The notes beneath the pieces are model-generated. The model was given only the letters and a program-made list of their open reading frames with translations. It ran no database searches and was not told where the DNA came from. Shown here piece after piece: positions 1-64,000 of a DNA stretch of 64,000 nt. The DNA is from Bacteroidales bacterium (GTDB lineage Bacteria > Bacteroidota > Bacteroidia > Bacteroidales > UBA12077), in NCBI GenBank assembly GCA_028282585.1, contig JANQHR010000046.1, positions 32,001-96,000 of the forward strand, written 5' to 3'. Positions within the stretch are counted from its first letter, which is position 1. Each line of letters starts with the position of its first letter. Made by a program: the position numbers and the translations under genes.

Positions 1-138
1 AGTCTCATGAATAATACCAAAAATACCAAACACAGCAGGTTCTTCTGGCAATTCATCAATATTATCTTTTTTATCCAGATTATAATCTTTATGATAAACT
101 TCTTGTTTAACAACTCTTTCGTTAAATATTGGATTCAT
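1..138 (-). CDS. 5' part of a hypothetical protein, truncated at the window edge; weak GIY-YIG-like N-terminal motif
   Basis: Hand translation from ATG at 138 is open to base 1: MNPIFNERVVKQEVYHKDYNLDKKDNIDELPEEPAVFGIFGIIHET. It lies 28 bp downstream of the 167..529 gene on the same strand. Confidence 0.6.
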   Translation of the reverse strand, partial: MNPIFNERVVKQEVYHKDYNLDKKDNIDELPEEPAVFGIFGIIHET

Positions 139-166
139 TGATTTAAATTTAATTGTTATTAATAAT

Positions 167-529
167 CTATTTATCGCTCTGAGACATCATCTCTTTATAA
201 TAGTCATCGCTAACCGGTTCCAGATAACCTTTACCCTCGCAAGTTGACAAATCTATTTCTGCCACACATTTTACCTTATCATAGTTTAAAGTTAAACCTC
301 CTACTAAATAGACTTTCCCCTTTGCATTTTCAAAATCTGCCTCTTCAAATTTACAATATCTTCGATCTAATTGAATTCCTAGTTCAGTTCCCGTTTCTTT
401 AAACATAACATGAACATAATCTCTGTCAATACATTCTTTCAATGCAGATGCTTTTTTTTCAGGGCGAACACATTCAATTAAATGTTCTTTTGTTAATCTT
501 TCTACTAATTCGTTTAATTGTTTTTCCAT
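167..529 (-). CDS. NRPS-cluster accessory protein of the family usually annotated 'MbtH domain protein' (lacks the canonical Trp-rich MbtH core)
   Basis: Motifs LKECIDRDYVHVMFKETGTELG and LTLNYDKVKCVAEIDL recognised from memory of this family; NRPS context. Confidence 0.6.
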   Translation of the reverse strand: MEKQLNELVERLTKEHLIECVRPEKKASALKECIDRDYVHVMFKETGTELGIQLDRRYCKFEEADFENAKGKVYLVGGLTLNYDKVKCVAEIDLSTCEGKGYLEPVSDDYYKEMMSQSDK

Positions 530-561
530 TTTTTACAATTTTATTTTACATACTATAATTG

Positions 562-843
562 TTATAATTCAAAACCTTTATTAAACTCTACTCTCCACTC
601 TAACTCAGATAATTTCTTCTCTTCATTTAACCTGTACTGAAGCATTTTATGAGTTTCCAACTCTTTCCATATCTCATCTAATTGAGAATTGTCTGAAGGT
701 GTTAAAAAGAATATAGCAGCTGTAAGACGTGTTAAAATATTTTCATACGGTAATTCCCAATTTGCTATAAGACCTTTTTCTTTTAATTCGTCTAAATGTT
801 TTTTTACTGCTTTAATTTCCGGAACATTTCCTATCTGTACCAT
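562..843 (-). CDS. Small hypothetical protein, NRPS-cluster associated
   Basis: 93 aa ORF with ATG start and operon-like spacing; motif WELPYENILTRLTAAIFF. Confidence 0.7.
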   Translation of the reverse strand: MVQIGNVPEIKAVKKHLDELKEKGLIANWELPYENILTRLTAAIFFLTPSDNSQLDEIWKELETHKMLQYRLNEEKKLSELEWRVEFNKGFEL

Positions 844-1064
844 AGTAATTTAATTTTTAGGATTAGTAAATATTTGATTGTTTTTGGTATTTGCTATTGA
901 TATAAATTTTTACAATTTTCATGCTTCAACAAAATAATCCGACTTTAAAAGTTTCATATAACTCTAACGTTTAGTTAGACTATGATTTTCAACTTCTATG
1001 CCATCAGATTGAACTCTTAAGACCCGCAATGTTTTGTCATTATAACATTATTGAGATAAGACTC

Positions 1065-1874
1065 TTAAACTATTTTTCTAAGATAGTACGACATATTTCT
1101 ATTCAGATCCCAATCGCGCGGGTAACCCAAAGAGACTTCTTCGTGCCGAATGCCATTAATTGTTTTTGTTGATCGAATATGTAAGTGTCCATATACAACT
1201 ATTTCTATATTAAAATCATCTAACCATTTTTCAGTTAATGTTGTACCACACCAAATTGAAAATCGGGGAAAAGTATATATTTTTCCTATCCGTTGTAATA
1301 ATGGGTAATGATTAATAAGAATAATTGATTTATCCTTTGGTATTAATTTAAGTCTTCCATTAGTATATTTATACCTTTTATGACACCAATCGGATATAGA
1401 ATTAAAGGGATCTACTTTTAATAAAGCCTCATCAGCACATATTATACCTGATTCTGCTGCCCATTCTTTTTCCTTTCCTCTTTTTACATGGCTAGGTTTA
1501 AAACTATGATCGTACAATACTAAAGTTGGTACAAGACAATAATCTTTCAAATCATTTTTATATATTATGTATTCATCTTCGGGTGTTGTAATGCCATTTT
1601 CCTGACATATTGACACCAAAGAATTGTATTTTTCAACTCCTTTAAGCCTATCTTCTTTAAGAGGAAACGTCCATAAATCATGATTTCCAGGAGTCCATAT
1701 AATTTTATCAAATTTTTTTTTTAATATTGAAATTGCAAATTTTAAATACTCTTCTGTTTCACCAATATCACCAGCTAAAATTAGCCAATCACCTGGGTAT
1801 TCAGGTAATTTCTCAAGAGCATTTCTGTTTATTGAATTTGCTAAATGCAAGTCACTTATAGCATAAATACTCAT
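1065..1874 (-). CDS. Calcineurin-like metallophosphoesterase, PptH (phosphopantetheinyl-carrier protein hydrolase)-like
   Basis: Metal-binding motifs AISDLH, AGDIGE, PGNHDLW, NHYPL, YGHLH; C-terminal FSIWCGT and EEVSLGYPRDW resemble mycobacterial PptH. Confidence 0.8.
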   Translation of the reverse strand: MSIYAISDLHLANSINRNALEKLPEYPGDWLILAGDIGETEEYLKFAISILKKKFDKIIWTPGNHDLWTFPLKEDRLKGVEKYNSLVSICQENGITTPEDEYIIYKNDLKDYCLVPTLVLYDHSFKPSHVKRGKEKEWAAESGIICADEALLKVDPFNSISDWCHKRYKYTNGRLKLIPKDKSIILINHYPLLQRIGKIYTFPRFSIWCGTTLTEKWLDDFNIEIVVYGHLHIRSTKTINGIRHEEVSLGYPRDWDLNRNMSYYLRKIV

Positions 1875-1885
1875 TAATTTTTAAT

Positions 1886-2578
1886 TTAATAGATATTCTT
1901 AAGAATTTTACAATGTACTTTTTGATTTCGTTTTATTATCTGGAAACAAGGTTTTGCTACTGACTTTACCGATTTATCAGGGAAATAAACTATTCCTCCT
2001 CCAAAGGGGATACCAAATCCTTCAATATCAGAATTTTCTATATAAAACTGATTTTTAAACCTTTCCCAATTATCTTCTTCATGAACAGAAATTATATAAG
2101 GAACTACACCTAACGTATTAGAAAAGCTAACCTTTTCCGTTTCGTTATAATACAACTTTAAACCCAGTTGAATTGCTCCTGCAGAAATTCCTATTATAAC
2201 TGCACCTTCCTTATATCTATTAATAATTATCTTGTCCCAATGATTTTTATGAATTGTATCCCAACCTTTTTTTGTATCGCCTCCTGATAGTAAAATAATA
2301 TCCGCTTTTTCCATGAATTCTTTCTCATCATCAGATGAGCCTGAACAAATCATACAATAATGATTTATATCAATTTGCTTCATAGCAGCTTTAAAAATGT
2401 CATAAAATATAGGATTATTATCATTAGAGGCTCCAATATATGCAGCTTTTATATCATTTACCCTCTTAGGCTCATTTAATATTAATTTCTTAATTTTCTC
2501 CAAAAAGAGATTCTGATCTAATTTATAAAACAGTAATTGACTATCAGCAAATAAAAATATGGGTTTAATGTCACTCAT
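1886..2578 (-). CDS. Peptidase S51 / class I glutamine amidotransferase-like hydrolase (dipeptidase E-like)
   Basis: LSGGD, nucleophile elbow GISAGA, downstream His (SVHEE), YIGASN. Confidence 0.75.
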   Translation of the reverse strand: MSDIKPIFLFADSQLLFYKLDQNLFLEKIKKLILNEPKRVNDIKAAYIGASNDNNPIFYDIFKAAMKQIDINHYCMICSGSSDDEKEFMEKADIILLSGGDTKKGWDTIHKNHWDKIIINRYKEGAVIIGISAGAIQLGLKLYYNETEKVSFSNTLGVVPYIISVHEEDNWERFKNQFYIENSDIEGFGIPFGGGIVYFPDKSVKSVAKPCFQIIKRNQKVHCKILKNIY

Positions 2579-2609
2579 TTTTATCCTTATTTTTGCTTAA
2601 GGCAACGAT

Positions 2610-5600
2610 TTAGTTTAATTCAACTTGTACTTTGTCAGAGATTTCATGGCCGTATTCATCCACAATCTTTCCACCATCCATTTTAATAATTCTATCTGCT
2701 ACATTAAAGTAATTATCGTCATGAGTTATTGCTATCACAATCTTTCCATTAGCCTTCATTTCTGGGAGAATCTCATTATAGAAAATTCTCTTATATTCCG
2801 GATCTTGGTCAGCTGCCCATTCATCAAATAAATAAATTTGAGAATCTTCTAAAAAGGTTTTCATTAATGATAATCGCTTTCGTTGTCCATTAGACAATTC
2901 AATTGTTGTAAATGAATCATTATCAACACTAACCTTTTCATCCAACCTTAAAGTTTTTAGGAGATATTCTATTTCCTTCTTTTTTGAGGATACATCTATA
3001 CCATATAATTTTTTAAAAATATGATTATTGCTAAAGATTGTTGAGTAATAATTACCTAAGTCATTACTCTTGGTCTTGACACCGTTAATTTCGATAGATC
3101 CTTGATCAAAAGTATATAGTCCAGTTAAAAGATTTGCTAATGTTGTTTTACCACTTCCGTTACCACCTATTATAAATAATATTTCTCCCTTTTCAATATT
3201 TAAATTGATCGGTCCAATTTTAAAATTTCTATCTTCGCTATTATTCTGATATTCAAAAACTAAGTCTTTAACTAATAATTTATCAACATTTACTTTTTGC
3301 TTTCTAAGTGTAAATATTTCTTTTATATTCAAATCTGGTTTTATTTCATTAATAAATCCTTTAATCCTATTCCACGAAATTTTAATTTGAACTATGTTTG
3401 GAATTGAATTAAGAACTCCATTAATTGGTCCAATTAAATATAAAACAATCATTATAAAAGTAAGTAGTTTATAATTAGGTATCTTTGGAAAAATAAAAGG
3501 GATAATAAATCCGATTGTCCCTAAAACCATTATAAGCAGAGTTTCGCCTACCAAGAATGCATTAACGAATTTAATTAATGCTAATCCGGTTTTATTCTTT
3601 AATTCCGAACAAGATACCTCAACTTCATCGGTATATTCTTTTTTCTTTAATCCCGATAAACTCAGTTCTTTAAAACCATATAAAAGACCATCAATTAAGC
3701 CTGAGAACTTATTGGCAGTATCGCGAGCCTGCTCAAAAAGAATATTAGTTTTACTACTTACAAAGAAATATATTGCAGCAACAAGCAGTATTATGCCTAA
3801 TATAAAACCTGTTGCTACTAATGATATCGAACCCAAATAAATAAAAACACCAACGATTGTAATCAAATTGGAGATCAAACCAATCAATATATTAACAGAA
3901 TTTGATATTGTTGCAGTGTCTTGATTTAAAGTTGCATACACTCTTCCATTATCAATCTTTTCAAATTTCTGAAATGTCGATAAGAAGACTTTGCGTATCA
4001 GTGTCATTCTTAGATCATAAACAATCAACTGTGAAATCTTAATAAGTTTTGTTTGAACAATTTTTCTACTTGCAATATAAAATATCAGTGCTAATCCAAA
4101 ATAATATAATATATATATTGTTTTAGTCTCATTACCAATTGCGTTAATTAACAATAAAATAATAATCATATTAGCTAATCCTGACATAATACCAAGAATA
4201 CTAATCATAGGTAATGATCTGTAATATTGGTTTTTAGTTGGTATCATAATAGAAATAACATTTAATCCCCAAATACCAAATACAGCCATTAAAAATAGTA
4301 GACATGCCCAGTAATAACTGTTAGGAGCCCATACTAATGTAGTTTCCCATGTTAATCCCATTAGAGCTTCTGGTAATAAGTAAATTCCATATATAAATGG
4401 TAAAGTAAGAATAGCACTTCCAAGAATTCTTAGAATTGAACTAAAACTAAAAGCAGCAAATTTTCTTTGTTTTCGAAACACTCCTTTTAACATCCATATT
4501 AGAAGTGATATAATCCCAATAACAAAAACGGCTACAATAAAGGTAATTAATGAAAAGACCTTATCAATAGAATAATCAGGTTCTGATATTTCTTTTATAT
4601 CTTCATTATTAAGCTGACTTAATAAAATGTCACCTAAATATGCCGTATAAGAACTATTCGAATTAGCCAAAATTGCGATACCAATACTCTTACTGGGGAT
4701 TAAACCAATATATGATGAAAAGTTTGGATTTAAACCACTATGAAATACCTTCTTGTCACCATAAGGTTCCACCTCCCATCCATAACCATAAGAAATTAAT
4801 CCTCTTGGATTTACAGTAAAATCGGGTTGATGAGATTTTTCAATAAGGTTTTCAAAATTACAAGAGTCTAATGCAAGTTGAAGCCTTAACCATTTTGCGA
4901 TATCTTCGGCATTAGAAATAACATAGCCTGCCGGATTATTACCTTTAAATCGTGGAGCATTAAATTTCCTAGGATTAAAGAAACTAATCTTAAACCCATC
5001 GGAAAGACTATCATTAATTGGTTTACCGACAGAGGTATATTTTAAACCTAACTGCATGAATAAACTATCTTTGACATATTTTTCAAATGAAAGTTTCGTA
5101 AGTTTTTCAATAATCAAGCCTAAAATATCATAATTTATATTTGAGTATTCATACTTAATTCCAGGTATATTATTAAGTTCTATGTTATTAATAATACGAA
5201 TAGTACTATCTAATAAATTATCTTTATCGCCTTGTGGTATATGTGTCATCGCTTCCCAAGGAATTCCTGATGTATGGCGTAACAGTTGATTAATTGTAAT
5301 ATCAGTTTTATTTTCTTCATAATATGCATTAAACCAAGGTAAATACTTGGAAATATTATCATTCAAATTTAAAAGATTTTGTTTCTCTAGATTCAGAATT
5401 GCTAGCGCAGTAAATGCTTTAGATGTTGATCCCAGTTCAAACAATGTTTTTGATGTAACTTTAGACTCTGATTTTAAGTCAGTATACCCCCAGTTTTTAA
5501 TTGCAATTTCATTCCCGGTCACAAGTATCAAGCTTAAACCTGGGATATCCGCTTTATTATATATTTTATTGCAGATACTATCTATATTTTCGGGAATTTT

Positions 5601-5684
5601 TTCATTATATCCTTGAACCTTACTTCCGTAAATTTGATTGACAAATAAGATAATCAGCAAGCTCTTTATTATTAAAGTTTTCAT
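2610..5684 (-). CDS. Fusion of a beta-lactamase-family (S12) serine peptidase and a cyclic-peptide ABC exporter (ClbP/ZmaM-like)
   Basis: Signal peptide; SxxK (FELGSTSKAFT), LLRHTSG, YSNINY, FHSG; multiple TM helices; Walker A GGNGSGKTT, LSNGQRKRL and FDEWAADQDP typical of PvdE/SyrD exporters. Confidence 0.9.
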   Translation of the reverse strand: MKTLIIKSLLIILFVNQIYGSKVQGYNEKIPENIDSICNKIYNKADIPGLSLILVTGNEIAIKNWGYTDLKSESKVTSKTLFELGSTSKAFTALAILNLEKQNLLNLNDNISKYLPWFNAYYEENKTDITINQLLRHTSGIPWEAMTHIPQGDKDNLLDSTIRIINNIELNNIPGIKYEYSNINYDILGLIIEKLTKLSFEKYVKDSLFMQLGLKYTSVGKPINDSLSDGFKISFFNPRKFNAPRFKGNNPAGYVISNAEDIAKWLRLQLALDSCNFENLIEKSHQPDFTVNPRGLISYGYGWEVEPYGDKKVFHSGLNPNFSSYIGLIPSKSIGIAILANSNSSYTAYLGDILLSQLNNEDIKEISEPDYSIDKVFSLITFIVAVFVIGIISLLIWMLKGVFRKQRKFAAFSFSSILRILGSAILTLPFIYGIYLLPEALMGLTWETTLVWAPNSYYWACLLFLMAVFGIWGLNVISIMIPTKNQYYRSLPMISILGIMSGLANMIIILLLINAIGNETKTIYILYYFGLALIFYIASRKIVQTKLIKISQLIVYDLRMTLIRKVFLSTFQKFEKIDNGRVYATLNQDTATISNSVNILIGLISNLITIVGVFIYLGSISLVATGFILGIILLVAAIYFFVSSKTNILFEQARDTANKFSGLIDGLLYGFKELSLSGLKKKEYTDEVEVSCSELKNKTGLALIKFVNAFLVGETLLIMVLGTIGFIIPFIFPKIPNYKLLTFIMIVLYLIGPINGVLNSIPNIVQIKISWNRIKGFINEIKPDLNIKEIFTLRKQKVNVDKLLVKDLVFEYQNNSEDRNFKIGPINLNIEKGEILFIIGGNGSGKTTLANLLTGLYTFDQGSIEINGVKTKSNDLGNYYSTIFSNNHIFKKLYGIDVSSKKKEIEYLLKTLRLDEKVSVDNDSFTTIELSNGQRKRLSLMKTFLEDSQIYLFDEWAADQDPEYKRIFYNEILPEMKANGKIVIAITHDDNYFNVADRIIKMDGGKIVDEYGHEISDKVQVELN

Positions 5685-5749
5685 AATAATCCCAATTTTC
5701 GGTTAAATTTATTTTTAATATAATTTTTAGTCTCCTAAGAATATTATGT

Positions 5750-8122
5750 TTATTCATATCTCAATGAATGCACAGGGTTCTTACTAGCTGTAACATAAAC
5801 TTTGCCGCTTACAGTAATTCCAGCCAGAATAAAAATAAAAAATACAGGTAAAATAAAAGTTAATAAATTAATTTGTGTATAATAGGTAAATATACTTTCA
5901 ATTATTGAAATGCCTAGTAAATAACCTAAAATACATCCTGCAATAGCTGAAATAAGAAGGATTCGGATAAAATTCTTATTTATAACTAAAATATTATTTA
6001 TTACTGTTGCTCCAAGTACAGTTCTTATACCTAGTTCTTTTGTTCTGCGCACACAAGCTAAAGACACCTGTGCATATAATCCAATAAGTGAAAGAATTAA
6101 TGCAATAAAAGCAAAAAACATGAACATTTTTACCAAACCATTATTGAGTCTTTTTTGATTTAATGCAATATCTTCCTGATAAGAAGAAGTATAAAATATA
6201 TCTGGTTCAATAGAAGACCATTTTTCTTTTAAATAATGGTTAATAGTAACATCAACAGACCTAACCACTAAGTATCTATATTGATTTTCATCAATAATTC
6301 TAAAAGCAACTGGGCTTAAAAGAGTAGCTGTTCCATTAATATAAACATCTTTAATCACTCCTATAATGTTCATCTGAATGGAGTCATTCATGTAAACTCT
6401 ATTATTAATAACATCAGTTAGTCCAAAGTCTCTAACAAACTTTTCATTTACAATAATTGCATTTTCCTTTATATCAGAATTTCTATTAGATTCAGTAAAT
6501 GTTCTTCCTTTTAACAACTGAATTCCCATAGTTTCGAGATAATTTTCTCCAATTTCGTATACATCAACCTCATTTTTTTGATTTAAGTAAGTAATAACAA
6601 AAGATGGGGCATTGTATCCAAGGTGTTGTTTGCTTCCAGAAAAGCTTATGACATCATTATTATTGACAATTTCATTCTTTAATAAACTAAAGTTATTTGA
6701 GTTATTAAGGTTAACGACTACCAAGTCTTTATCATTATAACCTAAATCAAATTTATCTTGAAAGTATGCGTTTTGAAGAAATATACTACCAATAATGATA
6801 CTAATTATTGATAATATAAACTGGACCGTTAAAAGTATATTCGAAACTGCCTTTTTCGTACTAAGTTTGTATCTACTATCGAATATATTAACAGGGCTGT
6901 ACTTACTAACATGCAGTACAGGGTAAATACCAGCAATTATTGAAGTAAATAATATTAACAAAAACAAGAAAATCCATAAAGGAGCATTATCATTAAATGT
7001 TAATGTAAAATTAATTGCACCTTCAGTGATAATTGATTCGTAAAGTGGTAGTAGATAGTGTGTAAAAATTAAACCTAATAGCAAAGACAAAGCGCAAATT
7101 ATAAAATTCTCTAAAAAGAAATGAAAAATAATCTCTTTTCTCTGGCCTCCGAAAATCTTCCTAATACCGATCTCTCTAATTCTCTTCCCTAGTATTGATA
7201 TAGAGGTATTTACGAAATTAAAACAAGCAATCAAAAGAATAAAAATACTCATTGTTATAGATACTACTATAGCCGCTGGCGAAAAACTAACTTTTAAATA
7301 GTTACTTTGTATATACCTACCAGTTCTTGCAATATTTTTAAAAGGCTCAGTATAAAATCCTGATATTTTCCAGTCCTTATAACCTTCATTTTGCTCATTT
7401 ATGTAGTTATTTAAATGTTTTTCAATATAGGTAAGCCTTTCGGGATTTTTCACTTGTAAAAAAGTAGCAGCAGTAAAATAGTTCCAACTGGTTATATCAA
7501 TATCCCAAATATCAAAATAATCTTCAATACTAATTAATGCTTCAAAATTAAAACTAGAATTTAGAGGAATGTTTTCTAATATACCTCTAACAGTAAGAGG
7601 ATACTTTTTATCATTTTCGATTAATATTATGACTTCACCAATTGGATTTTTATTTCCAAATGTTAGGTTTGCCATTTTTTCTGAGATTAGTATCCCTCCT
7701 TTTTCATATAGCGCATTTTTGTCTCCATCTCTTAAATGAAAATCAAATACATCAAGAAAATTCTCATCAACATAGCCAATAGGTTGTGAAAACAGTTCAT
7801 TTTGCACTTTAAATAAGGATAAATTACTTTGAAATCTGATAACATTATCAACACCGGCAATATTATTTTTTATTTTATGTGCGAGGGTTAATGGTGTAAT
7901 TGAATGTTCTTGCTGGTATCCCTGAGCATTATGAGTTACATTAATTTTATAAATTTCATCCGATTTGCTGTGACTTGTATCCCAATCCCAGTGGAATTTA
8001 CAACTAACATAAGCAGTTATCGCAATTGCCATAGCAATTGCTAAACCAATTATATTAATTAAAATAAAAAAGGAATTTCGGAAAATATTCCTTGTAGCTA
8101 ATTTAAAATAACTTTTAATCAT
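5750..8122 (-). CDS. ABC transporter permease, duplicated MacB/FtsX type
   Basis: Two MacB periplasmic plus FtsX repeats (REIGIRKIFGG, RTKELGIRTVLGA); ends NPVHSLRYE as in Bacteroidota permeases. Confidence 0.88.
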   Translation of the reverse strand: MIKSYFKLATRNIFRNSFFILINIIGLAIAMAIAITAYVSCKFHWDWDTSHSKSDEIYKINVTHNAQGYQQEHSITPLTLAHKIKNNIAGVDNVIRFQSNLSLFKVQNELFSQPIGYVDENFLDVFDFHLRDGDKNALYEKGGILISEKMANLTFGNKNPIGEVIILIENDKKYPLTVRGILENIPLNSSFNFEALISIEDYFDIWDIDITSWNYFTAATFLQVKNPERLTYIEKHLNNYINEQNEGYKDWKISGFYTEPFKNIARTGRYIQSNYLKVSFSPAAIVVSITMSIFILLIACFNFVNTSISILGKRIREIGIRKIFGGQRKEIIFHFFLENFIICALSLLLGLIFTHYLLPLYESIITEGAINFTLTFNDNAPLWIFLFLLILFTSIIAGIYPVLHVSKYSPVNIFDSRYKLSTKKAVSNILLTVQFILSIISIIIGSIFLQNAYFQDKFDLGYNDKDLVVVNLNNSNNFSLLKNEIVNNNDVISFSGSKQHLGYNAPSFVITYLNQKNEVDVYEIGENYLETMGIQLLKGRTFTESNRNSDIKENAIIVNEKFVRDFGLTDVINNRVYMNDSIQMNIIGVIKDVYINGTATLLSPVAFRIIDENQYRYLVVRSVDVTINHYLKEKWSSIEPDIFYTSSYQEDIALNQKRLNNGLVKMFMFFAFIALILSLIGLYAQVSLACVRRTKELGIRTVLGATVINNILVINKNFIRILLISAIAGCILGYLLGISIIESIFTYYTQINLLTFILPVFFIFILAGITVSGKVYVTASKNPVHSLRYE

Positions 8123-8142
8123 ATTACTTAATATTACAGTAT

Positions 8143-9969
8143 TTAAAACAATTCAAATTCATTATCTAAAGTAAAATCCATATTACTATTCCAGTCCTCT
8201 TCTACCAAGTCCAAATAAGTAGATTCAATTTCATTATCAAAATATAATTGAGTTGTTGGTTTAGAGATTACATCTACCCTATTGATATTTTCATATTCTT
8301 TTTGCAATACCTGAAATAATCTTTCTTCTGAAAAATTATGCTTTTTAAATCCGTTCTCCAGACATAACTTAATTGTTTCATTGGAAAAGCTGATTTCTTT
8401 CTCGTTGAATGTTGCATATTCTTCAATTATTGATAAAATAGTATCAAAACTATATTCAAGCTCAAAGAAGTAACAATACATCGAATTTCTATATATTGAA
8501 AATATTGAATTAAAGAGTGTTACAATTTTTGAGATAATTAGATCGTCCTTTTCAGAAATATCTTTAGGTTTAAACAATGTCATGTCCGCAGGTTGGTCAT
8601 TTTTATCTACATAATTATTTTTTAAATTTTGTAGATAATCATTGAAACTACTTACTTTCATATCCATGTTATGCTTTTTTGGATTAAAAAAAATCAGCGA
8701 TCCTGGATCTGTTGAAAAATTTGCATATTCAATTTCAACTAATCCTTTGTAATTAATCAATAAGTGTACAATAAATTTTAATGTATCGTAAATCGTTGAC
8801 TTTTTATCACCTACACAATAATATCCAAAAAAGAGTTGCGCTTTTACATTCTCTTTAGTCTTGATATAATCCAGAAAATCTATTATTTGATCATTTGAGT
8901 AAGAAATTCTTTTATCTTTATTAAGATATCTGACACTTTCCACGCCTGATTCTGGAGATACTTCAATAACTACTTGATTACAACTATCAGATAAAGCATC
9001 TATAAGTTCTTTAGAAGGTAAACGCCAACAACCATAACCATAATTAAACTCTAATTTTTCTAACTTGATTTTTTTTAATAATTCTATATACCACCTATCA
9101 CTGCCTTCTCTTTCCATACATGTATAGAATGTATTAAAACCAAGATTACATGCTTCTTTAATTGTTTTGATAACAGAATCTTGTGAACGAAATACAGTAG
9201 TAGTCCTATTATTCATTTTCTTTTGCGCAACTGAGTTTCCACCGCAAAATTTACATGCATACTGACAACCTCGACCAACTTCTAATAAAAACATAGGTTC
9301 TTGACTAATCGGCTGAAAATGTGAATAAAAAGTTGATGCGCTTCTATAGTATTCCCAGTTCCTTAATAATTCCACTTCAGTGAAATTTAAACAATTAAGA
9401 TTCTCCTCTTTTCCAACATATGTGATTTCACGATGAATTATTCTTCCCTCATTATTTTTCCAAGTAATGTTTTGTACTTTTTTAAGCTTCTTATCCAATA
9501 AAATTTTATCAAAATTACTTTTTAACTTTACTTCAGTAATTGCGTGTATAAGTTCTTTTATAGGTATTTCTCCATCACCTTTAATAACTGCATCAATAAA
9601 ATTAAATTCGTCAACAATTTCTTCAGCAAAAAGACTTGCCGAGAATCCACCTAAAAAACAAAAAAGATCTGGTTTTATTGATTTTAAATATTCTATAGTT
9701 TCAATTACTACAAGGCTTTCATTAATCCAATGACAATCAAACCCAACTGCATCCAGTGATTCAAAATTAAATATCTCTTCAATATTTTTACTAAATTCTA
9801 AATCGGTATGAATAATTTCTACTTCTACGCCATTATCCTTAAGGACAGATGCGAGTGGAAAGAGCCCCATAGGCATAAAGAATATATTTTTTTGATCCTG
9901 GTCATTTGAGTTTATTAAGCTTCTGTTCCCACAATGCACTAAATTAACACATAACTTATTATTGTTCAT
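8143..9969 (-). CDS. B12-binding domain radical SAM protein
   Basis: N-terminal PMGLFPLASVL, LGGFSAS, KGDGE (cobalamin-binding fold); CxxxCxxC in GRGCQYACKFCGG. Confidence 0.85.
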   Translation of the reverse strand: MNNNKLCVNLVHCGNRSLINSNDQDQKNIFFMPMGLFPLASVLKDNGVEVEIIHTDLEFSKNIEEIFNFESLDAVGFDCHWINESLVVIETIEYLKSIKPDLFCFLGGFSASLFAEEIVDEFNFIDAVIKGDGEIPIKELIHAITEVKLKSNFDKILLDKKLKKVQNITWKNNEGRIIHREITYVGKEENLNCLNFTEVELLRNWEYYRSASTFYSHFQPISQEPMFLLEVGRGCQYACKFCGGNSVAQKKMNNRTTTVFRSQDSVIKTIKEACNLGFNTFYTCMEREGSDRWYIELLKKIKLEKLEFNYGYGCWRLPSKELIDALSDSCNQVVIEVSPESGVESVRYLNKDKRISYSNDQIIDFLDYIKTKENVKAQLFFGYYCVGDKKSTIYDTLKFIVHLLINYKGLVEIEYANFSTDPGSLIFFNPKKHNMDMKVSSFNDYLQNLKNNYVDKNDQPADMTLFKPKDISEKDDLIISKIVTLFNSIFSIYRNSMYCYFFELEYSFDTILSIIEEYATFNEKEISFSNETIKLCLENGFKKHNFSEERLFQVLQKEYENINRVDVISKPTTQLYFDNEIESTYLDLVEEDWNSNMDFTLDNEFELF

Positions 9970-9995
9970 GTTATTATATTATTATGATTAACGGA

Positions 9996-12900
9996 TTAGT
10001 TATTTAAAATCAATTCTAAATTGCAATTAGAATATTTGTTTAAATAATTATTTATTTTTTCATCGGGATTATTCAATAGTTGATTAAGAAAATAAAAAAA
10101 CATTTTTTCAACTATTATCATTTTTTCTTTGGTATGAATATTTTCACAAAACCCCCATTCAATAACAATTCCATTCTTATATTCATGGCATAAGCAAAGA
10201 ATGTTTTTAACTTCTTCGCTTAGTTGTTTTGTTTTATTTCTGGAATTTATATTATATAAGCCTTTATATTCTGACTTATATTTATGGTGGTTCAAAGTTA
10301 AGATTGCCATATCATCTTTTAAATTATCATAGGATATCCCAAGATCATTGGCAAGAAGTAAACTTGGATACATTTGATAATTCATTGCTTCAGTAAAATC
10401 ACGACTAACTGTTTCCAAATAAGTGGCTCCCGTATGTGTATCATCTATATTCACAGGAAGAAATATCTCATTTGCAATGAATCCGATTATTTTATTAACA
10501 TCAATATTTTGTCTGCAAGCAACAGGACATCTTACTACAACTTCCTTTTCGTTCTGTAATTTAGACATTACCAGGTTCATTGCAGCTAATAATACTGTAT
10601 ATACATTGTAATTTTTATCTATAGAACATTTTATTATATGCTCATAAATTTCAACAGGAATAGGACTATGATAAGTAATTAAGTTTCCTTTTTTCTTATT
10701 ATTATTTGAAGAATTACCTAACTTAAGTTTTAATTTTTCTGTTGCTTTAAATAATCCTTTAATCCAAAATCTCTTTAACTCTTCACCATATTGACTTTTT
10801 ATTAAATCATATAAGCGTTCAGAGTAGTCTTTATAGTTAATTTTTAATTGATTTAAATTTTGATTGTTTTTATTGCCAATACCTTGCTTATATAAACTTT
10901 GTAGTTCCTTGATAAGTAAATTAGACGACCATATATCGAACAAAATATGATGTATCACAAAATAAAAAACGTAATTATCATTTGGTAAACAGAACAGTTT
11001 CATTCTTATTAAACAATCTTTTTCCAGATTAAATGGTTTATTATAATCTGTTTTTATTTGTTGTTTCAATTCTGATATATAGTCCTTTTTATTTTCTATG
11101 ACAATTTCCTCAAGATTAAAGTTTAGTTCACTCAAGCTTCGTACTTTCTGTCTAAGTTCTCCATTAACTTTTATAAAATTCGTTCTTAAATTTTCGTGTT
11201 TATTTAATAAATTTTTAACTGCATTCTTTAAAGCAGGTTTATCAATTTTGCTTAAATTTATGGTTCCTTTCATATTTGGATTCACACCTTCCATTAAGGA
11301 TTTAATAAAGAAACTTTGTGAGTATGTTAATGGGTAATATTCCTTCTTCTCAATTGGCCTTAGTACGTAACTGTTTTCGCCTTTATTTGCACCCGATCTA
11401 TTAACGGTTTTAATGAACTTGCTTAAATCTGAAATAGTCGGATATTTCATCAAATCAGCCATAGTTACCTTAATATCAGATTTTTGGAGCTCTGCAGAAA
11501 GCTGCATTGCTTTTAAGGAATCTCCACCTATTTCAAAAAATCTATCGGTACTTTTAATCGTTTTCAAATTTAAAACCTTACTCCATGCATTATAAACCAA
11601 TTCTGACAGTTCATCTCTTTTTTCATCATTTCCGGAAACATCATCTTTAATAATATCCGGTAATGCATTTACATTAATCTTACCACCAGATGTTAAAGGT
11701 AATTTTTCGATAATTTCGACGTAATGCGGAATCATGTAGTAAGGTATTTCTTTTGACAGATAATTTCTTATTTCATCTTTTGTAATAAACTCGTTAGTAA
11801 CAACATAAGCACATAATACTTTATCTCCATTATCCTTAATTCTTACTAAAACCGCTGCATCTTTAATTCCATAAATTTTTAACAAGCACGTTTTTACTTC
11901 GCCAAGCTCAATCCTAAAACCTCGAATTTTTACTTGTTCATCTTTTCTTCCAGCAAATTCTATATTCCCATCAGGCAACCATTTTGCCAGATCACCAGTC
12001 TTATACATTATCTGATTTGGAGAATATGGATTTTTTATAAATTTTTCAGTAGTTAATTCTACGTTATTTAAATAGCCATCACTAACACAAGGTCCTCCAA
12101 TAAATATTTCCCCAATAATGCCAACCGGAAGCATTTTAAGATCTTCATCAAGAATATATATATTCTTATTAGCCACTGGTTTTCCAATTGGTATTTTTAC
12201 ATTTTTTTCGTATCCTTTAACCAGATGGCGTGTAGCTGTAACGGTAGTTTCCGTGGGTCCGTATTCGTTATAAAAATCTAACTGCTCATACAAACTTTTA
12301 ACATGATCTGATTTACATTCATCACCTCCCATAACAATTTTACCCAGATTTTTCAATCCTTTCAATTTCAAATTTTGTAAGTAAGCTGGCACCATATACA
12401 AGCAAGTCACCGCCTTTTTATTTATGTAATCTTCAAATTCTATTTTATCGAGCATTAAGGATTTTTCAATCGAAATAAGTTCCCCTCCAGTCAATAATGG
12501 TAGCCAAAACTGTTCTACTGATGCATCAAAAGACATTGGAGAAAATAACAATACTTTATCACTACTATCTATATTTATATCATTAATTAATGGTATTAAA
12601 TGATTTAACACTTTCCCGTGAGTGATAACTACTCCTTTTGGTATACCTGTAGAACCTGAAGTATAAATTATTTGCGATATATCATAGGATGATATCTCAC
12701 ATAACTCATTATATTTTGTAATGTTTTCTGAATAATCATTGTCACTTAGATTAACAATATTCAAATCAAGATCTAAACTATCTTTTAGTTCCTCTGCTGT
12801 AAGGATTATCTTAGACGAACTATCTTTGATATAATACTTTATTCTTTCGACAGGTGTTTCAGAATCAATAGGTAGATAGGCAGCGCCTGTCTTCAAAATA

Positions 12901-14669
12901 CCTAATATACCAATAACGGAGTTTATTGATCTATTGTCTAATATGCATACAATATCTGATTTTTTTACGCCTTTTTTATCTAACTGATTTGCTACAATAC
13001 AAACCATCTTATATAAACCACCATATGTAATAGATTTGTCTTTAGCTACTAAAGCTATCTTATCGGGAAATTTCTTAACAGTTGTTTCAAAAAAATCAAT
13101 TAGCGATTTTTGTCCTGTATAATCATTATTTTTATTATTAAACTTTTGAAGTAATTCACGTTTCTTATTTTCTTCTAAAATTTCAATATCTGAAATCAAC
13201 CGATCTGGGCAATCATTCAATTGATCTACTATTTTTAGAAAAGATTCTATATATCGTTCGATTGTTTCAGGCTTAAATAACTTAGAGCTATACTCTATTG
13301 TAATTAATATTTGTTCCCCACAATCACAAACTATTAATCCTAAATCAAATTTTGATATACTATACTCATGAGTATATTCACCTTTCCTCAATGATGATAA
13401 ATCTATGATTGTTTCGCTTTGATTTTGAACATTAAACATAACGTCAAACAATGGATTTCTACTAGCATCTCTTTCAATTGCTAATTTATTAACCAGTTCT
13501 TCGAAATGATATTCTTGATTATCTAAATCTTTTAATGTTTTTAATTTGACCTCTTCAATAAACCTCCTAACTGATCGATTTTTATCAATTTTAGTTCTAA
13601 GGGCAAGAGAATTTACAAACATTCCCACAATATCATTAATATCAGAGTGTTTTCGACCTGCTGCCGGACAACCTACAACAATATCATCTTGACCACTAAG
13701 CTTTGATAATAATATATTAAACGCGGAGAAAAAAAACATAAACAACGTGATATCATGATCTTTCAAAGAAGCTTTCACTTTTTTAGTTTCTTCTTTTGTT
13801 AACGCAAAATTTACAATTGCTCCATTAAACTGTTGCTCTGATGCCCGCAAGAAGTCAGTTGGCAAGTTTAAAGCATCCGGATTGTCTTTGTATAAATTTA
13901 GCCAGTGCTCTTCTTGTTTTTTAATATTCGCTTTTTGGTTATTACTTTTTATTATCCACTCTGAGAAGTCTTTAAACTGTAGGGGAATTTTAGGTAAGTT
14001 ATCCCCATTGTAAAATCGATGGAAATTCTGTAACAGAACATTTTGAGATGTACCATCATTTATAATATGGTGCATATCTAACATTAAAATAGAATTACCA
14101 CCTTTAACTTTAAATAAATTAGCCCTAAAAAGCGGGGCCTTATTTAGATCAAATGGTTTTACAAATTCTTTTCTATTTTTTTCTATTGCTTTAGCATCAA
14201 TTTCAAACTCTTCAATATTGAATTCAACAGTATCATGAATTCTTTGTGCAGGTATTCCATCCACTAATTCAAACGAAGTTCTAAGGCTATCATGATGCTC
14301 AATAAGTTTTTTAAAAGTATTTTCAAGATGTTTTACGTCAACGTTTTTGTTAAGTGTAATTTCAAATGGCAAATTATATGCAACACTTTCCGGATTCTTT
14401 TTCTGTAAAAGATATAATCCTTTCTGAGCAGAAAAAATATTATAGTAATCTTTCTTTTCGGAATTTTTAATTTTTTCAAAAATTCTTTTATATTTCTTTT
14501 GCTCTTCAATAAAATAAGCTATTATTTCATTTTTAAATTTTCTAATTTTCTCAGTAAGGTGTATTGGGATATCCTGCTTTTTTAATGAGATTAACTGTAT
14601 CTTATCATCTTTAACAGATATTTTTATGCCTGATTCATATAATTCATTTAACAAATCTGAAATTTTCAT
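9996..14669 (-). CDS. Terminal NRPS: beta-hairpin docking domain-C-A-T-C (no thioesterase)
   Basis: HHIINDG; YTSGSTGIPKG; YGPTE; T motif GGDSL; final C-like domain HHILFDIWS. Hand-read A code DAEYVGEVTK (unassigned). Confidence 0.93.
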   Translation of the reverse strand: MKISDLLNELYESGIKISVKDDKIQLISLKKQDIPIHLTEKIRKFKNEIIAYFIEEQKKYKRIFEKIKNSEKKDYYNIFSAQKGLYLLQKKNPESVAYNLPFEITLNKNVDVKHLENTFKKLIEHHDSLRTSFELVDGIPAQRIHDTVEFNIEEFEIDAKAIEKNRKEFVKPFDLNKAPLFRANLFKVKGGNSILMLDMHHIINDGTSQNVLLQNFHRFYNGDNLPKIPLQFKDFSEWIIKSNNQKANIKKQEEHWLNLYKDNPDALNLPTDFLRASEQQFNGAIVNFALTKEETKKVKASLKDHDITLFMFFFSAFNILLSKLSGQDDIVVGCPAAGRKHSDINDIVGMFVNSLALRTKIDKNRSVRRFIEEVKLKTLKDLDNQEYHFEELVNKLAIERDASRNPLFDVMFNVQNQSETIIDLSSLRKGEYTHEYSISKFDLGLIVCDCGEQILITIEYSSKLFKPETIERYIESFLKIVDQLNDCPDRLISDIEILEENKKRELLQKFNNKNNDYTGQKSLIDFFETTVKKFPDKIALVAKDKSITYGGLYKMVCIVANQLDKKGVKKSDIVCILDNRSINSVIGILGILKTGAAYLPIDSETPVERIKYYIKDSSSKIILTAEELKDSLDLDLNIVNLSDNDYSENITKYNELCEISSYDISQIIYTSGSTGIPKGVVITHGKVLNHLIPLINDINIDSSDKVLLFSPMSFDASVEQFWLPLLTGGELISIEKSLMLDKIEFEDYINKKAVTCLYMVPAYLQNLKLKGLKNLGKIVMGGDECKSDHVKSLYEQLDFYNEYGPTETTVTATRHLVKGYEKNVKIPIGKPVANKNIYILDEDLKMLPVGIIGEIFIGGPCVSDGYLNNVELTTEKFIKNPYSPNQIMYKTGDLAKWLPDGNIEFAGRKDEQVKIRGFRIELGEVKTCLLKIYGIKDAAVLVRIKDNGDKVLCAYVVTNEFITKDEIRNYLSKEIPYYMIPHYVEIIEKLPLTSGGKINVNALPDIIKDDVSGNDEKRDELSELVYNAWSKVLNLKTIKSTDRFFEIGGDSLKAMQLSAELQKSDIKVTMADLMKYPTISDLSKFIKTVNRSGANKGENSYVLRPIEKKEYYPLTYSQSFFIKSLMEGVNPNMKGTINLSKIDKPALKNAVKNLLNKHENLRTNFIKVNGELRQKVRSLSELNFNLEEIVIENKKDYISELKQQIKTDYNKPFNLEKDCLIRMKLFCLPNDNYVFYFVIHHILFDIWSSNLLIKELQSLYKQGIGNKNNQNLNQLKINYKDYSERLYDLIKSQYGEELKRFWIKGLFKATEKLKLKLGNSSNNNKKKGNLITYHSPIPVEIYEHIIKCSIDKNYNVYTVLLAAMNLVMSKLQNEKEVVVRCPVACRQNIDVNKIIGFIANEIFLPVNIDDTHTGATYLETVSRDFTEAMNYQMYPSLLLANDLGISYDNLKDDMAILTLNHHKYKSEYKGLYNINSRNKTKQLSEEVKNILCLCHEYKNGIVIEWGFCENIHTKEKMIIVEKMFFYFLNQLLNNPDEKINNYLNKYSNCNLELILNN

Positions 14670-14727
14670 ATTTTAATTTTTTATCATTTTAACAACTTAT
14701 AATCAACTTTTTACAATATGTTGTGTA

Positions 14728-16389
14728 TTAAAAGTCAAGCTCCGGAATCCCAAGTTCCCAGTTAACTTCGCTATGATTTTTTTTATCTATAAGTTCTAGC
14801 TTACTTATCATTTCGATAATCTCATCGCTTGCTTCAGATATGTTTTTATTTAATATTTTCTCTCTTACACCCTCATTAAATGCAATTAGAAATGTTTTTA
14901 ATTGCTGTTTAGTCATACCCTTATATTGCAATTGAACCAAGAATTCATAATCAAAGTAATACTGTGGAACTCTAATTGGATCGTTTACTTCGATTATAAG
15001 TTTTTCAATCATATCACAAGCTTTTTCTGAATTGAGAGTTGAATGGGACCATTCAAATCCTTTTCCTTGTATGTTATATTTTTCTCTTTCTCTCCATATT
15101 GGGGTTATAAACTCATAGTACCACAATTGAGCTCTGTAGAAATCGAGCGCACTGTTTTTAATAAAATTGTATGTTTCCTGAAATGTTTTTTCGGTCTCTC
15201 CTGGAAAACCTATAATAAAACTACCATAAGTTTGGATACCTGCATCAGACAATATCTCTATACCCTTAAGATATTGTTTAGCAGTTACCTGTTTATTCAT
15301 GTTTTTTAAAATAGTGTCACTTCCTGATTCAATTCCTAAAAAAACACTTTCGCAACCGCTTTCCTTCATCATAGATGCTATTTCTTTATCTATATATTGA
15401 GATCTTATAAATGAATGCCAGTTAAACTTATCTTTTCGTTTAATCATCATATTCAAGATCTCTTTGAAACGTTTAGGCGGCACATTAAATGTATCATCCA
15501 AGAAAAATATATTCTTTATACCATCAATATTTTTTAATGTGTTTAGCTCTTTCTCAATATCACAGGTTTTAATTGCCTGATATTTGCCAGCATGTTCAGG
15601 AAAGCCACAAAACGAACATTTAAACGGACAGGAAATACTTGTTCTAATATTAATAAAATTACCTACGTTATTAGAAACTAAATCCCAATTCACCAAATTA
15701 TCTTGTAGTTTATTATTTTCTTCACTTGTTTTATTAAAAATATACTCACCATTAGATTTGTAAATAACATTATCAATACTTCCAATATCTTTGTCTGTAT
15801 TTTTAATCATTGATAGAAGATCAACTAACGCCTTCTCTCCTTGCGAACTATTTACATAATAATCTGCATCTAATTTGTTAAACAAATTCTTTTGTTCTTC
15901 AATAGATGAAATTCTCATTTGAGTTGCAATAAAATGACCTCCGATTATAATTTTAGATCCTTTATTATACTTTTTCACAACGTCAAGAACTTCGAATAGA
16001 GGTGTTGATATAACATATAAAGTTGTTGAAATTGCGATAGCATTAATCTCACACGTTTGTAGTAATTCAATCAGGTTATCTTTTTCTTCTTGAAAAGAAT
16101 GGATATACTCGTAAGTAAAACCTCTTTTATTTAAATAAGTCACTAAATAAGAAATAGTTGTACTAAATGTTTCGATATAATTTATATGTTCTAAACTTTG
16201 ATTAGGTTTTACGCAAAAATCATTATATATATCAGTTGCATTATATTTTCTTGATTTATGAGTTAAAAAATTCATGTTTAAATCTCTATATGTAGAAGTA
16301 TCTTTACCAATACGTTCAATGAGATCTATAAATTCATCATATTTTATTTGATTATGTCCAACAATCAAACAATCAATTTTCTTTTTCAT
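14728..16389 (-). CDS. Radical SAM protein, PhpK-like cobalamin-dependent methyltransferase family
   Basis: N-terminus DCLIVGHN and YRDLNMNF; SCPFKCSFCGFPEHAG; FLDDTFNVP; FLGIESG; IGFPGET. Confidence 0.8.
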   Translation of the reverse strand: MKKKIDCLIVGHNQIKYDEFIDLIERIGKDTSTYRDLNMNFLTHKSRKYNATDIYNDFCVKPNQSLEHINYIETFSTTISYLVTYLNKRGFTYEYIHSFQEEKDNLIELLQTCEINAIAISTTLYVISTPLFEVLDVVKKYNKGSKIIIGGHFIATQMRISSIEEQKNLFNKLDADYYVNSSQGEKALVDLLSMIKNTDKDIGSIDNVIYKSNGEYIFNKTSEENNKLQDNLVNWDLVSNNVGNFINIRTSISCPFKCSFCGFPEHAGKYQAIKTCDIEKELNTLKNIDGIKNIFFLDDTFNVPPKRFKEILNMMIKRKDKFNWHSFIRSQYIDKEIASMMKESGCESVFLGIESGSDTILKNMNKQVTAKQYLKGIEILSDAGIQTYGSFIIGFPGETEKTFQETYNFIKNSALDFYRAQLWYYEFITPIWREREKYNIQGKGFEWSHSTLNSEKACDMIEKLIIEVNDPIRVPQYYFDYEFLVQLQYKGMTKQQLKTFLIAFNEGVREKILNKNISEASDEIIEMISKLELIDKKNHSEVNWELGIPELDF

Positions 16390-16492
16390 TTTCTATTAAA
16401 TGGAGATTTATTAAGGCCTAGAAAAAGTTTTAGTCTGCTATTTTTAAACTAAATTGTAAAAGAAGATCTAACAGAGTCTTAGATATTATTCA

Positions 16493-19400
16493 TTAAATTT
16501 CTATTACTTGCGTTTCTTCTTCAAATTCCTCTAAATTAAATAACATAACCGCTATATCTTTTACCGTATGCTTTTCAAATAACTCAGCCAAAGGAATGCT
16601 AACTCCAAATTCTTTACTTATTCTAGATTGTAGAAGTATTGCTTTTAGTGAGTGACCTCCAAGGTCGAAAAAGCTTGAACTTGTGCTAATCAGGTTATGA
16701 GGAATATTCAATACTTCCGCCCATATTTTTATAATTTTTTCCTCTATTTTATTTCCAGGTAATATAAATTCTGCTTCCAACTTAATTTCAGGATCAGGTA
16801 AACGACTATAATCAATTTTCCCGCTTGTATTTAGTGGAATCTCATCAATTTCAACATAAAAAGAGGGAATCATATACTCCGGTAATTCACTGGATAAGAA
16901 ATCTTTAAAATCTCTATCACTACATTTTTCTGAAATTTTCACTTTATCTCCCGGAAATATTTCCTGGTAAAATGGTATCTTTTTGAACGAGTCAGGAGTG
17001 TTCATTGAAATATATTCAAATTTCTCAATTTTATTGTTATCTAAATATAATTCTCCTTGTATCAAATAATCCGGATTTAATCCATTTTCAGAAAGCTTTC
17101 TTGTTATCTTTGCTTTTAAATAATTTCCTTTACTAACTTTAATTCCTTGGTAAAAAATAGGGAAGTAAACCGGTAACCAAATAGACTTTTCCTCAATAGT
17201 ATCAATTACTTCTTGTTCGTCGCAATATAAAACTAACCAAACAATCAAACCATTAAACACAGAATCCTTTTTGAATTTTAAAGTAATATTCTGTTCCGCT
17301 TCCAGGTCAATTAGTTGATTAAAATTTAAATCTTCAAATACTCCAATATCAGAGATGATGTTTTTCTTTTTAAATGAAGATAAAACCAATCTTAAATCAA
17401 ATTTCCGACCTATATTATCAAATATTTTATCTACATAATAAGCAGCTACTTCATCAAAAGAAGCATCAAAATCGTTTTTTGGTAAAGTAACAGCGGCAAC
17501 CTTTGAAATACTTCTTGAAGGAATCATTGAGAAATTTTCATCCATTTTAGGATGTATCTCATTAATAATCTTGGCAGCACCCTCTGCTCCACCTATTGAT
17601 CCTACAATTTCAGATATACAACAATCAATCTTTTCTGGTAACTCAATTTGCGTCGCATCACCATGTATTACAATAATCTTATCTTCAAGTCCTAAGGTTT
17701 TTATTTTATTAAATGCTTTTTGATAGGCTTCTTCTATTATTTCAACTGCATAAATTCTTTTTGCACTTTCTTCCAAACAAATCAGTGATAATATACACTC
17801 ACTTCCCGGTCCAATTTCTAAAACCACTTTGTCTTTAACAACTTTTTGTATTGCTTTTCTATACTTTTCATTTCTTAATTCATCGTTAGCAAAGTGTTTA
17901 TATATTCTATCATCATATACATAATACTCGGCAAGAGAAGGCCATAATCCAATTTTCTCCTTTTGCTTAAAATAAGCTATTAATTGATCTTCATTATATA
18001 TATTATGTTTTCTAATGACTGCATTTTCTATACAATTATGATTAGTCAGGCATTTTTCAATTTCTTTCAGTTCTATTCTATACCCACGAAGCTTTATTTG
18101 ATCATCTAAACGACCTTTGAATTCTATCTCACCATTAGACAACCACCTTCCACAATCTCCTGATTTATACATTATTTCTCCGGGATTAAATGGATCCGGA
18201 ATAAAACTTTTCCGAGTTAATTCGGCTTTCCCGAGATAACCTCTTCCGACACCAATACCAGAAATATAAATATCTCCTATAACACCTATAGCTTGTGGTC
18301 TTAATTTTTTATCTAAAATATAAACTTGAGTATTATTAATAGGCTTACCAATTGTTATTATTCCTAAGGAATTATAGTTTTTAGTATCCCATGCTGTTGC
18401 ACATATAGAAGTTTCAGTGGGACCATATGCATTAATATATGTTATTTCTTGATTATACTTTTTAATTAAAGTTTCACTTGTTTCTGAGCCTGCAGTTATT
18501 AATACTTTTAACTTCTTTATTACATTATCTGAAACATTAGATGCAAAAACCGGCGGTAAAGTAACTATTGATATTATTTTTTTAAAAATATCATTCTCAA
18601 ATGAAATCAAACTTACCTTATTTTCTTTATTAGGAATAAATAGTTTGGCACCATTAAAAAGTGTCATAAAAATTTCGGAAACAGAAGCATCAAATGATGG
18701 GCTGGAATAAAACATAATATGATCATTAGGAGTTACTTTAAAAGTATCTATCCATAAATTGTTTTCACTCACAATTCCTTTATGTTCTAATAAAGTTCCT
18801 TTCGGTTTTCCTGATGTTCCTGAAGTATAAATAACATATGCAAGATCGTTTGGTTGATTGCTTAATTCATTTTCGTTAAGGTCAATATTATTACTTTTTG
18901 ATAATTCAGTTTCATTCAACAAAATTACCTTACCATCAAACTCAAAATCAATGTCATCTGCATCAGTAGCTACAATATACTTAATTTTACTATCATTAAC
19001 TATGAACTGTTTTCTTTCCTTTGGGTAATTCATGTCTATTGGTAAATAAGCACCACCAGACTTTAAAATTCCCAATATGCCTATAATAAGTTCAAATGAT
19101 TTTTCAATTGCAATTCCAACTATCACATCTGATGTTACGCCGTTTTTCCGTAGCAAATTAGCAAGGCAGTTAGATCTCTTATTAAGCTCATTGTAAGTCA
19201 AACTTAGATCATCGTTAACAAGAGCAATTTTGTAAGGATTCTTTTCTGCCTGAATTTCAAACATCCGATGAATTGTTTTATTATCAGGAGTAATAGTTTT
19301 AGAATTATTAAATTCATATAATACCAGTTCCTTTTCTTCTTCAGACAGAATTGTAAACTCGTCTAATTTTTTGTAAGGGTATTGAAGGCAATCACCAATT

Positions 19401-20068
19401 AAAGTTTCAAGTTTAGTAGCTATATTACATATATCAGACCGAGTATACTTTACAGAGTTATATTCAATATTAACTGAAATATTATCATCATTATTTTCTA
19501 CAATTAATAATAGATTATAAGCAATACCAAAAATGTATTCCTTTTTATGTAATTTTTTATTCAATACAAAAATATCGAATAGCTCATTTTTATTTTTATT
19601 ACATTCAATCCCGGATTTATGAATCAGAGTTTTTATTGGAAAATTCTGGTTTTCAGTTGAATCTTTTATAGACTGCCCGACTTTTAGTAAAAGATCCTTA
19701 AAGCTATCATGTATATCAATATTTACGTATAATAACAATAAGGTATTGATGAAATCAACGTCTTGTTTTTGTTTAAAAATCGGAGCTCCAAGCAAAATAT
19801 TATTATTATTACTCATTTTTTGTAACAATAAAAATATATTAGACAATAATACGGTATAAACTTTCACCTCCGAATTTCCACAAAGCTTAAGAATTCTATT
19901 TGTAGTTTCTTTTTTCAATTTAATTATGAAATTTTCATATACTGTATCATCTGTATAATTTCTATTTTTCTCATATGGAAATGAGGAATATGAAATATTG
20001 GATGATAATAACTTTTCCCAATACAGTTTTTCATTTCTTCTAGATTCATCAGTAGAATTCATAATCAT
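16493..20068 (-). CDS. NRPS: half-C (interface-like)-A(Tyr-like, methyltransferase inserted A8-A9)-T
   Basis: N-terminal C-lobe only (EKLYWEKLL, ENQNFPI; no HHxxxDG); code DASTIAAICK; SAM motif VLEIGPG in the insert; GGHSL. Start set to ATG 20068 (20062 is an alternative). Confidence 0.92.
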   Translation of the reverse strand: MIMNSTDESRRNEKLYWEKLLSSNISYSSFPYEKNRNYTDDTVYENFIIKLKKETTNRILKLCGNSEVKVYTVLLSNIFLLLQKMSNNNNILLGAPIFKQKQDVDFINTLLLLYVNIDIHDSFKDLLLKVGQSIKDSTENQNFPIKTLIHKSGIECNKNKNELFDIFVLNKKLHKKEYIFGIAYNLLLIVENNDDNISVNIEYNSVKYTRSDICNIATKLETLIGDCLQYPYKKLDEFTILSEEEKELVLYEFNNSKTITPDNKTIHRMFEIQAEKNPYKIALVNDDLSLTYNELNKRSNCLANLLRKNGVTSDVIVGIAIEKSFELIIGILGILKSGGAYLPIDMNYPKERKQFIVNDSKIKYIVATDADDIDFEFDGKVILLNETELSKSNNIDLNENELSNQPNDLAYVIYTSGTSGKPKGTLLEHKGIVSENNLWIDTFKVTPNDHIMFYSSPSFDASVSEIFMTLFNGAKLFIPNKENKVSLISFENDIFKKIISIVTLPPVFASNVSDNVIKKLKVLITAGSETSETLIKKYNQEITYINAYGPTETSICATAWDTKNYNSLGIITIGKPINNTQVYILDKKLRPQAIGVIGDIYISGIGVGRGYLGKAELTRKSFIPDPFNPGEIMYKSGDCGRWLSNGEIEFKGRLDDQIKLRGYRIELKEIEKCLTNHNCIENAVIRKHNIYNEDQLIAYFKQKEKIGLWPSLAEYYVYDDRIYKHFANDELRNEKYRKAIQKVVKDKVVLEIGPGSECILSLICLEESAKRIYAVEIIEEAYQKAFNKIKTLGLEDKIIVIHGDATQIELPEKIDCCISEIVGSIGGAEGAAKIINEIHPKMDENFSMIPSRSISKVAAVTLPKNDFDASFDEVAAYYVDKIFDNIGRKFDLRLVLSSFKKKNIISDIGVFEDLNFNQLIDLEAEQNITLKFKKDSVFNGLIVWLVLYCDEQEVIDTIEEKSIWLPVYFPIFYQGIKVSKGNYLKAKITRKLSENGLNPDYLIQGELYLDNNKIEKFEYISMNTPDSFKKIPFYQEIFPGDKVKISEKCSDRDFKDFLSSELPEYMIPSFYVEIDEIPLNTSGKIDYSRLPDPEIKLEAEFILPGNKIEEKIIKIWAEVLNIPHNLISTSSSFFDLGGHSLKAILLQSRISKEFGVSIPLAELFEKHTVKDIAVMLFNLEEFEEETQVIEI

Positions 20069-20085
20069 TATGTATTTATTATATT

Positions 20086-21795
20086 TTAAAAATTCCAATT
20101 ATTTATATCCAAATCAATATTAGTAACCTCTGCTTCGATAGTCTCCTTAACCAAATATCTTTCATCAATTGCAATATTATTTTCATCAAAATCCACTAGG
20201 CCTGGAACAGCATTTTCATGAAGGTTTTTCCATCGAATATCTGCCAGATATGTTTCCTTTAAAGAATATGAATTTGGTACTCCAAGTGATTTACAAAATT
20301 TAATAAACCTATTTACCCTACTATAAGCTTCTTCTCTACTAGGATAATAGTTCAGTTTCCATTTTTGAATAATTAAGGAATTATTATATTCTTCCGGGTA
20401 TAATGTTTCCCTATACTTTCCCCATTTATTGGAGTCAACTTGACCTGAAAAATAGTATATAAAAGGATTACAATCTGCTTCATAGATATAATCCTGTAAC
20501 TCCTCAATTAAATTCAAAGTAGCAAGGAAATCCTCTTCTGTTTCTTCAGGGTGTCCAACCACCCACATAGTTGTAGTCTTAATTCCTGCCTTTGCCAGAT
20601 TAATAACTGCATCTTTGATTTCCAAAGGAGATATCTTTTTATTCATTAAATCAAGAATCTTCTCTGATCCACTTTCAATACCTAACCTAGCTCTATAGAA
20701 TCCCCCTTCTCTCCAGGACAATGTATTTTCTATCCTACCCGACTTTTTATCTATTCTAAGATATCCATCAAAATAAACTGCAAGTTTATTCTCAGAAAGT
20801 TCTTTTGTTAAATCATCAATCAAAGGATTTAACAATGAATCACACATATAAAAGAGTTGCTTCTTGTTTTTATTGTATAAAGTTTTTAATTCCGTAATTA
20901 CGTTTTTAATATTTCTTTTCCTGTAATCTCCCCAGAAAACTGTTTCGGAACAAAAACTACATTGGAAAGGACAACTTCTTGACGCAAAGTTCGCTTGATA
21001 TAAATAATAATTTAAATCAAAATCTGAAAAATCTGGTTTATACTCATTTATTGTATCTAGATTGTTAATTAAATCATCTTTTGTATAAACCTTTTGGTTA
21101 GATTTTAATTTGCCCCGAATTAAATTCAGCAACAGTTGTTCTCCTTCTCCAATTATTATTTTATCAATATTTTTAGAAACCTTGATAAATCTATTATAGT
21201 TCGGAGTATCTACTTTTAAATCTGATGAGAATATTGGCCCTCCAAATATTGTTTCAATATGAGAAAACCTTTCTTTTATTATATTACAAACAAACATAGA
21301 GGCCGCAAAGGATCCTTTATTAACTGATAATCCAACTTTTGAAGGGTTATATTTTTTAACTAAAGCTAAAATATACTCTAATAGCTTATTAAAAAACTCT
21401 CCAATGATTTCATTAAATAGTTCAACATCATTCGCTGATATATCATAATAGAAAGTATTATAAAATATTGTATAAATAATTTTATTCAGTTCTTCTTGTG
21501 TTTTACTAAAAGCAAACGCCATCATATGTTCTGAAAGAACATCCATTCCAATATTATAAAGATGTAACCTTTTATCCTCCGGTATTACTTTTTCAATATT
21601 GAAGAAGTATTTTTTTTTGCAGTTATAAAAGTCTATATTGGTATTAGCATCAATATTTTTTACCTTAAATAAACTATTCCTCTCAATATAACTCTTAAGG
21701 CAAGCAATGCCTAAAGGAGGTATCTGCTGATCCCAATATGGCAACATTATTAAAAGGATAATTTTATTTTTTTTTAGATTTTCTCTCTCTCTCAT
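20086..21795 (-). CDS. B12-binding domain radical SAM protein (paralog of 49237..50895)
   Basis: PYWDQQIPPLGIACLKSY, FGGP, IGEGE, SRSCPFQCSFCSE, RLGIESG. ATG at 21795 is 1 nt after the upstream stop codon. Confidence 0.88.
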   Translation of the reverse strand: MRERENLKKNKIILLIMLPYWDQQIPPLGIACLKSYIERNSLFKVKNIDANTNIDFYNCKKKYFFNIEKVIPEDKRLHLYNIGMDVLSEHMMAFAFSKTQEELNKIIYTIFYNTFYYDISANDVELFNEIIGEFFNKLLEYILALVKKYNPSKVGLSVNKGSFAASMFVCNIIKERFSHIETIFGGPIFSSDLKVDTPNYNRFIKVSKNIDKIIIGEGEQLLLNLIRGKLKSNQKVYTKDDLINNLDTINEYKPDFSDFDLNYYLYQANFASRSCPFQCSFCSETVFWGDYRKRNIKNVITELKTLYNKNKKQLFYMCDSLLNPLIDDLTKELSENKLAVYFDGYLRIDKKSGRIENTLSWREGGFYRARLGIESGSEKILDLMNKKISPLEIKDAVINLAKAGIKTTTMWVVGHPEETEEDFLATLNLIEELQDYIYEADCNPFIYYFSGQVDSNKWGKYRETLYPEEYNNSLIIQKWKLNYYPSREEAYSRVNRFIKFCKSLGVPNSYSLKETYLADIRWKNLHENAVPGLVDFDENNIAIDERYLVKETIEAEVTNIDLDINNWNF

Positions 21796-21796
21796 T

Positions 21797-24700
21797 CTAA
21801 ATTGCAAAATCATTTAACTCATTTATAAAAGAATCAGAATCAGCTTGAGTCAGACCTATCTCCAACATTGAATTTTGATTATCCAATAATTCATTAGGAT
21901 TAACCACTACATATTCAAGGATATTTCTAAAATGATTTAAAACATTAGAAATCAATTCATCATCAAATAAATTTTTATTATACACTGTTATGATCTCAAA
22001 TTCTTCTCCTGGAGATATAATAATATTGAAGTTATAATTAGTTTGTTCCTCGTTATGTACTTTTTGGACTTTAAAACCAACATTTATATGTGTGCTACTT
22101 TTATTAAGCTCTTTAAAACCATCATTTATTGCAAAATTTTGAAATAGAAAAATATGGTCAATTAATTCAATTCCTTTATCTGTAAAAGATTGTATATCAG
22201 CCAGAGATGAGTATTCATATTTTTTTATTTCTAAGGTTTCATTTTTTATTCTATCTAAGAGTGTATTAAAAGTATCTGTTTCATTACGCTTTATTCTTAT
22301 TGGAACAGTATTTATAAAAAGCCCCACCATTTCTTCGACATTTTCGATTTCACTGGGTCGACCGGATGTAACTGATCCAAAAATAACATCATCAGTATCA
22401 TTATACAGTTGTAATATTAATCCCCAAACCGTTTGTAATAAAACATTTGGTGTTACTGCATTTCGGGATGCAAATTGAATTAATCTTTGCTTAACAGAAT
22501 CTTCAAGTTTTAAAGTTAACTTTCCTTTTTTAAATTCTGGTTCTTCTTTAATTTTCTTAGGCAAGCTATTAGCACCGTTAAAGTTCTGTAAATATTTTTT
22601 CCAAAAATCAAGTGACTTATCATTATCCTGAGATTGTAACCAGGTAATATAATTTCTAAATTTATTAGTTGGAGGCATTTTGTACGAAGCTCCATATTTT
22701 ACATTTCTATAAAATGTTAATAAATCCCTAAAAAGAATCGTTGTACACCATCCATCCATTAAAATATGATGAAAGCTCCAAATAAAAGTAAACTTTTGAT
22801 CTTCAGTTTTAAATAATGTCAATTTAGTTAAGTTATCCGAACTTAAATCAAAGCCTTTATATCTTTCTTCTGTTTTATATGTTTCAATACTTTTTTGTTG
22901 TTCAACATTATCTAAGTTTCTAATATCTTTAAAGTTTATTTTTACTTCACGTTTTGTTAAAACAATTTGAAGCGGCCTGTCTATATCTTCATAAACAAAT
23001 TTTGTTCTAAGAGTTTCATATCTATTTAGTACTTCGTTAAAGCTTTTTTCTAATATTTTACAATCTATATCTCCTTCAATGATAATCTCAGATTGCTCAA
23101 AATATTCTCCCGAATGTCTATCAACTAGTGAATGAAATAACATCCCATATTGCATTGGACTTAATTCATACATATCCTGAATGTTATTTCGATTAACACT
23201 AACTAATCTATTAAAGTCATTAAGAGTTATGTTTTTTAATCCAAAATCACTAGGTGTTAATTCGTTGTTTTCCTTTAACCTGCAGTGTTCAGTTATTTCA
23301 ATGAGGCTTTGCTTAAATTGATTTGTTAGTTTTTCTATTGTATTTTCATTATTCTCATGTTTGTTATATCTAAAAGTAAAACTTAATTGTCCTCCACTTG
23401 CCATTCCATTTACTTCAATTGCGTAAACAGATTCCATCAAATGGCTGATTGAATCACCAGCAGAATACTTTGAAAAACTATATAACTCTTCTTCTTCAAA
23501 GGAACTTATTCCACTACCTGTAAATTCTCCCAGATAGTTAAAGCATATTTCTGGTTTCAAATTGAATAGTTCGTTATTTTCATCGTTGCTATATTTTAAG
23601 ACCCCATATCCTATTCCTTTAAATGGTATATGTCTTAAATTTTCTTTAGTTTCTTTTATAAGTTCTGAAATATCTTCATAATTTTCTAAAACAATGGGAT
23701 ATTGAGTAGTAAACCAACCTATGGTTCGATTAATGTCAACATCATCAAATATTGCTTCTCTACCGTGTCCTTCTAATTCTACTGCAATTTTGCTAAGGTT
23801 TCCCCATTTACACACCGACTTTACAAGTGCAGATAATAGAATATCGTTTATTTCTGTATTATAAGCCTTATTTGATTTTTTTAAAATCTGCTCGGTCTGT
23901 GACTTATTAAAACTTACTGTTTTAATAATTTGATTTCCAATATTTTTACAATCACTTTTTACATTAAAATCTTTTGGAATGTTAGGAATTTCTCTTTCAA
24001 CAACTTTTTGCCAGTACAATTTCTCCTTTAATAGCTTAGAGCTTTTAGAATAATCATTTAATCTCTCTGACCAATATTTATAAGAATCTGTTTTTAAAGG
24101 AAAAATAGGCTTTTCATCTTTAAGAATTGAACTATAAGCTATGGAAAAATCCTCAAGTAATATTCGCCAGCTAATTCCGTCAATTATTAAATGATGTATT
24201 ACAAGTAAAAGGTGATCGCCTTCATTTGTGATAAAATGTCCTAATTTAACCAGTGGACCTTTCTCCAGGTCTATACTTCTCTGAATTATATTAGATTGTT
24301 TTTCTATAAAACTTGAAACTTCATTTTCTCCTTTCAAATTAAAAGTTTCAATCGAATAATTTTTATTCTCTAATCCATTATTATATTGGAAATATTCATT
24401 ATTTCTTTTATAAAAGACTGTTCTTAAGATATCATGATGTTCTACTAACTCTTTAAAAACGTTATTAATTATTGGTAGGTCAAATCCCTCTTTTTTATAC
24501 AGCATTACAGACTGATTATAATGATGTAAATCCATAAAGCCTGTATTTAACAACCATGACTGTATAGGGATTAATGGGATCTTTCCAGTTACCGGACTTT
24601 GACTTATCTCCCTTTCACATTTTAGGATTTTCTTACTTATTTGATCAATTTTTTGATATTTAAATATATCTGCTACAGATAATTTTAAACCATACATATT

Positions 24701-27193
24701 TAATCTTGATGCAATTTGAATTGTTTTAATGGAATCGCCACCTAACTCAAAGAAATTCGCATCAGTACTAATTTTATCTTTTGGAATTCCTAAAACCTCC
24801 GACCATACCTCAACCATTTTCTCCTCATTATCATTTGCAGGCAACTTACAGTCTAATGCATCTAACTCCGGCTCAGGCAATAATTTTCTATTAACTTTTC
24901 CGTTAGCATTTAAAGGAATTGTATCTATTTGAACAAAAAAGGAAGGAATCATATAGTCTGGAAGTGACTTTGATAGCTTATTCCTTATATTAAGATTTTC
25001 ACTATCGGTATCAGAAGTATAATAAACAACAATATATTTTTGACCTGTTTTATCATCAAAATTTATAACAACCGATTCTTTGATCTCTTGAATTTTATTT
25101 AATATCTTTTCAATCTCGCCTAATTCTACTCTAAATCCTCTAATTTTAACCTGGTGATCTATTCTACCCAAGAATTCAATATTTCCGTCGGGCAACCAGC
25201 ATCCTTGATCTCCTGTTTTATATAACAAATCTTTCATTGAACCGGCAAGCTTATTTACAATAAACTTACTATGAGTTAACTCTACTTTGTTTAAATATCC
25301 TCTAGCCAATCCTTCTCCTGCAATACATATCTCTCCAGGAACTCCTATTGGGCACAGCTCATTATATTTATTTGTAATAAAAATCCTCGTGTTACTTCGC
25401 GGTTTTCCAATTAATGAAATCTCATTATCTGATTTTCCCGAGAAATGATATGTAGTAGCTTCAACAGAAGCTTCGGCTGGTCCATAAGCATTTATTATCT
25501 TACCATTCCAATTTAGATATTTTCTGCTATTTTTAACAATTTCGATGGGTATATATTCGCTTCCTAAGGATAGGTGACTAAGATCTGGCAAAATTTCTCT
25601 ATTTGAATCTAACTCTATCATATTAAAAATTTCTTTCATCACAACTGGTACCTCATCAATATTATTAATATGATTATTTCTAAGATAATTAATATAGCTA
25701 CTGATATCTAGCCTCAATTCTTTTTTAATAAGATGTAAAGTTCCCCCTGAAATTAAAGGAGGGAATATTTGCTGAATAGCACCATCAGAAGCATAAGAGT
25801 TAGATAATAATACTTGAAAATCCTTTTTATGACCAAATTCCTTTATTGCCCATAAATTAAACTCTAAAAATGATTTATGTTCTATCAAAATTCCTTTAGG
25901 TACACCTGTAGTTCCAGAAGTGTACATGATATATGCAATGGAGGTTAACCATTCCTCATTTCCTTTACAATTAATGCCTTCCGATCGTAATTCCGTTTTT
26001 ATAATCTTATTTACATTAATTATCCTTTCCGATGGTAATTCTAATTCCTTGATTGTTAACCTATCAGTAATTAAGTATTTTGAATTACTATCTTTTAATA
26101 TAAAATTGATTCTCTCAACCGGATTTGAAATATCTATAGGTAAATATGCTGAACCTGCACGTAACACACCTAATATTGCTATAACCATTTCAATAGATGT
26201 ACTGCAAAGAATCGAAACAATATCATTGGACTTGATACCTTTTTTACATAAGTCAGAGACAACATTTGAAGATTTCTCAAATAATTCTTTATAAGTAATT
26301 TTTTTGTCTTCTAATATTAAAGCTGTACTATTAGGGGTTTTCGCTGCCTGCTCTTCAAAAAGTTGAGGAATTAGTTTAACCTTCGGGAACTCGGTTCTTG
26401 TATCATTAAACTCCTGTATTATAAGCTTTTGTTCTTCAAAACTTAAACTAGTTACTTCTTTTAATGATCTATTCAAATCATAACAAAAAATCTGCTCAAA
26501 AATATGTACTAAGTTTCTTGAAATTCTTTCTATTAAATCCAACGAATAACTAAAAGAATCATAATTGATATTACAATCTATATTTAAACCATCATTATTA
26601 AAATTAAATATTAAACCACAGTTGAAATCTGCAATAGATTCTGAATGATGGAAATCATTTAACATAACAACAACATCAAATAAAGAGCTTTGATTTCTAT
26701 TATTGAATTTACCTATTTGTTTTATCAGTATGTCAACAGGGTAATTCTGGTTACTTGTAGCTTCAATAATTGAATTTCTAATATTTGATAAAAAAGATCG
26801 TACGGAAAGACTTTTGCTAATCTCGATATATATTGGTAATACCGTATTTATCACATTCTTGGTATAACTTTCATTTTTTATAGGAATTCCAATAACCGTA
26901 TCTTTATTACCGGTATATGCCTGAAGTAGAAGAAAAATGCCAGATGTTAACATTACATGAAGCCTTTCTTTGTTACCTCTACTAAACTTTCTTATTGGTT
27001 CAGATATTTTTGTACTGAATTTAATATTATATGTATCATATTTGCAAACATTCCCACTATTTACTCTATTTTCTCTTTTATCAAAAGGAATACAACTAAT
27101 AGATTCAATATCAGAAAGTTTATTTAACCAATAAGATCTTTCCCTGAACTGCTGAAAGGCCCAGACTCTTTTATCCAGATCAGAAACACTCAT
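21797..27193 (-). CDS. NRPS: half-C (interface-like)-A-T-E-C
   Basis: ERSYWLNKL N-terminus without HHxxxDG; code DGQDSGAVEK; GGDSI; E motifs HHLIIDGISW, EGHGRE, RTIGWFT, FNYLG; DCL-type C with LSPMQYGMLFH and HHILMDGW. ATG at 27193. Confidence 0.93.
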   Translation of the reverse strand: MSVSDLDKRVWAFQQFRERSYWLNKLSDIESISCIPFDKRENRVNSGNVCKYDTYNIKFSTKISEPIRKFSRGNKERLHVMLTSGIFLLLQAYTGNKDTVIGIPIKNESYTKNVINTVLPIYIEISKSLSVRSFLSNIRNSIIEATSNQNYPVDILIKQIGKFNNRNQSSLFDVVVMLNDFHHSESIADFNCGLIFNFNNDGLNIDCNINYDSFSYSLDLIERISRNLVHIFEQIFCYDLNRSLKEVTSLSFEEQKLIIQEFNDTRTEFPKVKLIPQLFEEQAAKTPNSTALILEDKKITYKELFEKSSNVVSDLCKKGIKSNDIVSILCSTSIEMVIAILGVLRAGSAYLPIDISNPVERINFILKDSNSKYLITDRLTIKELELPSERIINVNKIIKTELRSEGINCKGNEEWLTSIAYIMYTSGTTGVPKGILIEHKSFLEFNLWAIKEFGHKKDFQVLLSNSYASDGAIQQIFPPLISGGTLHLIKKELRLDISSYINYLRNNHINNIDEVPVVMKEIFNMIELDSNREILPDLSHLSLGSEYIPIEIVKNSRKYLNWNGKIINAYGPAEASVEATTYHFSGKSDNEISLIGKPRSNTRIFITNKYNELCPIGVPGEICIAGEGLARGYLNKVELTHSKFIVNKLAGSMKDLLYKTGDQGCWLPDGNIEFLGRIDHQVKIRGFRVELGEIEKILNKIQEIKESVVINFDDKTGQKYIVVYYTSDTDSENLNIRNKLSKSLPDYMIPSFFVQIDTIPLNANGKVNRKLLPEPELDALDCKLPANDNEEKMVEVWSEVLGIPKDKISTDANFFELGGDSIKTIQIASRLNMYGLKLSVADIFKYQKIDQISKKILKCEREISQSPVTGKIPLIPIQSWLLNTGFMDLHHYNQSVMLYKKEGFDLPIINNVFKELVEHHDILRTVFYKRNNEYFQYNNGLENKNYSIETFNLKGENEVSSFIEKQSNIIQRSIDLEKGPLVKLGHFITNEGDHLLLVIHHLIIDGISWRILLEDFSIAYSSILKDEKPIFPLKTDSYKYWSERLNDYSKSSKLLKEKLYWQKVVEREIPNIPKDFNVKSDCKNIGNQIIKTVSFNKSQTEQILKKSNKAYNTEINDILLSALVKSVCKWGNLSKIAVELEGHGREAIFDDVDINRTIGWFTTQYPIVLENYEDISELIKETKENLRHIPFKGIGYGVLKYSNDENNELFNLKPEICFNYLGEFTGSGISSFEEEELYSFSKYSAGDSISHLMESVYAIEVNGMASGGQLSFTFRYNKHENNENTIEKLTNQFKQSLIEITEHCRLKENNELTPSDFGLKNITLNDFNRLVSVNRNNIQDMYELSPMQYGMLFHSLVDRHSGEYFEQSEIIIEGDIDCKILEKSFNEVLNRYETLRTKFVYEDIDRPLQIVLTKREVKINFKDIRNLDNVEQQKSIETYKTEERYKGFDLSSDNLTKLTLFKTEDQKFTFIWSFHHILMDGWCTTILFRDLLTFYRNVKYGASYKMPPTNKFRNYITWLQSQDNDKSLDFWKKYLQNFNGANSLPKKIKEEPEFKKGKLTLKLEDSVKQRLIQFASRNAVTPNVLLQTVWGLILQLYNDTDDVIFGSVTSGRPSEIENVEEMVGLFINTVPIRIKRNETDTFNTLLDRIKNETLEIKKYEYSSLADIQSFTDKGIELIDHIFLFQNFAINDGFKELNKSSTHINVGFKVQKVHNEEQTNYNFNIIISPGEEFEIITVYNKNLFDDELISNVLNHFRNILEYVVVNPNELLDNQNSMLEIGLTQADSDSFINELNDFAI

Positions 27194-27252
27194 GCTAATC
27201 AATAATTAAAAGCTATTATTATACTTCTTAATTGCTTATCTTACTATGATGG

Positions 27253-28374
27253 TTAGTTTGAAACGAAACTCTCTAATAAATCAATTGCTTCATTGAATTT
27301 AATAGATTCTATTCCGTAATTTATTCTAAAGTGATTATTTTCACCAAAAACATTACCGGGGAGTAATGAAACATTTTTACTTTTTAAGAGTTTTTGGCAA
27401 AATTCATTTGAATTGATGTTACCTTTAATTTTTGGAAAAGCAACTAGTCCTCCCTGAGGTTCCACATACTCAAAAATATGACGATATTTATGCATAAAGC
27501 TATTTAATGTAGCTACATTACTTAATATTTGTTCTTTAATATGCAGTAATAACTTAGCTCTATTTCTCAAAATAATTAAAGCCAGATAATCACTAATAGG
27601 TGAGGTTACATGTGTTAAATAATGCTTATATTCTCTGCATTCTTCTATAATTTCCTGATCTGAAATTAACCAACCTATTCTTAAACCATTTACACCAAAA
27701 CATTTTGTAATTGATCCGGTTGCTGCAACTTTTTTATGAATTTTATAACATATATCAAATCCTGACAACATCAAATCAGTACCAGACTGCAATGGTAAAA
27801 ACTTATAATGTTCGTCAAATAATAAATAAATATTATGCTTCTTAGCCATATAAGAAATAGCTTTTACTAATTCAATATCAAGTTTAGAGCCAGTTGGATT
27901 GTGTGGGTTATTGATTATTAACAACTTTGTTTTAGGAGTAATTATCGATTCAAGGGTTTCTAAACAGGGTATATAATTTGATTTCTGTTTTAAATCTAAA
28001 TATTTAATTTCACAGCCTATGGCTTTTGGCAGTTCCGATAAAGTCTGAAACTCCGGATACTCTACTATTACTTCATCACCAGGATTTAATATTGAATTAA
28101 AAAAAGTAAATAATGCTTCAGTAACGCCAGTAGTAACTAATACGTTTTCCACATTGACATTTTCATAACAAGAAATTATTTCTTTTCTAAGTTCAATAGA
28201 TCCTCTAGTATCAGGGTTCATTAAATTAATTTTTTTGAGATTATTAATATCTTCATTACAAAGTTCTAATATTTCATTTAATGTAAAATCAACATACCCA
28301 CTTTCTGCCAAATTATATCTAATAAATTGATTATCAGCCAACCAGTCTTCCATAATTAATTTGTCAATTTTCAT
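27253..28374 (-). CDS. PLP-dependent class I/II aminotransferase-fold enzyme (resembles the subfamily containing capreomycidine synthase VioD)
   Basis: INNPHNPTG, LFDEHY, GSITKCFGVNGLRIGW (PLP Lys); N-terminus MEDWL and NLAESG; 4-nt overlap with the upstream rSAM gene. Confidence 0.85.
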   Translation of the reverse strand: MKIDKLIMEDWLADNQFIRYNLAESGYVDFTLNEILELCNEDINNLKKINLMNPDTRGSIELRKEIISCYENVNVENVLVTTGVTEALFTFFNSILNPGDEVIVEYPEFQTLSELPKAIGCEIKYLDLKQKSNYIPCLETLESIITPKTKLLIINNPHNPTGSKLDIELVKAISYMAKKHNIYLLFDEHYKFLPLQSGTDLMLSGFDICYKIHKKVAATGSITKCFGVNGLRIGWLISDQEIIEECREYKHYLTHVTSPISDYLALIILRNRAKLLLHIKEQILSNVATLNSFMHKYRHIFEYVEPQGGLVAFPKIKGNINSNEFCQKLLKSKNVSLLPGNVFGENNHFRINYGIESIKFNEAIDLLESFVSN

Positions 28375-29339
28375 ACAAGTGCTCCTTTCTTTTTACCGAT
28401 CAAATCTTTACACTCACAGAATAATCCTTTTAAACCTGATACATCTTGTGTCTTATTAAAAAATTCGATTTCCCGCCGAATATTTTCATCACATTTTGGA
28501 CAAGAATTAGGCATTCTATCTTTAGAAAGGTTTTCATCGCTTAAACCAACAAAAATACAACCTTCCTGATGTGTTTTTAATATTACTTCAACAACACTCC
28601 AAAGGTTTAGCATTCTATATTCGGATTGTAAATATAATTTCTCAAGGTTTGAATCTTCTGATATGAAAACCGGCTCAAATGCTACTCGCGCATTTATCTC
28701 GTACTTTTTAGCAACTGAAAATACATATTTTGCACTTTGAACCGCATCATCGACAGCTTCACTTTCTGTTAGAGTTGGTGGTTTAATTAAAAGATAAACC
28801 AATAATGTACAACCTGATTCTTTTAGTGTCATAACAGTTTTCTCAAAGTCCTCTTTTGATAAGTTTTTATTTATTACTGTGTTTCTTACATAATCGTTAG
28901 CACTTTCAAGTCCAATTCCAAAATCTAATATTTTATTTTTTAGAACTTTTTTACACTCAGCTAATTTTTCAATGGTAACATACTCAGCTCTCGACTCAAT
29001 AGAAACTCTCTTTATATGAGGAATATCTGCAATCATTTTAAGCAAAGTTACTCTTGTTTGGGGATTAACTTCACTATCATTCAAAAAAGATCCAAGTGTT
29101 AGTAAATCAATTTCACCAACATCGTTAAGATCATGTGTTTTTAATGTTCTTTCAAATTGCATTATAATATCATCTTGGGATATGTTGTTACCTGCATTCT
29201 TTATAAATCCACAAACAGTACAACCACCATGATTTTGTCGTGCATATTCACATCCTGTAGTTTTCAACACTACCATAAGTCTATTCGTGTTTATACCATT
29301 TATGTTAACAGGACTTATTCTACTAAAAGCTGGTTCCAT
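28371..29339 (-). CDS. Radical SAM protein, RaSEA (archaeosine synthesis)/Elp3-like family
   Basis: Atypical Cx9Cx2C (GCEYARQNHGGCTVCGF), GSFLNDSEV, IESRAEY, GIGLESAND, YLLIKPP, C-terminal CPKC and CEC. Confidence 0.8.
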   Translation of the reverse strand: MEPAFSRISPVNINGINTNRLMVVLKTTGCEYARQNHGGCTVCGFIKNAGNNISQDDIIMQFERTLKTHDLNDVGEIDLLTLGSFLNDSEVNPQTRVTLLKMIADIPHIKRVSIESRAEYVTIEKLAECKKVLKNKILDFGIGLESANDYVRNTVINKNLSKEDFEKTVMTLKESGCTLLVYLLIKPPTLTESEAVDDAVQSAKYVFSVAKKYEINARVAFEPVFISEDSNLEKLYLQSEYRMLNLWSVVEVILKTHQEGCIFVGLSDENLSKDRMPNSCPKCDENIRREIEFFNKTQDVSGLKGLFCECKDLIGKKKGALV

Positions 29340-29368
29340 AATTTCTCAATTTATTAAATTATATATTA

Positions 29369-30919
29369 TTAGAAGTTACCAAAGGAATCACCATACTGTG
29401 AGTCTATAAGGGAAACATTTTCTTTTGCCACAATTATTTCATTAATAGTGATACTAGTATTATTAATGACTTGATTGACAATCTCTTTAAAGTATGTTAT
29501 TATTTTATCAATTGTTTCAGACTTAAATAATCTGATACAGTAAACAAAGCTTATAACTATATCATCTTTTGTTTCAACTACGTCTAATATCAAATCAAAT
29601 TTCGCTACACTTTTAACATGAACTAAATCGTTCTGAGAATTTTGGAAATTATCTTGTAAATCACCTACATTCAAGACATTAAACATAGTATCAAAAATTG
29701 GATTTCTGCTAAAATCTCTAGTTATATTTAATTTCTCAACTAAGTCTTCAAACTGATAATCTTGATTTTCGTAAGCTGATAATGTTCTACTTACTAAATC
29801 CTTAAGAAAATCGTTAAAGCATAAGTCGTACTTTGGATAATTCCGTAATGGTATTGTATTTACGAATATTCCTATAATTTTTTCCAAATCCGGATGGCTT
29901 CGTCCTGCTATAGGTAATCCAACGACTATATCTTGCTGTCCGGTTATTTTTGAAAGTAAGATATTGTATAAGGCTAATAATGTCATGCTAATTGTTGAAT
30001 TAGACTTTTTACATAATTCTCTGATTTTGGATGTAATAGATTTACCTAATAAAAAACTTACAGTGGCTCCCTCATAGCTCTGTGTTTCTGGTCTAGGAAA
30101 GTCATATGGCAAATCAAGTGTAGGAATATTATTGCTAAAAATTTCTAGCCAGTAATCTTCCTGCTTTTTCGTTTCTATATCATTCAGTTTACTATTTTGC
30201 CATTCTGAATAATCTTTATATTGTAACCTAGAATATTTAATACTTTTTCTATTTAAAAGATTTATTAAATCTTTCCTTAAGAGCTCCATTGATATTCCAT
30301 CTGATATGATGTGATGCATATCAACTAATAAATAACATTTACCTTCCTTTTCTTTTATTAACGCAACTCGAAATAATGGAGCTTCATTTAATTTAAATGG
30401 CTTAACAAATTGTACGAAAACAGAATCAATTTCCTTGGTATTCTTAATTTCAAATAGATCTATGTCATAAGAAAGATTCTCTACAATTTTTTGCTTTGGA
30501 TTATCATTATACAATTCAAATGAAATTCTAAAGCTTTCGTGTTTTTGTATAATCTTTTCTACAACAACTTTTAATTCATCAATATTTATATCATTAATAG
30601 GAAGTAACTGAGGCATATTATAAGCAGTACTTGATATATCCATCTGTTGAAGAATATATATTCTCTTTTGTGAAGAAGATAAATTATAATATTCCTTTTT
30701 CTCAGCACAGGAAATACCAGTATGAACCTTTTTTACTACTTTCTTACTAAGAAAATTTAAAAGATCTCTTTTATTATATTTTATTTCTTCTAAAATATCC
30801 GCACTTAAAACACCTTTGGGAGCATTAATTTTTAACTGGCCATTTACATTTTCTATGTATACACCCAAATTATTAAGCTTAGTTACTAAACCTATTACAT
30901 TATTAATATCTGTTTTCAT
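29369..30919 (-). CDS. Stand-alone condensation protein: beta-hairpin docking domain-C
   Basis: TubC-type N-terminal docking domain; LSSSQKRIY, HHIISDG, SRNPIFD; no A or T domain; ends DSFGNF. Confidence 0.9.
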   Translation of the reverse strand: MKTDINNVIGLVTKLNNLGVYIENVNGQLKINAPKGVLSADILEEIKYNKRDLLNFLSKKVVKKVHTGISCAEKKEYYNLSSSQKRIYILQQMDISSTAYNMPQLLPINDINIDELKVVVEKIIQKHESFRISFELYNDNPKQKIVENLSYDIDLFEIKNTKEIDSVFVQFVKPFKLNEAPLFRVALIKEKEGKCYLLVDMHHIISDGISMELLRKDLINLLNRKSIKYSRLQYKDYSEWQNSKLNDIETKKQEDYWLEIFSNNIPTLDLPYDFPRPETQSYEGATVSFLLGKSITSKIRELCKKSNSTISMTLLALYNILLSKITGQQDIVVGLPIAGRSHPDLEKIIGIFVNTIPLRNYPKYDLCFNDFLKDLVSRTLSAYENQDYQFEDLVEKLNITRDFSRNPIFDTMFNVLNVGDLQDNFQNSQNDLVHVKSVAKFDLILDVVETKDDIVISFVYCIRLFKSETIDKIITYFKEIVNQVINNTSITINEIIVAKENVSLIDSQYGDSFGNF

Positions 30920-31040
30920 GTATATATTCTAGCAGGAATTACTTGCCAAACGATTAAAATACTACTAATAAGACAACTAGATAATTACTATGTTTTATTA
31001 TTAGAAAGTATTTTAGTTTAAAATTTAACTGAGTTTGATA

Positions 31041-34000
31041 CTATATAATCACATTTTCGTACTCTAAATCTTCCAATAAATTATCAGAAGTTTTCATGTT
31101 ACTTATAATTACTGCAATCTCTTCAATTGTTGAAACTTGAAAAATATCCTTTAATGAAAAAGTAATATTAAATGTCTCATTAATCTTATTTATTAACATT
31201 GCGGCTTTAAGAGAATGCCCCCCTATTTCAAAGAAACTTACATTTACACCAATTTCTGTAGTGTTTAGATTTAATATTTCAGCCCAGATTTCGGTAAGTT
31301 TCCTTTCTGTATCATTTCTAGGATTAACTAACTTATTTTTAGGTTCTATCGTTATGTTAGGTAGTTGTGCTTTATCAACTTTCCCATTTTTTGTTAAAGG
31401 AATATGATCCACTTCCATATAATATGAAGGAACCATATAATCTGGCAACTTATTTAATAAAAATTCTCTTAAATGTAAATCAGCATCAACATTCTGAGAT
31501 TCCTTAACGTAATATGCACATAGAAACTTATCATCATCAATCTCCGCATCAACCACTACTATATCTTTTATCGAGTCATGTTTTAACAAGTTATTCTCTA
31601 TTTCTCTCAACTCTATTCTAAAACCTCTCAATTGAACCTGTGAATCTACCCTCCCAAGGTATTCTACTTCTCCATTAAAAAGTACTCTACCTATATCTCC
31701 TGTCTTATACATTCTTTCACCTGAATTGAAAGGATTTATAATGAATTTTTCATTGGTTAAATCTTCCCTTCCGATATATCCTAAACTAACACCATTTCCA
31801 GCTACATATATTTCACCAGGAATTCCGAATGGTTGAACATGCATGTCACGATTTAAAATATACATTCTTAATCCGGGAATTGGTTTTCCAATATTACATA
31901 TTCCATTTTTAACATCTTTAGAAGAAATCTTCTTAAATGTTACGTGAACTGTTGTTTCTGTTATCCCATACATATTAACTAATGAAGTACAAGGATATTT
32001 TTCCATCCAAGATTCAAGCTTAGAGAAATGTAATTTATCACCCCCAAAGATCACATAACGTATACTTTTCAAATTGTTTACCTGAGTTTTATCTTCATCG
32101 ATTAAATTATAAAATATAGGTGGGACCTGGCTTAAAACGGTAACACGCTCTTTTTGTAGTAGTCTATAAAAATTACTCATATCTACAGAATTCATTTTAT
32201 CAACTATAACTAGCTTGCAACCATTAAGTAATGTTCCAAATATTTCCCATACTGAAAAATCAAACGTATGTGAATGAAACAATGTCCATATATCGCTATT
32301 ATTAAATTCAAATAATGTTTTACAACTTTCTAATAAACTTATAACATTTTTTTGTTGTACTTTAACTCCTTTAGGTTTACCTGTTGACCCGGATGTGTAA
32401 ATGATATAAGCTACATCGGATGCAGACCAATCTTTCGTATAAACCGGATTTGACTCGTTTTCAGGAAAATTATCAATTGTAATTAATTTCTTATTGAAAA
32501 CAATATTATGAGAATATTTAGATCTTGTAATAACCATATCAACATTACTATCTTCAAGTATAGTCTGTGTTCGTTCATTAGAGTAAGTGGCATCCAAGGG
32601 TAAGTAAGTAGCTCCTGATTTTAGAACAGCTAAAATTGCGATTATAACATCAATAGATTTTTCTAAGTAAACACCCACGATATTTCCTTTACCAACTCCA
32701 AATGTAGAAATACTAACTGCCCACTTCTCAGCTTTTGCATTTAACTCTTTATATGTAAGTTGTTGATCTAAATAGGAAACTGCAATTTTATTAGGTACTT
32801 TAGTTACTTGCTTTTCAAATAGATTCTGTAAAGTATCCTCTTTTAAGTTTATATTTTTATAATTATTCAGTTTGTTTAAAATTGAAGTTTTCTCATCTTC
32901 AGAAATTAATTCTATAGAAGAAATTTTCTTATTTGGATCATCTAATAGTTTATCTAATAAACTTATATAATGACCAATAAATAAGCTTATTGTATTTTCA
33001 TTAAAATAAAGTTCATTGTATACCAGGATTGCATTTAGACTATTACCTTCTTTTCTAATTTTTATATTAATATCATACTTTCCTAGACCTAAATTTAAAT
33101 CCTTAATTTCAATTTTTAATCCTTCAACTTGTGGACTTTCCAGAGCTTCTTCGTTAAACTGAAATAAAATGTCGAATAAAGCTGTTCTGCTCATATCCTT
33201 TTCCGGATTGAGTTCATTTACCAGTTGTTCAAAAGGTAAGATCTTATACTTATTAGTTTCATTTAAGGTTTTTTTTACATGTTTACAATATTCTGTAAAA
33301 TTTACACCTTCGTCTAAATAAGTTCTTATTGCAACTAAGTTCGATATAGGTCCTATAATATCTTTTAAAGGTTGAATGTCACGATTATTAAAACTTGTTC
33401 CTACAACTATTTCATCATTATTACAGTATTTGTTTAATAAAATGTTAAAAGCAGACAATAAAACAGATTCAATATCTCTCTCATTATCAAAACAAAAGCT
33501 CATTATTTTTTTACATATATAATCTGGAATTTTAAAATTACAACCAGCACTTTTATAAACATGTACATTAGCTCTTTTTCTATCTTCTGGCAGCTCCATT
33601 ACAGGTAATTTACCTTTAAGCTGGTTTTTCCAGTATGGTAGAGATTGTTCTTTAATTTCTTGTATAGAATCTATTTGCCAATTAGTATAATCACGATAAT
33701 TAATTTTTTTAGCTCCGTAAGTGTCAGTCTTGTCATTAATAGTTTTATTATAATTATTAAATATTTGTTGAGCAAGTAGTTTTAAAGAATAAGTATCAAT
33801 AATTAAGTGATGTGCAACGATTACAAGAATATACTCAGTATCTGATAAACTATAAACTTTGCTACGAATTAATAAATCTTCTTCCAGATCGAAAGGTTTT
33901 TCAAGATATTCTTCAAATAATTTACCAAAATCATATTCTGAAATTGATTCTTGTTCTAAAATAAATTCAATTTCATTTTTTATGTATTGAAATGGTTTAT

Positions 34001-34229
34001 TATTTTCAATCAGTAGTCCTGTTCTTAATATTTTATTTCCCTGTATTTTATTTCGAATACTGTTACATAGAGCTTCATAATTAAGCTTACCATTAATATT
34101 AATTATAATTGGAATATTATGGTAAATTGGACCAGAGCTATATAATGTTCCTTTTTCAAAATTATCAATAAACCAGATTCTTTCTTGATGAAAGGATGCT
34201 GGAAATATATTTTCTTTATTTATCTCCAT
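31041..34229 (-). CDS. NRPS: atypical C-A(Thr)-T
   Basis: ASFHQERIWFID, HHLIIDTYS; code DFWSIGMVHK (Thr-type; NMYGITETTVHVT); GGHSL. Confidence 0.93.
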   Translation of the reverse strand: MEINKENIFPASFHQERIWFIDNFEKGTLYSSGPIYHNIPIIININGKLNYEALCNSIRNKIQGNKILRTGLLIENNKPFQYIKNEIEFILEQESISEYDFGKLFEEYLEKPFDLEEDLLIRSKVYSLSDTEYILVIVAHHLIIDTYSLKLLAQQIFNNYNKTINDKTDTYGAKKINYRDYTNWQIDSIQEIKEQSLPYWKNQLKGKLPVMELPEDRKRANVHVYKSAGCNFKIPDYICKKIMSFCFDNERDIESVLLSAFNILLNKYCNNDEIVVGTSFNNRDIQPLKDIIGPISNLVAIRTYLDEGVNFTEYCKHVKKTLNETNKYKILPFEQLVNELNPEKDMSRTALFDILFQFNEEALESPQVEGLKIEIKDLNLGLGKYDINIKIRKEGNSLNAILVYNELYFNENTISLFIGHYISLLDKLLDDPNKKISSIELISEDEKTSILNKLNNYKNINLKEDTLQNLFEKQVTKVPNKIAVSYLDQQLTYKELNAKAEKWAVSISTFGVGKGNIVGVYLEKSIDVIIAILAVLKSGATYLPLDATYSNERTQTILEDSNVDMVITRSKYSHNIVFNKKLITIDNFPENESNPVYTKDWSASDVAYIIYTSGSTGKPKGVKVQQKNVISLLESCKTLFEFNNSDIWTLFHSHTFDFSVWEIFGTLLNGCKLVIVDKMNSVDMSNFYRLLQKERVTVLSQVPPIFYNLIDEDKTQVNNLKSIRYVIFGGDKLHFSKLESWMEKYPCTSLVNMYGITETTVHVTFKKISSKDVKNGICNIGKPIPGLRMYILNRDMHVQPFGIPGEIYVAGNGVSLGYIGREDLTNEKFIINPFNSGERMYKTGDIGRVLFNGEVEYLGRVDSQVQLRGFRIELREIENNLLKHDSIKDIVVVDAEIDDDKFLCAYYVKESQNVDADLHLREFLLNKLPDYMVPSYYMEVDHIPLTKNGKVDKAQLPNITIEPKNKLVNPRNDTERKLTEIWAEILNLNTTEIGVNVSFFEIGGHSLKAAMLINKINETFNITFSLKDIFQVSTIEEIAVIISNMKTSDNLLEDLEYENVII

Positions 34230-37200
34230 AACTAAAGAGTCTGTTTGTAATTTCTATCACTGCTTTTTCATTTAAAAAATCTATATCAGAAATCTTACAG
34301 TTTTTATTGTGCTTGATAGTAGATATTATTTGTTTAAAATAGTTTGCAAATCTTTTAATTGTTTTGGCTTTAAATATTTCGGCATAATACTGAAAACTTA
34401 GATAAATTACATTCTTATATTCTTTTACATTCAGTGTAATATCAAATCTTCGTGCATTATCTTCCTCAAAATTGACATAGAGATCATCATTTACACTTAG
34501 ATATTCAGATTCCGACATATTTAACATATTCACTAATACATCAAAAACCGGATTTCTACCGGCTTCTCTTTTTACCTTTAGTTTATCAACTAAATCGTTA
34601 AACTGATATTCTTGATTATCTTGAAGTTCAAGAACAGAATTCTTTACTTCATTTATGAATTCCAACAGAGGTTTATCATTATGAAGTTCGGTAATTACTG
34701 GTAACGTATTAACGAACATCCCTACTATATTTTCTAAATCGTTATGATTTCTACCTGCTATTGACAATCCAACAATTATTTTATTCTGTCCGGAAAGTTT
34801 AGAAATCAAAACACTAAAAATTGATAGGATAGACATACTTAATGTAACATTCTCCTGCGCACTTAATTTCCTAAGAAACTGAGTATCTTCTTCATTTAAA
34901 ATTACTCCAACAAATCCTCCTTTGTTACTTTCAATTATTGGCCTTTCATAATCAGTAGGAAGTTCCAATTTAACAATATTATTCTTCAGTTTATTTAACC
35001 AATATATTTCCTGATCTTGTAGCCGCTTTTTAACCAGATTACTATTTTGCCATTCTGAATAATCATGATATTGTAGATTTAATTTCTTTAACTTTTTATC
35101 ATTAGTTAATTGTTCGAATTCTCTTTTTAATATTTCGCTTGTGGTGCCATCACCAATTATATGATGCAAATCTGTAAATAAGTAAGATTTATTACTGGTT
35201 TTTATATATGCTACTCTAATTAATGGTGCTTTGCCAAGATCAAAAGGTTTTATTAAACTTTTCTGAATTTTATTGATTTCTCCCTCTGCAACTTCATAAA
35301 TATCAATTTTAATTTCTAATTCATCGTAAGTTTTTAATACCGGTTCGTTATTTACAAGTTGAAAACTACATCGGAAATTTTCGTGTCTTTTTACTATTTC
35401 ATTTAAAATATTCTCAAGTTTTTCTTGATTTATACTATTTGAGATTGGAATTAAGCTTGAAATATTATATGAAGTAGTTTCCTCATTCATTTTCTGTAAC
35501 AGGAACATCCTTTTTTGTTGAGCAGAAAGTACATAATATTCTTTCTTTTCGGTAACAGGGATAGAATAATATTGCTGTAAATTTGATTGTTTAATTAAAC
35601 TAGATATTTGTCTAATTGAACCTGAAGTATATATATCCCTTATATTCAGTTTAACATTAAAATCTTTAAACAATCTAGATATTAAAATTGATGCTTTTAA
35701 AGAATGGCCCCCCAGGTCTAAAAAGTTTGAGTTCATGCCGATTTCTTCTTTTGGCACATTTAAAATAACACTCCAGATATTTAATAAGTTAAACTCTATG
35801 TCATTTTGAGGTTTGGAATTATCACTATTTCTGTTAATATCATATTCCTTTAACTGCTTTCTTTCAATCTTTCCTGTGTTTGTTAAAGGGAATTTTTCAA
35901 GCTGGATAATTCTCTTAGGAATCATATAGTCAGGCATCTGACGACTAATCTTCTGCAATAATTCTGTTTCATTTAATTGTGTTCCAGGCTTAACCACATA
36001 AAATGCTACAATTTCTCCTTCGGGTAAATTTATGTTATAATACTCAACAACACTTTTGTAAACCTCTTTTTGCTTGTCGATAATACTTTCAATTTCGCCA
36101 AGCTCTACTCTATAACCACGAACTTTAATTTGTGAATCTTTTCGACCAATAAATTCGATAGAACCATCAGCTAACATTCTACCAATATCACCGGTGAAGT
36201 AACATCTCTCATTATTATTGGCACTTACTTTGAAAGATGAATGAGTTTTCTCAACATTATTCAAATAACCATTAGCTAGATATTCGCTTTGAAAAACTAT
36301 TTCCCCTTCAATAAATGGTAATGATCTTTTATCATCATCTAAGTTTATAAAAACTTGTGTTTCATCAACCGGATATCCAACTGGAATTGTTTCTCTTGTT
36401 TGGTCGGTTTCTTTATTTAGAAAGTTCTGAACTGTAACAGTTGATTCAGTAGGACCTAATCCATTTATAAAGATGCAATCATCAGGTAAGAAGTTTTTAA
36501 AGTTTATAAAATCATTTAAAAGAACAGCTTCACCTCCTAAAACAACTAAACGTAAATTTAAATCACTTTCTTTATCAAATAGCGAAATAAAATATCTATA
36601 AACCGTTGGTGTAGAATGATAAATTGTTATTTCAGATTTTTTTACCCAATCTAATAAATTAGTTTTTTCGCCTTCCTTTTTCATATCATAGATATATAAG
36701 GACGCTCCATTTAATAATGCTCCATAGATACTCATAACAGCAGCATCAAAACCATAATATGACAACTCGGTAAGTTTATCATGGCTATTTATATGTAATC
36801 TGTTTGTGTAGGTTCGAATAAAATGTAATACATTTCTTTGGCTTTGTATTACTCCTTTTGGATTACCTGTTGAACCCGATGTATAAAGAATATATGCTAG
36901 TTCATTTTTGTGCTCCTGACATTCATCACTACTAAAATTATAATCAAATGTATCTGAATATATATCAGAGAGATTAATAATTGTTATTTTCTGAGACAAA
37001 GAATTATAAATCCTATTTGCGACATCAATATTTTCATTATTTGTAAGTATAACATTTACTGAGGAATCTTTAATTATGTATTCAATTCTATTTAGCGGAA
37101 ACTCTGGATCTATAGGTATATAGTAATTTTCTGATTTAAGCACTCCAAGCAAACCAATTATCATATCAATACCATGTTCGAATAACAAAGCTATACCTGT

Positions 37201-38898
37201 ACCTTTTTCAAAATAGTTATACCGAATAATTTCAGAAGTTTTTTTAATATCTTGTTTTACTTCACTATAAGTACGTTTTTCGCCATAAAAATCAATTGCA
37301 GTATTCTCAGAATATTTATCTGCAATGTCTTCAAACCTTTGAATTATATTATCTTGCTTTTCATTTTTTCTAAAAGGTTCAAATTCTATATTTGGTTTAG
37401 GTCTTTCAAGTTTTACTTGCTTTATATCTTTTTTAAGGTCTAAAATCTTAATTGAATTTTTCTGTTCTTCATTTGAAAATGCTAAAAAGTTAAGTAAATC
37501 CGAAAATGCTTTCCCCATATTTTCAATAGTGGAACTTTTATAAATTGAGCTGGCATATACCCAGTTTATTTCTAAACAATCTTCATATTCAGTAACAAAT
37601 AATTCAACTTGAAATTTAATAGATTCATTTTCATTACCGTAAGTTCTATTATTACCAACATTCATTGTTGTTTGAGAATTATGAATCATATTAAAAGCAA
37701 AAGGTAAATCAGGATATTGCAAATTCTTTTCTTCAAAAATAGATTCAACCGGATAATTCTGATGCTTAAGTGTTTCGAGCAGATTACTATGTACAGTTCT
37801 TATAAAATCCTCAAAAGAATCTAAGTTAGATACATTTATCTTAGAAATAAGTGCATTAATAAAATGACCCGCAACATTTTCAAGTTGGCCATTATCACGT
37901 CCGGAGCTTATTATGTTTGATATTATTTCGGCGCTACCTGTAAAATAAGATAGAATAATATTAAATACTGAATATAATATAGTAAATAAAGTTGTTTCAT
38001 ATTTAATAGCTATATTTTGTAATTGAGTTTTTGTTTTTTTATCAAGAATTGAAACAAAACTTCTACCAGAATTCTCATCAAACGCACTTACATAATCCTT
38101 CACTAATTCACTAATGTTAAATTCATTATCGAATTTATTATTCCAAAAATTATATGAACTTTTTTGAAATTCTTTTACACGTTTACTATTTACCTGCCAC
38201 TCTGAATAATCTTTATATTGCAATGATAGTTTAGCTAAATTCTCATTTTTCATTAATTGATTAAACTCTGATTTTAGTAAATCATAAGTGCCACCATCAC
38301 AAATAATATGATGCATATCGATCAATAAAAAATTTTGCTTCTTTTCAGTTTCAATTAGCTTAATTCGAATTAATGGTTCACCTTCTAAGTTAAATGGTTG
38401 GATAAATTCTTTCTTTACTTTATGTAATTCGTTTTCTAAAATCTTAACCTGATCTATATTTATTACTAAATCCTTATCTACTATTTGAGCTGGCTCATCA
38501 TTAATCATTTTAAACCTTGTTCTAAATATCTCGTGTCTATTTATAAGTTTCTTTAGATTTTTTTGAACATAATTTATATTAGCATCATAGCCTAAATTAA
38601 TAACATCAGAAATATTATACGAAGTACTATCCAGGTTTAATTGTTGTAATAAATACATTCTTTTTTGAGCAAAGGATAACTTATAATATTCCTTTTTTTC
38701 ACAAGCATAAATTAGATCATGTTTTTTACCCGAATCTTTGTCCAAGATGCTAATTATCTGCTGTTTATATTTTTTCAATTCCAATAAGATAGAGTTAGGA
38801 ACTTTATTCTTAGTTAGTTTTAAAACCAGTTCCCCATTATCAGTTGATAGAAAAACTCCCAGTTTTTTTAATTCTATCAATAATTCATTTAATTCCAT
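34216..38898 (-). CDS. NRPS: beta-hairpin docking domain-C-A-T-C
   Basis: Start moved to ATG 38898 (MELNELL, docking domain); HHIICDG; A domain with NGLGPTES, code DAMHVGGVTK; GGHSL; second C HHIIGDG. Confidence 0.92.
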   Translation of the reverse strand: MELNELLIELKKLGVFLSTDNGELVLKLTKNKVPNSILLELKKYKQQIISILDKDSGKKHDLIYACEKKEYYKLSFAQKRMYLLQQLNLDSTSYNISDVINLGYDANINYVQKNLKKLINRHEIFRTRFKMINDEPAQIVDKDLVINIDQVKILENELHKVKKEFIQPFNLEGEPLIRIKLIETEKKQNFLLIDMHHIICDGGTYDLLKSEFNQLMKNENLAKLSLQYKDYSEWQVNSKRVKEFQKSSYNFWNNKFDNEFNISELVKDYVSAFDENSGRSFVSILDKKTKTQLQNIAIKYETTLFTILYSVFNIILSYFTGSAEIISNIISSGRDNGQLENVAGHFINALISKINVSNLDSFEDFIRTVHSNLLETLKHQNYPVESIFEEKNLQYPDLPFAFNMIHNSQTTMNVGNNRTYGNENESIKFQVELFVTEYEDCLEINWVYASSIYKSSTIENMGKAFSDLLNFLAFSNEEQKNSIKILDLKKDIKQVKLERPKPNIEFEPFRKNEKQDNIIQRFEDIADKYSENTAIDFYGEKRTYSEVKQDIKKTSEIIRYNYFEKGTGIALLFEHGIDMIIGLLGVLKSENYYIPIDPEFPLNRIEYIIKDSSVNVILTNNENIDVANRIYNSLSQKITIINLSDIYSDTFDYNFSSDECQEHKNELAYILYTSGSTGNPKGVIQSQRNVLHFIRTYTNRLHINSHDKLTELSYYGFDAAVMSIYGALLNGASLYIYDMKKEGEKTNLLDWVKKSEITIYHSTPTVYRYFISLFDKESDLNLRLVVLGGEAVLLNDFINFKNFLPDDCIFINGLGPTESTVTVQNFLNKETDQTRETIPVGYPVDETQVFINLDDDKRSLPFIEGEIVFQSEYLANGYLNNVEKTHSSFKVSANNNERCYFTGDIGRMLADGSIEFIGRKDSQIKVRGYRVELGEIESIIDKQKEVYKSVVEYYNINLPEGEIVAFYVVKPGTQLNETELLQKISRQMPDYMIPKRIIQLEKFPLTNTGKIERKQLKEYDINRNSDNSKPQNDIEFNLLNIWSVILNVPKEEIGMNSNFLDLGGHSLKASILISRLFKDFNVKLNIRDIYTSGSIRQISSLIKQSNLQQYYSIPVTEKKEYYVLSAQQKRMFLLQKMNEETTSYNISSLIPISNSINQEKLENILNEIVKRHENFRCSFQLVNNEPVLKTYDELEIKIDIYEVAEGEINKIQKSLIKPFDLGKAPLIRVAYIKTSNKSYLFTDLHHIIGDGTTSEILKREFEQLTNDKKLKKLNLQYHDYSEWQNSNLVKKRLQDQEIYWLNKLKNNIVKLELPTDYERPIIESNKGGFVGVILNEEDTQFLRKLSAQENVTLSMSILSIFSVLISKLSGQNKIIVGLSIAGRNHNDLENIVGMFVNTLPVITELHNDKPLLEFINEVKNSVLELQDNQEYQFNDLVDKLKVKREAGRNPVFDVLVNMLNMSESEYLSVNDDLYVNFEEDNARRFDITLNVKEYKNVIYLSFQYYAEIFKAKTIKRFANYFKQIISTIKHNKNCKISDIDFLNEKAVIEITNRLFSYGDK

Positions 38899-38992
38899 AT
38901 ACTTATGAACTAAATTTATAATGAATAATAAATTACAAAGCGAATTTTGTTTCTTTTCTGACCTTAAGGTACAAACGTGAATTATCAAATGA

Positions 38993-41900
38993 TTATATTC
39001 TTATTTCTTCAGCTCCTTCCTCTTCAATCAATTCATTATCCGATAGATTATTTATTTCTATATAGATTGCTTGGTCTTTAATAGTAGGACGAATAAAGAT
39101 CTCATTAGCAGGAATTCTAATATTAAAGTTCTTAAAAATCTCTGAAAGCAAGATATTTAATTTTAATGAGTGTCCTCCTAACTCAAAAAAATTATCTTCC
39201 GCACCTATTTTATCTGAATCAATTTTTAAAATATTTCCCCAAACTTTTGCCAATGTTTCTTCAATTAAACCTTCAGGTTTAACATAATTTTTGTTTTCAT
39301 AATGAACAGAAATTTTAAATAATTCTCTATCAACTTTTCCATTTTGATTTAGTGGTATCTCCTCTAATTGCTTATATGTTGATGGAATCATATAATGAGG
39401 CAAGCTTTGTGATAATAACACTTTAATCTGAGGTAATGTTTCTTTTAGCTTTACATTATTTAATACCAAAAATGCTCTTAGGATCTTTTCTCCAAAGCTA
39501 TCGTTAATTGCAACAACTAAAGCTTTTTCAACATCTTGGTGTTTTAGGATACAACTTTCAATCTCGCCTAATTCAATTCTAAAACCTCTAATTTTTACTT
39601 GATTATCTTCTCGCCCTTGAAATTCAATATTGGTATCATTTAATAATCTAACACGGTCGCCTGTTTTATACAATTTTTCATTTTTTACAAATGGATTTTC
39701 AATGAAGCTATCGTTTGTTAATTCAACTTTATTTATGTAACCTATACCAACGCCTTCGCCTCCTATATATAAATCACCAATGGTGCCAAATGGAACCAAA
39801 TTAAGTTTTTCATCTAAGATATAAATACTTGTGTTGCCAATTGGTCTTCCGATAGGTAAGCTTGAATAATCTTTATTAATTTTTTTAACCAACATTTCAA
39901 TCGAAGTAACTGTTGTTTCAGTTGGGCCATATTCATTATAAAAATCATATTCCTTATTAAATTTCTCAGCTAATCCAACTCTACATACATCACCACCTGC
40001 AATAACTCTGTTAAAGTAATATTTTGATTCATTAAGTCCTTCTAAGAAAGAAGGAACAGCATGCAAATGAGTTATATTTTTTCTTAATAAGAACCTGGTA
40101 AATTCATCTTTATTCAAAATAGATTCTTTACTAACTAAATTAAGATTTGCACCACTAAAGAATGCCAACCATATTTGTTCAACCGAAGCATCAAAACACA
40201 CTGATGAAAACTGACAAATTTTCTCAGTACTATTTATTTTGAACTCATCTTTTTGGCTTTGTATTAAATTAACAACATTTCTATTATTTATCAGCACTCC
40301 TTTTGGTACACCGGAACTGCCTGAAGTGTATATGGTATATACTATATCTTCAGTACTACTTGATATATTTATATTCTCATTATCATAATCTTCCAGATTA
40401 ATCTCATCAACTACAATAACTTTTCTTTGAGCCACACCATTAGGAATACCATCTGTTTTTATGGCTAAACCTTCTATTTTTAGTAATGATTCAGTGTTAG
40501 GTAATATCCCATTATTAGCTATGATCTCTTTTACTATCTCATAAAAAGTAACTTCCCCCTCACCCATACATACCATATCTATATTGGTATCATTTAATAA
40601 ATCATCATAATTACTTGTTGCATATGGACCACCTGCTATAATTGGAGCTTCATATCCCCATAAGCGAATCAATGAAATCATTTTATGAAAGAAATCCTTA
40701 TAAAAACTTAAAGTTCTAGTACCAATAACATTAGGTTCAAACTCTTTAATTATTCGTTTTAATTCTAAATTACTATCAAAATCAACTCGAGATTTTATAA
40801 TCTTGCATTCAACTTGTTTTCCTAGCTTGTTTTTAAGGTATGTTGAAATATACATTAATCCTAAAGGAGGCTCTACAACGTCATATAATATATCGCTATC
40901 GTTAGAATAAAACTGGGACAAATCAATGAGTAAAATTTTAAGCGCATCATTATTAGCTGGTTCTTCAGGCACAAAGATTTTCTTTATTTTTTCATTTAAA
41001 TTATTTACATAAGAATAATCTTCATTTATAAAATTATAATCTTCCAGCTCTTCTATATTGATATTCACAAATTCCAGAAATTCTTGTAATGTATCTATTT
41101 TTACAGGTAAGTAACTTCGGTATTTTTGTAATAACTCATCTTCCGTAAGAACTTTCATTTGATATGGAAGAACTTTAAGAAGACGTTCCTTTAGCAAGAA
41201 ATAATTATTTAAAAACTCTGTTTGATATATTAGTGTAAATTCATCTTCAAAAGGCAAAGTTTCAGGTAATTCGTGATAAGCTAAATTTATTGATCTATTG
41301 ATTACATCTTTAGATATCCCATTTTTTAATGCGATCTTTTCCATATCGGTATTCGGGTATATTTTTAATATGTGAACATATGGAAAGTGTAACCATTTAA
41401 TACTTTTAATAAAATTTAAAGTGTCTAACGCTTCTGCTGTTGTTTCGCCAGGAAATCCATGCATAGTAAAAAGTTCAAGAATAACTTCAGGATACTTTGA
41501 ACTAATATATTCTACATTCTCTTTAAATCGTTCAACATTTAAATTTTTTCCAATAAGTTTTTGTAATCTTTTCGATGTAGTTTCTAGAGCAAGTGCAAAA
41601 CTAACTGTACCTGCCGCTACCATTAAATCAATATATTCTTTGGTTAGAATATCTCCTCTTAACCCATTTGGAAAATACAGTTGTAGCTTTAAATTGTTAT
41701 CGACAATTAATTGGAAAAATCTTTTACTATTCTTTATATCTAAATTGAATATATCATCAACAATTACAAATCTTCGTACCCCGATTTCATAATAAAGCAT
41801 TAATTCATTAAAAATATGCTCTGCTGATCTTGTAATATGACCTTTTGGCCATATTTTATGACAATATGCACATTTGTATGGACAACCTCTTGAACATTGT

Positions 41901-44900
41901 AATACTATACTATTTTTAACCATTGCTTGTCCAATATGTTGATTATACTTTTCATAATCAACTAAAGATCTATTTGGAATCGGATGATTATCCAAATCTT
42001 CAATTTGCTTTCTTACAGAACTTTTACAAATTTCCACAGGAGCATAATTATCTCCTTTTAATAAAGTAAATGATTTATCTTCTAAAGATTTATTGTCTGT
42101 TAATAAAATTGATGTCTGTGTATCATTTAGCACATTTCTAATTCTTTGGATTGGATACTCTGGTTCGATTGGTAAATATGCTGCTCCAGACTTTAAAACT
42201 CCTAAAATACTTATGATCTGATTTAACGATCTATCTTGCATTACTCCTACAAAATGATTTTTTCGTATCCCTTTTTCATACAAATATCTTGATAATCGAT
42301 TCGCACTATCATTTAGCTGCTTATATGTTATATTCTGATCATTTAAGGTAATGGCTGTTCTATTCTGATTCTTAACTACTGTTTCTTCAAATATATTTAT
42401 TAGACTTTTGTCATCACTGAATTTTCTATTTGTATTATTAATCTTATACAGTAATTCTTTCTTATCAGCCTCATCTAAGATATCTATTTCACTAATTAAG
42501 CCATCCGGATAAATACATATTTGCTCTATTATACGTTTGTAATATTTTACAATTCTTTCAATTGTTTGGGGTGCAAATAAATTTGTATTATATTCCAATA
42601 TTACCAGAATATCACTTCCTTTATCAATTGCATTCCACACCATGTCAAATTTTATTTCACCTTTTTCATGATCTATTAGATCAGCCTTAGGTAAAAACTC
42701 TGCCGAAACATATTCAGCAATAGTCCAAGCAAACATGATATCAAAAACAGGATTTCTTCCTGCATTTCTTTCTACCGAAAGTTCTTCAATTAAATTTTCG
42801 AACTGGTAATCCTGATTCACAAAAGCTGATATAGTAGATGATTTAATTTCTGATAAATACTCTTTTATAGTCTTATTTTTATCCGGATAACTTCTTATCG
42901 CTAGTGTATTAACAAAATTACCTACAATGTTTTCTAAATCTACATGTCTTCTGCCAGCAACGGGAGTACCTACTATAATATCATTTTGATTACTTAATTT
43001 GGATAACAATATTTTTAGCGCAGCTAGCAACAACATATACAATGTCATATCCTGTTGCACAGCTATTTTTCTAACACCATTGGTATTTGCTTCACCTAAA
43101 AGAAATTTAACGGAAGCACCATCAAATGTTTGTATTAAAGGTCTTTTATAATCTGTTGGTAATTGCAAAACAGGAAGTTCTCCTGAAAGAACATTTAACC
43201 AATAGCTCTCCTGCAATTTAGCCTTTTTAATTTGCTTATCGCTATTTTGCCAATCTGAGTAATCTTTATACTGCAATTTTAATTCGGGTAACTCTATTCC
43301 AGAGTATAAATTGATGAACTCCGACTCTAATATTTCTTGTGATATTCCATCACAAATTATATGATGCATATCTAAAAGTACCAGGTTTTCGTTATTTTCA
43401 GATTTTACAACAACTCCTCTTATTAACGGTGGTGAATTTAACTTAAATGGTTTTATAAAATCCTTCTTTATTTCATCAATATTTACCCTATTAAGATCCT
43501 TACAATCAATATATTGAACATTAAAATCAACATTTTCATAAATCTTTTGCACCGGTTCTTCATTCAATAATTCAAACCCAGTGCGCAGTACTTCATGTCT
43601 TTTAATAATTTTTTTAAATATTGATTCAATCCTCTGAATTTTAAAGTCACTATTCATTCTAAACTCCTGTGTCATATTGTATGTAATACTTTCAGGATTC
43701 ATATTATGAATGATAAATAACCTTTTTTGGGCAGATGACAGGGTGTAAAATTCTTTTTTATTTGTTCTATTTATGGAGTAATAATCTTCTTTCTTAGCTC
43801 TGGTTATCAACTCCACCTGATTCTTAATTTTTTGATTTTCAAAAATATCACGAAGCGAGATACTTACACCAAATTTCTTTTGAATATTTGCTATTAAAAC
43901 TGTAGCACTCAAGGAATGCCCTCCAAGTTCGAAGAAGGATTTTCTACTGCTAATTTCTTTCTGAGATATACCTAAAACTTCAGCCCATATATTGGCAAGT
44001 AACCTTTCTTTATAACTTAGTGCTTCATTTTGCTTTTCTTCAATAATTTTTGGTTCAGGTAAACGATTTCTATCAATTTTACCACTTGTCGTTATTGGTA
44101 TTTTATTAATTCCCACAAAGTAATCCGGAATCATGTATTTGGGAAGACTTAACATTAGTTCTTCCTTGATATCATTTAAATTTGTTCTATCAAATATACC
44201 TTCTGCCTTGTGCGTAATCCATACGGCAGTATCATAATACTCTCCGATATTTTTATCTATATTAATCTTTAATGGTGTATGTCCACCTTTAATTATATAT
44301 ATGTCTGAAGATGAAAATGTCTCTCCGGTCCATTTTTCCCAATCTTCAACAGTTGCTTTAATATATTGCGAATTTTCACAAAACCTAACAACTTCTCCAC
44401 CCATTTTTTTATGTACTCTAAACCATGGATCAAATATATCACCTTTGTCATTTAATTTTTTGTAATAATTTTTCAGGTCTAGTAAAGGGAATTTAGACTT
44501 CAAAGCTGGTCTTACAGGAATTAAAACTCTTTCATAATTAAAAGTTTTAGCAATATTTTGCATACATTTAATTATCTCATAACTTAATCCTACATTTCTG
44601 TATTTTTCACTCACAACTCCAACAAGAGTGAACAAAGTATTCGCATTGTTATTTGGTTCCAATCCCATTTCCAAAGCCCTACTCCAACTGGAAGGTAAAT
44701 TGTTTTTTGTTTTATCCCAGTAAATCGGGATTGTATTTCCTGCAGCAACTAATTCTCCATTACTGCTTAAAATACCAAACTGAAATGAACTATATTCTTT
44801 ATATAATCTTTTCCAGTATTTTTTTAAGTATATATCTTTCTTTAAAAAAATCGGCCATGTCGAAGCGTGTAATTGTTCAATGGAATCTTCCAGAGAAGGG

Positions 44901-47812
44901 CATTGCTCAACCGTGCTTATATAATACTTATTGTCCTTTAATGTGAATTCTTTTCCAATCTTTTGAACGTAGGTAATTAATTGCTCTATATTGTTAATTT
45001 CTCTTTTTACTACTAAACATTTTTTTACATTTTGAAATTTATTGATAGCTAATTCTATCTCCTTAATCTCAATTCTTTGCCCCCTAATTTTAACCTGGTC
45101 ATCTATACGACCTGCAAATTCAATATTTCCGTCCGGAAGCCATCTGGCTATATCTCCGGTTTTATATACTATTTTCGTATTATCAAGTATATTTACAAAT
45201 TTTGCGTTAGTTAACTCCGGATCATTTAAATATCCATCTGAAATCCCATCTCCAGTGATACATAGTTCTCCATATACTCCAATTGGCACAATCTGATCGT
45301 CCTTTAAAATATAGATTTGCGTATTTTCAATTGGCTTTCCAATTGGCACTTTGGTCTGATCTTTCTTAATCTGTTCTAATAAAAATTTAGTTGAAGTAAT
45401 TGTAGTTTCCGTAGGTCCATACAAATTATATAATTTATATTCATTAAAATATTGTGTAGCTAATGCAATATCACATTCTTCTCCACCTACTATTAAGCGT
45501 TTAATCTCCTTACAACCATGTACATCGACACTTTTCAAATATGCAGGTACTGTATCTAAATGAGAAATAGAGTTTTTTATAATATATTTTTTAAACCTAA
45601 GAGGATCAAACAAAATTTCCTTTTCAACTAATACTAAACTAAGGCCATTTAAAATGGGTAATAGAATTTGCTCAATCGAAGCATCAAAGCTTGAATTAGA
45701 AAACTGAAGAATACGTTCATCTTTTGAAAAACTAAACTCATTGGTTTGACTTAATATTAGGTTTATGATACTATTTTGTTTAACTATTACTCCTTTGGGA
45801 TTACCTGTGGTACCTGATGTATAAATAATGTAAGCATATTTATTTACTAATGGTGCTACATTTTTATAATTACTTGACTTTCCGGCAAGTTCTTTATTTA
45901 TATGGATACTTTCTATCTCTAAATCATTAGTAAAATGATACCGATCAGCAATTAATAGAGACATTCCGGTATCTTTGATAATATATGAAACTCTCTTTTT
46001 AGGAAGCTCTGGATCAATTGGTACATAAACAAATCCAGATTTAAAAATTGCTAACATTGATATTACTAATTCGGCTGATCTTTCGACCTTTACACCAATT
46101 ACACCTTCTTTAACTTTAGTTTTACTATTAATAATATAAGATAAATTAGCCACTAAAGAATGTAATTTTTTAAATGTAATATATTCGTCATTTAATATCA
46201 GGGCAATACGATCCGGATACTTTTTACATTCATTTTCAAACAACTGATATATACCTTCCTTTTCATATTCGGTTTGTTTAGAACAATTAAACTCATATAA
46301 TATCTTGCGCTTTTCTTTTTTTCCTAACAAATTTATTTGTGATATAAATTTGTTCAAATCCATTAATTGATTTATTATGTTTTTAAAATAACTAATATAT
46401 CGTTCTATTGTCTTAGGGGTAAAAAGATTAGTTTTATATTCGATATTAATTAGTATTTGTTCGTTTAAATCAAATACAGTAAATGTAATGTCAAATGGAG
46501 CAGTAGTTTGCTCGTGTATATATTTATCTTCACTAACAATTTTGGATACTTCTATGTCATAATCCTTTTGATTAAGAACATTCAGCATAACATTAAACAA
46601 GGGATTTCTAGTTGTTTCTCTATGATCTGTAACTTTCTCAACCAGATGTTCAAATTGGTATTCTTTATTATCGAAAGCATTAATTACGTTTATTTTTACT
46701 TGTTCAATAAATTCATTTAATGAAAATTCATTCGGTATTTTATTCCTTATAGCCAGCGTGTTAATAAAATTCCCTACAACCGTTTCAAAGTCTACATGAT
46801 CCCTTGTAATAACCGGAGTTCCGATTACAATATCATTTTGACCGGACAGTTTTGCAAGTAAGATATTAAAAATGGATAACATACTCATAAATAGAGTAAT
46901 TTCCTTTTCTTGAATTATATTCTTAATAATTCCGGTTTCATTTTGATCTAAACTAAAGAAAACTTTTGCTCCGCCTTGAGAGTCTTGAAGATTGTATGAA
47001 AAGTCATATGGTAATATTAATTCTTCAGGCGCTACATTAAACCTTTTTAACCAATAATTTTCTTGCTTTTTTATTTCTTGTTGGTACTCCGCAGTACTCT
47101 GCCATTTCGCGAAATCCTTATATTGAATTTTTAAAGGTTTTAATGAATTTTTATTTAAAAGGTTAAAAAAATCATTTATTAAGATATTGTTTGTTACTCC
47201 ATCGCTTATAATATGATGCATATCTATAAAAAGAATAGAGTCCAAATCTTCGATTCTAAATATGGTAGCTCTTAAAAGTGGTGCTTTTGATAAATTAAAT
47301 GTTACTGTATTTTCCTTTTTAATATTTTCTACTTCATCAAATGTTATATATTTTTCTTTGACTTCAAACTCTAATTCATTATGAATTAGTTGCACAATTT
47401 CGTTATTGATTATTCTAAAACTTGTTTTTAAGCTTTCGTGATGTGATATAAGATCTTTAAAAATATCTTCTATATCAGATGTCTTTAATTTACCCGAAAC
47501 ATTAAAAGTTGCAGGCATATTCTGTGATGTACTCTCTGAATTAATTTGTTGAATTAAAAACATTCGCTTCTGAGCTGAAGAGACAGGATAGTATTCTCTT
47601 TTTTCAACGTTCTTTATATTAAAATCATTAGCTTTTTCCTTAACATCGTTTAAAAACAAAATGATTTCTCTTTTATGTTTTTTAAGTTCTAAGAGTAAAT
47701 CATCGGTTAATATATTATCACCTTTAATAAATAAATCCAGTTCACCTGATGGAGAAACTGACATATTTATTCCATGTTTTTTAAGTTTTGAAATTATATC
47801 TAGTACACTCAT
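38993..47812 (-). CDS. Bimodular NRPS: docking-C-A(GNAT inserted)-T-C-A(radical SAM/B12 inserted)-T
   Basis: Two HHxxxDG, two YTSG A3 motifs, two GGHSL; codes DAEDIGLITK and DAEHIGEVTK; GNAT-like insert after A8 of module 1; RGCPYKCAYC insert between A2 and A3 of module 2. Confidence 0.94.
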   Translation of the reverse strand: MSVLDIISKLKKHGINMSVSPSGELDLFIKGDNILTDDLLLELKKHKREIILFLNDVKEKANDFNIKNVEKREYYPVSSAQKRMFLIQQINSESTSQNMPATFNVSGKLKTSDIEDIFKDLISHHESLKTSFRIINNEIVQLIHNELEFEVKEKYITFDEVENIKKENTVTFNLSKAPLLRATIFRIEDLDSILFIDMHHIISDGVTNNILINDFFNLLNKNSLKPLKIQYKDFAKWQSTAEYQQEIKKQENYWLKRFNVAPEELILPYDFSYNLQDSQGGAKVFFSLDQNETGIIKNIIQEKEITLFMSMLSIFNILLAKLSGQNDIVIGTPVITRDHVDFETVVGNFINTLAIRNKIPNEFSLNEFIEQVKINVINAFDNKEYQFEHLVEKVTDHRETTRNPLFNVMLNVLNQKDYDIEVSKIVSEDKYIHEQTTAPFDITFTVFDLNEQILINIEYKTNLFTPKTIERYISYFKNIINQLMDLNKFISQINLLGKKEKRKILYEFNCSKQTEYEKEGIYQLFENECKKYPDRIALILNDEYITFKKLHSLVANLSYIINSKTKVKEGVIGVKVERSAELVISMLAIFKSGFVYVPIDPELPKKRVSYIIKDTGMSLLIADRYHFTNDLEIESIHINKELAGKSSNYKNVAPLVNKYAYIIYTSGTTGNPKGVIVKQNSIINLILSQTNEFSFSKDERILQFSNSSFDASIEQILLPILNGLSLVLVEKEILFDPLRFKKYIIKNSISHLDTVPAYLKSVDVHGCKEIKRLIVGGEECDIALATQYFNEYKLYNLYGPTETTITSTKFLLEQIKKDQTKVPIGKPIENTQIYILKDDQIVPIGVYGELCITGDGISDGYLNDPELTNAKFVNILDNTKIVYKTGDIARWLPDGNIEFAGRIDDQVKIRGQRIEIKEIELAINKFQNVKKCLVVKREINNIEQLITYVQKIGKEFTLKDNKYYISTVEQCPSLEDSIEQLHASTWPIFLKKDIYLKKYWKRLYKEYSSFQFGILSSNGELVAAGNTIPIYWDKTKNNLPSSWSRALEMGLEPNNNANTLFTLVGVVSEKYRNVGLSYEIIKCMQNIAKTFNYERVLIPVRPALKSKFPLLDLKNYYKKLNDKGDIFDPWFRVHKKMGGEVVRFCENSQYIKATVEDWEKWTGETFSSSDIYIIKGGHTPLKINIDKNIGEYYDTAVWITHKAEGIFDRTNLNDIKEELMLSLPKYMIPDYFVGINKIPITTSGKIDRNRLPEPKIIEEKQNEALSYKERLLANIWAEVLGISQKEISSRKSFFELGGHSLSATVLIANIQKKFGVSISLRDIFENQKIKNQVELITRAKKEDYYSINRTNKKEFYTLSSAQKRLFIIHNMNPESITYNMTQEFRMNSDFKIQRIESIFKKIIKRHEVLRTGFELLNEEPVQKIYENVDFNVQYIDCKDLNRVNIDEIKKDFIKPFKLNSPPLIRGVVVKSENNENLVLLDMHHIICDGISQEILESEFINLYSGIELPELKLQYKDYSDWQNSDKQIKKAKLQESYWLNVLSGELPVLQLPTDYKRPLIQTFDGASVKFLLGEANTNGVRKIAVQQDMTLYMLLLAALKILLSKLSNQNDIIVGTPVAGRRHVDLENIVGNFVNTLAIRSYPDKNKTIKEYLSEIKSSTISAFVNQDYQFENLIEELSVERNAGRNPVFDIMFAWTIAEYVSAEFLPKADLIDHEKGEIKFDMVWNAIDKGSDILVILEYNTNLFAPQTIERIVKYYKRIIEQICIYPDGLISEIDILDEADKKELLYKINNTNRKFSDDKSLINIFEETVVKNQNRTAITLNDQNITYKQLNDSANRLSRYLYEKGIRKNHFVGVMQDRSLNQIISILGVLKSGAAYLPIEPEYPIQRIRNVLNDTQTSILLTDNKSLEDKSFTLLKGDNYAPVEICKSSVRKQIEDLDNHPIPNRSLVDYEKYNQHIGQAMVKNSIVLQCSRGCPYKCAYCHKIWPKGHITRSAEHIFNELMLYYEIGVRRFVIVDDIFNLDIKNSKRFFQLIVDNNLKLQLYFPNGLRGDILTKEYIDLMVAAGTVSFALALETTSKRLQKLIGKNLNVERFKENVEYISSKYPEVILELFTMHGFPGETTAEALDTLNFIKSIKWLHFPYVHILKIYPNTDMEKIALKNGISKDVINRSINLAYHELPETLPFEDEFTLIYQTEFLNNYFLLKERLLKVLPYQMKVLTEDELLQKYRSYLPVKIDTLQEFLEFVNINIEELEDYNFINEDYSYVNNLNEKIKKIFVPEEPANNDALKILLIDLSQFYSNDSDILYDVVEPPLGLMYISTYLKNKLGKQVECKIIKSRVDFDSNLELKRIIKEFEPNVIGTRTLSFYKDFFHKMISLIRLWGYEAPIIAGGPYATSNYDDLLNDTNIDMVCMGEGEVTFYEIVKEIIANNGILPNTESLLKIEGLAIKTDGIPNGVAQRKVIVVDEINLEDYDNENINISSSTEDIVYTIYTSGSSGVPKGVLINNRNVVNLIQSQKDEFKINSTEKICQFSSVCFDASVEQIWLAFFSGANLNLVSKESILNKDEFTRFLLRKNITHLHAVPSFLEGLNESKYYFNRVIAGGDVCRVGLAEKFNKEYDFYNEYGPTETTVTSIEMLVKKINKDYSSLPIGRPIGNTSIYILDEKLNLVPFGTIGDLYIGGEGVGIGYINKVELTNDSFIENPFVKNEKLYKTGDRVRLLNDTNIEFQGREDNQVKIRGFRIELGEIESCILKHQDVEKALVVAINDSFGEKILRAFLVLNNVKLKETLPQIKVLLSQSLPHYMIPSTYKQLEEIPLNQNGKVDRELFKISVHYENKNYVKPEGLIEETLAKVWGNILKIDSDKIGAEDNFFELGGHSLKLNILLSEIFKNFNIRIPANEIFIRPTIKDQAIYIEINNLSDNELIEEEGAEEIRI
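40455..42020 (-). other. Radical SAM plus B12-binding didomain embedded in an adenylation domain (approximate bounds)
   Basis: In frame between SGAAYLPIE (A2) and IYTSGSSGVPKG (A3); CPYKCAYC, VDDIFN, HGFPGET, then EPPLGLMY, AGGPYAT, MGEGE. Confidence 0.88.
44200..44940 (-). other. GNAT-like N-acyltransferase embedded in an adenylation domain (approximate bounds)
   Basis: In frame between A8 (RIDDQVKIRGQRIE) and A9 (LPKYMIP); VSEKYRNVGLS acyl-CoA motif, IPVRPALK, FDPWFRVHKKMGG, DWEKWTG. Confidence 0.75.
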
Positions 47813-47927
47813 AACAAACTATTTCAACCTTATATTTATTGAATATACCACAACCATTTTAGGCTAGATAAAAACTAAGTAAAATATAAATTATTAATAA
47901 TTAAAGAATTAAAAATGAAGTGTTGTT

Positions 47928-49196
47928 TCAACTAATAATATTTTTATTTATAAGCCATCTTTTAATAAAACGTTGGTATTCTTTAGTAAGTTTTGGAAAC
48001 ATTCCTTCAATTCTATTATTGCTGGTATATGTTATATTATGATCAGCATTTTTGAAAATTTTTACTTCAATGTTTTTAAGATTAAATGACCGTATTTTCT
48101 TAATATTTTCTAATGGATTTACCAACGTGTCATTGCTTCCCCAAAATACTAAAGCCGGAATATTCATATTTTTCCAAAAAGGATCAAACTTTGTTATTCT
48201 ACCTTTCCATGCCCAACTATCAAATTCATTTTCTGGAATTTTAATATTTTCAAACAAAGCTGTTTCATTCATGAAACCATATATTTTCGCATTATTTTTA
48301 ATATATGTTTCTACTTCATTATGCTTTGCTCCATTAAAAATTAATTTTTCTACATTTTTATGTGACTGTATAACAACATCACAATCTTTTTCCGAGAATC
48401 CCTTTTCTTTTATCCTAATGCTATCTTGATATATTGCAGATTCAGTTAAACTTATAATTTCCGGCGATTTAGCAATCATAAATGATGGAATTTCAGATCT
48501 ACTACTTATCATAGGTAATATAGAAGCTCCTTGACTAAATCCCCAAATTCCTATACGTTCTTTATCCACATCATTCCTGGATCTTAAATATTTCAAACAA
48601 GCAATTGCATCATCGATTAAATCATTAAATGTTATTGATTTATAATTGCCTGTAGATTTACCATTTCCTCTTTTATCAAAAGTTAAAACAATAAATCCCA
48701 GTTTTTTATATATTTTAGCCTCGCTAATATATTGATTTGCCAAATTTGTATGAGACCCATGTAACATTAATATAGCTGGGCATTTTAGGATTTTCTCAGG
48801 TTTTATAATTTGACTAAACAGTTTATCATTCTTATTGGAAATAAAAATCTCTTCAAAACTGCACTCCTGAAGATAATTTTCATTTACATTTTTATTTACT
48901 TCAAATTCAATTTCTAAATCGGAAGATGAATTATCTGATGATACCTTTCCTAAAATATTATTTTCATTTACTATTCCTTTAAAAACCAATTTAGTATCAC
49001 CTGGTTGAATATTAAAATGAATTATACCATCTTTTAATTCCAAATATTCTATAACCAAACAATTAATTAAGATCTCGTCACAATTAAAATAGCTCTTATT
49101 ATTATCAATTAATATAGAAATATTAACAGAATCAATCTTACTAACCATTTTCCCTTTCCATAACCCATTTATTTGATTTCTTTCTTCAAAGGCCAT
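47928..49196 (-). CDS. Alpha/beta-fold serine hydrolase (peptidase S9/S15-like)
   Basis: LHGS, FDKRGNGKS, GxSxG (WGFSQGA), Asp in WGSNDTLV, His in NADH. Confidence 0.85.
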   Translation of the reverse strand: MAFEERNQINGLWKGKMVSKIDSVNISILIDNNKSYFNCDEILINCLVIEYLELKDGIIHFNIQPGDTKLVFKGIVNENNILGKVSSDNSSSDLEIEFEVNKNVNENYLQECSFEEIFISNKNDKLFSQIIKPEKILKCPAILMLHGSHTNLANQYISEAKIYKKLGFIVLTFDKRGNGKSTGNYKSITFNDLIDDAIACLKYLRSRNDVDKERIGIWGFSQGASILPMISSRSEIPSFMIAKSPEIISLTESAIYQDSIRIKEKGFSEKDCDVVIQSHKNVEKLIFNGAKHNEVETYIKNNAKIYGFMNETALFENIKIPENEFDSWAWKGRITKFDPFWKNMNIPALVFWGSNDTLVNPLENIKKIRSFNLKNIEVKIFKNADHNITYTSNNRIEGMFPKLTKEYQRFIKRWLINKNIIS

Positions 49197-49236
49197 TCTA
49201 ATCTTTTTTTCTAATTCTTAAAGAATTATCCGGATT

Positions 49237-50895
49237 TTAAATACTTAATTCCAATTCAATTTCCAGGTTCTTACATTCATCTATATAACCGTTTTTAAAA
49301 TCCATAATATTAGGGACTGCATTTTTTTGTAAGTCTGACCATCGTTTATCTGCTTCTACTACCTCCTGCAAATAGTAAGGATTTGGAATATTAAGCTTTT
49401 TACAATGATTTACAAATCTTGCTACTCGATTATAAATGTCTTCTCTGGAAGGAGTTGTGTCCAGTTGATAAGTTTTAAATAATAGATATTTATTCATCTC
49501 ATCCGGATACACCGAATATTTTTTAAACTGCATATCCCATGCATTAGAAAAAGACTGCCCTGAATTAAAATATCTAAAAGGATTACATTCAACTTCATAT
49601 AAGTAATCTCGTAATTCTTCGATTAAATCTAATGTCTGAATAAAATCACTTTCTTGCTCGCCCGGATGTCCGACAATCCAGTAAGTGGAAGTTTTAACAC
49701 CCGCTTTAGCCAGGTTTATTATTGTTGATTTAACTTGATCCATACTAACTTTTTTATCCATCAGATCTAAAACTTTTTGAGACCCGCTTTCAATTCCAAG
49801 CCTTGCCCTATAAAAGCCCCCCTTTCTCCATTGAAATACTTTATTATAATTACATGAGTATTTATCAACTCGTAGGTATGCATCAAAATAAAATACTCCC
49901 GTATGTTTTATAAGGCTTTCTGTTAAATCATTAAGTACAGGATTAATTAATGAATCGGCCATTAAAAATAATTGTGTATTATATTCTTTCTGAATATGTT
50001 CAAAATCATTAATAATTACATCAATAGACCTTTTTCGGAATTTTCCCCAATTAATTGTTTCTGAGCAAAAACTACACTGAAATGGACAACTTCTTGAAGT
50101 ATAAACTGGCATATAAGGATAAAATCCCAAATCGTTCACACTATAATTCTGAGCAAGTGGCAAATTAATATTAACTCTCTCATTATCTATGTCACTTGAC
50201 ATATATACTCTTTGATCTTTTTTTAAATTACCATTTAAAATCTTTGTAAAAAGAATTTCACCTTCACCAATAACAATTTTATCAATGTAATCTGTCTCGT
50301 TAACGAATTTTTTAAAATTGGGAGTATCAACAATTAGTTCTTGCGAGAAAACAGGTCCTCCCATAACTGTTTTAATCTCAGGAAATCTAGATTTAACCAA
50401 TTTAAACGCAAACATTGATGCCGGAAGCGTTCCTCTAAAAACCGAAAGACCAAATATATCTACCTTTTTATCTATTATACTGATTATAAAATCTTCAAGT
50501 TTAATATAAAAGTTTTTTACAATTGAATTTAAATCAGTTATTAATTTATCACTAATTTTAAAATAAAAATTACTTTCAATTAATAAACCAACCATATTAT
50601 TAAACGCATTAAAATTTAAACCTTGCCGGTTAAGCTCAAGCATTAAATGATTATTTAGTACATCATTTCCAACGTTATAAACATTACCTAATTTCTGCTT
50701 GGGAATCCATTTTTTAATAGTCTTTATATAATCCTTATAGATATTATCAAATTCTCCTTGAATGTTACAATCAAATATTTCGACCTTATGTCCATCTTTT
50801 TCTAAATAGTCTTGTAAACATTTCAAACCAAAAGGAGGAACCAATGGAGCCCAGAATGGCATTAATCCAAGTGTTATATTCTTTTTCGTACTCAT
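49237..50895 (-). CDS. B12-binding domain radical SAM protein
   Basis: PFWAPLVPPFGLKCLQDY, MGGP, IGEGE, SRSCPFQCSFCSE, RLGIESG, VGHPGE. Confidence 0.88.
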   Translation of the reverse strand: MSTKKNITLGLMPFWAPLVPPFGLKCLQDYLEKDGHKVEIFDCNIQGEFDNIYKDYIKTIKKWIPKQKLGNVYNVGNDVLNNHLMLELNRQGLNFNAFNNMVGLLIESNFYFKISDKLITDLNSIVKNFYIKLEDFIISIIDKKVDIFGLSVFRGTLPASMFAFKLVKSRFPEIKTVMGGPVFSQELIVDTPNFKKFVNETDYIDKIVIGEGEILFTKILNGNLKKDQRVYMSSDIDNERVNINLPLAQNYSVNDLGFYPYMPVYTSRSCPFQCSFCSETINWGKFRKRSIDVIINDFEHIQKEYNTQLFLMADSLINPVLNDLTESLIKHTGVFYFDAYLRVDKYSCNYNKVFQWRKGGFYRARLGIESGSQKVLDLMDKKVSMDQVKSTIINLAKAGVKTSTYWIVGHPGEQESDFIQTLDLIEELRDYLYEVECNPFRYFNSGQSFSNAWDMQFKKYSVYPDEMNKYLLFKTYQLDTTPSREDIYNRVARFVNHCKKLNIPNPYYLQEVVEADKRWSDLQKNAVPNIMDFKNGYIDECKNLEIELELSI

Positions 50896-50923
50896 TACTA
50901 GTTATAATTAAATAGAGAAACGA

Positions 50924-53900
50924 TTAGATTGTAATTTTCTTACCAGCTGACATTTCTTCCTCTACCAAACCTACATTCTTAATCATATCGATTAGTACCG
51001 CAATTTTTCGAATGGTAGTAGCAACGAATATATCAGAAATAAGTATTTTAATATCAAAGGTGTTATTTATTTGATTTATAAGAATATTTGCTTTTACGGA
51101 ATGTCCGCCAAGTTCAAAGAAATCAGCATCAATACTAATCTTATTATCAGAAATACCTAATATATTGGACCATATTGTAACCAGTTGAGCTTCTAACTCT
51201 GTTGTAGGTGGTATATATTCAATTGTATCTTCAATATTTATCTCTGGCAATGCAGTTTTATCAACCTTTCCATTTTTGTTTAAAGAAATATTTTCAATTT
51301 CTTTGAAATACTGAGGAATCATGTACTCAGGAATAACATCTTTTAATTCCTCCTTTATATCATTTGAATCTATTTCATAATCTGTAACATAGTAAGCACA
51401 TAAATATTGCATGTTTAAATTATCCGTTTTTACAATTACAATAGCATCTGATATACGATCCAGTGATTTTAAAACAGACTCGATTTCTCCTAATTCAATA
51501 CGATAACCTCTAATTTTAACCTGAAAATCATTTCTACCGATAAATTCTAAACTGCCATTTGGTAACATTCGAGCTAAATCTCCTGTTTTATATAGTTTTT
51601 CATTATCAACAAAAGGATTTTTAATATAACATGTATTAGTTAATATCAGATTATTCAAATAACCTTCCGTTATACATTCTCCACCTATATATAATTCACC
51701 AACCATACCTTTTGGTAAAGGATTTAAATCCTCATTTAAAATGTAAACTTTAGTATTTGGAAATGGATTACCAATTGGAACATTGGTGTTCTTATCTGTT
51801 TCAGTATTATATTTATGGATAATACACCCTACAGTAGCCTCAGTTGGGCCATACTCATTAAATATTTCTATCCTATTGGCAAATAAATCAATTATATTAT
51901 GTGCCAATTGTGTTTCTAGTTGTTCTCCTCCTATTACTATTGTTTTTACTCTACTCTTATTGATTATATCACTCAAACCTTGATTGTCTCTAATAAGCTT
52001 TAAATGTGAAGGCGTTAATTTAATTACATCCACTTTATTATCCGATAGTACTTTCTCAATATCCGCTTCTTCGTAAATTACTAATTTACTACCATTTATC
52101 AAAGGAGTAAAAATTGATGTGATGGTTAAATCAAAAGTCAATGATGTATATAACGGGAAATTAGATTCCTTTTGTTTACAATAAAACTTATTAGCACTCC
52201 AAATGTAATTAACCAAGTTCTTATGATTAACCAAAACTCCTTTGGGATTTCCTGTAGTTCCTGATGTATAAATGCAATAAGCGATATTATACGTAAATCC
52301 CTCGGGTAAGTTTTCTTTATAGCTTAAAAGCTTTTCGTTATTTAAATTTTCATAAAAATCATTTATCTCAAAAATCTTTATTTTACTATAACTATCCTTA
52401 TTAAAAGCAATTCCAGGAATTTCAATTAACTGCTTTTCTGTAGGGAAACTTCCCTTATTTTCAAGGATTGTTGAAACTACCTGTGCAAAGGTCTTCTCAC
52501 CTTCTCCAAAAACAACCAAATCAACGTTTAAGTTTTTAAGTACTTCATCATAATTACTAGTTGGATAAGGACCTCCTGCGATTAATATCCCTTTATAATA
52601 TTTCCTAATATTTTCAACTGTTTCGTTAAAATATAGTTTATAATAAACTAAGGACCTACAACCTACAATATCCGGTTTGAATTCTTCAATTATTTCTTGC
52701 AATTCAGAATGACTATCAAAATCAACCCGTGATTTTATAATTTTACAATTAACTTTATTATTAAATTCTTTATTAATGTATGTTGCCAGATACATTAAGC
52801 CCAATGGAGGCTCAATTACATCATAAATATCCTGAGAATCTTTTGAAAAATATAATGATAAATCTATTAAAAGTATTTTAAGTCTATCATTGGATTTAAC
52901 ATCATGTGAAAAATGAGCTTTAATTTTTGAGTTTAAGTCAATTGTTTTATTACTTTCAGAATTATTCTCATCTAATTCTATTTCATCTTTAAGTCCTATA
53001 AAATTCAATAATTCTTCAAATGTGCTAATATTAACAGGTAGATAACTGTTATATTTTTGAACTAATTCATCTTTCGTTAATACCTTTAATTGATATGGCA
53101 ATACTTTTTTAAGTCTCTCTTTAGAAAGAAAGTATTCATTAAGAAATATTGATTGATACTTTTTTGTAAATGATTCATTAAACGGCAAAGTTAAAGGTAA
53201 TGCATGATGAGGAAGATGTTCTGACATTGAAATAGATTTCTCAGAAATACCATTTTCCAATGCCATTTTATGCATATCTGTATTTTTATAAATCTTTAAA
53301 ATATTGATATAAGGAAAATGTATCCATTTAATACTTTGAATAAAATTTAATGTCATTAGAGCTTCCTCTTCTGTTTCAGTTGGGAATCCATGCATTGTCA
53401 TTAGTTCAATAATAACCTGAGGATAGGTTTTACTAATATATTCAAGATTATCTTTTAATTTTTGTAAATCAATATTTTTATTTATAAGCTTTTGTAATCG
53501 TGGAGACGCGGTTTCAAGAGCTAAAGCAAAATTTACAACACCTGCTTTTACCATCAAATCAATGTACTCTTTAGTTAAGATATCTCCTCTTAATCCGTTA
53601 GGGAAAAAAAAGTTTACTTTTAATCCATTTTCAATAATCAGTTCAAAAAATCGCTTACTGTTTTGAACATTTAAATTAAAAATATCATCAACAAATGAGA
53701 ATCTTTTAATTCCCATTTTATAGTAAAGATTAACTTCTTCGAATATATTATCAGCAGATCTAAATACATGCTTTTTAGACCAAACTTTATGACAATATGC
53801 ACATTTAAAAGGACAACCTCTGGTTGCTTGAATTGAAATGCTATTTTTCACCATAGCTTGTCCTATATATTGAGTATAATAGTTATAATCAACTAAAGAA

Positions 53901-55870
53901 CGGTTAGGCATAGGTAAAGAATCAAATTCTTTAATTGGATCTCTATTTATTGTTTTTACAATATTATCGGTATCAAGAATATTCTGAATTTTTCTCTCTC
54001 GAATTATTTTCTTCGAAGCTATAATCAATGATAATTGAGAATCAGTTACAATAGTACGAAGTCTTTTTTCAGGTATATCGGTATCCAAGGGTAAATAAAC
54101 ACAGTTTAGTTTAAGTATTCCCAGTATTGCAACTATTGTATCGATTGATCGTTCCATCATAACACCGACCATCTCACCTTCGTTGATATTTTTATATTTA
54201 AGAAATGCAGCAAATTTATCTGACACTTCTCCAAGTTCTTTATATGTCAGAGTTTCTTTATGCATTTGCAATGCTATATCGGAAGGAGTTTCTTCTACCT
54301 GATTATTAAATAAATCAATAATGGTCTTATCGTAGGGAAAATACGATTTTGTTCGGTTAAGGTCAAAAACTATCCGTTCTTTTTCTTCAGAAGTAAGCAG
54401 ATCAACCTGTCCTAAAGTCAACTCATCATCTCGAACAATCTGATTAGAAAGATTTTTAAAGAAACTCCCAAATCTATCAATAGTATCTGAATTAAATAAA
54501 TCAGTTGAATATTCAAAGTTTAATAAGATTTGGTTACCGTAATCATACACATTTAGTCTTAAATCAAACTTAGAGTGTCCCTTTATATGGTTGTTTATTG
54601 TATTATGATCAGATTTTTTAATTTCAGTTTCTTTGGTATTTTGTAAAGCAAATACAACATCAAATAAGGGATTTCTATTGGTATTTTTTGTTATGGTTAA
54701 TTTATCTAACAACTCCTCCAGAGGATACTCTTGGTTTTCAAAGGCTTCCACTGTTAAAGTCTTGATTTCTTTAAGGTAATCTTTAATCTTCTTATTTCCA
54801 TCCGGGAAACTTCTTAAAGCCATTGTATTAACAAACATTCCAACAACTCCCGCAAAATCAACATGAGGTCTGGCTTCATTTGTAGTTCCAATAATAATAT
54901 CATTTTGTCCGGATATCTTTGACAATAGTATCTTAAATGTTGCTAACATTATCATGTATAATGTTAATCCATTTCTTGATATATATGCCTTTACATTTTG
55001 AGTTTCACCTATCGATAGTGCATAGGAAACCGTAGCTCCTTCGAAATTTATATTCGCGCTGCGAGAATAATCAGTTGGCAGGTCTAATGAAGGTAATTCG
55101 CCAGCTAATTTTTGTAACCAATATTTCTCACTTTGGAGCTTCTTATCATGTTGCTGTTTACTTTTTCGCCATTCAGAAAAGTCAGTATATTGCAAATTAC
55201 GTGAAGCCAATTTTTTCCCTTCATACAATTTTATAAAATCTTCAGTTAGTATTGAGTGTGATATACCATCGCAAATGATGTGGTGCATATCAATAAACAA
55301 AAGTGATCTGTTCGTATTTGTTTTTATCAAACTACTTCTAACTAATGGAGCTTTATCCATTTCAAAAGGTTTTAATAAAGTATGCTGAATATTATTAATT
55401 TCTTCTTCTTGAATATATAACTCGTTCAAAGTAAAATTGATATTTTCATTAATTATTTGAACTATGGAATCACCCACCATTCTGTAAGATGACCTTAAAA
55501 TATCGTGATGATTAATCAGAATTGAAAATAATTCTTCGATTTTATCCTTGTCAAGGCCATCAGGTAATGGAATGAAAAAGGGCATATTATATGCAACATT
55601 ATTAGATAACTGTTGCAATAAATACATTCTGGTTTGCGGAGAAGTTAATGAATAATATTCCTTTTTTTCACTTTTTTTTATATTAGCAAATGAATTTTGC
55701 CTATTATACTTAACTAGAAATTCAATTAATTCTTTCTTATTATCTCTAATTAATTCTATTAACTCCTTCGTTATTTTTTCCTTATCACCTTTCAGTTTTA
55801 TTTGATTTTCACTTAATCCAATTTTAATTCCTTTCTGATTGAGGTGATCTACCAGTTCGAAGATATTCAT
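50924..55870 (-). CDS. NRPS: docking-C-A(Asn/Asp-like, radical SAM/B12 inserted)-T
   Basis: HHIICDG; code DLTKVGEVGK; RGCPFKCAYC insert between A2 and A3; GGHSV. Confidence 0.94.
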   Translation of the reverse strand: MNIFELVDHLNQKGIKIGLSENQIKLKGDKEKITKELIELIRDNKKELIEFLVKYNRQNSFANIKKSEKKEYYSLTSPQTRMYLLQQLSNNVAYNMPFFIPLPDGLDKDKIEELFSILINHHDILRSSYRMVGDSIVQIINENINFTLNELYIQEEEINNIQHTLLKPFEMDKAPLVRSSLIKTNTNRSLLFIDMHHIICDGISHSILTEDFIKLYEGKKLASRNLQYTDFSEWRKSKQQHDKKLQSEKYWLQKLAGELPSLDLPTDYSRSANINFEGATVSYALSIGETQNVKAYISRNGLTLYMIMLATFKILLSKISGQNDIIIGTTNEARPHVDFAGVVGMFVNTMALRSFPDGNKKIKDYLKEIKTLTVEAFENQEYPLEELLDKLTITKNTNRNPLFDVVFALQNTKETEIKKSDHNTINNHIKGHSKFDLRLNVYDYGNQILLNFEYSTDLFNSDTIDRFGSFFKNLSNQIVRDDELTLGQVDLLTSEEKERIVFDLNRTKSYFPYDKTIIDLFNNQVEETPSDIALQMHKETLTYKELGEVSDKFAAFLKYKNINEGEMVGVMMERSIDTIVAILGILKLNCVYLPLDTDIPEKRLRTIVTDSQLSLIIASKKIIRERKIQNILDTDNIVKTINRDPIKEFDSLPMPNRSLVDYNYYTQYIGQAMVKNSISIQATRGCPFKCAYCHKVWSKKHVFRSADNIFEEVNLYYKMGIKRFSFVDDIFNLNVQNSKRFFELIIENGLKVNFFFPNGLRGDILTKEYIDLMVKAGVVNFALALETASPRLQKLINKNIDLQKLKDNLEYISKTYPQVIIELMTMHGFPTETEEEALMTLNFIQSIKWIHFPYINILKIYKNTDMHKMALENGISEKSISMSEHLPHHALPLTLPFNESFTKKYQSIFLNEYFLSKERLKKVLPYQLKVLTKDELVQKYNSYLPVNISTFEELLNFIGLKDEIELDENNSESNKTIDLNSKIKAHFSHDVKSNDRLKILLIDLSLYFSKDSQDIYDVIEPPLGLMYLATYINKEFNNKVNCKIIKSRVDFDSHSELQEIIEEFKPDIVGCRSLVYYKLYFNETVENIRKYYKGILIAGGPYPTSNYDEVLKNLNVDLVVFGEGEKTFAQVVSTILENKGSFPTEKQLIEIPGIAFNKDSYSKIKIFEINDFYENLNNEKLLSYKENLPEGFTYNIAYCIYTSGTTGNPKGVLVNHKNLVNYIWSANKFYCKQKESNFPLYTSLTFDLTITSIFTPLINGSKLVIYEEADIEKVLSDNKVDVIKLTPSHLKLIRDNQGLSDIINKSRVKTIVIGGEQLETQLAHNIIDLFANRIEIFNEYGPTEATVGCIIHKYNTETDKNTNVPIGNPFPNTKVYILNEDLNPLPKGMVGELYIGGECITEGYLNNLILTNTCYIKNPFVDNEKLYKTGDLARMLPNGSLEFIGRNDFQVKIRGYRIELGEIESVLKSLDRISDAIVIVKTDNLNMQYLCAYYVTDYEIDSNDIKEELKDVIPEYMIPQYFKEIENISLNKNGKVDKTALPEINIEDTIEYIPPTTELEAQLVTIWSNILGISDNKISIDADFFELGGHSVKANILINQINNTFDIKILISDIFVATTIRKIAVLIDMIKNVGLVEEEMSAGKKITI
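52400..53950 (-). other. Radical SAM plus B12-binding didomain embedded in an adenylation domain (approximate bounds)
   Basis: In frame between NCVYLPLD (A2) and IYTSGTTGNPKG (A3); CPFKCAYC, VDDIFN, HGFPTET, then EPPLGLMY, AGGPYPT, FGEGE, IPGIAF. Confidence 0.88.
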
Positions 55871-56026
55871 TTTCTATTTATTAATTATTAATTCAGATTA
55901 AGCTTATCTTTTAATTATTCTTTGAACAGTAAGAAAATAAGCCTTCAATATTTATTAATTTGATTATCTTTTATTTACAAATTACACTATACTAAAATCT
56001 AAGAAAGTAAGGTGGTATCAGATTAA

Positions 56027-59000
56027 TTAAATAATAATTTCAACTTCCTCATTAACTTCATCGTCTTCTTCAATATTTTGGAGTAATTGAATCAGTTTTG
56101 AAATTGTTTTTATGTTAGGGTTTTCAAAGAAATCTCCAAGTCGGATTTCTATATTGAATTCTTTATATATCATTGAAGTAATTTGAATTGCATTTAAGCT
56201 ATGTCCTCCAATTTCAAAAAAGTCGTCGTATATGCCTATTTTATCAAGTGCAAGAACTTCTTCCCAAATTTTAGTTAATTTTTTTTCTACATTGGTTTGT
56301 GGTTCGACATAGCTATTACTTTCAAGCTTAAAGTCTTTTAAATTTGCCAACTGCCTCCTGTCAGCCTTTCCATTTGTATTTAATGGTATTTTATCCAGTT
56401 GAATAAAAAAAGTTGGAACCATGTAAGCTGGTAATTTTTTTGAGATTTCCGATATAATAACACTGGTGTCTATTTTATTTTTATTCGATACAGTATAAGC
56501 CACCAGTTTTTTATTTCCCGAGTTATCATCTATTGCTATTACAACACTTTCTTTAATATCATCCAATTGATTAAGTACCGATTCTATTTCTCCCAGTTCA
56601 ACTCTAAATCCTCGTATTTTTATTTGATCATCTATTCTACCCAAAAATTCTATATCGCCACTTGGAAGCCATCTTGCTATGTCGCCAGTTTTATAAATTC
56701 TAACTGCATCCTTAGGGTTATCTTTTTCAGAATAAATTTTACCACGTTCTTTATTCCATATTATAAATTTATCTTTTGTCAGAGAATTATTCTGATAATA
56801 CCCTCGTGCTAAACCGACACCACCTATATGTAATTCTCCGGGGATACCAACAGGTTGTAATTTGTGGTTATTATTTAAAATAAAAAGATTAATATTATCA
56901 ATAGGTTTACCGATTGGAATTGTATCTACTTTTTCATCCCTGGTGCAATTATAATATGAAACGTCAACTGTCGCCTCGGTAGGACCATAAAGGTTTACTA
57001 AATTAACTTTTAAGTTTTTAAATAATTCATTAAAAAATAAAACACTATTTGCCGATAAGGCTTCACCACTAGCAAATACCTGTATTAAACTTTTTAGATT
57101 GTCTACGTCTACATTATGATCCTTAATATACTGTAAAAAAACATTTAACATAGAAGGCACAAAATGTATTTTTGTTACTTCTTTTTTAGTTATTGTCTCA
57201 ATTATTCTATTTGGATCTTTTTCTTCATTTTTGTCTAATAAAACCAATGATGCCCCATAAAAACTCCACCAAAATAGTTCCCATACTGAAACATCAAAAC
57301 CTATTGAAGTCTTTTGAATCAAAATATCCGTTGGAGAAGCATTATATTTTTTTTGCATCCAGTTAATTCTGTTTATTACAGAATGATGTTCTATCATAAC
57401 TCCTTTAGGTTTTCCTGTAGAACCCGATGTATAAATAACATATGCTATATTGTTGGAGTTAGCCTGATTAAATTCTTTTAATCCAGGTTTTTCATAAGAA
57501 AAACTATCTATGAATATCAAATCTGTACCCGTTTCTTCGAACTTATCCTTTAAATGAATTTTTGTTATAACAAGGTTACATCCACTATCTGATAGCATTA
57601 TTGATATTCTTTCATCAGGATAATCTGGAATAATAGGTAAATAAGCAGCTCCTGACTTTAAGATTCCATAAATACAGATCATCATTTCTATTGATCTATC
57701 CATACTAACTCCTACTAGCTTTTCAGGCCCAATTCCACAATGTCGAAGATATTCTGCTAATTCATTTGCTTTAGCATTTAATTCTTTATATGTTATTCTT
57801 TCATCTTTATAGATTAAAGCAATCTTATTAGGAGTTTTTAAAACCTGCTCTTCAAATAAATAATGGATACATTTCTCTTTAGGATAATTAACTTTTGTAT
57901 TGTTGAAATTACCTAAAATCTGACCCTTTTCTTCTTTTGTCAATATATCCAGTTCATTTATAATAATATCTTTATTCTCAACTACACTTGTAACTATCTT
58001 GTTAAAATGCTTTAATATTCTTTTAACCGTATCTCTATAAAATAAATCGGTATCGTAAATTATAGAAAGTTTTATTTCATTATTATTATGATGAAATATG
58101 AAATCCAAATCAAATGTACTTTTTATATTATTGCTGCTGTTTTTAAAAGGTTTCAAACTTAAATGATTGCTATTACTTGTTTCATTTTCATAAACAAAAT
58201 CTCGATCACTATTATATAATACAATTACATCAAAAAATGCAGATCCTACCGAATTTCTTTCTGTAGATAATTCCTCAACTAATTTACTAAATGGATATTC
58301 CTGGTGATTATATGCTTCTTGAGTATTATCTCTAACACTATTTAAAAATTGCTCAAAAGTTTTATTTCGATCAACTTTATTTCTTAAAGTCAACATATTT
58401 ACATAATATCCAATTTGATCTCTTAAATTATAATTTTGTCTACCTGATACAGGAGTTCCAATTATTATATCATTTTGGTCTGTATATTTATAAAGTAATA
58501 TTTTCACTAATGAAAGTAGTGTCATAAATGGAGTAGAATAATTGCTTTTACTGATATCAAGTAAACTATCCACCTGGTATTTGGATAGAGTCAGGCTTAC
58601 AAGATCTGCTCCATGTGATTTGCTTTTTGTCCTACTTTTATCGGTTGGAATATTTAAAGATGGCAGTTTACCTCCAAGTATTTTATGCCAATATTCTTTG
58701 TGTTTTCTATAAATATCCGAGTTTACTATATTATTTTGCCAGGCACTGTAATCTTTATACTGAATTGTTAATGGTTCAACTAGTACTTTTTCATTATTTA
58801 TTCGAGAATTGTATAGATTTAATGCATCTTTACCAAATACATACATTGACCATCCATCGCTTATAATGTGATGCATTGCGTAAACAAAGACATATTTCTT
58901 TTCTTCAATCTTAATCAGATAGCTTCTTAACAAAGGTCCTTTGTATAAATCAAATCTTTTTGTTTTAGCTTCTTTTATTAATTCATTTACTTTCTTTTCT

Positions 59001-62000
59001 GTAGAAGCTTCTTTACTAAAGTCATATTCCTCTATCTCAAAATCAATAGAAGTTAATACCTTTTGTTTAAATTGTCCATCCTTTTTTGCGAATACCGTTC
59101 TAAATGATTCATGTCTGTTAATTAACATATTAAATACATTTCCAAAAACACCAGCGTCAACTTCTCCTTCCAAGATAAAAGAGTTAGATATTATGTACCC
59201 ATAATTATTCTTAGATAATTCATCAATTAAAAGTAGTTGCTTTTGCGAATATGATACTTCGTAATACTCCTGATGCTGTACTTTCGGAATAACATTTCTA
59301 TTGTAATTTAACTGATTTGTTGAATCAGTTGAATTATCTATTAATTCATTTAGTTTATCGATATCAATTCTATTAAAATCGATGCAATCAATAAGTTTTA
59401 TTTTATATTCATTACCAGTATAAGAAGGATCATTATAAAGCATTTTTTGAAGATTCCTAATAAATGGTTCTACTGACAATAAAGAAACAAACTCTTCAGC
59501 TTTAATTTTTGCAATACTTGACTGCTTTTCATAAACTTCTTTGCTATAATATAAATCTTTTAATGCCTTTATCCAAGGTTCTATTTCTTGTTCAGGAACT
59601 ATTGCTTGTGGTAAAGAATTTTCGTTAAACTCATTCTTATATTCTTTAATATGATTAATAGGTATCAGGTAATCCGTTTCTAATTTTGCTTCTATTAATC
59701 CTCCATGCTGACTAGCTAAAACAGGAATTCCCCTTAACATAGCATCAGTACAGGCCATACCAAATCCTTCAGCCCATAATGTTGGCATTAATAATATCTT
59801 TACATTAGCCAAGAGTTCATTTAAACTCTCTTTATTTTCCATTATTGTAATGTTAGGCACCTCATTCATCAACCTCATATCTGTTGGCGTAGTACCCCAA
59901 CCCGGAACAATTGCGAATTTAATTTCAGGTAATAATTTTGCTAAAGTCAATAGTATTTTAATTCCTTTTACATCACACGGATTAAACATAAAAACATATT
60001 CATTATCAAAGGAAGCTAACTTTGGAAAAATGTCATTTCCAAAATGAGGCGGATGGTTTACAAAAGTACTGAATCCAGTATGTGTTTTAACATAATTAGA
60101 AACATACTCACTAATTGTTACAATCTGAGTTGATTTACCTATTAATTCGGTTCGCTTTTTTCCAGGGTAAAGACTTTCAGGCCCGAATGGAAGTAATTGG
60201 GGAGTATGAGCTAAATATATTATATTATCGGATCTAACCTCATGAATAGCTTTTAACAGTTGTTGAGATGGATCTTCTGCAGAAATAAATATCCAATCGG
60301 GTTGAAATTCTTTAATTATCTTTTGAAGTTCTACTTTTAAATCATCAGTTTCTAAAATTGCATGTACTTCAACATTCTTTATATTAAAAACATACTTTTT
60401 ATCATAAACATCAACGGTTATTCCATCATCTTTTAAGCTTTCCAATAATTCCTGGCTCGTAATATCACTAGGAACAGCTAGTGCAGGTGTAACAACTTTT
60501 ACATTATGACCAAGTTGTGCAATTTCTTCTACCAAATATTTATTTGATTTATTAGCGCCTCCAAATACTCTTGTATAAGGTAGATTCATAGTTAAAATCA
60601 AATCAAGTTTAATATTAGGTGCTACATCTATCTTCTGTAGAATTTCCTTAATATTTGCAATATCAGATTGCTCTATTTTTCTTCTTAATATCAGTTTCCC
60701 AAAATCTTGAATTGTTGTTTTTGAAAATAGAACTACAAAATCAATATCTGTTGAGAATTCATGATTTATCCTTGATAATAATTTTATTGCTAGTAAACTG
60801 TTTCCACCTAAATCAAAAAAGTTTGAGTTAATACTAATTTCATCAACTTCAATATTTAAAACTTCGGCCCAAATAGATGCTAATTGTTTTTCAGTCTTAT
60901 TACGAGGAGCAATATAGTTATTGTTAATACCTGCACGTGGTTCCGGTAATTTTTCTTTATCAACTTTTCCGTTAATTGTCAAAGGTAAATTATCAATAAT
61001 GACAAAAAATGATGGGATCATGTATTCTGGAAGCTTTCTTTTTAAAAACTCCCTAAGAATATCATTCAGCTCTGATATTTTATTATCATGGAGTATAATA
61101 TATGCGCACAGATATTTTTCACCAGAGTCACTTAATTTATCCACAACAATTGTATCTTTAATCAAATCATGTTTTAGAAGATTCTTTTCAATCTCACCTA
61201 ATTCAATACGATACCCTCTTATTTTTATCTGGTTATCAATCCTTTCAACGAATTCTAAGTTTCCATCTGATTTAAAAAAGGCCTTATCTCCGGTTTTATA
61301 TAAAATATGGTTATTGGAAGTATTAATAAATTTTTCAGATGTAAGTTCAACTCTGTTCAAGTATCCTTCGGCAAGGCAGTTTCCTCCAATATAAATTTCA
61401 CCTGGGATTTCTTTAGGAATAACATTAAATTTATTATCGAATAAATAAATATTAGAATTTGATATTGGTTTTCCAATAGGAACATTTTCGGCATAGTCAT
61501 CTTCAATTTTGTATTCATAAATCATACATCCAACCGTTGCTTCAGTTGGACCATATTCGTTATATATTTGTACAGATCTCTGAAATGCCTTTGATACAAT
61601 TCTGCAGTCTTTACTTTTAAGCTGATCTCCACCAATAATCAGTTTCCTAACATTTGAGTTTTTAAGATTATATTCATCTAATATTTTTAAGTGAGCTGGT
61701 GTTAACTTTACGATATTTATATCCTTATTATCAAATATTCTGCTAAAAGTTTCAGGAATATCTGTCGAATCATAAATAATAATTTTACCACCGGTTAAAA
61801 GTGGAACATAAATAGAGGTTTTGGTTAAGTCAAAGGATATGGATGAATATAATGGAAAATTAAAATTACCATCTATGTTATATATGTCCGAAGCCCAATT
61901 TATATAATTAGCAATACTTTCATGATTAACAATTACTCCTTTTGGATTTCCAGTTGAACCGGAAGTATAAATTATGTATGCGCTTTTATAATTCTTGTTT

Positions 62001-64000: not shown

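What the first reader, a model, noticed from the sequence alone, without database searches (positions are those of the whole stretch)
40455..53950. The embedded cobalamin rSAM enzymes appear circularly permuted
Seen: the stand-alone enzymes here have the canonical order, B12-binding domain then rSAM barrel. Both embedded copies start at the usual inter-domain linker (I.D/E.D..P.PNR), run through the CxxxCxxC barrel, then the B12 domain (KILLID, PPLGL.Y, GGPY, GEGE), and end at I.G.A, the motif that normally precedes that linker. Inference: a circular permutation cut in the linker places the new termini close together, allowing insertion into an A-domain loop.
Basis: partly seen in the sequence, partly recalled or inferred. 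Interest (0 to 1): 0.85.

Follow-up and report, generated by a model that had tools for sequence, protein, structure and literature searches.

The report
Order-swapped B12 radical SAM enzyme in NRPS
Two peptide-assembly-line proteins each carry, spliced into their amino-acid-activating domain, a vitamin-B12-type radical SAM enzyme whose two halves are in reversed order, which marks a large enzyme family that I could not find described in the papers I could search.

Summary
Observation confirmed. Both embedded units (window 52403-53950 and 40463-42004, minus strand) have the radical SAM barrel before the B12-binding domain. All 4 stand-alone enzymes in the window have the usual order.

It is a true circular permutation. 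In 101 of 101 ordinary-order metagenome relatives the family profile matches in swapped order, and in 21 the profile's end abuts its start within 3 residues.

The swap is a family trait, not special to this window. The family has 1053 cluster representatives at E<=1e-30. Of 276 domain hits I classified, 147 were embedded in NRPS proteins and 88 were free-standing proteins of about 535-600 aa. Inserts lie mostly between A-domain motifs A2 and A3, but also A8-A9 and after A10.

Trees rooted with ordinary-order relatives place free-standing forms first, so the permutation probably preceded insertion. Models are confident, and the split A domain still superposes on an intact one.

Cobalamin geometry and chemistry are untested; C-methylation of the carrier-bound residue is my inference.

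I found no published description (8 searches). This scan has reported the same design before on other DNA.

The parts
50924..55870 (-). NRPS gene P0002 (1648 aa): docking domain, then C, then an A domain interrupted by the radical SAM/B12 unit, then T
   Evidence: ORF list, translation, Pfam
54083..54097 (-). A-domain core motif A2 (YLPLD, residues 592-596) upstream of the insert in P0002
   Evidence: Read from the translation; the motif name is recalled
52403..53950 (-). Embedded permuted unit 1 (P0002 residues 641-1156). Order: linker, barrel, helical region, connector, Rossmann B12 domain, I.G.A strand
53792..53815 (-). CPFKCAYC, the [4Fe-4S] cluster motif CxxxCxxC (P0002 residues 686-693)
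   Evidence: The three Cys are invariant in 52 of 52 rows of A1 and 36 of 36 rows of A2
53339..53830 (-). Radical_SAM (PF04055) barrel of unit 1, residues 681-844
   Evidence: 82.5 bits against a cut-off of 29.5
52478..52813 (-). B12-binding (PF02310) Rossmann domain of unit 1, residues 1020-1131, with PPLGL.Y, GGPY and GEGE
   Evidence: 46.5 bits against a cut-off of 32.1. Five strands in the model. TokK residues 65-138 match family profile positions 437-509 at E 2e-7
52238..52270 (-). A-domain core motif A3 (YTSGTTGNPKG, residues 1201-1211) downstream of the insert in P0002
38993..47812 (-). NRPS gene P0001 (2939 aa). Module 1 is C, an A domain with an unassigned insert, then T. Module 2 is C, an A domain interrupted by the radical SAM/B12 unit, then T
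42164..42187 (-). A2 motif (GAAYLPIE, residues 1876-1883) of module 2 of P0001
40463..42004 (-). Embedded permuted unit 2 (P0001 residues 1937-2450), 58% identical to unit 1 over 528 aa
41408..41896 (-). Radical_SAM (PF04055) barrel of unit 2, residues 1973-2135; CPYKCAYC lies at 41861-41884
40535..40873 (-). B12-binding (PF02310) domain of unit 2, residues 2314-2426
   Evidence: 39.5 bits against a cut-off of 32.1
40298..40330 (-). A3 motif (YTSGSSGVPKG, residues 2495-2505) of module 2 of P0001
49237..50895 (-). Stand-alone B12 radical SAM enzyme P0003 with the ordinary order (B12 129-191, barrel 265-425); used as a comparator
20086..21813 (-). Stand-alone ordinary-order B12 radical SAM enzyme (comparator)
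14728..16389 (-). Stand-alone ordinary-order B12 radical SAM enzyme. It scores 587 bits against the PhpK family model, whose cut-off is 600 (comparator)
8143..9969 (-). Stand-alone ordinary-order B12 radical SAM enzyme (comparator)

Best explanation
Each embedded unit is a complete cobalamin-type (class B, 'class 1' fold) radical SAM enzyme that has been circularly permuted.

The ordinary chain runs: Rossmann B12 domain, I.G.A strand, linker, radical SAM barrel, C-terminal helical region. Here the chain starts at the linker and runs through the barrel and the helical region. A new, variable connector of about 40-60 residues then joins the old C-terminus to the old N-terminus. The chain ends with the Rossmann domain and the I.G.A strand. 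The new ends are former sequence neighbours, so they lie side by side.

The permutation happened once, most likely in a free-standing enzyme. The resulting cassette was then taken up repeatedly by NRPS genes, usually into the A2-A3 loop of the adenylation domain, which stays folded around it.

Inferred, not shown:
- The cassette binds cobalamin and SAM.
- It acts in cis on the aminoacyl or peptidyl thioester held by the module's own carrier domain.
- The most likely reaction is methylation of an unactivated carbon, with the beta carbon as my best guess.

My confidence by step: permutation real, 0.93; family trait that predates insertion, 0.65; adjacent termini are what makes it insertable, 0.6; cobalamin-dependent C-methylation of the tethered residue, 0.5.
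For: Order swap. Shown by Pfam and by BLAST pieces in swapped order. Full-length class-B profiles split at one point: KedN5 17-157 matches insert 389-529, and 159-388 matches insert 5-234. The family profile A1 matches ordinary-order enzymes in swapped order in 4 of 4 and 101 of 101. Of those 101, 21 have a head-to-tail junction with a gap of at most 3 aa.

Not an artefact. There are 1053 representatives at E<=1e-30, and the best 150 are nearly all NRPS proteins of 725-7548 aa holding the whole unit. The window's genome has 3 copies.

Free-standing forms. 88 proteins have flanks shorter than 70 aa. One is a 546-aa protein that NCBI names from [Clostridium] polysaccharolyticum.

Single origin and rooting. 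With 30 ordinary-order outgroups, FastTree makes the family one clade (0.979), the first two branches are free-standing, and the Fitch state at the root is free. IQ-TREE on 62 ingroup and 12 outgroup rows gives the family SH-aLRT 100, a basal free clade of 6 at 92, and the remainder at 97.

Repeated capture. At least 13 free/embedded changes on the tree, against a shuffled mean of 70 and minimum of 62 in 200 shuffles. Of 147 embedded copies, 134 are at A2-A3, 2 at A8-A9, about 10 between A10 and T, and 1 is unclassified.

Fold. The insert model has pLDDT 88.3 and pTM 0.87, with a five-stranded Rossmann domain. Its barrel superposes on TsrM at rmsd 2.5-3.0 over about 226 columns. TokK's B12 domain matches profile positions 437-509 at E 2e-7. 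The whole interrupted A domain has pLDDT 86.8, and an intact A domain (4d4i) superposes across the insert at TM 0.90.

Conservation. The three cluster Cys, GGP and GEGE are invariant in 52 of 52 rows and in 36 of 36 embedded rows.

Substrate. The host A domains have diverse specificity codes: Thr-, Val-, Leu-, Glu-, Gln-, Asp- and Asn-like (positions and amino-acid assignments are recalled). This points to chemistry at a position common to all residues.

Precedent. CysS, TokK and ThnK methylate pantetheine-bound substrates (PMC8950095, passages read). The stand-alone DscE methylates a nonribosomal peptide (PMC12858407, passages read).
Against: - No coordinates were available. I could not make a permutation-aware superposition on TokK or TsrM, nor measure a cobalamin to [4Fe-4S] distance.
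- The best solved relative of the barrel is AprD4. As I recall, it has a B12-like domain that does not bind cobalamin, so cobalamin binding here is not assured.
- No curated NCBIfam family is reached. The best score is 105 bits against a cut-off of 481, so no function can be transferred.
- The root rests on a long outgroup branch (1.1-1.2 substitutions per site). The basal free clade is also the most divergent, so long-branch attraction could place it falsely. In the IQ-TREE run the next branch is an embedded copy, the window's P0002.
- 'Free-standing' is judged from predicted proteins only. I could not see their gene neighbourhoods, and some isolated 'free' tips may be split gene calls.
- The sampling is uneven. 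Free forms came from a length-limited search and embedded forms from the best 150.
Confidence: 0.8

Rival explanations
1. This is not a circular permutation. A radical SAM barrel and an unrelated B12-type Rossmann domain were fused independently in this order, as in Mmp10/DUF512 enzymes or in the barrel-then-B12 layout of methylmalonyl-CoA mutase.
For: Mmp10 shows that a C-terminal cobalamin domain can arise in radical SAM enzymes (PMC13331322 and PMC8950095, passages read). Foldseek lists MetH, mutases and Mmp10 among the matches.
Against: Both halves have the same nearest relatives, ordinary class-B enzymes. In 21 of the 101 ORFs with both pieces, the profile's last positions run straight into its first positions. 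The class-B linker and the post-barrel region are both retained. The domain is PF02310 with five strands, not the four-stranded DUF512 type. The Mmp10, MetH and mutase matches have TM 0.17-0.30 and rmsd 15-29 A.
Confidence: 0.04
2. The permutation is real, but the Rossmann domain is a cobalamin-free structural remnant, as in AprD4. On this view the cassette does cobalamin-independent radical chemistry, such as epimerisation, dehydration, dehydrogenation or cross-linking, on the tethered residue.
For: AprD4 is the best solved match: E 1.8e-9 by sequence, 3.5e-20 by profile and 5.9e-11 by fold. P0002 has no epimerisation domain. No methylase family model is reached.
Against: PF02310 is above its gathering score in both copies. 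GGP and GEGE and other Rossmann positions are invariant in 52 of 52 and 36 of 36 rows, which is more than a scaffold would need. The B12 domains of TokK and MgmA, both cobalamin enzymes, match this region. The AprD4 match covers the linker and barrel only (residues 166-396 of the chain).
Confidence: 0.2
3. The permutation arose inside an NRPS, embedded first, and the free-standing forms are later excisions or gene splits.
For: Free and embedded forms interleave with at least 13 changes. Natural split forms exist: proteins of about 725 aa that are an A1-A2 fragment plus the cassette, and proteins that start with the cassette and continue as the A domain. The root position may be a long-branch artefact.
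Against: The outgroup enzymes are free-standing, and the first branch or branches of the family are free-standing, with support 0.89-0.98 and 92-97. Embedded-first therefore needs one more step. An ordinary-order enzyme would have distant termini, so it is hard to see how it could sit in a loop before being permuted (inference).
Confidence: 0.25

Closest known systems
Class B ('class 1') cobalamin-dependent radical SAM enzymes: TokK/ThnK, TsrM, CysS, OxsB, PoyC-type peptide C-methylases
   Same: CxxxCxxC barrel, PF02310 five-stranded Rossmann domain with GGP and GEGE motifs, the linker before the barrel, and a helical region after it. CysS, TokK and ThnK act on pantetheine-bound substrates (PMC8950095, passages read).
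   Different: The domain order is reversed by circular permutation, with a new connector joining the old termini. No curated family cut-off is reached. About half of the members I sampled are embedded in NRPS proteins. The reviews I read say members have an N-terminal B12 domain (PMC8950095) and that Mmp10 is the only characterised exception (PMC13331322).
Mmp10 and DUF512 proteins ('class 2' cobalamin radical SAM enzymes)
   Same: The radical SAM domain comes first and the cobalamin domain is C-terminal (PMC13331322, passages read).
   Different: Their cobalamin domain is four-stranded, CFeSP-like and not PF02310. Here it is the class-1 Rossmann domain. The structural match to Mmp10 (7qbu) is poor: TM 0.30, rmsd 14.9 A.
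Interrupted adenylation domains carrying class I methyltransferases. TioS A4-M-A4 (PDB 5wmm) has its insert at a8-a9. TioN-type inserts are at a2-a3 (names recalled; also named in earlier scan notes).
   Same: A tailoring enzyme sits in a surface loop of an A domain that stays functional, at the same two loops, a2-a3 and a8-a9. 5wmm appears among the structural matches of the host A domain.
   Different: The guest is a two-cofactor, oxygen-sensitive radical SAM/B12 enzyme of about 520 aa, not a Rossmann-fold methyltransferase of about 250-400 aa. It also occurs between A10 and T, inside decayed A-domain shells, and free-standing.
AprD4 (radical SAM diol dehydratase, PDB 6fd2)
   Same: It is the best solved relative of the linker plus barrel plus post-barrel part. 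Its sequence shares the l..PlP.R.LVD linker.
   Different: It has the ordinary order, with the Rossmann-like domain first. As I recall it binds no cobalamin. Identity is about 20%.
DscE (discodermin) and other stand-alone B12 radical SAM methylases of nonribosomal peptides
   Same: Cobalamin radical SAM C-methylation applied to a nonribosomal peptide (PMC12858407, passages read).
   Different: DscE is a separate protein that acts late on the free peptide. That paper calls the NRPS plus rSAM combination unusual and does not mention embedded domains in the passages I read.

Membership tests
Radical SAM superfamily (PF04055) | CxxxCxxC cluster motif in a partial TIM barrel; Pfam score above the gathering cut-off | tested here: met
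   Scores of 82.5 and 64.8 bits against a cut-off of 29.5. Motifs are at P0002 residue 686 and P0001 residue 1977. The Cys are invariant in 52 of 52 rows.
Class B / class 1 cobalamin-dependent radical SAM enzymes | PF02310-type five-stranded Rossmann cobalamin-binding domain | tested here: met
   Scores of 46.5 and 39.5 bits against a cut-off of 32.1. The model has five strands with alternating helices at residues 364-505. TokK residues 65-138 match at E 2e-7.
Class B / class 1 cobalamin-dependent radical SAM enzymes | Cobalamin-binding domain N-terminal to the radical SAM barrel | tested here: not met
   The barrel precedes the B12 domain in both copies. The order is swapped relative to 4 of 4 and 101 of 101 ordinary-order enzymes.
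Class B / class 1 cobalamin-dependent radical SAM enzymes | Binds cobalamin next to the SAM/[4Fe-4S] site | not testable with these tools
   No model coordinates and no cobalamin ligand option were available. The pTM of 0.87 says only that the domain packing is confident.
Class 2 (Mmp10/DUF512) cobalamin radical SAM enzymes | C-terminal cobalamin domain | tested here: met
Class 2 (Mmp10/DUF512) cobalamin radical SAM enzymes | Four-stranded CFeSP-like DUF512 domain | tested here: not met
   The domain is PF02310 and five-stranded. There is no DUF512 hit. The match to Mmp10 has TM 0.30.
Curated B12 radical SAM families of NCBIfam (BchE, PhpK, KedN5, ApyD, BzaD, HpnJ/R, PoyC-like rSAM_ocin_1 and others) | Whole-protein score above the curated cut-off | tested here: not met
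   The best scores are 105.4 against 481 (BchE) for P0005 and 99.5 against 600 (PhpK) for P0006.
Interrupted NRPS adenylation domains | A foreign domain between core motifs of an otherwise complete A domain | tested here: met
   AMP-binding is split, with profile 162-384 resuming at P0002 residue 1194. A2 and A3 flank the insert. The intact A domain 4d4i superposes across the insert at TM 0.90.
Interrupted NRPS adenylation domains | The guest is a class I SAM methyltransferase, ketoreductase or oxidase (the known guest types, recalled) | tested here: not met
   The guest is Radical_SAM plus B12-binding.

The most novel reading that the evidence does not exclude
This is a third architectural class of cobalamin-dependent radical SAM enzymes: the class-1 cobalamin domain in the class-2 position.

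It was created once, by circular permutation of a free-standing enzyme at the turn after the Rossmann domain. Because its ends touch, it became a plug-in tailoring cassette. Assembly lines in many anaerobic lineages have captured it several times, in at least three different loops or linkers.

There it performs in-line radical C-methylation on carrier-tethered residues, probably at the beta carbon, whatever the side chain. That would make it a nonribosomal counterpart of polytheonamide-type peptide methylation.
Probability: 0.45. Interest if true: 0.88.

Novelty: new variant of a known kind. Interest (0 to 1): 0.78.

Why it matters
Reviews of cobalamin radical SAM enzymes sort them by domain order and know only one characterised exception, Mmp10, which has a different cobalamin fold (PMC13331322). 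This family would add a large, natural circular permutant of the main class. That makes it a ready test of how far the barrel/corrin geometry depends on chain connectivity.

For NRPS enzymology it would be the first radical, oxygen-sensitive, two-cofactor tailoring domain built into the adenylation domain. It predicts C-alkylated residues in products of uncultured anaerobes. It also offers a naturally insertable cassette, with adjacent termini and three tolerated sites, for engineering assembly lines.

Tried and rejected
- The search for related loci with the single protein in genome contigs returned one locus only, a 98% identical Bacteroidales MAG.

All 80 loci held ordinary-order relatives at 22-37% identity and no family members. 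I reused them as controls and as an outgroup. The neighbourhoods of free-standing permuted genes therefore remain unseen.

- Foldseek is sequential. It aligned either the barrel or, poorly, both domains of barrel-then-B12 proteins.

- My first regular expressions for A2 and A3 were too strict: 38 of 147 copies had no A3 match. I replaced them.

- Independent fusion, assembly chimera and chance motif order were considered and rejected (see the rival explanations).

- I did not use complex prediction. An enzyme with its carrier domain is the kind of pair the tool advises against.

- The search of the window's own phylum found the cassette in only 2 of 401 genomes, including the window's own, at E<=1e-60. 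It gave no useful relatives.

- Eight literature searches found no description of a radical SAM domain inside an A domain or of a permuted class-B enzyme. The library holds open-access papers and bioRxiv only. Supplementary files were not consulted.
Full report
**Setting.** The window has about 28% G+C, and every long ORF is on the minus strand. It is one very large NRPS cluster. Besides the synthetases it encodes four stand-alone B12/radical SAM enzymes: 49237-50895, 20086-21813, 14728-16389 and 8143-9969. Further radical SAM genes and transporters are also present. The window is contig C124:32001-96000 of a 4.9-Mb genome. A 98% identical locus is titled as a Bacteroidales MAG.

**Observation.**
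- P0002 (50924-55870, 1648 aa) reads docking domain, C, A, T. P0001 (38993-47812, 2939 aa) holds two modules.
- In P0002 the AMP-binding profile breaks off after core motif A2 (YLPLD, residues 592-596). It resumes at profile position 162 at residue 1194, just before A3 (YTSGTTGNPKG, residue 1201).
- In between, Pfam finds Radical_SAM at 681-844 and then B12-binding at 1020-1131, both above their gathering scores.
- Module 2 of P0001 is built the same way: A2 at 1876, Radical_SAM at 1973-2135, B12-binding at 2314-2426, A3 at 2495.
- The two inserts are 58% identical over 528 residues.
- All four stand-alone enzymes have B12-binding first and the barrel second.

**Is it a true circular permutation?** There are three lines of evidence.
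- Full-length class-B family profiles match each insert in two pieces in swapped order, and the pieces meet at one point. KedN5 profile positions 17-157 match insert residues 389-529 (P0005). Positions 159-388 match insert residues 5-234 (P0006). BchE positions 156-360 match residues 2-209.
- I built a profile (A1, 52 sequences) of the permuted family and searched ordinary-order enzymes with it. In 4 of 4 stand-alones of the window, the profile's C-terminal part matches their N-terminus and its N-terminal part matches their middle.
- A metagenome scan meant to find relatives returned only ordinary-order enzymes. These served as a larger control. Of 115 ORFs that match the profile, 101 have both pieces, and in 101 of 101 the B12 piece comes first. 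In 21 of them the profile's end (position 525 or later, of a core ending near 533) abuts the profile's start (position 8 or earlier) within 3 residues.

The family's C-terminus and N-terminus are therefore adjacent residues in ordinary-order enzymes. The class-B linker (l..P.P.R.LVD, also aligned to AprD4 171-184) and the post-barrel region (insert 50-334 matches stand-alone 267-543) are retained. The stretch between the post-barrel helices and the Rossmann domain (about residues 326-363 of P0005) is variable in the alignment and less confident in the model. This is what one would expect of a new connector between the old termini.

Independent fusion of unrelated domains does not fit these data.

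**Fold.**
- With alignment A1, AlphaFold2 gives the insert a mean pLDDT of 88.3 and a pTM of 0.87.
- The model shows a barrel (strands 44-224), helices 232-325, and a five-stranded Rossmann domain (strands at 364, 407, 435, 462 and 485). It ends with a strand at 521-524 (I.G.A), and there is a short strand at 4-6 at the N-terminus.
- Foldseek finds AprD4, MgmA, MiaB/RimO, TsrM (rmsd 2.5-3.0 A over about 226 columns), CysS and OxsB through the barrel. Mmp10, MetH and B12 mutases match only at low TM.
- The family profile matches the cobalamin domain of TokK (chain residues 65-138) at E 2e-7.
- A review describes class-1 enzymes as having a five-stranded Rossmann fold followed by a beta-hairpin (PMC13331322, passages read).
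- I infer that the cut lies at the turn of that hairpin, leaving one strand at each end of the permuted chain. I could not verify this without coordinates.

**Does the host A domain survive?**
- I modelled residues 490-1550 of P0002 with 35 embedded homologues (A2). The model has pLDDT 86.8 and pTM 0.66. Both A-domain parts and the insert are confident, and only the two junctions are weaker, at 67-78.
- An intact 481-residue A domain (4d4i) superposes on the model at TM 0.90, normalised by the target, in an alignment of 1024 columns. That alignment spans the insert.
- GrsA-PheA (1amu) gives TM 0.72.

In the model the insert replaces a short loop, so its two ends must meet.

**How common is it, and is the swap tied to insertion?**
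- A search of 1.84 billion cluster representatives gives 1053 proteins at E<=1e-30. The best 150 are nearly all NRPS proteins of 725-7548 aa containing the whole unit, some of them twice.
- A length-limited search lists many proteins of 533-601 aa with only PF04055 and PF02310, 47-58% identical over 91-98% of the insert. One is named from [Clostridium] polysaccharolyticum. Source names include Aminicenantes, Acidobacteriota, Deltaproteobacteria, Bacteroidales and Firmicutes.
- I classified 276 profile matches in the 272 stored proteins. The result was 147 embedded, 90 free (88 after removing my two excerpts of the window), 32 at protein edges and 7 partial.
- The window's genome has three embedded copies, the third outside the window.
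- In its phylum only 2 of 401 sampled genomes have the unit.

The swap is therefore a trait of a large family that exists both free and embedded.

**Insertion sites.** Of the 147 embedded copies:
- 134 are flanked by A2 and/or by A3 or A5.
- 2 lie between A8 and A9 (P0128, P0252).
- About 10 lie after A10 (or A9) and before the carrier domain.
- 1 is unclassified.

By eye, some of the post-A10 cases sit in the decayed remains of a second A domain (P0205, P0232), and others do not (P0201, P0132). Natural split forms also exist. There are proteins of about 725 aa that are an A1-A2 fragment plus the unit (P0012, P0025, P0027). There are also proteins that begin with the unit and continue as the rest of the A domain (P0156, P0263, P0150).

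**Order of events.**
- On a FastTree of 267 unit sequences, free and embedded states need at least 13 changes. Shuffled labels give a mean of 70 and a minimum of 62 in 200 shuffles.
- Rooted with 30 ordinary-order ORFs, the family is one clade (support 0.979). For each of those ORFs, the two pieces were aligned separately to the profile. The first two branches are free-standing: six sequences including P0104, then two more. The parsimony state at the root is 'free'.
- An IQ-TREE quick search (LG+G4) on 62 ingroup and 12 outgroup rows gives the family SH-aLRT 100, the basal free clade 92 and the remainder 97. The next branch is the window's embedded P0002.
- The outgroup is also free-standing, so 'permuted first, inserted later, several times' is the shortest history.
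- The caveats are a long outgroup branch, a divergent basal clade, uneven sampling, and unseen gene contexts.

**Likely function.** This part is inferred.
- The three cluster cysteines, GGP, GEGE and many other positions are invariant in 52 of 52 family rows and 36 of 36 embedded rows. The unit is therefore under selection as an enzyme.
- I read the ten specificity positions of 36 host A domains, using positions recalled from GrsA numbering. This gives familiar but diverse codes: DFWNIGMVHK four times, DAFW[IL]GGTFK, DAWFLGNVVK, DAKDLGVVDK, DAQDIGVVDK and DLTKVGHIGK.
- P0002 reads DLTKVGEVGK, which is Asn/Asp-like. My own reading of P0001 module 2 is DAEHIGEVTK, which recurs in P0209. The amino-acid assignments are recalled.
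- A unit that serves Thr-, Val-, Leu-, Glu-, Gln- and Asx-type modules most plausibly works at a position all residues share.
- Most characterised class-B enzymes are methylases. CysS, TokK and ThnK accept pantetheine-bound substrates (PMC8950095). The stand-alone DscE methylates alanine and valine positions of the nonribosomal peptide discodermin (PMC12858407).
- My best guess is cobalamin-dependent C-methylation of the aminoacyl or peptidyl thioester on the module's own carrier domain, probably at the beta carbon (about 0.5).
- The main rival is cobalamin-independent radical chemistry, because the closest solved barrel is AprD4 (about 0.2).

**Comparison with what is known.**
- The reviews I read state that members carry an N-terminal B12 domain (PMC8950095). 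They also state that Mmp10 is the only characterised enzyme with a C-terminal one, and it uses a different, four-stranded domain shared with DUF512 proteins (PMC13331322).
- This family combines the class-1 domain with the class-2 position and fits neither class.
- Interrupted A domains are known with class I methyltransferases at a2-a3 and a8-a9 (recalled; 5wmm is listed). I found none with a radical SAM guest.
- Eight full-text searches found no description. The library lacks most subscription journals, and I saw no supplements.
- The scan's own notes show that this design, including the permutation and the free-standing relatives, has been reported before on other genomes. My tests were made independently and agree with those notes.

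**Verdict.** The qualification is that the permutation is an older family trait, not something made for this insertion. The cobalamin geometry and the chemistry remain untested.

Noticed in passing
window 44213-45022 (-), P0001 residues about 931-1200: The A domain of module 1 of P0001 carries a second, different insert of about 270 aa between motifs A8 and A10. It has no Pfam match at E<=0.01. By eye the sequence looks acyltransferase-like, but that is a guess.
   Followed up: partly
window 56027-63223 (-), residues about 887-1198: A family-4 glycosyltransferase (PF13439, PF00534, PF13692) is embedded in a 2398-aa NRPS protein, between a carrier domain and the next condensation domain.
   Followed up: no
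window 16493-20098 (-), residues about 730-867: A PRMT5-like / class I methyltransferase domain sits after the A domain core of another NRPS protein, so this A domain is interrupted by a conventional methyltransferase.
   Followed up: no
G000:C124:113429-115066 (outside the window): A third embedded copy of the permuted unit lies in a 1777-aa ORF on the same contig, about 17 kb beyond the window's end. The cluster is therefore larger than the window.
   Followed up: no
C-termini of P0001, P0002 and P0003; N-termini of six proteins of the window: The NRPS proteins and the stand-alone B12 radical SAM enzyme P0003 end in similar short tails (..EEIRI..KKITI..LELSI). Six proteins of the window start with a TubC_N-type docking domain; five of those hits are above Pfam's cut-off, and the hit in P0001 is below it. 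This suggests that the trans-acting radical SAM enzymes dock on the assembly line.
   Followed up: no
proteins P0012, P0025, P0027, P0007, P0029, P0021 (about 718-727 aa): A recurrent protein type consists of an A-domain fragment (A1-A2, about 130 aa) plus the permuted unit plus a tail of about 32 aa. It is found on contigs of up to 78 kb from several sources. It may be one piece of a naturally split A domain.
   Followed up: partly
loci L007, L006, L040: Ordinary-order relatives occur as tandem arrays of paralogues on single metagenome contigs, with at least six matching ORFs in L007 and three each in L006 and L040.
   Followed up: no
window 2610-5684 (-): One 1024-aa ORF fuses a beta-lactamase/transpeptidase-like domain (PF00144, 209 bits) to an ABC transporter (membrane and ATPase parts). 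It lies next to a MacB/FtsX-type permease at 5750-8122.
   Followed up: no
window 167-529 (-): A 120-aa ORF scores 29.9 bits (cut-off 25) against PF02312, the eukaryotic core-binding factor beta family. This is odd for a bacterium and may be a chance or low-complexity match.
   Followed up: no
window 28371-29339 (-) and 63316-63933 (-): There are two further radical SAM genes without a B12 domain. One is a 322-aa protein next to an aminotransferase. The other is the 3' part of a gene cut by the window edge. An earlier scan note calls the latter methylthiotransferase-like.
   Followed up: no
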